A stretch of DNA of 63,687 nucleotides, counting the filler, from Octopus bimaculoides (taxonomy: Eukaryota), in assembly GCF_001194135.2 (NCBI RefSeq). It is 6 parts of 6 records of this genome, joined end to end, with 100 filler letters (N's around TTAATTAATTAA, not from the genome) between each part and the next. Parts side by side here need not be neighbours in the genome. Positions count along the whole stretch, not along the records: positions 25,221 to 40,209 come from NC_068999.1; positions 40,310 to 55,929 come from NC_068996.1; positions 56,030 to 59,521 come from NC_068986.1; positions 59,622 to 62,057 come from NC_068995.1; 2 more parts are not named here. One strand, written 5' to 3'. Under the pieces are notes generated by a model. The model saw only the letters and a list, made by a program, of their open reading frames with translations, had not been told where the DNA came from and ran no database searches. How positions within the stretch are numbered: position 1 is the stretch's first letter; each line of letters begins with the position of its first letter. The position numbers and the translations under genes were made by a program. Shown here piece by piece: positions 1 through 63,687 of this stretch.

Positions 1-13494: not shown

Positions 13495-13680
13495 AACCGA
13501 AAGTTCTACTGATGGTTGCTTCTGATAGGACCGTATAGAGGAAGTGCCTGAAGACTCTATCCAATGACGATCCCAGAAGAGTGGCGAAAACGGATGGATG
13601 CAGAGAACAATAATACATTTGTTTGTTGTAACTGTATCTACTGCAGTTCTCTACTCTGAACGGGATTGTGGAAAGTATAT
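13495..13680 (+). repeat. interspersed repeat (probable LINE 3' end), inverted homolog of 11375-11545
   Basis: See 11375-11545. Confidence 0.75.
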
Positions 13681-13849
13681 GTTTAGTAATGATATTAAAA
13701 AACATTTCTCTGAAGTATATGATGTAGAGTCGACAAGGTGGTAAAGAACTAAAGATAATGATTCCAATATTATTTCTTGTTTTTTGAAAGAATCCCTTTG
13801 ATATAAAAATAAAACTACTTGGGGATCAGCGCTATGAGTGAACTACTAA

Positions 13850-14260
13850 TATTTTTCGATCATACGATGGGTCCTCCACACTGCCAAAGACTTATATGTT
13901 TACTGCTATGAACACTGGTATTTTTCCTGAAGCTTAAAGTCCCCTACAATGGTTATAGACTTTTATTTCAATGTCTAAGAAACAACATCCCATTGGGCCT
14001 CATGCTTAATAACTTCAAAAATTAATTTTAACACAAATGGGCTTCCTGAGAAGTCAGACTTGGAATCGTAAATATTTGGACGTCCCTGGTAAAATTTCTG
14101 ATTAAGATATGTGGAAATACTGTTACGTAGCATCGATTTTAACTTGATTCCTTGCCTTGGAGTTACAACAGAAATACCCTTGAGAGTATCTACAGCACAG
14201 ACAGTAAAACCTTGATTTAATCGCTGCATGTGAAGTCGCTGATGATGTGCTGAAACGAAG
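13850..14260 (-). mobile_element. piggyBac-like transposase relic
   Basis: ORF 13975-14229 contains GIKLKSMLRNSISTYLNQKFYQGR...SGSPFVLKLI. This aligns gap-free to the piggyBac core GIKILMMCDSGTKYMINGMPYLGR...LGEYYVKEL (G,I,K,M,N,Y,G,R shared, reference recalled from memory). Stop codons follow. Confidence 0.5.
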
Positions 14261-15483
14261 TAATTAACTGGGCATTGAAGAAGAATTTAAGTTAATATAT
14301 GAGACTATAATTTAATAAGAACAAAATGTAGATATTGTGTTTCCGGATGAAATTGCTGATCCGTACATATTGATATAAACTGCAAGGAGCTACATATAAA
14401 CCTCTGTATTTGCAACACTATATCAACGCGAATGGTTTTCGGAGGAATTCGCTATTATAAACATGCTGAAAAGACAAATGGTAACATTAAAATGGAAGGT
14501 AATTGGAGACATTGCAAAAGCGGTAGATCTTAATGTTCTCTCCAAGTTCTGTGGATTTGAAAAAATATGACAGACTTCGAACGAAAATGAAGGCATTTCA
14601 CGCATCATAGTCACTGAAATATAAAACTGATTAGTAAAATACACTCGACTGCATAAAGGAAAATAACGTTCATATTCTCTTCCAGATTATGCAGGAGTTC
14701 CTTAAAATTTATGCGTCATTTCCTGTAAAATTAATAACACTCAACCACGTCTTACCCTAGCTCAGATTAGTTAAATATAAACTTCTTGTACCATATACAG
14801 AAGAGAGTCAGAGAGAGATTCTTCACTCTCCTCCTCTTTAGTATGGAGATATAAATTGCTGATAAACCAAGAAGTGTTTATCATTTTCAAAGATATTATC
14901 AACAGGAGACTGCTATTACGATTTATTAAAGTATATTGGCTTCCTTATTCATCGCTATGCATATCAATGTGCACCATTAAGAATATAATTATTACTGCCA
15001 TGGTTTCCCGAAAGGGGCCGATTTTTCTTATTGATACGTAAGATTTAGCACAGTCATTTTATACAACACACAGTCTCCCTCTCTGTAATTTGTAACTTCG
15101 TTTTATCTGATAGTTAAATGTATATATGTGTGTGTGTTTGCATGTATGTCGACATGTGAATGTGTACATATATGTATGTATGTATGTAAGTATGTATGTA
15201 TGTATGTATGTATGTATGTATGTGTGTATGTATGTATGTAAGTATGTATGTATGTATGTATGTGTGTATGTATGCGCATGGTAATGTACTGTAATTCATA
15301 TGAAGCTCCTCATAACTAAACTGAACAATAATCCTTAATAAATGTCAAGACATTTCAACATTTTCGTTTTAAAAAATTTTGCAATAAATTACATAAATTT
15401 ATAGAACAACAATTATTTCCTTTAATCAAACATAGGTACTCTAATGACTGAAAGTAATTAAAGATAAAAGATAAGACATGTGC

Positions 15484-15544
<61 letters not shown>

Positions 15545-15545
<1 letters not shown>

Positions 15546-15845
15546 GCGTCTGGTGTGTGGCAAGGAGCTTGCTTCCCAAACATGGTTTCGGGTTCAGTCC
15601 CACAGCGGGCCGACCAAAGTCTTGTAAGTGGATTTGGTAGACGGAAACTGAAAGAAGCGAGCGTTTTTATGTTACTGTTTGTCTCCCACCATCGTTCGAC
15701 AAATGTTATATGTGTTTATATCCCTGTAATTCACCGGTTTAGCAAAATAGACCGACAGGATAAGTATCAGGTTTTTAAAAATAAGTACTGGTGTCAATTC
15801 AGTCGATTAAAAATTCTTTGAGGCGGTTACCCACCATGACTGGAA
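15545..15845 (+). mobile_element. SINE family B, internally deleted
   Basis: gggttcagtccca...gtggatttggtagacggaaactgaaagaagc...taagtact...gtcgat. Confidence 0.8.
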
Positions 15846-16241
15846 GGAGGAAAAGATAAAAGTTAAAAGATAAAATACTTTATTGAGACATGAGAATAAA
15901 TAACAAATGATTTCAACATATTTTTTCCTGCGTGTATGTTGAGAAGAATGGATAATATCAAGGTGCAAGATTTCTTCATAACTGACGTGGCGTTAAAGTA
16001 AAAAGGGACAGGCTTATTATATTGAGATAAGAAAACAGTGCGTACTGTTCCGTTAATGCTATGTCAGATTTGAAAAATCCTTCAATTGAGAGATGATCTC
16101 ACTTTCGCACGTGGAGCACGTCAGAGTTGTCATTTGGTAATAATGCTAAAACCTATAGCGGTGGAAGTAATGTTAACAAATCAAGAAATTTTTATGGTAT
16201 GGTATTTCACATTCTGGCATTTGTCATTCTCCCTCTGCACG

Positions 16242-16288
<47 letters not shown>

Positions 16289-16767
16289 NNNNNNNNNNNN
16301 NNNNNNNNNNNNNNNNNNNNNNNNNNNNNNNNNNNNNNNNNNNNNNNNNNNNNNNNNNNNNNNNNNNNNNNNNNNNNNNNNNNNNNNNNNNNNNNNNNNN
16401 NNNNNNNNNNNNNNNNNNNNNNNNNNNNNNNNNNNNNNNNNNNNNNNNNNNNNNNNNNNNNNNNNNNNNNNNNNNNNNNNNNNNNNNNNNNNNNNNNNNN
16501 NNNNNNNNNNNNNNNNNNNNNNNNNNNNNNNNNNNNNNNNNNNNNNNNNNNNNNNNNNNNNNNNNNNNNNNNNNNNNNNNNNNNNNNNNNNNNNNNNNNN
16601 NNNNNNNNNNNNNNNNNNNNNNNNNNNNNNNNNNNNNNNNNNNNNNNNNNNNNNNNNNNNNNNNNNNNNNNNNNNNNNNNNNNNNNNNNNNNNNNNNNNN
16701 NNNNNNNNNNNNNNNNNNNNNNNNNNNNNNNNNNNNNNNNNNNNNNNNNNNNNNNNNNNNNNNNNNN

Positions 16768-16803
<36 letters not shown>

Positions 16804-17151
16804 GTGTATGTATGTGTGTGTGTATGTGTCTGTGTGCATCTATTTATATGGTATTGGGGAGCTTTTTGTGGAAAATCTCAAGAGTATCTCTCAACTGAAT
16901 GTGATAGCGTTATATGGACGTTCGCGCGTATGCCTATATTTATGTGTTTCATTGCTAGAATATTTCATATTGATTATAGACGATAAATTAGGAAACACGG
17001 ATACATGAAATATGATACAATTCCTCATGATGAGTAGGAAAATCAGTGACGCTCTTGGTGAGTTAATATCAGAGCCGTGTAATAATAGTTGATATCAATA
17101 GCTGTTGTTTTTTTGGTGATTGATTGATTTCTTTATTTATGCTTTACACCA

Positions 17152-17512
17152 AATAGCTGAAATCTCCACTTCTGAATTTTGCAAACCATCTTCTGCAAGT
17201 TTTTTCATTCAAGCATTCTTTCCCATAAAATAAGTGTACGTTTCGAGTCGCTTCGGCTGCATACTTTCCTTGTTTTTTGTACTCATAAAGCATTATGTGC
17301 CTGAAATGCTCTTTGGATAGTTCCATGTTAGAAAGGGTTTTAATCAAGGACATTTTAATTGTATTAATCTGTAAAATAATATTTAATTAGTTTAAATGTA
17401 CACAAATGCATAAAAATAATTCTTAATTTCATTAGACATTCTAAAATTCTCTTAAATTTCATTCAATTTTCAAAAAGATAAAATCGGACAGAACTTATGG
17501 GATGACCTGATA
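17152..17512 (-). mobile_element. mariner 5' fragment (TIR + N-terminal HTH region)
   Basis: TIR tatcaggtcatcccataagttctgtccgatt on the minus strand. ORF MELSKEHFRHIMLYEYKKQGKYAAEATRNV...EKTCRRWFAKFRSGDFS is a typical mariner N-terminus. Confidence 0.92.
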
Positions 17513-18340
17513 CTTATTCGAAATTTACGGCTGTAAAATTTTATTGAGAATTTCTAGAATAAGCAGTTTTGGTATCGGCTGCATTGAAGAGATCATTGTA
17601 GAACTTAATATGGCGAAAATAATTCGAAAAGATAACATGAAGTGTTTTTTTCGCTAATAATTCTTAATAAGTTTCAAAATCTATACTTCTTGACAGAAAT
17701 GTTTTCATAGTCCATTATCATTTATAATGGCTACTAGTGGACATTAAAATATAGCAATTATATTTAGATAAAAAGAATGCAACAACAATGGAAAACGAAG
17801 GGTACTTGTTTATTTAGAGATCAAAATTAATTTGCTGTAACGGATATGTGTGTATGTATATATATATATAGATATACAAAAATATACACACAGAAAAATA
17901 CACACACATATGTCCATACATACACTTAAAAATATGTTTATTGTATTATGAAGGAAGAAGAAAGAATATTAACAGATTCTATATGAAGGAATATTGTAAA
18001 GTGACTTCGAGAATTTAATTTCTTTGAAGTGCATCCTCTTCTTCTCTGTTATTTAGAAGATAATGGTCTGCTGTTACGATATATGAGAAGAAAAATTATC
18101 TCTACTGAAAAATCCGATTAAGTTATTTTTAAACGATACATTTTTTATATATCTCACACATACATTCTTCTAAAAATATATATGTACACACACGGATATA
18201 TAAATACATTCACACTAATCTAACCCACGTATGTGCTTGTGTGCGTGAATATGTGTAAGCGTGCATATGGATATTTATTGTATATACATCATCAAATATA
18301 TATACATATATATATATATTTATATACATATATATATATT

Positions 18341-18408
<68 letters not shown>

Positions 18409-19119
18409 NNNNNNNNNNNNNNNNNNNNNNNNNNNNNNNNNNNNNNNNNNNNNNNNNNNNNNNNNNNNNNNNNNNNNNNNNNNNNNNNNNNNNNNNNNNN
18501 NNNNNNNNNNNNNNNNNNNNNNNNNNNNNNNNNNNNNNNNNNNNNNNNNNNNNNNNNNNNNNNNNNNNNNNNNNNNNNNNNNNNNNNNNNNNNNNNNNNN
18601 NNNNNNNNNNNNNNNNNNNNNNNNNNNNNNNNNNNNNNNNNNNNNNNNNNNNNNNNNNNNNNNNNNNNNNNNNNNNNNNNNNNNNNNNNNNNNNNNNNNN
18701 NNNNNNNNNNNNNNNNNNNNNNNNNNNNNNNNNNNNNNNACACACACATGCATATAATTTTATAGTAATATGATATATTTATAATGTGTATGTATACAAG
18801 TAGGTCTGTGTGCTGCGTGGGCAGTATAAATGTTTTCCTACAAAACGCTGTTTGTTATCGTTACTATAATGTCGGAATGGAAGGATTCATTCAATTTAAC
18901 GAAGCCGATGTGCTGTGGGTAACAATGGCGTACCATCTAATTACCAGTCGTCTAAACTTAAGAAATGCATCCTGGAGAGGAATATATATAAGCCCAGTTT
19001 GCGAACCTACGAATAAAATTATGTTTATGTGTGTGTATTTCTTTTGTCTTTCTGGAGAAGAACTGCAGCATGTGGTTTTGTTGTTATGATTAGATATATT
19101 TCTTATAGGATGACACTAG

Positions 19120-19260
19120 CTGTAAAGATTCACATCAATAACTACGGGGTTTCGGGTTCGATTCTAATATACAGCAATTGAGGTAAATATCTTGTATCGT
19201 TACTACAGGTGAAACATACTTTCTGAGTTAATTTTGGTAGCCAAATGTAAACAAGACAAC
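19120..19260 (+). mobile_element. degenerate tRNA-derived SINE (family B-like)
   Basis: gggttcgattc B-box followed by a weak match to the family B body (ttttggtag...). Confidence 0.4.
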
Positions 19261-19672
19261 GCGGTTGGCCTAATGATGAGTGGAAACCTGCAAAGACATG
19301 CACGCGCATACACACGAAGACAAATATCTAATAACCCGTCATATGTAGAGCAAAGAGAAAGTCCTGAGCCGATGACTTGGATATCTGTTCTTAATATGTT
19401 CCAAAAGTTTCCAATATCAATATGCTAATAGTTGTTTCCTTCACAGGAGAGGCGCGTCTACTACCTGATGAATGCGTTTTCATCACGCATTGGGTTCATT
19501 AACAAAAAGAATTCTGGAGAGCCACTGTTTCGACATCATTGTGTCTCGGCAGCCAAAGCCACTACAGACCAATATATATATATGAGCTCGACGATCTTGC
19601 TTTTAACTTGCTTGTTTGCTGAAGTTATAAAATGGACATCGAACTCTTCTCAAAATCGATAGTCGGAAGTGC

Positions 19673-19720
19673 CTTTCGCTGATGAGACACAACGATTTCG
19701 AAACAATAGCTGTTTCAAAG
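19673..19720 (+). ncRNA. degenerate type I hammerhead-ribozyme-like motif
   Basis: ctttcg-CTGATGA-ga(cacaacgatt)tc-GAAAC-aatagct-GTT-tcaaag. Core and GUU site are intact; stem II is only 2 bp and stem I has a mismatch. Confidence 0.4.
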
Positions 19721-20928
19721 TCCCTTGCGCCAAGAAATCGAGTGTCTTGCGAATTGTGAACACACCTTCGTTGCGAAGGAGAAGTTGTTTTCCTGTGACA
19801 AAAACAACAACAACAACAAAAAACACATCACCGATTATCAGGTTCACGTTTAAATCTGTTGTAACGCAATAAGTATAAATATACTCATAGCATAACTCAT
19901 AGAATATGTATATAACGCATGTCTCCATCTCCAGTCGACTTACCAATGGATTTAAGTAACCACGCAAGATATCTAAATGGACCTTGTCGCTCCGACATAC
20001 GAACATGATGATTCATACTTGAAGAAGTAACGTATCTGTGTTGCAGGTGAATATCATAAGACAGTAATTAGTCTCGTCTGTACTATTAATATTACAATAA
20101 CCATTCATTGCCGCTACTAGCATTAGTAATACTGTTAAATTCACGCACCTTGTGAGTATTGGGAATTACAGCAACAGGACAACGGTTACCAGGTAATTAA
20201 GAGTCAAACCCTAAATCGTTTGTTAGCGATAGATATGGTTGTAATCTCTGCTGCTTGGAATTGTTAGAGTTCTTTACATTTGAGGTTATTAATAGATCAG
20301 ACGAACTAAGGAGCAAACGCCCGCATTCCATACCAAAGAATTTTATAATTAAATCGAATCTATAGTTCTTACCTGAACTGTATATTTAAAGGCCTACGCA
20401 ATAGATCTTAATCAACTGTAATAAGATTCTTTAAATAACTTTATATAGCATATTGAAACTACCTTTGTTGATCAAATAGCGGATACTGTTGACTATAATA
20501 TTATTTTTATATTATCTATAACTTGAATTTAATTTTAGCATTGGTATATCTTTTTAATAATTGTATCATTCATCGTAATCATAGCAATAAACAATTCTTT
20601 GGTGTTATAATTCTATATACTTTCTTGTTACTGATTAGTGTTATAACCTCTAATAACCCTTATCGTTTTAATAAACTATTTTAACACTTCGTTATTTACC
20701 GCTTCCGCCCATATTTTAAATCATTGGAAAATGTGTTGCTATAATCGTTAGATTAAAGTATTATGACTGATTTATCGGTTCTGCTTTTCTTTCTCAAGTA
20801 AGGTCTGACCTTATAACTATACGTTTCGTTATCCTACATACATATGTATATTCATAAGTTCATAGGTTTATACATTTATTAATTTATAACTTTGAGATTG
20901 CACACATTTTATTATTTCAATACCGTAT

Positions 20929-20959
<31 letters not shown>

Positions 20960-21387
20960 TTCATGTATTTATTGATGCCGATCTGTCTTCCAGACACCGT
21001 GTGAACAAATTTACTTCATTTTTCCTCTCTATTCTTCCTCTATTTTCCCACCTCTATTTTTGTTTTTCATGTCTTGTTTTTATCATCGTAACATCATTTT
21101 TATTTGTCTGTTCTCTTATTCTTTTTCGTTTTAAATCCTATACTTCACCCCTCCAAATTTATCACGATACACCGAGTGAATGAACAACTAATGTTAACTT
21201 TAAAATACTACAATAAATCTTTTATTTGTAGGGCAATGTCGGCCATTACTTTCAGCTTGTCTCGATAAGGTCAAATGTTTTGCTTAGCACCTACTATCTG
21301 CTCTATTCAAATAAATTCTGCTGGCTTTGTAGACGAATTTGCTAAGGTTTAACGACATTTTAAGATATTAATGCCTATAGCTATCTT

Positions 21388-21840
21388 TACATCAGGTCGT
21401 TAAGAATGAAATGTCCGAGTTTAAACTGAAAGTTTATTTTACTCTATCTCAACACAAAGCAATGCAGTTAATGCAGTTTGCACATAAGTTATCAACTCAA
21501 TTTTGCCATTTCATCGGTAGCTTATTTATGCCGGCAGCGAAGAATTCCAGAGAGCAAGAGTTGATGAAATCACGAAAGGCTGCTTTTGCATATTCTTCAG
21601 ATCTGACGTTTTTTTTCCTTGGAAAACGTTTTCTAATGCCTGGAAAACATGATAGTCAGTTGGTGCAAGGTATGGTGAATATGATGGCTGACAAAGTACT
21701 TCCAAGTTCAGTCCATGTAACTTAAATAGCGTTCTTTGTGCAACATGTGGTCGAGCATTGTCTTGCAAGAGAATTATCCTGTCTCTATTGACCAAACTGG
21801 ATTGTTTAATTTTAACTTCACTCATCATTTCATCCACTTA
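21388..21840 (-). mobile_element. mariner 3' fragment (catalytic C-terminus + TIR)
   Basis: IILLQDNARPHVA...YSPYLAPTDYHVFQALEN, then (other frame) AAFRDFINSCSLEFFAAGINKLPMKWQNCVD. TIR-like tacatcaggtcgttaagaatgaaatgtccg at ~21388. Confidence 0.92.
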
Positions 21841-22105
21841 GTTGATGTATCCATCCACTGTAATTGACTTAACAGGTCTCATGAATTCAATATAGATTCA
21901 TCCTATTTTTTAAAAAAATCAACGAAAACGTGCAATTGAAAAATGGAAAATAAGATGAATCTATATTGAATTCATTCGTTTTGCTTATTTTGTTCATTGC
22001 ATATCTAAGACCGTTATTTGAAACGACCAATGAAACAGATCCATGTTTTTTTAAATTTATATTAGTTTTGATTGCATCGTCATTTCTCTCCAATTTCTAA
22101 CAAAA

Positions 22106-22143
22106 CTGTCCGATGAACGGGAACGTGAAACTCTGAGTAACAG
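22106..22143 (+). ncRNA. minimal type I hammerhead-ribozyme-like motif (U4C variant)
   Basis: CTGT-CCGATGA-ACG(GGAA)CGT-GAA-ACTC(T)GAGT-A-ACAG: 4-bp stem I, 3-bp stem II with tetraloop, near-palindromic stem III, GUA cleavage triplet. Confidence 0.55.
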
Positions 22144-23039
22144 CTTTTTGTTATATTTCTGCTGCTTTTAAATAAGATATATATATATATATATATATNN
22201 NNNNNNNNNNNNNNNNNNNNNNNNNNNNNNNNNNNNNNNNNNNNNNNNNNNNNNNNNNNNNNNNNNNNNNNNNNNNNNNNNNNNNNNNNNNNNNNNNNNN
22301 NNNNNNNNNNNNNNNNNNNNNNNNNNNNNNNNNNNNNNNNNNNNNNNNNNNNNATATGGGGAGGGGTGTACAATGCCTTTGAGGATATTTAAGTGTCAGA
22401 CAAAATTTAAACTGTCAGTTTTAAATTTTAATCATAAGAATTCTCATTATAATTTCGAGTTAATCTCAAATGGTTTCCTTATAGGTGTTATAACATTTCC
22501 AGTATCGCAAAATAATAGAACGCAGTAAATATAGATTGAAAACCTAATATTAAAATATTGCAAATTGGTCAGTGTACTTATCAGTCATTAGGCGATAATA
22601 GTTTTAAAAATTATTATTTTGACATTCTGTGCTTCAAGAAAAATAAAGTAATAAAAAATGTATCAAAGTATATTTATTACTGTTTATCGGAAGTTTTCGA
22701 GTAGTTTTTTTCAGTCAAAACGAACAAATAATACAAAAAAATAACCCAAACATGTCTTCACCTACTTGAATATAGTCGCAGGTATAGGGAGAATTCTATA
22801 GCTAGCTCATCGACATACACGATATATACGAATAAATATTTGTTAATGACGTATATTGTGATTATTCACGCATGTTATATCTGCAGAGTTAAATGTCCAT
22901 TGATAATAGCTTTTAAATGTTTATCCAGAACATTAGTAATTTAAGAGAATTTGACAAATATTAATTAAGAAGGGAGCTTAAATAATTGAGTTGGACATTA
23001 CAAAAAACATAATTACACTGCATGTATAACATACAGAGA

Positions 23040-23165
23040 GTGGCGTGAATGTCTGGTAAGAAGCTTGCTTCACAACCACATGCCGCCGAGTTAGACAAGT
23101 GTTTTTTGCTACAGACTCAGGCCGACTTGTGAGGGGATTCGCTCGGTGGAAAGAAGTCCGTCATA
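23040..23165 (+). mobile_element. SINE family B 5' fragment
   Basis: ggtaagaagcttgcttcacaaccacatg...gccgacttgtgaggggattcg...agaagtccgtc. Confidence 0.65.
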
Positions 23166-23175
23166 CATATATATA

Positions 23176-23390
23176 TACGAAGTGGTGCTGAAAAGTCCCT
23201 GGCTTTGCGTATAAAAATATAAATGAAGATCATTTAGTTATGATGTTATTCAACAAATTTCCTCTTACTTTCACACGCTTATTGCAGCAGTGCTCCAGTT
23301 TTTCTAAGCACCGTAGAAGATCTCTGCAAGTTTCGCCTCCATCCAAACTTTTCGTGACACCCTTCAAATCAGATACTTTTCAGCACCGTC
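23176..23390 (-). mobile_element. mariner-type MITE, same family as 9013-9222
   Basis: tacgaagtggtgctgaaaagtccctgg...acttttcagcacc TIRs. The internal ttttctaagcac/ttattgcag segment is the reverse complement of the 9013 copy's interior. Confidence 0.7.
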
Positions 23391-23693
23391 TGAATGCATA
23401 TAACAAACGAGAGACATAAAAGGGAATTCATGCGTTTCTTTACTAATCATTACGATTGGTTCAACCCATATTGAATCGGTCTTTTGCGGATGTGATTCTG
23501 GAGAACTAGTTCCGGTGCATCATTTGGTGCATCAGGTGAATTTTCCAAAAAGCACCTCACTCAATACACTCGGTTTCGCTTAGGTCGATTGTAATGTGTT
23601 TTGTTATCTGCCTGTAGTTGATTATGTACAAGCGATATCGTATGTAGATAGATAAATAGATACATAGGTAGCTAGAAATATATATGTGTGTAT

Positions 23694-23749
<56 letters not shown>

Positions 23750-24275
23750 NNNNNNNNNNNNNNNNNNNNNNNNNNNNNNNNNNNNNNNNNNNNNNNNNNN
23801 NNNNNNNNNNNNNNNNNNNNNNNNNNNNNNNNNNNNNNNNNNNNNNNNNNNNNNNNNNNNNNNNNNNNNNNNNNNNNNNNNNNNNNNNNNNNNNNNNNNN
23901 NNNNNNNNNNNNNNNNNNNNNNNNNNNNNNNNNNNNNNNNNNNNNNNNNNNNNNNNNNNNNNNNNNNNNNNNNNNNNNNNNNNNNNNNNNNNNNNNNNNN
24001 NNNNNNNNNNNNNNNNNNNNNNNNNNNNNNNNNNNNNNNNNNNNNNNNNNNNNNNNNNNNNNNNNNNNNNNNNNNNNNNNNNNNNNNNNNNNNNNNNNNN
24101 NNNNNNNNNNNNNNNNNNNNNNNNNNNNNNNNNNNNNNNNNNNNNNNNNNNNNNNNNNNNNNNNNNNNNNNNNNNNNNNNNNNNNNNNNNNNNNNNNNNN
24201 NNNNNNNNNNNNNNNNNNNNNNNNNNNNNNNNNNNNNNNNNNNNNNNNNNNNNNNNNNNNNNNNNNNNNNNNNNN

Positions 24276-24320
<45 letters not shown>

Positions 24321-25249
24321 ATAACACATAAATATAAATATAAAAGATATATACATAAATACATATATATATAAATACAAAGATAAAATAGAATAAATAT
24401 CAAAATACATAGAGATAGATATAACACGTAAAAATTTATTTAAAACTCGTAAAATCAACTCAGTATATATTTATAAACTACAGAATGATGATACGAAGTA
24501 CACATTTATTGTAGGAAGGATTTCTACTTAAATGAAACACTTGTAAAACAGAATAAGCATAGGTTTCTGTCTTCTAACAACAAATTAAAATGTTTTTACA
24601 GAGAATTGAAAAGGATCACAAAAACATAAAGCCCGAAAATCACAAAATGTACTTGATATCACAAGCCCACAATATTTGGACTCGGACAAGTACTGTGCTG
24701 TGTATCATTTGGTACCAGGCCGAACCGAGGAAACAGATTTTGAAGTTTTAATTCTATTTTATTGATTATTGCAGTCTACAAAGTGTTTTTGCATTATATA
24801 TATTATATATGTAGTACATAGGTCTGATACTGGTAAATATCAATTTGTATTGTATGCATTTTATTGTTTCGTTAGTAGACTGATTTTCTGGCCAGTGCAA
24901 AAAAATTATTTTGCCTGAGAACTGTCTGTGGTGCGAAAAACATTTTCGAGCCGCTGCTTTAGATAACAAATTTAATACATAGATTGATTTGCAAGACCAA
25001 AATTGTTACAGTATATCTACGCCACTTGCATATTTTATGGCTATGCATTTAAAGAAACCAATTTTAAATGTATTATCACACTGCAGAAGACAAAAGAATA
25101 TATATATGTATATATATATANNNNNNNNNNNNNNNNNNNNNNNNNNNNNNNNNNNNNNNNNNNNTTAATTAATTAANNNNNNNNNNNNNNNNNNNNNNNN
25201 NNNNNNNNNNNNNNNNNNNNGGTATTGGTGGTCTTGTTAATGATGGTAA

Positions 25250-25363
25250 TAAAAATGATGATGAAGAAGAAGAGGAGCAGAGGGAGGAGAAGTTTAACGA
25301 CGACGATGATGATGATGATGATGATGATGATGACGATGATGAAGATGATGATGATTATGATGG

Positions 25364-25408
<45 letters not shown>

Positions 25409-25440
25409 GGATAATGATGATGATAATGATTACATGGTGG
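25250..25440. repeat. (GAT)n microsatellite
   Basis: Direct reading. Confidence 0.95.
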
Positions 25441-26249
25441 TGTCGAAAATGACGACGATGATAGCCTACCTTCCTACATGTAGCTCATTGTCTCATTGTT
25501 AATTAATTTAAATTCACTTCCTTTAGCTTTAACACCGACTCGAGTAACAGATTCAGCACGAACACTGTCTCACACCACAGTTCTCTTCTGTTCAGCATAA
25601 GTTGCTCCCAAACGCCATCAACAACAACAATTTCCATTACACAATCCTAGCAATGCCATCATGGTTTCTCTTCTATTCCCTTTCTAACTGCCTTTACTTA
25701 CCATCTGCGTCATTATCTCTCCGTTACTTACACAAATCTACATAATGATGCCTAATATTCTGTTGTATTTCATACAATTATTTCATTTCGATTGCTTATG
25801 TCTTGTCCATAGTAGGGTGTTAGTTTCGAATTTAGGGTCTCATCTCGCTGCAATTCCAGTGATTGCTTTTTGAAACTGGCCATACGTTAATCTAATCAAA
25901 ATATTTATTTTCCTTCTTGAAGTCATCATTACTCATGACAACTGTCAGTCTGCGAAAATGCTATTTTTATTTTAGTATTGTCAATTGGGGTTTGAACTCT
26001 GTTCATTGAACACCACCAACGATTGTTTACCATTTTTACAGTTACTACATTACAAACATTGCAGCTATGACGATGGAAGCATATATCTTAACGATATCAA
26101 TTATTGATGAAGCATACCATTCGCAGAAATTGTCTCATAACCGCTTTTACTGCTCCATTTGTTATTCCAGCGTTTCATGTTACTGTTGCTGTTCTTCTTA
26201 TTACTTTTATTCGATTTTCTTCTTTCAATTTTGTATCCACTTCTTACCG

Positions 26250-27560
26250 AGTGTCTCCGCGGTACCTAGGGCGACGAAACTCACCAGATTATTCATTTAC
26301 AAAATGAAATGATGTTATGCAGGGAAACAATTATTTACATGAGTGGCAATCTTTCTCATGGCGATAATGCGCTTTTCAATATGTGTGACGTACCAATTAA
26401 AAATCTTTCATTTCCTTTTTTGATCATTTCCAGTGCTCCTAAAATCACTGGTGTTGTAACCGCTTTGAGATGCCACATTTTTCCGGTTTCAAGCTTAATA
26501 TTTTCTGAGCTTGTCAAATTATTTTGCGACATATTGTGATCACAAGAAATATTCATATCGGTCAATAAACATTTTGGTCTTTTACAACAACATCCAGTTT
26601 CTTAGTTTTGATGGTTCGATTACTGTAAACTGGAACCTCTCAAAGAATCGTTGCTTATTTCTTTTTCGGTTACAGTCTGGTATTTATACAAGTTGTTAAC
26701 AGTTTTGATTTTATAATGTCGACATTTAACTCATGAAGATATTGGCCAACTCTGCCTTGGAAGTTCCGGTTCAATAAGATATAAATTGAACAACTAGGTT
26801 GAATTCTTCGCTCTCTGCCTTTAGACCCGCGTTTTGTAGCCCCTAATGGGTGTGTGCTACGGGCCTCAAATTTTCCGTACAGAGATTCCTGCCCCTCACA
26901 AAGGCAACTTTTCTTGCACTTGTGTCTGTGCCATTAAGTTTTCCTTCTTGGAACAACAATTCCCACACTTTCCGCGAGCTAGTTATCATGCATGAAGTGA
27001 AAACCAGCTTTTTTGCTTTCCTTCAACACAGAATGAAGCTTCTAATGCCTCTCATGATTTTCAACGATATTTATCATTCTGTCGTTACTGTTTGTCAAGA
27101 TATTGGACCAGTCCAAGTGTGATGGTTCTGTAACAAACTTTAAACAAGATCAGGCCTCTGACTCCTTGGGCTCTGGGAAGGTAAAGGCGATCTTCGTGTG
27201 CCTTTGGGTAATGCAACTTATTATATGTCGGTATATACGTATTTTACGTATTATACGTATTTTTCAATTCATGTTCGTTATGTCACTGATATTTCAGCTC
27301 AACACGGAAGTTATGAGTAACAACTTGAACTACAAAGAAATTTATGGCTCACACCTTGTTGTATGGATTTCACTCGTGCTTCAGAACTACTCGAACACTC
27401 CTGTAGCATTCCTTCCTGATCTTGTCTTTCAAGCTTGCATGCTAAATGCCGAAGCCTTCATCTATTCCTAAGTATTTATAAGTTTTTTCCTGCTCAGATT
27501 CTTTTATACCTGTGCCAACATCTAACACGATTGAATTTGAGGTCTAAAGAGTTAGTGGAG
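26250..27560 (-). mobile_element. R4/Dong-clade-like non-LTR retrotransposon, 3' part (RT thumb + RLE endonuclease), pseudogenised
   Basis: Minus: IKESEQEKTYKYLGIDEG...KDKIRKECYRSVRVVLK...HYPKAHEDRLYLPRAQGVRGL; later LDVVVKD..LTDMNISCD...KMWHLKAVTTPVILGALEMIKKG. Many stops and frameshifts. Confidence 0.88.
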
Positions 27561-28279
27561 AGCATTTTGTGGAACATTTACTGAAAATAATACTAATATG
27601 TATATNNNNNNNNNNNNNNNNNNNNNNNNNNNNNNNNNNNNNNNNNNNNNNNNNNNNNNNNNNNNNNNNNNNNNNNNNNNNNNNNNNNNNNNNNNNNNNN
27701 NNNNNNNNNNNNNNNNNNNNNNNNNNNNNNNNNNNNNNNNNNNNNNNNNNNNNNNNNNNNNNNNNNNNNNNNNNNNNNNNNNNNNNNNNNNNNNNNNNNN
27801 NNNNNNNNNNNNNNNNNNNNNNNNNNNNNNNNNNNNNNNNNNNNNNNNNNNNNNNNNNNNNNNNNNNNNNNNNNNNNNNNNNNNNNNNNNNNNNNNNNNN
27901 NNNNNNNNNNNNNNNNNNNNNNNNNNNNNNNNNNNNNNNNNNNNNNNNNNNNNNNNNNNNNNNNNNNNNNNNNNNNNNNNNNNNNNNNNNNNNNNNNNNN
28001 NNNNNNNNNNNNNNNNNNNNNNNNNNNNNNNNNNNNNNNNNNNNNNNNNNNNNNNNNNNNNNNNNNNNNNNNNNNNNNNNNNNNNNNNNNNNNNNNNNNN
28101 NNNNNNNNNNNNNNNNNNNNNNNNNNNNNNNNNNNNNNNNNNNNNNNNNNNNNNNNNNNNNNNNNNNNNNNNNNNNNNNNNNNNNNNNNNNNNNNNNNNN
28201 NNNNNNNNNNNNNNNNNNNNNNGATTCAGATATATGCCGTTTTTTATGGCTTTAAATGCTTAGAGATCCACTGTTCCAA

Positions 28280-28331
<52 letters not shown>

Positions 28332-30180
28332 ACTCTGCTACTGTTAGTGCAGGTTGTCATAACAAAAACTCGTGAATAATAAAATTCAAAGAAAGAAGAA
28401 CCAACGAAGTGATGAGTACAAAAATACAAGAAAAGCACATAAAAATTTAAAGACAATCAATACTTTCTATGAGAATAATAAAAAAAACTTTACTTTGAAA
28501 ACTATTACCGTTGATAATAACGATAATCTGCGAGATTTTTGTAGATTATTCTAAGGAAATCTCTATGGAGTATAAATAACGCTGAACTTCTGAAGAAAAC
28601 ATTAACGATCTGCTCTAAAAAATGTAAAATAAAGCAAACACAGAATCCACTAGATAGAATGTACCTTGTCACCAACTCCTGGCAATTTTATTGAATATTT
28701 GGTGCTTTCACTGGTGTTTTTCTTTGATGTTCATCAATTCAAATGAATATTGACGATAGTGGAGTAAATGGTAAATAAGCAATAGTTATACAGATTATAA
28801 TATAGATTCATGTCCTTGTAGACTAACCGAAAAGAATAATAAATAAATATAACCTCGGTGAATACATTACGTAGTTGCTTATCAATATGTATCTATTCAG
28901 TGCTTTTATGCTTATATATATACATATAGATATGTTTGTATACGTACAAACAGACATATACATATATATGTACGATATAAATATATATACACATACACAC
29001 ATATAATAGATAAACATATATATATATATATATATATATANNNNNNNNNNNNNNNNNNNNNNNNNNNNNNNNNNNNNNNNNNNNNNNNNNNNNNNNNNNN
29101 NNNNNNNNNNNNNNNNNNNNNNNNNNNNNNNNNNNNNNNNNNGTAAATGGTAAATAAGCAATAGTTATACAGATTATAATATAGATTCATGTCCTTGTAG
29201 ACTAACCGAAAAGAATAATAAATAAATATAACCTCGGTGAATACATTACGTAGTTGCTTATCAATATGTATCTATTCAGTGCTTTTATGCTTATATATAT
29301 ACATATAGATATGTTTGTATACGTACAAACAGACATATACATATATATGTACGATATAAATATATACCATCATTAATAATTCATACCATAATGTTCACTT
29401 AAATAACAGGGTAACGTATAACATTGTGAAGCACACGGAGACATGTGGATATGTATACAAAATTGAATATTTTCTTTATACTTTTATACTCTCGCATAAG
29501 TAATAACAACAGCCACAAAACCTTTACCACATCAATACTAAGATAGATAAAATGATAAATGTATAAAGATATATAAAGATATAGATATATCGCTATACTA
29601 TCACGATAACCTGGTATTAATTCCGCCTAGAACCGAACTAAGTTGAAGAATTTCTGTAGACGGAAACTATGTTGAACACCGTATGATTTATTGTGCTTAA
29701 AATATCAGCCTTGAAATACACGCTGATTCCGCCTAAGAATTACTTTAAGTGTTGAAGTGTCTATAGACTGATCATATACTTGATTCATCAAGTACATTAG
29801 TACAGAAAAACTAATTGGGAAACCGGCTAAAACAAATACTGTGATATGAAACCTCACAAATCAGGACTAACCAGCCGAAGAAGGAGAATGTAGAAAAAAT
29901 AGAAATGCGCAGTTGTGCTACAGCATTACCGCAGCCTTGTGTCTGAACCATTTAAAAGAATTTCTACACACGCAGACACGGAAACACACACACACAAATA
30001 CACACGCACGCACACACATGGATACATAACAATGGTGATTAAATTTATGCGAGTATGTTTAATGTATGATGTGCAGCCTACATTGAGCGACAGAGATATA
30101 AACGTGATCAGCAAAAGATTTTGATTAGGCTTGGAGTGTCATAGAATTTTATTTTACACAGGCTGCATAATAACAAACGT

Positions 30181-30226
<46 letters not shown>

Positions 30227-30261
30227 ACAGATAGATAGAGATAGAGATAGAGATAGATAGA

Positions 30262-30299
<38 letters not shown>

Positions 30300-30751
30300 A
30301 CTTGTTTTAAATCTCTGACCGAGAGATATACAGTAACACTACTGAATAGTAAATTTAGTATGCGAACAGGATGTGACAATCCTATAAAGGACGTTGTTAC
30401 TATCGTTTTAGCCCCAGGAAATCATCTTTTCCAGCAAGCTATCGACACACGATTTGTATCCGTATAGCATTTGCAAGGTAGGTCATCGCTCCTATCTCTA
30501 GCCTTACGTATATATATACATACCTCGTTGCAGGAGAGACAGAAACTGTCTCTGGTTTGGTACAGTACACATTTGTGTGAAATGTTGAAGAGCGAAAGCG
30601 CTTGCACACAATGCGAATTCGTGTTTCCAAGTCTCCGCGTGACACTATTTTCCTCAAAACTTCTAAATAGTAAATAACTTATCAGAAAATCATTCTTTAT
30701 ATAATATCATTGTATCAACTAGCTCTTGCAAAACCTATATGTGGAGAAAGG

Positions 30752-30756
30752 CGTGT

Positions 30757-30816
<60 letters not shown>

Positions 30817-30945
30817 CTGTGTCTGTGTCTGTGTGTCTGTATGTGTGTATGTGTGTGTCTGTGTATGTGTCTGTGTGTGCGTGTGCGTGTGTGTGTGTGT
30901 GTGTGCATGTGTGTGTGTGTGTGTGCGTGTGTGTGTGTGTGTATA
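30752..30945. repeat. (TG)n compound microsatellite
   Basis: Direct reading. Confidence 0.95.
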
Positions 30946-31309
30946 CACTCATAGGCAAATACACATACACCTCACAAAAACGTGTGATAATTGCAAAAAC
31001 TATGGCATTATGATATGTCAGAGATTGTTTATATACATTCATCAATTATTATCTCACACGGAACTTTCTAGAACAACGGCTTATGAGACACATTCAACTT
31101 GAATAAAAGCTGAGAAAAGTAACGAAAATATTGTTCAGTAATCACATTTGATCTGCCGAGATCTGTCTGCTGTTCTTCTTCATTTCATCGTTTTGAATAT
31201 ATTTGTATGGTGTTTGATGTCCTTATTATATTCTACTATCGCCACTACTACTAACACCACCACAACTACTGCTGCTATTACTCATGCTATTATTATTGAT
31301 AATAATAAT

Positions 31310-31748
31310 CATCTGTGCTAAAGGTACAAAGCCTGAAACGTTGGGCAAGGGGAGAAGTCGATTACATCGACACCGGTGTTTCACTGGTACTTAATCTATT
31401 GACTTCGAAAGGATGGAAAACGAAGTCGACCTCGGCGGAATTTGAACGCAAAACGTATCGACGGGAGAAATACCGCTAAAGATTTTTTCTTCTATCGTGC
31501 CAACGCTTCTTATTTATTCGTTGTTTCTTTATTGCCCACAAGGGCTAACATAGAGGGGACAAACAAGGACAGACAAAAGGGATTAAGTCGTTTACATCGA
31601 CCCCAGTGGGTAACTGGTACTTAATTTATCGACCCCGAAAGGATGAAAGGCAAAGTCGACCTCCGCGGAATTGGAACTCAGAACGTAGCGGTAGACGAAA
31701 TACACTAAGCATTTCGCCCGGTGTGCTAACGTTTCTGGCAGCTTGCCA
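31310..31748 (-). mobile_element. SINE family A, head-to-tail dimer
   Basis: Two gtcgacct(c/cg)gcggaa(t)ttgaac units; head ctggcagcttgcc at 31735-31748. Confidence 0.9.
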
Positions 31749-33789
31749 TCGATATGTCACTGTTGGAATACATATATACATAAATATTCATACATATATG
31801 TGTATGCATGAATGAATGTATGACAGCGAATCAAAACGTTCCTGGACTAGTTTTCTAGGGCTCCAACAGACGACAGCTCATGATTGCTTTCTCAGTGAAA
31901 GCTAACAGTAATCTTCATGAGGCAGTGTGCTGAATGACATCACTGTGTTTACTTTGCAAGTTGTGAAATTTGTGGGGGTTTTTTGTGAAGACGTGTATGC
32001 TGTAGTCTGGGACTTTTTTTTTCTTCTCTTATACAATTTTGCATAGGCCTCTGAGTAGGTGTCGCCATGACAACTTTCTCTGTCATGGTCAATGCGACGA
32101 TCACACGCTACACACCTTAATTTGAAGCACATTTGTAAATATCAGAAATGAGCTAAATCGTTGAAACTTAATATGCATAGACAACAGCTTTCAAGGTAGG
32201 TTTTTTTCCGGGCGGATTCACTCTGTGTGCTTTATCTTCGTTAATATGACAACAGTTCGGATACTTATGGATCAGACTTCATATGCTTGAAAAGCACACA
32301 CGTATTATTCCTGTGAAGTAGCAGAATATTTTCTGGAATCATGTTTTCTGGAATCTGATTTCACCATGTGACACTGAAATTCTCTTATACAACTGAATAT
32401 GTCAAGCATTTCTGTCTGGGGCTCGCACCCGGATGTAAGTTCAGACCAAAACATTGGTAGAGTCCCATTACCTGAACATTCCAGTCGTTATAAAGTTTCC
32501 TGTCTGAGGTGGTTTAGACTCTAATTGTCCATGTACCCCGGATGAAAATGCCGCGGCCTATGCACCCGAAATAGGAGAATGTGGAGAGCAAATAACCGTT
32601 GAACTGAGAAACAAAAGAATATGAATTGTGTCCACTGTTTAATGGCCAGATGATCTCTGATTTATGGACATTATCACTCATGCATATTCTTTCATATATT
32701 AAACAATTGCAGACACCGTGGATGGTCGTCTTAGGTTCCTGTTTTCGACCACAATTAACAACTTACTTTTTGTCAAAAATCCCTCTTTTGTCAAAATGTT
32801 TTCAGTGAAACTTGAATTTTATAAACGTGCCGCCTCTTTTCCATACTTCTGCATAATAGTGCTGTCACACAAGTATCGATTTTATCAAACAGTACAAGCG
32901 CCAATACGTAAACTTGTCCCAGTACTGATTCTAAATCCGATGCGTGAAATTCATAATATTTGATAGCATGTCACGTCTTTTCATATCTTAAAAAAGAAAC
33001 GGACGAGATTCTTGTATTTAAAATCAAACTTTCTGAATGCAACTTACATAACATCAATCATTAATTTGATATATCGGTAGAGAAAGCATGAAATACATTG
33101 AGTGGAGAGGTCTTCCTCATACTTCCAGCATTTCCCTAAAGCGATTTGGTAAAGAACATTTTTACATCGCTTGAATACTGTGTAGGCCGCAAATTATGTG
33201 TTGTGCTTGTTGGGCCGATCTTTCCGATATTCATTCATTCATTACTTTGAAAATAATGCTAGATAAGACAATATTAAAATACGTAGCACAGGTTTCCACT
33301 TCTGTGATGAAGTGATAGAGTTATTTGCACCGATATAATACCCTTCTCCAAGGTCTTTTTTGGTACGCTGTATGCTCCAGAACCTTCCCTGCTTCTACTG
33401 CATAAGCATAGGTTTCCAGCATTTCCTGATTACGAAGGAGTACTAATCGAACCGATTCAATGGTTTATTTATGATTCCTTTTTATTAAATCCGATCTTCG
33501 CAAGTACAAAACCTCTTTTACAAACATATAGTAGATGACCTGAGTCTTTTCGCAGCAATATTCAAAGGAACTTCGCAGAATTCATTAGGCTTAGTGTCAC
33601 TTAAGTACCCATTTGTGTTTAACATTAATGTTAATTTGGGTTTTTCGCATTTATGATTTGAGTTACTGTTTAAGATTATCTTCTGAGCACAATGAACCCA
33701 ACAACTTCTTTCTATATAAAACTAAAGATAAATATATATTCCAGTGTAGGGAACACTAGTGAACTTCCTATCTCTATTATTTATACATA

Positions 33790-34570
33790 CATACGAGCAA
33801 TTAACAGCTACATGTTGGGCGCTGTTCTGGACCCCGTTGTGTCTACTATTCTGATTGGTTGGTATTGGCGCAATTTGTCTCTCCCTGTATGGCATGCCAA
33901 TACGCAACCTAACTTTTTTCTCATTTTACTCATTCTCAAATTTGATCGATATATAGCGGTTGTAATGTTAAAGGGAGCGGGGCCAATTGAGGTGAAATAA
34001 TTGGGCCGCATTGTTGTTATGATATGCGACCTGTGATTTATGTTGTGGGCGGATGATACGACTTCAAATCTTGAATGTATCTCAAAGGTGATGCCAACAT
34101 CATTTCGGGAATGCTGATGGAATATTTTCCACATCATGCAGATGATCTCACTTAACACATAGCCGGTCACTCACTTCAGTGATGAACTTCTGGATCTTGG
34201 AATCATTTGCAAAGATACTTATGTTGCTGTACTTGATGATGTCAGTAACGTCATTCGTGTAGATGATGAAAAGAAGTGGACTCAACGCAGTGTCTTGTGG
34301 AACACCACTACTCATTTTGATTGCGCTTGATTTTCCTCATTCGACTACAACGGGTTGGGTTCTGTCTCTCAGAAAACATTTGATCCATTGTAGTAGCTTT
34401 CCAGAAACACTAATGTTGTATTCTATTTTCAAGAAAATCTTATGATCAACCCTGTCAAAGGCCTTGCTAAAATCAACTTCTCCCAAAGCTCTCAAAATAT
34501 CATCAAGATGATGCAGATGCTGCGTTATAAATGTTCCACTGAGAAGGAAGCCGCTTTCAAACAAAGATGC
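33790..34570 (-). mobile_element. CR1/L2-group LINE reverse transcriptase remnant
   Basis: Minus: DFSKAFDRVDHKIFLK...GKLLQWIKCFLRDRTQ...SGVPQDTALSPLLFIIYTND...IFANDSK...GPAPFN. Confidence 0.88.
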
Positions 34571-34661
34571 AAGGCTTCATCTTTGGGATTTAGTTAACAC
34601 AGACAAATTCACATTCGGAACTAAAGAAAAGTCTTGCATATATTTATTGTTCCACTCACAG

Positions 34662-34697
34662 ATTGGACTTGTAATGTACGAGTCACCCGGTCAATTT
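34662..34697 (+). CDS. iGluR-like gene, candidate ATD micro-exon (36 nt)
   Basis: ttccactcacag|ATTGGACTT...CAATTT|gtatgt; phase 0-0; IGLVMYESPGQF resembles the IG.IF first beta strand of ANF-receptor-type ATDs. The donor coincides with a (GTAT)n start. Confidence 0.45.
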
Positions 34698-35028
34698 GTA
34701 TGTATGTATGTATGTATGTATGTATGTATGTATACATGTGTGTGTATGTATGTATGTATGTATGTATGTACGTATGTATGTAGATGCAAAATTGTCTGAA
34801 TGTGAGGAAGTATGGTGACCTAGCACATGACTAGGATTTCAGTCTTATTATATGACCCGGGTTGACTGAAGTAATGCGAATAGATTTGGTCGATGATAAC
34901 TGGGAAATGGAATCGAATCCACATCTCTTATTTTCATCGCAGTTTTTTTGTGTGCCCGATTATAGGCTATTTTCTATGGTCAATGCCCAGTGAAAGCCTA
35001 TATTTATACAATGTTCACTTAAGCAGTC

Positions 35029-35108
<80 letters not shown>

Positions 35109-36455
35109 TTAGGGACAAAATCCCAAATTACAAGTAAAAACGCAATTAAAATCAATTTATAAAAAATTAAAATTAAATTGAGCTTTATAGATAAAATATA
35201 TATAAAATATATAGTTTTAGGGAAAATAACCAAGTTTCATATATATATATATATATATACATACATACATACATACATACATATGTGTGTGTGTGTGTGT
35301 TCATATGTGGTTGTTTTTGTATAGGTGTGTGTGTTAAATATTGAAGTGCTTTGTTTGCGTGCGCTTCTAGAGCACCAGTTGTTATGTATCATGGAAATTA
35401 TTTTATATTTCATTATTGAGTAATGCTTTCTTTTCGCACCGCATTTTTCATTAAATATTAATACTGGTAATATTGCAAGTGATAAGCGATTTTTAATGCT
35501 ATAGATGTATGAAATATATACGCCGTAATTAAATATACCTGCGTGGAAAAATTTTCTTAACATTATCTATAAATTCTGTATTATAATATATAAGAATTAC
35601 TATAATATGAGTACACATATTAATGTATTTATGTATTTCTAAACATGTATTTTTAAATATAAATTTCAATAATAAACAATTAGTGATTTAAAAAAGACAC
35701 GATAGAGTTAATAAAATAAAGAAAATGTAATTTCGCTGCAGATTCATAGTCACTTTTGTCAGTTTATAATTGAAAGTAGGCTGAATGAAAAGATAAATAA
35801 AAGAATGGGATAAAACATGTGGAATTTTCCATTTACATATAAATATTTGATTGAGATTTGATTTAATCGTATTATATATTTCCGAATTTTTCTTTCCTAT
35901 TAACTTAGACAAATTTTCATGAAATTAAATCTATCTCTTTTTCCCCTACAAAATGTAAACAAAATTTGTTATAATAATGATTAAACAAATTCAATTTGCG
36001 ATTTCGTTTCATTTAAGTGCGTTTTTTTATTGTAATTTTCTCTTGTTGCTGTTTTTGTTGCTAGATGGGTGGAGATTAAACACTAGAAGGATTATATAAA
36101 TGATTGGCTGCTAAGAAAAATCGTTATAAATAAGAATAGTCTAGACTTAACAAATTTTCAATTTTCAATTAAGAGGATACTTATTTGATATAATAGTAGT
36201 TTCGTTTGATATAACTTTCCTTGTAATATTGTTCATAAAATTATTTGCTTTATCTTCAAATTTTTACATTATTACAAAATACTACATGGGCTAAGGTGTT
36301 TCACACAAATTAATTTTTGAAGTAATATGGTTCGCAAATGTTTGCATTTATTTTTTATTGAGTTTCTTACTAAGAGAATAATACGTAATTAAGAAAGAAT
36401 GTGCTCCATACACAGACTGTGATTATTCCTAAGATACGCTTCGATTTTTCCTTAG

Positions 36456-36556
36456 ATACACTTTGATTATTTCTCACATGCACTCTTAAATATGTTATTG
36501 ACCGTAGCTATGTATTCCTTCAATAATATTTTATCGGTATCACTTTCAAAACAATC
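36456..36556 (+). CDS. iGluR-like gene, ATD exon (101 nt)
   Basis: gatttttccttag| ... caatc|gtaagt; only one frame is open (IHFDYFSHALLNMLLTVAMYSFNNILSVSLSKQS); phase 0 to 2, matching the next exon. Confidence 0.55.
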
Positions 36557-36638
36557 GTAAGTTTAATTTAACCACAATAGGTTGCTTTTATTAAAAAATT
36601 AAACTTCGTGTCAGTTAACAAACTATAGTTTCATTTAG

Positions 36639-36768
36639 ATTGGACAACAATACATCTGCAATCGTTGCTAATACGTTAAGCAATCGTATGTCCAAACTTG
36701 ACCAAATGCTTACAATAGCCGGTTCTTTAGGTCAAACTATCGTATCCCCATCTACTTCAGATGTCAAG
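36639..36768 (+). CDS. iGluR-like gene, ATD exon
   Basis: tttcatttag|a TTG...; LDNNTSAIVANTLSNRMSKLDQMLTIAGSLGQTIVSPSTSDVK matches the ANF-receptor/ATD motif 'AI.GP..S......I...LG.P.ISPS'. Donor AAG|gtatca (phase 0); alternative donor at 36788 (phase 2). Confidence 0.65.
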
Positions 36769-36917
36769 GTATCAAACTTGGTCAAAATGTAGTACAACGG
36801 TTTTGCTATGGAATGGTGAAATTATTTTTCCGTTTTCTGATAAAGCAACGTTTTGGACTTACGACAGTTTTCCATAAGAACAATATATATAATTGCTTAT
36901 TAACCCCACTCAGACAG

Positions 36918-36985
36918 ATGAAATTAACTAAACACGGGATTGAAAATATGTGTGAATGTTTCATCAGTTTGTATTCGACATTATT
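36918..36985 (+). CDS. iGluR-like gene, possible ATD exon (68 nt)
   Basis: ctcagacag|ATG...ttatt|gtgagt; MKLTKHGIENMCECFISLYSTL; phase 0 to 2 bridges 36768 and 38668. Unnecessary if the previous exon ends at 36788. Confidence 0.4.
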
Positions 36986-37076
36986 GTGAGTTGAGCATAG
37001 AGAGAATAATTACTATCTGAATTAAGAAATTGCACTAAAAATACTAGAACACTACAAGTAGGCTCGCATTAATTCT

Positions 37077-37728
37077 TTTTTTACTCTGGAAACAAATCCC
37101 GAAATTTTAGGGGAAAATTTTAGGGGGAAATTTTAGGGCCAGTCGATAAGATCTACCCCAGTACGCAAATGTATCAACCCCGAAAGGATGAAAGACAAAG
37201 TCGACCACGGGCGAATTTGAACTCACAACATAAAGACAGACAAAACATCGCTAAGCAGTTTGACCGGCGTGCTAACGTTTCTTATTTCTTTATTGCCCAC
37301 AAGGGGCTAAACACACAGGGGACGAACAAGGACAGACAAACGGATTAAGTCGATTACATCGACCCCTGTGCGTAACTGATACTTAATTTATCGACCCCCA
37401 AAGGATGAAAAGTAAAGTCGATCCTCGGCGGAAATTGAATTCAGAACATAAAAACAAACGAAATACCGCTAAGCATTTTGCCCGCCGTGCTAACGTTTCT
37501 TATTTCTTTATTGCCTATAGGGGGCTAAACATAGAGGGGACAAAGAACGACAGACAAAAGGATTGCGATTACATCGACTCCAGTGCGTAACTGGTCCTTA
37601 ATTTATCGACCCAGAAAGGATGAAAAGTAAAGTAGACCTCGGCGGAATTTGAACTCAGAACGGAACGGCAGACGAAATACCCCTAAGCATTTCGTCCGGT
37701 ATGCTAACGTTTCTGCCAATCGCCGCCT
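37077..37728 (-). mobile_element. SINE family A trimer flanked by an 18-bp target-site duplication
   Basis: Three tandem units, each ending gctaacgtttc on the + strand. TAGGCTCGCATTAATTCT occurs at 37059-37076 and 37729-37746. Confidence 0.92.
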
Positions 37729-38359
37729 TAGGCTCGCATTAATTCTGTCATGCCTATGATATAGCTTTATTTTCGAAACGCATTTTTTTTGTGAAAAGTA
37801 TGTAAANNNNNNNNNNNNNNNNNNNNNNNNNNNNNNNNNNNNNNNNNNNNNNNNNNNNNNNNNNNNNNNNNNNNNNNNNNNNNNNNNNNNNNNNNNNNNN
37901 NNNNNNNNNNNNNNNNNNNNNNNNNNNNNNNNNNNNNNNNNNNNNNNNNNNNNNNNNNNNNNNNNNNNNNNNNNNNNNNNNNNNNNNNNNNNNNNNNNNN
38001 NNNNNNNNNNNNNNNNNNNNNNNNNNNNNNNNNNNNNNNNNNNNNNNNNNNNNNNNNNNNNNNNNNNNNNNNNNNNNNNNNNNNNNNNNNNNNNNNNNNN
38101 NNNNNNNNNNNNNNNNNNNNNNNNNNNNNNNNNNNNNNNNNNNNNNNNNNNNNNNNNNNNNNNNNNNNNNNNNNNNNNNNNNNNNNNNNNNNNNNNNNNN
38201 NNNNNNNNNNNNNNNNNNNNNNNNNNNNNNNNNNNNNNNNNNNNNNNNNNNNNNNNNNNNNNNNNNNNNNNNNNNNNNNNNNNNNNNNNNNNNNNNNNNN
38301 NNNNNNNNNNNNNNNNNNNNNNNNNNNNNNNNNNNNNNNNNNNNNNNNNNNNNNATATA

Positions 38360-38394
<35 letters not shown>

Positions 38395-38395
<1 letters not shown>

Positions 38396-38480
38396 TTCAT
38401 GTATGTATTGATGTGTCCGTGTTTGTTCGCCCACCATCGCTTGACAACCGATATTGGCTCGTTTACGTGACTGAAACAAG
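38395..38480 (+). mobile_element. SINE family B 3' fragment
   Basis: gtttgttcgcccaccatcgcttgacaaccgat...actgaaacaagt. Confidence 0.65.
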
Positions 38481-38667
38481 TTAAAGAAATGAAAGTAAAA
38501 GAAATATGTATAAACATATGTGTGTGTGAGTGTGTGATTGTGTGGATCAGTGTATCGTATATAAATTTGCTATGTTTATATAGTACACACAAGGAATCTG
38601 AAGGGATTTAATTGTTCTACATGAAAGTGACAGATGCTTGTGGATTTCTCATGTTACTTTCTGACAG

Positions 38668-38755
38668 TTACGATATTTTTCCTAAGCATGTTAGCTTTGC
38701 GTCGTTTCCAAGCCTTCTAACGTATTTAACCTTCCGCCATTTTGTGTTACACATG
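38668..38755 (+). CDS. iGluR-like gene, ATD exon
   Basis: ttactttctgacag|t TAC...ATG|gttagt; YDIFPKHVSFASFPSLLTYLTFRHFVLHM aligns with ATD 'SLYPD.....ALLSLIEYYQWDKFAY'; phase 2 to 0. Alternative donor at 38770. Confidence 0.55.
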
Positions 38756-39308
38756 GTTAGTTTTCGTTGTGTATTCAAGCTTCTCGAGAATAAATAGGTA
38801 CACGATTTCGTTCACGTCGGCGCTGTCGTACCGCCTACTGAGGCGTTGAAAATTTTTCGATGTCTTTGCTTTTCTTTATCAACCCTGAAGTAATTGATAT
38901 TAATTTGTGTTCAAACTGGTATGTTATAATTATGGGGTAAAGACCGAAGACGCTCTCTCTCATCGATTCGACAAATAAGGTTTTATCAAGAAACTGCTGG
39001 ACAGTGTCCAAAGTGCAAAGTTATGTAATATAGATGAGTATGAAATCTGCATCAATCTTGTGTCTTTGGAATACCACCCTTACCTTGGGGATGCTGTGTG
39101 CAGGGGCATTATTGCTTATATCCACTAGCTGCCTCTCCTACCTGTCGATACTCGACTAATGGAGAAAATGCAATAGCGTTCGTGATGGTGTCTGGGTGGA
39201 TTATACAAAACCTATTCTACTCTCTCGTCTTTCACACTTCTGTTAGACTGGTGCGAAAAGGTCTATGAACCTAGTAGTTATTAGGATACAAGATTTGTTT
39301 GCATTCAG

Positions 39309-39339
39309 ATATTAGCCATTCAGACAACTATATTCAACA
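39309..39339 (+). CDS. iGluR-like gene, candidate micro-exon (31 nt)
   Basis: tttgtttgcattcag|...ttcaaca|gtaagt, strong sites; ILAIQTTIFN, phase 0 to 1, fits both neighbours. Confidence 0.45.
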
Positions 39340-39399
39340 GTAAGTACACATATACGTACTCTTACATCTGATGAAGGGACACTTCAGAGACCAGAAGAC

Positions 39400-39840
39400 A
39401 TGGTAGTCATGCGCTGTTAGCATATATCTCATAAACAATAAGCCATGAAATGCCCTGTTTCAGAGCGTGAATCCACAGTTCACCGGCTATGTTTCTAGCG
39501 AGTATTTTCCCTCTTTGTTCAACAAAATCTTCTCCAGAATCAATCTTCTTTGTAAATTGTTCAAGATTAAAAAAATCCACAAAACTTGTTATGGGGAAAA
39601 ATAATTCCGTAACATAATAATTACAATGAAAACAATGCAAGCTAAATGAAAATTACTGTAACCGTGGATAACAACGATGAGATTTCGGTATAACCTATGC
39701 AGAAGAAACTATTGGGTGTAACAAACCAAAATAGGATAAAACTAACGGTAGCGCTATTACTTGCAATGGCTTCATTGCAAATTCATTTGAAGTTTCAACA
39801 TAGCAGCACCTGAATAACAGGAAGCCCCGCCGCAAGGAAA
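39400..39840 (-). mobile_element. possible highly degenerate Penelope-like GIY-YIG fragment
   Basis: FPCGG..C/RCCYV.TSNEF and ...GELWIHALKQG resemble the PLE Cys motif and 'E..WI..L' tail. Several frameshifts are needed. Confidence 0.3.
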
Positions 39841-39899
39841 TCTCTGCATAATTCTCGTTCTTTAACTAAAAGAAATAGCATTTTGAATAACAATATTAG

Positions 39900-39961
39900 G
39901 TATTCAGGTTGAAAATACAGGGAAATCGCATGCAAGACTGCGAAATACCATACAAGAGATG
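39900..39961 (+). CDS. iGluR-like gene, candidate ATD exon
   Basis: atattag|gt ATT CAG...ATG|gtatct; (S)IQVENTGKSHARLRNTIQEM(VSRTER) resembles AMPA-type 'INVGN...YRSLFQDL..KER'. The frame stays open to an alternative donor at 40030. Weak polypyrimidine tract. Confidence 0.45.
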
Positions 39962-40879
39962 GTATCTCGAACGGAAAGACTAAGCGATTATCAAATAGGA
40001 GACAGTATATGCATTGTTATCTTATTTGAAGTATTCATGACGTCACACAACCTGTCGCACGTCAACAATCTGGCTTTTATTTTTCTCAACAACTAAACCT
40101 TCGAAAGTATATCTCTCTATTCAAATTCCTGAAAGTAATGAATTTCCGTAAAGCCCCGAGGCATAAATACCTGTAAGCACGGATATATAAATATATATAT
40201 ATATATATANNNNNNNNNNNNNNNNNNNNNNNNNNNNNNNNNNNNNNNNNNNNTTAATTAATTAANNNNNNNNNNNNNNNNNNNNNNNNNNNNNNNNNNN
40301 NNNNNNNNNGGTGGTGGTGGTGGTGGTGGAAGAGGTGTTGGCGTTGGTGATGATGGTAAGTAAGGATGGGTTCGCTGATTGGAGATTTTTATTTTGTTTC
40401 CCCCCTCGCGTCCTCAGAATGTTGAATAAAGTAAGGTTGTGCTGACGAAAGAATAACGACAGATAGAGAAACAGACAAACAGAGACAAACAGACAGGCAG
40501 ACAGAGGAAGTGAGTGTGGGTGAGGATTGAATATTCTGTCGGGGTATGGGGTGTGTAGTAAGAGTGAGAGGTGTTCGAGGCAACAGGTTGAGTGTATTAG
40601 GGTGACGGTTCTTCAATGTCTTGGGATGAGGAACGAAGAAACGGCGGAGAGGAGAGGGTGACACAGATCGTCTGTATGTGTGTGTGCAAGCGTGTGTGAT
40701 GTGCGGAGATGTGTGTGAAGGATGACGGTAGCGTAGAATGTAAGAAAATAAATAGATGTAGAAAGAAAACAAGGTTCATTACTGTGTGAGGATGTTGAGG
40801 GAAGGTGATGCGATTGGAAGGGAGGGTGGCGTTCAGATAAATTACGACCAGGAGGAGTAAGGGTAATAAGGAAGGGTGT

Positions 40880-41250
40880 GAGGAAGAAGAAGAAGAAGAA
40901 GAAGAAGAAGAAGAAGAAGAAGAAGAAGAAGAAGAAGAAGAAGAAGAAGAAGAAGAAGAAGAAGAAGAAGAAGAAGAAGAAGAAGAAGNNNNNNNNNNNN
41001 NNNNNNNNNNNNNNNNNNNNNNNNNNNNNNNNNNGTGTGAGGAAGAAGAAGAAGAAGAAGAAGAAGAAGAAGAAGAAGAAGAAGAAGAAGAAGAAAGGGA
41101 AGAAGAAGAAGAAGAAGAAGAAAGGGAAGAAGAAGAAGAAGAAGAAGAGGAAGAGGAAGAAGTAGAAGAAGAAAAAGAAGAAGAAGAAGAAGAAGAAGAA
41201 GAAGAAAAAGAAGAAGAAGAAGAAGAAATAGAAGAAGTAGAAGAAGAAGA
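40880..41250. repeat. (GAA)n microsatellite spanning a gap
   Basis: Direct reading. Confidence 0.97.
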
Positions 41251-41508
41251 ACTAGTGGTTATAATGTTGCTGTTGTTGTTGTCGGTGGTGGTGTTGGTGG
41301 TGGTGGTTGTCGTGGTCGTGATAGAGGTTGTAATTAAGATAATAGTGGTTAAGAACTTCACTATTTTGCAGTCACGTGGTTTAGGGTTCGGCCTGCTGAA
41401 GACAACCTTTAGGAAATCTCTTTATTTTTCTACAATGGTACAGAACCAACCAATATTTCTCCCAAAGTGATTTTCTAGATGGAAACTGCGAGAAAACTTA
41501 TCGTTCAT

Positions 41509-41562
<54 letters not shown>

Positions 41563-41786
41563 TATATATATATGGTGGTGGTTGTCTACTCCTCATGCAG
41601 AGTCTAACTCTCTCTTATACTTACACCTTAGATCCACCATAGCGTTTGATGTGGCTTTTTAAATCAGACATTATATTGAAGAAACACCCACATAGATTGC
41701 ATATCAGATTTGGTCCACCAAGAGCTGTGGTATATTAATCGAAGTGTACAGTATTATACATCCATTACGCTCGATCTTACCAACAG

Positions 41787-41817
41787 GTTTCCAACTAGTG
41801 TTTCAACGGGATGTTAG
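41787..41817 (+). CDS. iGluR-like gene, candidate ATD exon
   Basis: cttaccaacag|gt TTC CAA CTA GTG...GTT ag|gtaaca gives (G)FQLVFQRDV, the ATD 'GFQ(L/I)V' motif. The frame is open upstream to 41696 (..CGILIEVYSII.., like 'GMMTEYYHYI'), so the exon may start there. Confidence 0.45.
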
Positions 41818-43199
41818 GTAACATTTCTATTATGTAACTCTACACTCTTCAGAGATAGCGGATCTTTTCTGTTTGACTAAATTTGTGGAAATTTTAAACT
41901 TTAGTGAAAATTTTAAAATTTGGTGTATTATTATCATTTTCCACGCTGAATCTCGGGAGATAAGTCACTTTTTCCAGAAAATATTTCTAAAAAGTTACAG
42001 AGATTTAAAGTTTGGCAATTTTTACTCAGTGAGAAGACAGGATTTGTTATTTTGTGAGTGACTGCACGCGTTGTCAACTGTATACAAATGAAATATTGGC
42101 GGTATTCTGCTTTACTCACGCCATATAACACTTCGTAACTTTTTAATTATTTGGAATTTTCAGAAAATGTTTGCGAATTTGTGTTCTACACACGGGAATT
42201 CATGTGCTTATACCAAAACTGAAAAAAAATTGGTGTGTGATTTAAGGCCTATTTAGTTATTATTTTTACCACATTTTACGACCACTATTTAATAAGAGAA
42301 AAAGATGACCGCATGAGTAAGCAGCTAGGTAATATCTTGGCTTGTTGCTATACGTCTGTGGTTTTCGATTAGCTAAAATTAACCAAAATTTTAAAACTTT
42401 AAAAGCTATTAACTCCTTATTTATTGATTTATGACGAAAATGAATTTCATGTCAATGATTTACTTACAAAACTACACCAAACATAAAATATGTAATCAGT
42501 TGGAACAAAGAAATTGGAAAATGGCACCCAAAGATTCGTTTTCTCATCCTTTTCACAGCAACCACAAACCGTATGTATCTATTCACCTCCAAGAACAGAG
42601 CAGTCGCCATATTTTATTCCATAAGGGCTACCTCGGATCTTTTCTGTTTGGCTGCCACTTTTCAATTTCTTCAATTTTTATTCCAATTGATTTTATATTT
42701 CAAACAGAAAAGAGCCAATGAAACGAAACGAGCAGAAGATTAAGTTAAGAGTTATATCCCTTACTATCAAAACATCGTCTCTCGAGGTTGTTTTGTTGTA
42801 AGTCGGCGAGAGTTTCCTAGCAAAGAGTTTATGGGAAGTATGTGAGTCTTGAAGGTTGGTTTTCATGTGGAAATGTAATGTGCGCCGTGAAACGGTTTAA
42901 CTAGCCATTGCGAGGGTAAATACACATCTACGTTCGTTAATGTGTTTCTTTCTTTTATGCTATGGTTAAGTTCTTGGGGCATTTATGTATGCATGCGGTG
43001 TGTATAGAGGTACAATAAATGGTGGGGTGTATTGAGGGGGAGTCTATTGGTTGGCTGATCGTCGTGCTAGGGTGTGTGCTTTTGTTCGTGCGTGTGTTAG
43101 TGTATGTTCTGGTCAAACTCTTTCCCGGATTCTCAGGTTTTGGTCGAGGGCCGAAGTTGGAGGACTGGTGATTATAGTCATGATGGGACACGCAGGTAT

Positions 43200-43860
43200 G
43201 TTAGGATGTACTTCTTTCATGTGAGCAAGGATTAAAAATCTCACTCCTGCTGTTCAAGTAAATGTGTGGGTGCGGGGTGATCTTTAAATTCGCTCTTTTC
43301 TCAGCCAGGCATAATCTTCACTTCCTGTTGTTATTGATATACGCCTTACATTTCTCTAAAATCCTCCATTTTATGCTGTACGCAGTGGCATTTTCTTTCA
43401 ACGTTCAGACGCGCTTGGCCAGGGTTGTAGCGTTACGTCACTCCAGAATGTCGAAGGAGGACTTGTGGTTGTTACAGCGGATTTTGAAGGGGCCTTCAGT
43501 TGTTCTCACATACTTTCGCACGTTTGGTTGCTCATTTGGTCCTATTATTGTTACTTCTGCCTCATATACAACGGTTTCTGTTTTACAGTGACCGTTCAGT
43601 GGACATGCTGTGTTACCCCCATATGAGTATATTGTCTCTGTCTCAGATGTGTGCCTACCTACTAAAACCCAACATCTTAACCACAATGACACTCACCTTC
43701 ACGTTCATTTTTAACTATTTCTACAATTTTGTTGTGATTTTTGTTTTCTTACCGAGGATTTACGTCACATATCTGTTGTGAAATAAATGGTTTTTGTAAA
43801 TTTATTAAGAAAAATAGTGGATAATTGTGAGTAAATATTAGTATCATAAAACTTTCAAGA
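43200..43860 (-). mobile_element. Penelope-like element, GIY-YIG endonuclease region
   Basis: CPLNGHCKTETVVYEAEV...KYVRTTEGPFKIRCNNHKSSF...LAKRV*TLKE...YSIKWRILEK...LCLAEK...LNSRSEI. Confidence 0.88.
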
Positions 43861-44157
43861 TGCAGTATAAATAGGTTAATCCGACTGTTTAGTTATTGGT
43901 ACTAAAACAAAGTGACATGATATGGAAAGAGACAAACAAGGAGAAACAAGAGGTGAGAAAGATGTAGGATGAAAAATAAGTATGAAGACCGAGATAGCGG
44001 AAAATATAAAATACCAATTGCGTTCAATACTTCCATACAACACGTACTAAAAACTAACAACAAAACACACCAACATTACCATTCACTTCATACCAATATT
44101 ACCATAGACCAACATGATACTACCATAGAACATTCGTCAATATTGTCATGTAATATA

Positions 44158-44365
44158 AGGCGGCGTGCTGCAAAATCGTTAGCATGCCAGGCAAAATACT
44201 TAGCCGTATTTCGTCTGTCTTTACGTTCTGAGTTAAAATTCCACCGAGGTCGACTTTGCCTTTCATCCTTTCGGAGTCGATAAAATAAGTACCAGTTGAA
44301 TACTGGGATCGATGAAACCGACTTAACCCAAAATTTCTGGCCTTGTGTTAGAATTTGAAACCAAT
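44158..44365 (+). mobile_element. SINE family A
   Basis: aaggcggcgtgctgcaaaatcgttagc...gagttaaaattccaccgaggtcgactttgcctttcatcc. Confidence 0.9.
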
Positions 44366-44585
44366 ATTACGATACATTGTGCCATAGAACACATGTCATC
44401 ATTACCAATGCAACATATCTGAAGAGAATTGTATTTTGTAATTTTGACACAAGGCCAACAAGTTTCAGCGGGTGGGGTTAGTGGATGACATTAACCCTAG
44501 TGCTCAAACAAACTAACACCGGTTGTCAAGCACTTGTAGGGGACAAACAACACAAAGATATGCATACACAATTCAAAGGTCACAC

Positions 44586-44599
<14 letters not shown>

Positions 44600-44630
<31 letters not shown>

Positions 44631-44790
44631 TGGGCTTCTTTCAGTTTCTGACTACCAAATGCACTTACACGACCTGAGTCCGCCTGGGACTAAAGTAGAA
44701 AGATACTTACCCAAGATGCTGTGTAGTGGGGTTGAACCTAAAGCCACATGGTTGGGAAGCAAGTTTCGTACCACTCAACCACTTAGCTAA
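44600..44790 (-). mobile_element. SINE family B 5' half
   Basis: gggcttctttcagtttctgactaccaaat...cccaagatgct...aaccta..ccacatggttgg. Confidence 0.8.
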
Positions 44791-44848
44791 TAAAACATTT
44801 GTAAGTCAAAATATTGTCTTCATATACTTTTCCTATCGTTGATTACAG

Positions 44849-44876
44849 AAAAAATCTGAACTGAGGACAACTAAAG
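44849..44876 (+). CDS. iGluR-like gene, weak candidate micro-exon (28 nt)
   Basis: Long pyrimidine tract ...tcctatcgttgattacag|, KKSELRTTK, g|gtttgt; phase 0 to 1 fits 49500. No motif support. Confidence 0.25.
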
Positions 44877-44979
44877 GTTTGTGTAGACAGGGTCTTTAGA
44901 CATTAAGGGCTGTGTGGTTACAAAGTCCGTTTTATTAGAACGTGAGCTCGGATGTAATCTCTGCACAACGCTGCCACAC

Positions 44980-45400
44980 AACACTCAGCAACACTATAAT
45001 ATACAATACCAACACTACCATACACCACACAGCACGATCATACACCATACGCCAATACTTTCATATACCACTCACCAACACTATCATACACCACTTCAAC
45101 ACTACCATACACCATACCAACACTAAAATACACATCAATACTACCATGCACCACCATACAAACACTGCCTTATACCCCGCCAACGTTACGTCATACCACG
45201 CCAACGCTAACATAAACTACACCAACACTACCTTACACTGCACCAAAATTACTATACAACACAACAACACTAACACACACCATACCAACTTTACAACACA
45301 ACACACACACTATACAAATACTACCAGACATATCACCAACACACTACCATACACCACACCAGAATTAACATTGGAGACAACAACAGTATTATATTACCAA
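44980..45400. repeat. degenerate C/A-rich minisatellite (caccata/acact motifs)
   Basis: Recurrent caccat(a)cca-acact words; produces the T/H/N-rich ORF 44942-45526. Confidence 0.8.
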
Positions 45401-45524
45401 CCAACACTGTTATCGTACAAATGCCATTTTTCCCAAACAACGCACCAAAGTAAATTGATTCTGTCAATTTCAACAATGATTATTCCAGATGTTCGATTAA
45501 TAAAAGGCCTCTACATTGAATCAT

Positions 45525-45960
45525 AGTCTAAGTGGCTGAGTATTCCACAGACACGTGTAACCTTAATGTAATCCTCTGAAACAATCAACGTGGCACCGTA
45601 TGTGACAAAGATAGCTTTTTAAATTCCAGTTTCAGTCTATCCGGTGGTCTTTTACTACAGTCTTTTTTTTACTCACATGACCCCTTGGTTTTCTCGAAGC
45701 TTTGCAACCGGTACTCCGTCGGTTACGACGATGAGGATTAATGTGCATGTGGCTGAACACTCCATAAACACGCAGTTCTCAGGGAGATTCATCGTGGCAC
45801 AGAGTATGACAAGACTGGACTTTTTGAATTATAGGTACAACTTATTTTTGTCAGTTGAGCAGACTGGAGCAAAGTGAAATAAAGTGTCTTGCTGAAAGGC
45901 TCAACGCGCGGCCGGAAATCGAACTCACAACCTCACGATTGTAAGCCGAATGCACAAACC
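45525..45960 (-). mobile_element. tRNA-derived SINE(s) related to family C in the 3' part, with a different head
   Basis: Shares gtggctga..actcca..acacg and tgtgacaag segments with 47292. Head on the minus strand has gtgagttcgatttccgg and cagcaagacacttt. Confidence 0.7.
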
Positions 45961-46014
45961 TCTGATCCACTTGTCTTTGCTTTCTCGAATCTATGATAGA
46001 AGAGACTTGCTTAT

Positions 46015-46412
46015 GGCGCAGGAGCGGCTGTGTGGTAAGTAGCTTGCTTACCAACCACACGGTTCCGGGTTCAGTCCCACTGCGTGGCAGCTTGAGCAAG
46101 TGTCTTCTACTATAGCCTCAGGCTGACCAAAGCCTTGTGAGTAGATTGGTAGACGAAAACTGAAAGAAGCCCGTCGTATATATGTATGTGTGTGTGTGTG
46201 TGTGTGTGTTTGTGTGTTTGTGTTTGTCACTCTAGCATTGCCTGACAACCGATACTGGTGTGTTTATGTCCCCGTCACTTAGCAGTTCGGCAAAAAGAGA
46301 ACCGATAGAATAAGTACTAGGCTTCCAAAAAATAAGTCCTGGGGGTCGATTTGCTCGACTAAAGGCGGTGCTCCAGCATGGCCGCAGTCAAATGACTGAA
46401 ACAAGTAGAAGA
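46015..46412 (+). mobile_element. SINE family B, full length
   Basis: ggcgcaggagcggctgtgtggtaag (A-box-like), gggttcagtccc (B-box-like), central (TA)(TG)n, tail gcggtgctccagcatggccgcagtcaaatgactgaaacaagt. Confidence 0.93.
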
Positions 46413-47291
46413 GAGCATGTTTCCATACGCTGGGGGTCGAAACTAGGACACCAGTCTTTTTAACACGTCCATGCCTACCATAGAACATATCTACTTCACC
46501 CACCATTCAACAAGTACCACATGATGTTTAAGACATCTGCACATTATAGTCTGATTACACCCACACTACTTGTCAACCACCGCATATTATTACTTTAGTT
46601 AGATTATCTAAATCTCTGGCAACGCAAGTCTTTACAATTAATTAATGCTAAGATTCTCAGAATTTTAATTATTATAATATCCAATCCTTAATTGAAAATA
46701 TATCTGTGATTTCATTCTGATATGTAAGCATATTTAATTGAAGTTGTTCATTTGAGTAATTTGCTTGCTAGGACCACAATAATTTCATTTCCTGTGTATC
46801 AAATTACAAATTAGTTTATTTAATCCTTCTAAACACATCAATTCTATTTCCTGAAAATTAAAAACTAATAACGGGAGATAGAAATACAAATGCATAAAAC
46901 CCTTGCTGTTCTTGTTATTTTTGTTGTTGTTTTTGATTTTTTTTTCTCGTTGTTCTTGTTGTGTAGCCCAGGACCAGCACTGCTAAAATGTGTCCAAGCT
47001 ATGATCGCCTTTTTTTTTCTATTTATGGTACAATGTACCCAGGACTAACTTTTTACGAATGCATAGTCCTTTTTCTCTGTCACCGTTTTAGACGATATGA
47101 GGTGATTTGAAGATTTAGTTGCTATTTCTAGCACTAAAAGCTACCACATATCGTCTCACTATTGTGAAAGGTGCCACGTTAATACTTTGTTAACAGTTGC
47201 AATTAACGAAAAGAAACCAAATCTTGGAATATATTACTTCTTTTCCTCTTTTTGGTTTTCCTTTGTTTTTCAAGATTAAACGAGCAAATAA

Positions 47292-47672
47292 TGTTGGCAC
47301 TCCGTCGCTTACGACGACGAAGGTTCCAGTTGATCCGATCAACGGAACAGCCTGATCGTGAAATTAACGTGCAAGTGGCTGAGCACTCCACAGACACGTG
47401 TACCCTTAACGTAGTTCTCGGGGATATTCAGCGTGACACAGAGTGACAAGGCTGACCCTTTGAACTACAGGCACAACAGAAATAGGGAGTAAGAGTGAGA
47501 GAAAGTTGTGGTGAAAGAGTACAGCAGGGTTGGCCACCATCCCCTGCCGGAGCCTCGTGGAGCTTTAGGTGTTTTTCGCTCAATAAACACTCACAACGCC
47601 CGGTCTGGTAATCGAAACCGCGATCCTATGACTGCGAGTCCGCTGCCCCAACCACTGGGCCATTACGCCTCC
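47292..47672 (-). mobile_element. SINE family C, full length, 14-bp TSD
   Basis: Minus head ggaggcgtaatggcccagtggttggggcagcggactcgcagtcataggatcgcggtttcgattacc (A/B boxes). TSD aaacgagca(a/g)ataa at 47278-47291 and 47673-47686. Confidence 0.93.
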
Positions 47673-47769
47673 AAACGAGCAGATAAATGTTTCATAACTT
47701 GCTGGGTATTTTTTAGGGCACAAAGAGAGGCTTTTCAATTGTTGTTCATGAGAATACGGTGCTTTATAT

Positions 47770-47995
47770 CCTTCTTTTATTTCTTATCTTTCAACTGTTT
47801 CAGTCGTTAGACTACGGCCATGCTGGGGCACCGCCTTGAATTTTATAGTAGAAGAATCAACACCATTACTTACTTTTTAAATCTGGTACTTATTTTATTG
47901 GTCTCTTTTGCCGAACCACTAAGTTACACGAACACAAGCACACCAACACCAATTGCCAAGCAGTGAAGGATGTCACAAACACGGAAAAAAGACAC
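47770..47995 (-). mobile_element. SINE family B 3' half
   Basis: tttcagtc...ggccatgctggggcaccgcctt...gtctcttttgccgaacc.ctaagttac. Confidence 0.85.
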
Positions 47996-48008
47996 ACACA
48001 TACATACA

Positions 48009-48096
<88 letters not shown>

Positions 48097-49309
48097 NNNN
48101 NNNNNNNNNNNNNNNNNNNNNNNNNNNNNNNNNNNNNNNNNNNNNNNNNNNNNNNNNNNNNNNNNNNNNNNNNNNNNNNNNNNNNNNNNNNNNNNNNNNN
48201 NNNNNNNNNNNNNNNNNNNNNNNNNNNNNNNNNNNNNNNNNNNNNNNNNNNNNNNNNNNNNNNNNNNNNNNNNNNNNNNNNNNNNNNNNNNNNNNNNNNN
48301 CGGCTCTTCCCATGGACCGCAAATTAAATTTGTATACACAAATTAAATCTTGCCATGGAGGAATGTAGTGGCGGACAAAAAACAAGACAGGAAAACAAAC
48401 AGAAAAGGCTTTACAGCCAGACGAGAAAAATTATGTGTGTATGAACGCTGTGAGACACGAACTTGAAAGGGACGAAGTAGTTCGCGTATTTGCTCGGCGA
48501 CAGCCAAGGAAGAAAAGGATTATTGACCGGAAGCATGTGACCATGCCGGTGTAAGGGGAAGAGAGAGAGTGGTAGAGGGAGAAACAAAGGGAGGAAGTAG
48601 AAGAATAGGTGAGCAACGAGAGGAAAAGAGAAAGAGAGGAAGTACGAGGGGGAAAAAGAGATACGTAGAAGTAACAGAGGAAGAACGAGAGGGGTAAAGC
48701 GAGATACGTAGTANNNNNNNNNNNNNNNNNNNNNNNNNNNNNNNNNNNNNNNNNNNNNNNNNNNNNNNNNNNNNNNNNNNNNNNNNNNNNNNNNNNNNNN
48801 NNNNNNNNNNNNNNNNNNNNNNNNNNNNNNNNNNNNNNNNNNNNNNNNNNNNNNNNNNNNNNNNNNNNNNNNNNNNNNNNNNNNNNNNNNNNNNNNNNNN
48901 NNNNNNNNNNNNNNNNNNNNNNNNNNNNNNNNNNNNNNNNNNNNNNNNNNNNNNNNNNNNNNNNNNNNNNNNNNNNNNNNNNNNNNNNNNNNNNNNNNNN
49001 NNNNNNNNNNNNNNNNNNNCTTATGAAGGGGATTGGAGTCAACCAAACCCTAAATATACAGGTAATACCGAGTAAGTGCTGTATACCGACTAGCTTTGCC
49101 CCTGTCGTTGTAGCAACATGAGTGGGGAATATAACATAGGTCGTGTATTAGCGTGTGTATATATAAAGAAAGGAAAGGATAAAGAGACCATTCTTCTACT
49201 ATTACCGTCTCCGATGAAGGGATACATTGGATTTTCCCTTTATCCATATAATTCTAACTTTGCCATTGGTCTCTTTATCCTTTTCTTTCTTTATGCATAT
49301 ATATATATA

Positions 49310-49470
49310 TACGACGTGCTTCTTTCAGTTTCCGTCTATCAAATCCACTCACAAGGCTTTCGTCTGTCAAAGGTTATAGAAGAAGACACTTGCCCAAGGT
49401 GCCACACAGTCGAACTGAACCCAGAACTATGTCATTGGGAAGCAACCTTCTTACCACACTGCCACGCCTG
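49310..49470 (-). mobile_element. SINE family B 5' half
   Basis: ctttcagtttccgtctatcaaatccactcacaaggc...gaagacacttgcccaaggtgccac...ccacactgccacgcctg. Confidence 0.88.
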
Positions 49471-49499
49471 ATGTCGTTTATTTTTTCCTTGATGTTTAG

Positions 49500-49543
49500 A
49501 AGACAGAACAGATCCTATGTTCTTCAGAAACACTCTGAGGCCG
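49500..49543 (+). CDS. iGluR-like gene, candidate ATD exon (44 nt)
   Basis: ttttttccttgatgtttag|aa GAC...CCG|gtgaga; DRTDPMFFRNTLRP, phase 1 to 0, resembling the helix ending '...LK.|V.F.G' in iGluR ATDs. Confidence 0.35.
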
Positions 49544-50399
49544 GTGAGATGTCGTTAGTGTTCCTTTAATATTGTTTCAAATGGACGACTATTAGAATGG
49601 TTTGATCAAGAATGGAATTCCATTGCGCCAACGTGTTAGGGGAGAAAGAACTGGGTTATAGGGCGGGTTTAGAGCAGAGACAAAAGGCTGGACGCAATAT
49701 GAAAGCTGAAAGGAGGGAAAACGAAAGGATTGAAAATGTCTGACAGGATTTGGCATAAGACCAACCAACTTAGAGAAACAGAAACTTTGAAGTAGCGATA
49801 GAAAACCAGAGAAAGGTTAGATCAGAGTCAAATGGTCAGAATCACTTGATCCTCTCGTCCCTTCCTTTGGGCCTATGAAATTATTTACAACCAGAACTTT
49901 AAACAAATAAAGCTTTTGTCAATCAAAATATTGCTCCACTTGCCACTCGCTCGTTAATTACAGAAAATAACTGTACTTATTCACCTTAACTAAGTACAAC
50001 TTTGTGCATTATATAGAGCAAGTCCTTCAGCATTTTGACTTTGTGGCTACAAATTCGGTTCGCAATAATGTGGCTTCGATTTCAATCTCACTACGCAACA
50101 CTTAATGCAAGTATTTTCTATCAAGGCGTCGGATCTTCCCACGCTTTGTGAGAGGCACTGCGTCAAATTCCGGTTGAGTGTGGATGCTTAATTTCTTAAT
50201 GTGTTTAACAATATCACCTGACCTTAAGTGGTGTTGCAAGCATTCAAAACATGTTTTCTGAATAAAGATAACTGCCACCGTATGGTACAGAAAGAGTAAA
50301 CTAAATAAATATCAAATGAACCGATGATTTAGTTGCTGTTTCTTGCTAGACGTTTGACTTACTAGATACAGCAACCAAATCTCTTTCAGATAATAAACC

Positions 50400-50700
50400 C
50401 TACTGTCTTAAGGGAAAAAACACATTAGCTAATATTATCCTTCATAGCTCTCTTATAACTTCCTAAGAGGTTATAAGAATATCTCCTGAAAAAAGCATCC
50501 GAGTAAAGACTATTTAGCCGTCTTCTTGTAATTATTGATGTCATTAAAGGGAGGCGTATGCGTTTGACAAGACATTGCTGGAGAGCTAAACTAGAATTTA
50601 TTAGAGATATAATCCAATGGAGACTTCGACATTGGTATACATGGGTTGGCGTCCAAACATTCAAACGCGCTGCAGTTTCAGGATGGGTAGGATGATCAAG
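50400..50700 (+). mobile_element. RTE-group LINE 3' fragment
   Basis: GRRMRLTRHCWRAKLEFIRDIIQW...WVGVQTF resembles the RTE C-terminal 'RR.RLAGHCWR..E...D.LLW.P.HG....GRP' motif. Confidence 0.6.
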
Positions 50701-51147
50701 TTTGGAAATTCAGAGCACTGTTGACCATATGATTATGATTGCAGAAGTAGAGAAATAATGGAATTCCAAGCAAATATTTTGAAGTATAAACTGTCTCTTT
50801 ATACAGCCTCGTTCAAGCGTGCTGGGGTGAAATTTTTGTTACAAAATAAAAACAACCAAATTTCTCACTGTGACTAATACATATGAATATCATTTCGGAT
50901 ATTTATTTATAAATATATTAAATACGGACATACATCTGTGTACGCATGTACATACATACAGACATGCAGACGTACATACATACATTCATGCATATACATA
51001 CATATATATATATTACACGTGGATATTAAATTGTATAGTTATTAATATATAGAGACGCAGATACATATATGCATAAATCCATATACACCTATGTATATGT
51101 GTGTGTATGTGTATGTATACATACATACATATATATATGTGTGTGTA

Positions 51148-51179
<32 letters not shown>

Positions 51180-51463
51180 TGTGTACATGTGCACGTGTAT
51201 NNNNNNNNNNNNNNNNNNNNNNNNNNNNNNNNNNNNNNNNNNNNNNNNNNNNNNNNNNNNNNNNNNNNNNNNNNNNNNNNNNNNNNNNNNNNNNNNNNNN
51301 NNNNNNNNNNNNNNNNNNNNNNNNNNNNNNNNNNNNNNNNNNNNNNNNNNNNNNNNNNNNNNNNNNNNNNNNNNNNNNNNNNNNNNNNNNNNNNNNNNNN
51401 NNNNNNNNNNNNNNNNNNNNNNNNNNNNNNNNNNNNNNNNNNNNNNNNNNNNNNNNNNATATA

Positions 51464-51494
<31 letters not shown>

Positions 51495-52534
51495 GTCAGT
51501 AAATGGTGGGGTTACTGCATATATATATATATATGCAGTTGTAGATATATATTTCTACATATTAAAACATACACATATACATATCTGTCTGTATATGCGT
51601 GTGTATACACTTACATATACACACACGCTCACATACACACCCACAAATACACACCGACCACATTATACGCATACCACATGCATACATACATACATACATA
51701 CATACATACATACAGTGGTATCTATTTGGTTAGGTACGAAGGCTGTATAGATGAAAGGAGCTGTAGGATATTGATACGTTAACAGACTTTCCCCATAGGT
51801 ATTAGCAGCAACCGAACTGAGCTGGTTTAAACCGGAAATTGAAACCGCTATGCAGTTTTGGTTTTGCCAGATTACTTTTAGCTGTACGGCGCACACCCCT
51901 GAATTATACAATATGGTGTAATGTATATATCTTCTGTCACTTTCTTCTTCGTATTTTATGGTGTGGCAACACCCTTTTGTAGCTAAACATAAACCTTTAT
52001 AAGGCGTTTCTATATCGAAGCGGCAGAGAGAATTTGATTCCTTGGTTATGAGTAGAATTTGATAATGTTCCTACAGAAATTCGAACTCATGATTCTTTTT
52101 CTTTTTTTCTTTTTTTCTTTTGTTTTTGTTAAATTAAAAATACCTTTAGCAAAATTAAGTAGTCGATGACCGAGTGTACTAGAAACGAGACAACCCTTAA
52201 AGATATTTAACTGAAAAATAGCCCATTCTACTTAACTATAGAAGAGTGAAGTGAGCTTGCATAATTAATTTAATGAGCATAGTAAATTTAATTATTCAAG
52301 AATATACAGTATTGAGTTGGAGTAAATTGTTTAACTAAAGTAAAGAATTGTAAGGGAGACAATTTAAAATAATTCTTTTTTTCGTAATGGATTGACGCAC
52401 CAGTTCCAGTTAATTAAAAGTGGAACGTGGCAATGCGGCAAATAGAGTGACAACTATGTACATGTTTCGCTCTTATTAGATTTCTTCAGTGAAGTAATGT
52501 CAATCATACATCTGTAAGGTTAATACGAGGAAAA

Positions 52535-53220
52535 GTGAAGCATAGTCATCCAAGTGTTTACCGAATCAACAGAGAGCAACGATAAACCTCTATAGTGAAG
52601 CACAGTCTGTCTTGTGTCTTCCGGATTAATAGAGAGAAAAGATAAACCACGTAAGTGAAACGGTCAGTTACGTGTCCGTCAAAGCAGTATAGAGAAAAGA
52701 AATACCTCTTTGGTGAACACGGTCATTTACATGACTGTCATGCCAAGAGAGAGAGAGAGGTGACGCAGAAGGGGAGAGAGGGTGAGATAGAGGGTGAGAG
52801 AGGGTGAGACAGAGGGAGAGAGAGGGTGAGACAGAGGGAGAGAGAGGTGGAGAGAGATAGGGAGGAGAGAGAGGAGTTGAGAGAGATGTTAAAACTATTT
52901 CATTGAAATATTCCGTTATGTGTCTGCTTTTGCAATAAAAGCATAGATAGACACACCTCGAGGAATACAGTCATCCACGTATCGCCCAGCTCAATACAGA
53001 GAAAAGAGAGAAACTTCTTTAGAGAATTATTCTCATGTCTACCGTGTCAATAGAGAGAGAAGTTAGACAATTTCAGTGGAATATGGCCACTCAAATGTTT
53101 GTCAAGTCTGCACAGAGAAAAGACAGATCTCCTTAGTGGAACAGAGGCGTTTATGTAACAATGGAGGAATAACACAGAGACCTTTTCAATTAAGTATAGC
53201 CATTCGCATGTCTAAAACTA
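52535..53220. repeat. ancient ~58-60 bp minisatellite interrupted by a (GA)-rich tract
   Basis: Units begin gtgaa at 52535, 52595, 52655 and 52713, each with ..gtca.. and agagaaaag..acct; more diverged units follow 52890. Confidence 0.65.
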
Positions 53221-53429
53221 AATGGAAATAAATATATGCATATACATACACTGATATAACAATTAAAACAACGTAGTGCTCAAGGTGACAAAGATTAAGA
53301 ACAACTCGGCGTTCCAGCCATGAACATCAAGTTGTCAGAAATGCTAAAAATATAAATATAGCTTACTTGTTTATAATTGTGACAGTAAGGATGCCTATGT
53401 ATTAATTTAAGAGAGCGTAAACTACTGTG

Positions 53430-54850
53430 GTGTAATATCTCTGATCGAATGCTATTATTCAGTCAAAGTTCCTATTTTTTATTTGTCGGCATTTTAATCT
53501 GTGATTTTGTCAGAACAAAAGAAAAGCATTTAATTTACGGTATTAATGCAAAAGAAAAGTTGGAAAATTAAATATTTTGATGATTTATTTGTTTCACATA
53601 ATTCCAAAGTTTCACTTAGTGGAATCAGTTTAATATTAGGATTTGGAATTTGTTGCCTTTGGATATTGAGTCTGTTTTTTAAGGTTAGTATCGTTTGTCC
53701 AATGTAATCTTCATCGCATCCGTTGCATCTTATACCGTAAATTAAATGCTTTGACTAACAGCTGATGTCATTTTTTTACATAAAAAAATATAGTGTGATT
53801 TAAACTTAAGTTGTTGCTTTCATGAGCTTGATAGGGTTCTGCAGCTTGGACTTTTTGACTATTGGTATTGCATTTTTAATGAGCAATATGATGGTGGTAA
53901 GAAATTTTTAGGGTTTGGTTGTTTATTGTTTTTTTTATTATTTTGTATATTTCGAGATCTTTTTCATTCTTGCATCTTGTTTCAATAATAGATTGTTTTA
54001 ATGGATAATATTGTATTTTTCTGTATTTCTGGTAGTCTACTGGGCGTATTTGAATTGCCTTTTGTCCTTGTAATTCTTGAATGCTTGTTGCTTTGGTACG
54101 ATCTGTTTCGTTTTAAATTAACATTGTTGGGTATTGTCATTCAAGTAGCATTTGTTTTAAGCCTTAGAGTCTTTTATTTCATGTGTCAAAATTCGAAGAG
54201 ATTGAGCATATTCTTCGTGCTAGATTAACGGTTATATTTGTTTTTGTAAGTTTTGGGAGAGACAAGCAGTAACTAGTAAGTATAGTTTATAGTTTGTAGT
54301 GGATGTTGGTTTTAATAGAAGTGTTCTTGTTTTTGATTATTAAAATATGCAGGAAGGGTAGTTGATGGTAACTGTGCTCTATTGTGAGCGGTAAATTGCT
54401 GTTCGTATCATTAATACGGGTTTCAAGTGATCAAGTTAGTCAAGACCATGGGCCCACAGAATTAGGTTATCATCCAAATAACATTTCCAATTTCCTAACA
54501 TATATTCATAGAAGATGATGCGATACTCTAATCTAGATTATTCATATATTTGGACTTCCAAGTATACCATGATTGAATTGGCGTAATTTGAGGTATCTTT
54601 CATTCCCATCACTGTCCCAGGTAGTTTGTAAACGCTATTGAAGTAGAAAAATTATTTTATCTGATAAATTTAATTCCTTCAATAATTACTTTTTTCTCTT
54701 TCTGGTCTGGGATTTCATTGTGGGATTTTTTAAAGCCATAATTCTATCAGTTATAGTCCATAGTCATGAGGAATATTAGTAATACCAGGAAGATTCAACT
54801 GAATGGACATTTAAACTTGTGTACACCAAAATTCAAAGATGTGAAATAAT
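53430..54850 (-). mobile_element. Penelope-like element (RT C-half + GIY-YIG), pseudogenised
   Basis: Minus: ..TNIPHDYGL.., GTVMGMK..NYANSIMVYLE, YLDD, LPFLHILI; then SKHLIYGIRCNGCDEDYIGQTILTLKNRLNIQRQQI...IPLSE.LELC. Confidence 0.9.
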
Positions 54851-55146
54851 TTGGTTAATTACAATACAGAAGAAATTGTGAATTATCTTCATTTTTTAAT
54901 TATTTTCCTTACTCTCGTTACTTATATATATATATATNNNNNNNNNNNNNNNNNNNNNNNNNNNNNNNNNNNNNNNNNNNNNNNNNNNNNNNNNNNNNNN
55001 NNNNNNNNNNNNNNNNNNNNNNNNNNNNNNNNNNNNNNNNNNNNATATATATAGGAGGGAGAATGTACGAAAAAAAACAACAGACGAGGACAGGTGGTGT
55101 AAACAACAGAAGGATGTATTAGTATGACGCTCGGGAATACGGAAAG

Positions 55147-55183
55147 TCTTTAACGTTTCGAGCTACGTTCTTCAACAGAAAGA
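55147..55183 (-). ncRNA. minimal hammerhead-like motif, A6U core variant
   Basis: Minus: TCTTT-CTGTTGA-A-GA(ACGTAGC)TC-GAA-ACGT-T-AAAGA; 5-bp stem I, palindromic ACGU stem III, GUU site. Confidence 0.5.
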
Positions 55184-55644
55184 ATATATACATATATATG
55201 TATGTTTGTATGTATATATAACGATTATCCCAAAATCTTTTCCTAGGGGAGAAAATGACAGTTGAAACAGAATAAGAGACTCTCTGTCAAAACCATAAAG
55301 CCCTACATATGTTAGACAAATAGAAAACTGACACCTTGTGACGTTCCTGCTTTTGTAAAGGTCTTTGCTAGCGTAAAATGGCAAATGGATGTCAAATTGT
55401 GAAACAGAAACGCATCGAGAAATTTGGTTTTAGCCAACTGATATTGATGGGGTTCATTATCGCTCTAGGTTCGTCATGGCTGGTCATTCCTGTAATGACC
55501 ATCACGATATTTTCTCAAAGTATTGTACCTGCAACTACATTATGCATTATGCAATGTATTGGAATGTGATTCCAAAAACATGTCGCTGTTATTTCTAATG
55601 TACCAAGCGATGTCTATATAGCTGAGCAAGGTAGTCGAATAACT

Positions 55645-55715
55645 GGTTGGCTGGTTGGTTGGCTGGTTGGTTGGTTGGTTGGCTGGTTGGCTGGTTGGCT
55701 GGTTGGTTGGTTAGC
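55645..55715. repeat. (GGTT/GGCT)n tetranucleotide repeat
   Basis: Direct reading. Confidence 0.9.
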
Positions 55716-55768
55716 CCGGAGGTTAGACTGCTAGATAGCAGCAGTCGTATGTATTAACAATGAAAATG

Positions 55769-55825
<57 letters not shown>

Positions 55826-56509
55826 TATATTTAAAAATTCCACAGAAGTTTGCAAGGTGGATAGTAGTAAATCCTTAATGAAAACAAGTGGTAATGTTTA
55901 TCGAGAATGTGCTGATCCCAGGGGTGCCTNNNNNNNNNNNNNNNNNNNNNNNNNNNNNNNNNNNNNNNNNNNNTTAATTAATTAANNNNNNNNNNNNNNN
56001 NNNNNNNNNNNNNNNNNNNNNNNNNNNNNTATATATATATATAAATCACATGCATGTGTGCACAGATATGAATATATATGTGTGTATGTGCATGAGTTAT
56101 ATATATATATATATAGGAATCCACTTCGACACCGAAGTGTTGCGTTCTTAAAAAGATTATTGTGATGCGAAATTCCGTAACGCAAAACTCTTTCCCACCA
56201 CTTATTTGCGTAATATATATCATAGTGCATCGTGACAATTCCCCTTCCTCACAAAATGTCAAGTAAAGAAATAATGATAAGAGAAGTAATACAAACGTAT
56301 TCGTCCTTGAAAATATCAATTTTAAACAGGCAACACTGTATGCGGTCATATAAACATTTGGAGAAAAATGCATTCCGGAATAAATGAGAATGCAGTGATG
56401 TAGGATAAGTATTTACCAAAGAAGTTGGTTACTGGGTTGTCAAGAACATTGAGGCAACACACAAAAGTAATCGATAGGGAAGTTAAACCTACAGTAAGAG
56501 ACTTCTCTT

Positions 56510-56744
56510 TTACTCTTTTACTTGTTTCAGTCATTTGACTGCGGCCATGCTGGAGCACCGCCTTTAGTCGAGAAAATCGACCCCAGGACTTATTCTTTGT
56601 AAGCCTAGTACTTATTCTATCGGTCTCTTTTGCCGAACCGCTAAGTTACAGGGACTTAAACACACCAGTTACGCACTGGGGTCGATGTAATCGACTTAAT
56701 CCCTTTGTCTGTCCTTGTTTGTTCCCTCTATGTTTAGCCCCTTG
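56510..56744. mobile_element. SINE family B 3' half (-, 56510-56668) fused to a family A tail (+, 56668-56744)
   Basis: cttgtttcagtcatttgactgcggccatgctggagcaccgcc...ctaagttacagggac, then accagttacgcactggggtcgatgtaatcgac. Confidence 0.85.
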
Positions 56745-57088
56745 NNNNNNNNNNNNNNNNNNNNNNNNNNNNNNNNNNNNNNNNNNNNNNNNNNNNNNNN
56801 NNNNNNNNNNNNNNNNNNNNNNNNNNNNNNNNNNNNNNNNNNNNNNNNNNNNNNNNNNNNNNNNNNNNNNNNNNNNNNNNNNNNNNNNNNNNNNNNNNNN
56901 NNNNNNNNNNNNNNNNNNNNNNNNNNNNNNNNNNNNNNNNNNNNNNNNNNNTCTCATTCCTAACGATGTTACTATTATTATATTATTATTATTATTACTA
57001 TTATTAATCAGGTCGCTGCCGTGAATCGAACTCGGAACCTAATAGTAACATCGTTAGGAATGAGAAACCAGGTTCGAAATTTCCCCAA

Positions 57089-57134
57089 GACACCTGACGA
57101 AGGCTGGAGGGTATATCAGCCGAAACGTTGTGTT
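57089..57134 (+). ncRNA. minimal type I hammerhead ribozyme inside a short retroposon
   Basis: GACAC-CTGACGA-A-GGCTG(GAGGGTATAT)CAGCC-GAA-ACGT-T-GTGTT: 5-bp stem I, 5-bp stem II, palindromic ACGU stem III, GUU site. This is the architecture described for dimeric Penelope-associated hammerheads. Confidence 0.75.
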
Positions 57135-57795
57135 GACAACAAACAAGATGAGGACAAATATCCGTCAAATGTAAATGATGTAAATAATGTGTATGATTAA
57201 AGTTAGTTGCAACATTTCGGTCAGTTGAACTGCTGCATGCATAAACAAATTAGAAAGAGAAGAAGGTATAGTTAGGTGTTGGGACGAATGCCGAAAACAA
57301 GGAAAAGCAAGGTCAGTTGAATTGATGCACGGACAAAAGAAGGCTGGGGTGAAGTGGGCGAGTGGATGGAAAAGAATGTTGCGTAGTTGTAACAATAGGA
57401 ACCAATGGTTTCATTATCATCCATTGTCCACCAACCTCGTAGCCAATAATTCTCTTGTGTCTTGTCATCTGAAAAGCAGGAAGGTTCTTGAGTCAGCAGC
57501 ACATGCGGCAACTGCAACAGTGAGACAGTGGCGGTGTTGAGGTATTAGAAGGCAACACGGAACTTCTTAAGTGTTCATCGACATACTAGAAATATCAGTA
57601 ATCTAACTGAAATCACACCTTACCGTCCTAAACAATGAAAGATATTTTAGATTGTTCAGTTTTAGATATCCTAAATTTGGGAAAGAGACGGGATAGAGCA
57701 AATGGAAAAATTTTGAGTATAATTTTGCTGGATCATGACTGACTTGCCTCTACATAACGATAATAATAAAAAGAGCAAGAAATAGGCACCAACAC

Positions 57796-57855
57796 CAGCA
57801 GCAGCAGCAACAGCAGCAGTAGCAACAGCAGCAGCAGCAGCAGCAGCAACAGTAA
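57796..57855. repeat. (CAG/CAA)n repeat
   Basis: Direct reading; tail-adjacent to a family C SINE. Confidence 0.9.
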
Positions 57856-57876
57856 CAAGGTAGATACAACTTCAAT

Positions 57877-58132
57877 GTTGTTGGCACTCCGTCGCTTACG
57901 ACGTCGAGGGTTCCAGGTGATCCGATCAACAGAACAGCCTGCTCGTGAAAATAACGTGCAAGTGGGTGAGTACTCCACAGACACATGTACCCTTAACGCA
58001 GTTCTCGGGGATATTCAGCGTGACACAGTGTGACAAGGCTGAGCCTTCGAATTACAGGCACAACAGAAACAGGAAGTGAGAGTGAGAGAAAGTTTTGGTG
58101 AAAGAGTACAGCAGGGTTCGCCACTATCCCCT
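57877..58132 (-). mobile_element. SINE family C (head in gap)
   Basis: Near-identical to 47292-47545: gttggcactccgtcgcttacgac...gagtacagcagggtt. Confidence 0.92.
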
Positions 58133-58546
58133 NNNNNNNNNNNNNNNNNNNNNNNNNNNNNNNNNNNNNNNNNNNNNNNNNNNNNNNNNNNNNNNNNNNN
58201 NNNNNNNNNNNNNNNNNNNNNNNNNNNNNNNNNNNNNNNNNNNNNNNNNNNNNNNNNNNNNNNNNNNNNNNNNNNNNNNNNNNNNNNNNNNNNNNNNNNN
58301 NNNNNNNNNNNNNNNNNNNNNNNNNNNNNNNNNNNNNNNNNNNNNNNNNNNNNNNNNNNNNNNNNNNNNNNNNNNNNNNNNNNNNNAATTCCATAATCAA
58401 GGCAACACAAAACCTACTCCAAGACCAGTTTTCAGAATATGTATGTTTGTTGTCAGTTATCTTCCAATATAGATATTTCATCATTCAATATTTTTGTGAA
58501 ATATTTTGAGATAATTATGAAGCAATGCTTTCTTTTTATTTTCTAG

Positions 58547-58585
58547 AATCCCGCGAAAAAGGTTATCAAGGTTTCTACGTTCCAA
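58547..58585 (+). CDS. iGluR-like gene, exon at the ATD-S1 junction (39 nt)
   Basis: tctttttattttctag|AAT...CAA|gtaagt; NPAKKVIKVSTFQ, phase 0-0; equivalent to iGluR 'N.TL.VTTIL|E.P(F/Y).M'. Confidence 0.75.
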
Positions 58586-59089
58586 GTAAGTGTTTTTCAT
58601 TGTCTCTTGTCCGGGTACTAAAATAATTTATCACTTCTGATGGATTGCCTACCTAATTAAGAATATTGTCACTATTCATACGTCTATTAATATTCAAATT
58701 AATATAAAATGTTTGTTATTTACATCAGAAACCAATATAAAAGTTTTTCATTCTATAAGATTTATACGAAAGAAGCAGAAAACTTAGTAACTTAATAAAT
58801 CTTAAAGAAGAATACTTCTGGCTGGAGGTGGTTGATTATTATTGTTGTTGTTTAGTTCCAGGTCAACCCTGACCAAGCGGACCTTGGATCGAAGGCATTC
58901 TAGCCTTGATCATCCAGATTTTTCTCTAATATCTAATATATAGGATTACCTTGTCTAATGCTTCCTCTTATCAAGACGGTATGATATGATCCGAAGATTT
59001 CATAGTTTTTTTCTAATAGATCGGGCGAACGAAGTGTGAATCCTTTGTTAGCAACCGACTGATAGGTTAAGTACCAAGCTTGTTCTATT

Positions 59090-59160
59090 CGTTCAATTAA
59101 AAACCTTTTAAGGCGGTGCCCCAGCATGACCGCACTGCAATGACTAAAACATGTAAGTAT
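59090..59160 (+). mobile_element. SINE family B 3' end
   Basis: aaggcggtgccccagcatgaccgcactgcaatgactaaaacatgtaag. Confidence 0.7.
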
Positions 59161-59428
59161 GACGCTTATGAGTTTAAGCAATAATGGCGCCTTCATGCTG
59201 CTAATGTTTCATCGTTTTATTTTTCAGCTACCAAAAGGGTTTAAATCAAAGCACATTGTGCGTTTGTTAACGAAACGTTTACCAAGACTACAAATCGGAG
59301 GTTATCTGCTGCTTCCTGTACATTATCACCCATGTAACTGACAAATTAGGTGGCGTTTACATAGTTCTGTGTCTTTTTACCCGACAATTTTATATTCTTA
59401 CTTAACGGGTTGTTTTTGTTTTCTCCAG

Positions 59429-59742
59429 ATACCTCCCTTTTACATGGAAGAAACACATGGAAGCGGAAGAGAACAGCATGGCTATATAGTTGACATGTTA
59501 GCTGAGATGGCTCCATTAATGNNNNNNNNNNNNNNNNNNNNNNNNNNNNNNNNNNNNNNNNNNNNTTAATTAATTAANNNNNNNNNNNNNNNNNNNNNNN
59601 NNNNNNNNNNNNNNNNNNNNNAGAATATAATATAAACGTCTCGTCCCAACAAAAGCCAAAACATAATATAAAGATGGCAAAGTCTAAAACTATAAAAGAT
59701 GGATATAGTGATGCTGCACGGCTGCTATTTCTCATGGAATTG
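59429..59742 (+). CDS. iGluR/IR-like gene, S1 ligand-binding-domain exon (spans a 100-nt gap)
   Basis: tgtttttgttttctccag|IPPFYMEETHGSGREQHGYIVDMLAEMAPLM [gap] EYNINVSSQQKPKHNIKMAKSKTIKDGYSDAARLLFLMEL|gtgaga. Matches the S1 pattern 'PF.M....(E/H)G(Y/F)..D(L/M)L.E.A..L.F.Y.I'. Confidence 0.8.
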
Positions 59743-59758
59743 GTGAGATCTTATTTAC

Positions 59759-59930
59759 AGGCGCAGGAGTGGCTGTGTGGCAAGTAGCTTGCTTACCAAC
59801 CACATGGTTCCGGGTTCAGTCCCATTGCGTGGCATCTTGGGAAAGTGTCTTCTACGCTAGCCTCGGGGGGACCAAAGCCTTGTGAGTGGATTTGGTAGAC
59901 GGAAACTGAAAGAAGCCCGTCGTATATATG

Positions 59931-59961
<31 letters not shown>

Positions 59962-60175
59962 TTGTGTGTCTATGTTTGTCCCCCAAGCAGTGCTTGACAA
60001 CCGATGCTGGTGTGCTTATGTCCCCGTCACTTAGCGGTTCGGCAAAAGGGAGCGATAGAATAAGTACTAGGCTTACAAAGAATAAGTCCCGGGGTCGATT
60101 TGCTCGACTAAAGGCGGTGCTCCAGCATGGCCACAGTTAAATGACTGAAACAAGTAAAAGAGTAAAGAGTAAAAG
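59759..60175 (+). mobile_element. SINE family B, full length, 16 nt downstream of the S1 exon donor
   Basis: Same structure as 46015-46412. Confidence 0.93.
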
Positions 60176-60203
60176 AGTACAGTTACACATGTCATTTCTA
60201 CAG

Positions 60204-60279
60204 ACAAGATATTCTGTATTACCATATATATCTACTGATATTTTTATAGTTGGCCATAAGATTTATGAAAGAAAGAATG
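60204..60279 (+). CDS. iGluR-like gene, possible next S1 exon
   Basis: gtcatttctacag|TRYSVLPYISTDIFIVGHKIYERKN g|gtaatc; phase 0 start fits. It would place an Arg 12 residues after 'D' as in 'DLAVAPL.IT..R', followed by a 'P(F/Y)....I.I' like stretch. Confidence 0.35.
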
Positions 60280-61009
60280 GTAATCTAAAGCCCTAATGTT
60301 ATAAGCTCCCGTTGCCATTCCGACTAAGATTAGTGTCCCAGGCACTCAGCCTGAATAGATTCTGTGATCTTTTCTAATCTTACACGTTAGGATATTTCGT
60401 TATTATTTTATTGGAAATTAATTGTTGTCCGTTAACCCGAGTGCCACAATAAAAGGGATCCAGTACAATTCGATAAAATGTACCCGGTGCACCCCTATGA
60501 AATGCATATAGTGCAATACATTAAAATGCAATTAAAATGCATGCAATTCACTTCAAGGAAATTCAGCCGGTGCACTACAATAAATGCACCCAATATACCA
60601 CGATAAGATAGAAAATTCATCCATCGTTTGGACGCATCCAGTACAATCACAATGACATGTAACCTGGACATCACTTATAAATGTAAGTGGTACACCCGGA
60701 TAAAACGTAAATAACACACTACGATAAAACGGGACTATTTTGCACACTCTAAAAAAGTGTTTTGAGTGTTTAACGAACGAGTGGAGATAGCGTAGAGTTG
60801 AGAGGAACCTTTGATTTTATCGCGGACTTCACAACCATTCTAGTGTAGGTGCAACGAAAACCACACCTAGTAAACTAGGTAAAATGATTGGAGATAGGAA
60901 GGTTGGGAACCCGTTAGTATTTTCTTTGGGTTGAGTAGCCCATTCCGTTGAAAAGGTCCTTGAATAAGGGTTGTTTATGGATGTTGAACGAAACACCCAT
61001 GTTTCCAAG

Positions 61010-61285
61010 GGTGAATTATCATAATCCCACAGAATTCCTCTCAACACATGGCTATGATGCTTCCCACTACTTCTGCCCATGATCAGAGATGCACATATTG
61101 TAAGCCACCAAGGGACATGCTCGACTGGTTAAGGTCAAACAACTGACAAGCAAATCTGTGGTATTGAGCAAAATATTTGCTGTAGCCCATCTTTTATACC
61201 AAGACAAAACAATGTACATGGTAGTAATTCCAATCAGTTAAGATCAGAAGCCATGAGAGCCACTGCCTGATATTGCATCAGGGCA
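61010..61285. repeat. probable interspersed repeat, unclassified
   Basis: GC-richer, non-coding block ending in (TAT)n; no second copy in the window. Confidence 0.3.
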
Positions 61286-61311
61286 TTTATTATTATTATT
61301 ATTATTATTGT

Positions 61312-61476
61312 TCAGTAGTTTTATTTTTATAACGTGCTTTCACTTCACTACCGAGCGCAGCTCTGTGCGCCTTGGGTATGTGCTGTGGTTTGCTGTGGTG
61401 CTCTTATGTTTACTGTATTGAAAGTGTTTTGCGTAGAATGTGTGCAGTACCCAGTAGTGCAATTTTCTGTATGTTA

Positions 61477-61483
<7 letters not shown>
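61312..61483 (-). mobile_element. 3' end of an R4-like LINE with (AAT)n tail
   Basis: Minus: IQKIALLGTAHILRKTLSIQ*, then a 3' UTR and aataataat. Confidence 0.8.
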
Positions 61484-61531
<48 letters not shown>

Positions 61532-61580
61532 TTTATCATCATCATCATCATCATCACCATCACTATCATCGTCGTCATCG

Positions 61581-61674
<94 letters not shown>

Positions 61675-61675
61675 C
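61477..61675. repeat. compound (TAT)n(CAT)n(TAT)n(TAG)n microsatellite
   Basis: Direct reading. Confidence 0.95.
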
Positions 61676-62157
61676 TACTGCCATAAAACCGTTATGTCAG
61701 TCGCTGTCACAACGTTGCTTGCATTTTTAACCCCTGCAACCTGCGCCATGGCTACTACGTTTCACCATTGTAAAACTGCAAATCCAAGAATTGTCTTCAT
61801 GCTTGGAAACAATTATCAGCAGTAGAACCAGCACCTCAACGACAAGACAACCCCTAAAACACAACCGATACAATCATTATTATTAGCACTTCTGTAACTG
61901 TCACCACCACCACCACAACAACAACAACAACAACAGCAACATGGCCACCACCCTCAACAGCACGACCAACACCAACACCACCATCAGCACTAATAACACC
62001 AGCAACGCACTGCCTCCCTAGTACCACCACTACCATCATCACCACCACCACCACCACNNNNNNNNNNNNNNNNNNNNNNNNNNNNNNNNNNNNNNNNNNN
62101 NTTAATTAATTAANNNNNNNNNNNNNNNNNNNNNNNNNNNNNNNNNNNNNNNNNNNN

Positions 62158-62202
<45 letters not shown>

Positions 62203-62224
62203 GTATGTACATACATACATACAC

Positions 62225-62375
62225 GATAAGCTTCTTTCATTTCCCGTCTACCAGATCTATTCACAAAGCTTTGGTCAATTAAGGTCTCTAGTAGAAGACA
62301 CTGCTATGCAGTGGATGTGAACGCAGGACCACTTTGTTGGGAAGCAAGCTACTCAACCGCACAGCCACGCCCGCA
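62225..62375 (-). mobile_element. SINE family B 5' half
   Basis: cttctttcatttcccgtctaccagatctattcacaaagc...agaagacact...caaccgcacagccacgcc. Confidence 0.82.
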
Positions 62376-62858
62376 TCAGAAATTTTGATTTTTATGTCTT
62401 GCACCCCCTCTTCCCTCACTTTTCTGTAAATAGGCTTTTAGAGTAGAGATAGAAAAGACAAGAGACACGGAATTGCTCTGCTGCAGATCAGATACTGGAG
62501 TGTGTCCATTAATGAGGCAATGCCAATCAGTTTGGAGCAAATGCTTTTGGAATCTTATATTCAATTGATCTGGAACTTGTTACAAGCCTTAACCGCCACA
62601 CTGTCAAGGGTGACTGAACACCCCCCCCCCCACACACACACGACTTAACTTTCTGAATAGAGAGATAAAATACTTATCAGTTTTGTTGTTCATATTAAGC
62701 AGTCGATGACCTGAGTCAGAGCTGGTGGCATTGGACGACGTTTATCAGTCAACAATATCAGTGAATACCATTCATTGAGTACATGGACGGTACATTTTGT
62801 TGTATGTCTGTGAGCGAATACAGGTGTATGTGTGTATGTGTGTACGTCTGTATATGTG

Positions 62859-62903
<45 letters not shown>

Positions 62904-63687
62904 AATCTTGCATGCATGAAGTGGATTCGATCCACTATAGCTAAATTTAAATCAACACTGCAACAGAACTTTTCTCACGGTGGAACAATAGTTTTTCTCT
63001 GACAGCAGTTTAATATTTTCCAGATGCCTTTAGCTAGGCCGAAACGATGTCTTCACCACTTGACCCTTTCTAACCCCTCCTACATCACCAAAATCTAGAA
63101 TACAGATAACAAGACCACTAACAAAATCTATTGTTCTCAGTAATATATCTATCCTTCTAGATAGTTATAAAAGCAAGGAAACCCCAAGCAAAATTTAGTT
63201 TAGTCACCAGTCGGTGACGACTCAACGAGTTGTCACGGTGTGACAACTCTGACAACGAAGTCTGGCTGACTAGCTAGAACCTCGACCAGAGGGAGAAAGA
63301 AGGTTACAGCCATCCCACTATGAGACACAACCTCCCTCGACTCTATAACTATCACTAGCTCATTTCCTTTTCTCTGTAACATACCATCTCTCTCTCTCTA
63401 TATATATACTACTGTGAGAACGTGTACACATATACAGGCCAAAATTAACTTTCTTCACCTTGCATGCTTTACGAACTGTGTTATACTCTTACACTAACCT
63501 ACCCGTCGTGGTATGGCATTTATTAAAGTAACGGTAAATAAATATTTCTTTACAACTTCGATCACTGTTCATCGTTCATCTTATAACCTGTTACAATCGG
63601 TAACTTCACAACCACAACCGTTACAATTGGTAACCACACAAAATTATCATCGCTACAACCAAAAACATTTACCGTTACATATATATA

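Follow-up and report, generated by a model that had tools for sequence, protein, structure and literature searches.

S1 exons of GluFIV in Octopus bimaculoides, a Phi-class glutamate receptor gene whose transcript very probably lacks an ATD

The locus examined here raises the question whether its S1-coding segments belong to a long and highly divergent ionotropic glutamate receptor (iGluR) gene that includes an ATD, or to a shorter gene that does without one. It lies in a 63,687-nucleotide stretch of the Octopus bimaculoides genome (six parts joined end to end; referred to as the window), in which the initial annotation had read a chain of five ATD-like exons (segments A to E) spliced to the start of S1 (exons F and G) and followed by a last segment (H). 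The nine peptides on which that reading was built were all recovered from the + strand at the positions it implies, each within an AG..GT segment, with the exception of the segment starting at 59429, which meets the N gap before any donor.

Coding exon F (58547..58585, + strand) comprises 13 codons in phase 0-0 and encodes the tail of a short N-terminal stretch together with the first S1 strand. All 13 residues match both the O. bimaculoides RefSeq protein XP_014783750.1 and residues 36-48 of O. sinensis XP_029637805. An intron of 843 nt (58586..59428, + strand; GT..AG, phase 0) separates it from coding exon G (59429..59521, + strand), of which 31 codons, belonging to S1 of the ligand-binding domain, are visible before the 100-base gap marker (59522..59621, unstranded; 44 N, a 12-base spacer and 44 N) that cuts the exon off and likely hides its remainder. 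The splice sites are strong (acceptor/donor 11.4/5.7 for 58547-58585 and acceptor 11.4 at 59429, by a crude in-house score). Exon G is 85% identical to O. sinensis XP_029637805 and 87-91% identical to three octopus proteins, and its frame found exactly two matches among proteins of 71-2000 aa, both shorter than 500 aa (85% and 73% identical). Among five segments scanned with Pfam, exon G was the one that matched Lig_chan-Glu_bd, i.e., the profile expected of an iGluR, although the match was weak (E=0.06; 13.9 bits against a cut-off of 30 bits). A PDB sequence search with exon G returned nothing useful and an Atlas search no informative family, and its lone HMMER match among representatives (P0001) was dropped as a tandem-repeat sequence whose score summed weak repeats. 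The residues that follow exon G in homologues were searched for across the window and found nowhere, and the M1-M4 channel-domain exons, sought from the same homologues, were likewise absent from it.

Four runs (X13, X15, X17 and X18) were aligned to 58390-59521; X13 and X18 were taken as RNA by guess, a GT..AG joint being hard to obtain from DNA. The joint 58585->59429 (GT..AG) appeared in three of the four runs (one read in X17, two contigs in X18 and one contig in X13) and was absent from the joints listed for X15, so that raw-read support consists of one junction read in X17 and zero in X15. Exon F is overlain by the spliced contigs and one read, and one spliced contig extends 290 letters beyond 59521. 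The intron that had been proposed within the start of S1 is thus borne out by spliced RNA, and the S1-start exons are real, given their splice sites, this joint and their similarity to XP_029637805.

Among the loose ends listed, two X18 contigs and one X13 contig, coming from two studies, carry an identical 22 letters before 58545, which, read in frame, encode residues 28-35 of the signal region in O. sinensis. All three contigs for which an end at exon F is listed therefore bear the end of a signal peptide. When these letters were sought in the window at three mismatches, 0 matches were obtained, and the loose end agrees with the ends of segments A to E at only 7-9 of 24 letters each, such that the supposed co-splicing of ATD-like segments with S1 found no counterpart in any of the five. 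We conclude that in the transcript the signal peptide is very probably followed at once by the ligand-binding domain, with no ATD between them. Two variants are expressed, since 59460 G>A reaches a depth of 133.1 of 212.1 in X18, and the X13 contig differs from the window at 2+2 letters. Because of these two variants, and because O. sinensis and Argonauta have paired paralogues, a neighbouring paralogue or allele may be a partial source of the junction contigs and of the downstream RefSeq model.

The gene had been regarded as hidden, which holds for the ORF track but not for RefSeq, where it already has a model (XP_014783750.1). This protein begins with two peptides present letter for letter in the window, i.e., at 57288-57311 (8/8) and at 58547-58585 (13/13). 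The first coding exon of the model (57288..57311, + strand; 8/8 identical to the N-terminus of XP_014783750.1) is probably mis-predicted, since it is missing from the other octopus proteins and the spliced contigs bear a signal-peptide end instead. Moreover, XP_014783750.1 lacks exon G and the remaining S1, so that the published sequence is incomplete. In a supplementary table of Zeng et al. 2021, XP_014783750.1 is listed as GluFIV_Obi, a Phi-class iGluR of subclass IV (PMC8437780). The locus and its class are therefore already known, and it is highly probable that the S1 exons in the window belong to GluFIV and that this gene has no ATD. The main text of that paper has 0 occurrences of "ATD" or "N-terminal domain", and PMC6307864 likewise has 0 occurrences of "terminal domain" in the text searched; these main-text passages hold no mention of a loss of the ATD in GluF, which may be printed in figures or in subscription reviews. 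A literature search for functional data on the GluFIV protein found none.

Complete proteins without an ATD, of 476-496 aa, occur in O. sinensis (XP_029637805.1 and XP_029637908.1), O. vulgaris (CAI9724888.1) and Argonauta hians (GAB1608522.1), all annotated as "glutamate receptor 2" or "2-like". Exon G is 73-91% identical to these Octopus and Argonauta hians proteins, in which a short N-terminal leader runs directly into exon F and is followed by three long hydrophobic segments. Pfam matched them above cut-off to Lig_chan-Glu_bd (E=1e-28), Lig_chan (E=4e-28) and SBP_bac_3 (E=4e-14), and gave no match to ANF_receptor, one of the profiles that the initial annotation had named for a check. In O. 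sinensis as in Argonauta, a single contig carries two paralogues; compared with the O. sinensis pair, exons F and G of the window mix residues of both. Relatives without an ATD are also found in bivalves, a gastropod and hemichordates, and the suggestion of a lineage-specific receptor gives way to one that is not octopus-specific. In an unrooted tree (midpoint-drawn with no outgroup, and built without named Phi, AMPA, delta or IR references) the protein groups with the ATD-less bivalve and gastropod proteins (support 95/91), and the 22 relatives found included no IR sequences.

This architecture bears directly on the upstream segments, all on the + strand. Segment A (34662..34697) is absent from the transcript found and adjoins a TGTA microsatellite; it sits at the edge of a - strand remnant that we take, from motifs recognised by eye, to be LINE reverse-transcriptase-like. 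Segment B (36639..36768; 43 open codons) is probably non-coding: no homologue was found (0/13 candidates scored, and none in Pfam or PDB), and its Atlas recognition of 1611 falls under 2300. A SINE-like repeat lies at 37134-37680. Segment C (38668..38755; 29 open codons) is also probably non-coding, shows no ATD match and gave nothing useful in a PDB sequence search. Segment D (39908..39961) likewise shows no ATD match and has weak splice sites, and segment E (41787..41817) is not the exon joined to F, agreeing with the RNA junction at 8/24 letters, the same as unrelated segments. Segment H (60249..60279) is missing from the homologous proteins; like A to E, it falls outside the RNA-aligned stretch. 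Two additional candidate exons were dropped as unlike the homologues, i.e., 39309-39339 and 43137-43195, the latter adjoining a probable Penelope-type remnant.

A single long gene, in which A to E would form a highly divergent ATD spliced to S1 in the main form or in a rare long isoform, would accord with the ATD-like order of the motifs, as judged by eye, and with the phase at the start of segment A (0), which agrees with that at the end of the signal-peptide exon. Exons could also be concealed in the gaps at 37807-38354, 40210-40309 and 55930-56029, upstream of the stretch to which RNA was aligned. The phase consistency that had been claimed is nevertheless not confirmed: A ends in phase 0 and B starts in 2, B ends in 0 and C starts in 2, D ends in 0 and E starts in 1, and E ends in 2 and F starts in 0. 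With the boundaries set in this way, all four of these proposed junctions break phase, which different boundaries, or further exons of the kind that the initial annotation allowed to be missing, could mend. Against ATDs the segments scored at background level, in a weak test where the true exon G, set as a control against a spider kainate-receptor ligand-binding domain, also scored at background; of the two ATDs used, one placed segment E within the top 4% of background and the other placed segment A within the top 6%. With a two-sequence ATD profile run over 3745 stop-free segments, none of A to E ranked in the top 40. Between 34 and 58.5 kb, stop-free AG..GT readings number 287 on the + strand and 275 on the - strand, which means that it is common to find segments no worse than the weakest of A to E. 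Finally, no long form was found among cephalopod proteins of up to 2000 aa (5/5 cluster members being at most 496 aa), and ATD exons surviving as relics would have to be very old, since ATD-less relatives reach as far as hemichordates; the relic reading was dropped on this ground. With the signal-peptide end preceding F in RNA and no ATD in the homologues, the ATD segments are not supported as part of the gene. A long gene is thus very unlikely, and A to E are most likely non-coding, with a chance likeness to ATD motifs.

The properties of the ATD-less GluFIV protein were read from the homologues, whose corresponding exons lie outside the window (numbering of rat GluA2). Pro478, Thr480, Arg485, Gly653-Ser654-Thr655 and Glu705 are all kept, with Arg485 and Glu705 present in XP_014783750.1 and three other Octopus rows. 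A Gly at the first GST position has been described as accompanying glutamate selectivity, in accounts that also note that GST-based ligand predictions fail in some receptors. Judged from these residues, glutamate is probably the ligand. Among 20 aligned rows, Trp occupies position 586 (the Q/R site) in 12/12 rows of the cephalopod, bivalve and gastropod group, 11 of which combine it with Arg590, i.e., Arg in place of Asp590 at the +4 position. The gate motif reads LYIGSMAAHL in six octopod rows, with Ile at Thr617. In Argonauta, Arg485 is replaced by His in one copy (P0008), which also has Ser480, Ala655 and Asp705, and a second copy (P0003) carries Ser653.

Put together, these features would describe a subunit of approximately 495 residues in which the signal peptide leads directly onto the ligand-binding domain. 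Its intact pocket residues predict closure of the clamshell by glutamate, and a tetrameric glutamate-gated cation channel would likely include it. With no ATD, the ligand-binding and membrane domains would have to carry iGluR assembly, and the trans-synaptic anchoring that ATDs mediate would be lost. In the literature covered, polyamines are described as blocking Epsilon, AMPA and kainate receptors only where an acidic residue stands at +4; Trp at the Q/R site together with Arg for Asp590 predicts that this block is lost and calcium flux low. The altered gate (YIGSMAAH, with Ile at Thr617) may make gating weak, and a partner subunit may be required.

We slightly favour a conducting channel subunit over a non-conducting binder. 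The latter would be a modulatory protein akin to the ATD-less vertebrate kainate-binding proteins, acting in heteromers only or as a glutamate buffer; to our knowledge, kainate-binding proteins alone give no currents. The bulky Trp at Q/R, the Arg at +4 and the missing ATD would fit such a role, as would the Ile at Thr617, common to two bird proteins of the kainate-binding type (P0021 and P0022). Yet the pore and gate residues are conserved in cephalopods, and Trp586/Arg590 extends to bivalves and the gastropod, suggesting selection on the function of the pore; delta receptors of invertebrates, formerly considered silent, are moreover reported in passages of PMC10861852 to conduct. A non-conducting role is possible but on balance somewhat doubtful.

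It seems unlikely that the protein serves as a peripheral, IR-like chemosensory receptor, in which an ATD-less subunit would do the tuning in the suckers or the olfactory organ and its tandem paralogues would diverge in their ligands. Such a role would be in line with the tandem paralogues of Octopus and Argonauta, with the pocket changes in P0008 and P0003, and with the sensory roles that Ramos-Vicente et al. leave possible for divergent members (PMC6307864, in part), but the octopus copies retain the full glutamate-binding set, and two copies per genome were seen, without expansion. In the parts of the literature covered, moreover, the published placement is Phi rather than IR (PMC8437780), IRs are reported to form the sister group of delta receptors (10.64898/2026.09.30.755715), amphioxus Phi genes are enriched in the nerve cord (PMC6307864) and expression of the scallop GluF genes is ubiquitous. 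A wider proposal is conceivable though rather improbable: mollusc and hemichordate GluF/Phi would form an ancient ATD-less iGluR branch, which may correspond, among invertebrates, to the vertebrate kainate-binding proteins, and in which the cephalopod pore (Trp at Q/R, Arg at +4, Ile at the gate), unlike any recorded, would be calcium-impermeable, and unblocked or of altered charge selectivity, and tandem copies would drift to new ligands and a peripheral sensory role.

Since gene and class are published, the claim of a discovery falls, and the remaining interest lies in the absent ATD, the Trp at Q/R, the Arg at +4, the gate and the paralogues. The O. bimaculoides model in the literature probably has a wrong N-terminus and misses most of S1, and the RNA junction indicates the correct architecture. 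A natural subunit that lacks an ATD and combines a glutamate pocket predicted to be intact with an unusual pore would also offer a cheap test of ATD-free iGluR assembly and gating.

Compared with GluA2, the best PDB match, S1-M1-M2-M3-S2 align from residues 26 to 415 (E ~1e-79) with conserved binding residues and no long insertion in the S2 region, whereas GluA2 has an ATD, Gln at Q/R and Asp590, and the octopus protein has no ATD, Trp, Arg and a changed gate motif. Canonical AMPA and kainate subunits place an ATD of approximately 380 residues, missing from the octopus RNA, between signal peptide and S1, and carry Gln/Arg at 586 and an acidic 590 where the octopus protein has Trp and Arg; the view of a divergent iGluR outside the canonical AMPA, kainate and NMDA subunits is upheld in this respect. 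Vertebrate proteins of the kainate-binding type (P0021 GLRK and P0022) are also approximately 490 aa long, with a signal peptide and then S1, share the absence of Gln586 and the Ile at 617, and are ~32-35% identical to the octopus protein. The unrooted tree places them with kainate-like proteins on a 100/99 branch apart from the mollusc clade, an arrangement that would allow a shared origin if the root lay on the kainate branch. Tuning IRs are iGluR-derived and have a reduced or altered N-terminus like that of the octopus protein, whose published class is Phi (PMC8437780, supplementary table). IR25a/IR8a co-receptors have a full ATD, whereas the octopus protein lacks this domain and has retained a canonical pocket for glutamate; passages of 10.64898/2026.09.30.755715 state that co-receptors retain the full ATD and a "beam", and IR75b half an ATD. 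The Phi class, described as uncharacterised in part of PMC10861852, comprises subunits without Q586 in which the SYTANLAAF gate motif is often poorly conserved (PMC6307864, passages). The octopus protein shares the loss of Gln586, having Trp there, its LYIGSMAAHL gate fits the poor conservation, which is a class tendency and not a strict criterion, and it keeps the Arg485 and acidic 705 for amino-acid binding.

The peptides quoted in the initial annotation, which proposed a phase-consistent chain of amino-terminal domain (ATD) exons leading into S1, were all found on the + strand, in segments A (34662–34697), B (36639–36768), C (38668–38755), D (39908–39961), E (41787–41817), F (58547–58585), G (59429–59521), and H (60249–60279). 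Only F and G proved to be real exons, and these had the best splice sites (acceptors 11.4, donor 5.7 on a crude in-house score, vs. acceptors of 6.4–9.6 and donors of –0.7 to 2.9 for A–E and H). With the boundaries as placed, C–D and F–G were directly compatible in phase, while A–B, B–C, D–E, and E–F were not. Segments that match or surpass the weakest of this set were plentiful, with 287 readings on the + strand vs. 275 on the – strand (i.e., no strand excess), and among five segments scanned against Pfam, G alone matched a family (Lig_chan-Glu_bd), weakly. Moreover, the continuity of the interval 34662–60279 is not guaranteed, since it holds three of the five 100-base gap markers (25121–25220, 40210–40309, 55930–56029, 59522–59621, and 62058–62157), which each consist of 44 N, a 12-base spacer with stops in all frames, and 44 N, and are probably scaffolding joins of unknown size.

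The window itself is AT-rich animal DNA (with 4,600 N), rich in microsatellites and transposon remnants. Mariner/Tc1 transposase remnants lie at 5035–5661 (+), 17144–17386 (–), and 21526–21837 (–) (Transposase_1, E=1e-12; HTH_48, E=7e-18; DDE_3, E=0.002). A degenerate remnant with stops and frameshifts at 33450–34700 (–), which by eye we take to be LINE reverse-transcriptase-like, overlaps segment A on the opposite strand, and the frames scanned next to A gave no Pfam match. Another frameshifted remnant at 43260–43700 (–), also without Pfam match, looks similar to the GIY-YIG endonuclease at the C-terminus of Penelope-like elements, and a dispersed SINE-like family (11011–11387, 31359–31703, 37134–37680, and 44170–44329) forms local tandem copies spaced about 215–230 nt.

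A search with a frame of 40 residues that ends in exon G yielded two proteins from two candidates, one of 494 aa from O. sinensis (XP_029637805.1) and one of 476 aa from Argonauta hians. The five-member cluster of the former includes the O. bimaculoides model XP_014783750.1, which starts with the peptide encoded at 57288–57311 (8/8) followed by exon F (13/13); since this first peptide is absent from all other cluster members, the model is tied to the window locus. Zeng et al. 2021 (PMC8437780) list XP_014783750.1 in a supplementary table as GluFIV_Obi (Phi class, subclass IV), and describe Phi genes from each of the seven molluscs that they examined. The gene was thus already known and classified, so that the annotated receptor stands as to exons F and G, but not as to its novelty. 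The first coding exon of XP_014783750.1 (57288–57311) appears to be a mis-prediction; exon G is missing from this model as well, probably owing to the gap at 59522 that cuts it, and the later model XP_052824974.1 starts only downstream of S1.

In complete homologues, a leader of ~35 residues is followed by exon F, G, the remaining S1, M1–M3, S2, M4, and a short tail, with no alignment to A–E or H. Reads and contigs from four sequencing runs (X13, X15, X17, and X18, of which X13 and X18 are presumed, as a guess, to be RNA) were compared with 58390–59521 only, and the 843-nt F–G intron (GT..AG) was spliced in three of the four. Among the loose ends listed, two X18 contigs and one X13 contig, from two studies, carried the same 22 letters upstream of F, which translate in frame into the eight residues that close the O. 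sinensis leader. These letters were not found in the window, and agreed at 7–9 of 24 positions with the ends of A–E and with that of the first exon in the RefSeq model. Since the leader end directly precedes F and mismatches the ends of A–E, the transcript found skips any ATD, contrary to the proposed architecture. The signal-peptide exon and the exons past G were not found in the window sequence, and lie in gaps or beyond the window.

Two sequence variants are expressed at the locus, so some junction contigs may derive from a paralogue or allele; one X18 junction contig showed zero differences from the window over 59429–59490. In spliced contigs, 59460 G>A (depth 133.1 of 212.1 in X18; all of X13) changes Gly to Glu, as in O. 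sinensis, and is a second allele or tandem paralogue. A-to-I editing was ruled out by the direction of this change.

Segment B had no homologue among 5.8 billion proteins (0/13 candidates), no match among PDB sequences, and a low Atlas recognition value. Segments A–E, picked beforehand for their ATD-like look, were compared with the ATDs of two ATD-bearing matches (of 22). The share of random window peptides with a score at least as high was 0.06/0.66 (A), 0.76/0.45 (B), 0.45/0.23 (C), 0.36/0.50 (D), and 0.12/0.04 (E), and none of the five segments ranked within the top 40 of 3745 segments with a profile of both ATDs. This test has little power, since exon G, which is genuine, likewise scored no better than background (share 0.51) against the S1 of a spider kainate receptor. 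With reads compared over 58390–59521, a rare long isoform with A–E as ATD exons is best regarded as highly improbable. Segment H resembles the next motif of the spider receptor (share 0.02), which explains its initial choice, but true homologues carry a different peptide at that place.

A search with the O. sinensis protein, confined to 271–865 aa (any longer ATD-bearing Phi proteins would fall outside this range), gave 22 proteins, among them short ones from two unionid bivalves, a gastropod, and two hemichordates, as well as bird kainate-binding-type proteins. Because several short matches are partial kainate receptors, short length alone is no proof. The S1 motif lay 38–97 residues from the start in 9 of the 10 proteins examined (out of 27), vs. 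444 in a full-length kainate receptor, and six of those nine had a signal-like N-terminus by hydrophobicity threshold. In a 24-row tree (leaving out proteins P0001, P0007, and P0027), the cephalopod proteins formed a clade (100/100), joined by the bivalve pair (97/95) and a gastropod group (95/91); as it includes neither an outgroup nor a named sequence of the Phi, AMPA, delta, or IR type, the tree fits the published Phi class without testing it. O. sinensis and Argonauta each carry a pair of copies on a single contig, and the Argonauta pair shows differences in the ligand pocket, which hints at ligand drift. The second Argonauta paralogue (P0008) has His for Arg485 (rat GluA2 numbering), plus Ser480, Ala655, Asp705, and Cys590, and may have lost the usual amino-acid binding.

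Functional residues were mapped on GluA2 by alignment, with the relevant exons, located outside the window, read from the O. bimaculoides model and other Octopus proteins. These keep Pro478, Thr480, Arg485, Gly653-Ser654-Thr655, and Glu705, from which glutamate is the predicted ligand, with known exceptions to the rules of PMC6307864, PMC8437780, and PMC13648236. In the pore, the Q/R site is occupied by Trp and position +4 by Arg; since an acidic +4 residue is described as necessary for polyamines to block Epsilon, AMPA, and kainate receptors, a non-rectifying, calcium-poor channel is predicted. Judged from residues at every functional step, the GluFIV product would be a glutamate-binding, ATD-less channel subunit, likely aided by a partner.

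The best remaining lead is functional and comparative, i.e., the absence of an ATD in a class described as uncharacterised (PMC10861852); the main-text passages searched, including those of PMC8437780 and PMC6307864, make no mention of a missing ATD in the Phi class. According to PMC6307864, Phi subunits lack Gln586, and their gate motif tends to be poorly conserved. The octopus gate reads YIGSMAAH, and its Ile at Thr617, by which the subunit may conduct poorly alone, is shared with the two bird kainate-binding-type proteins.
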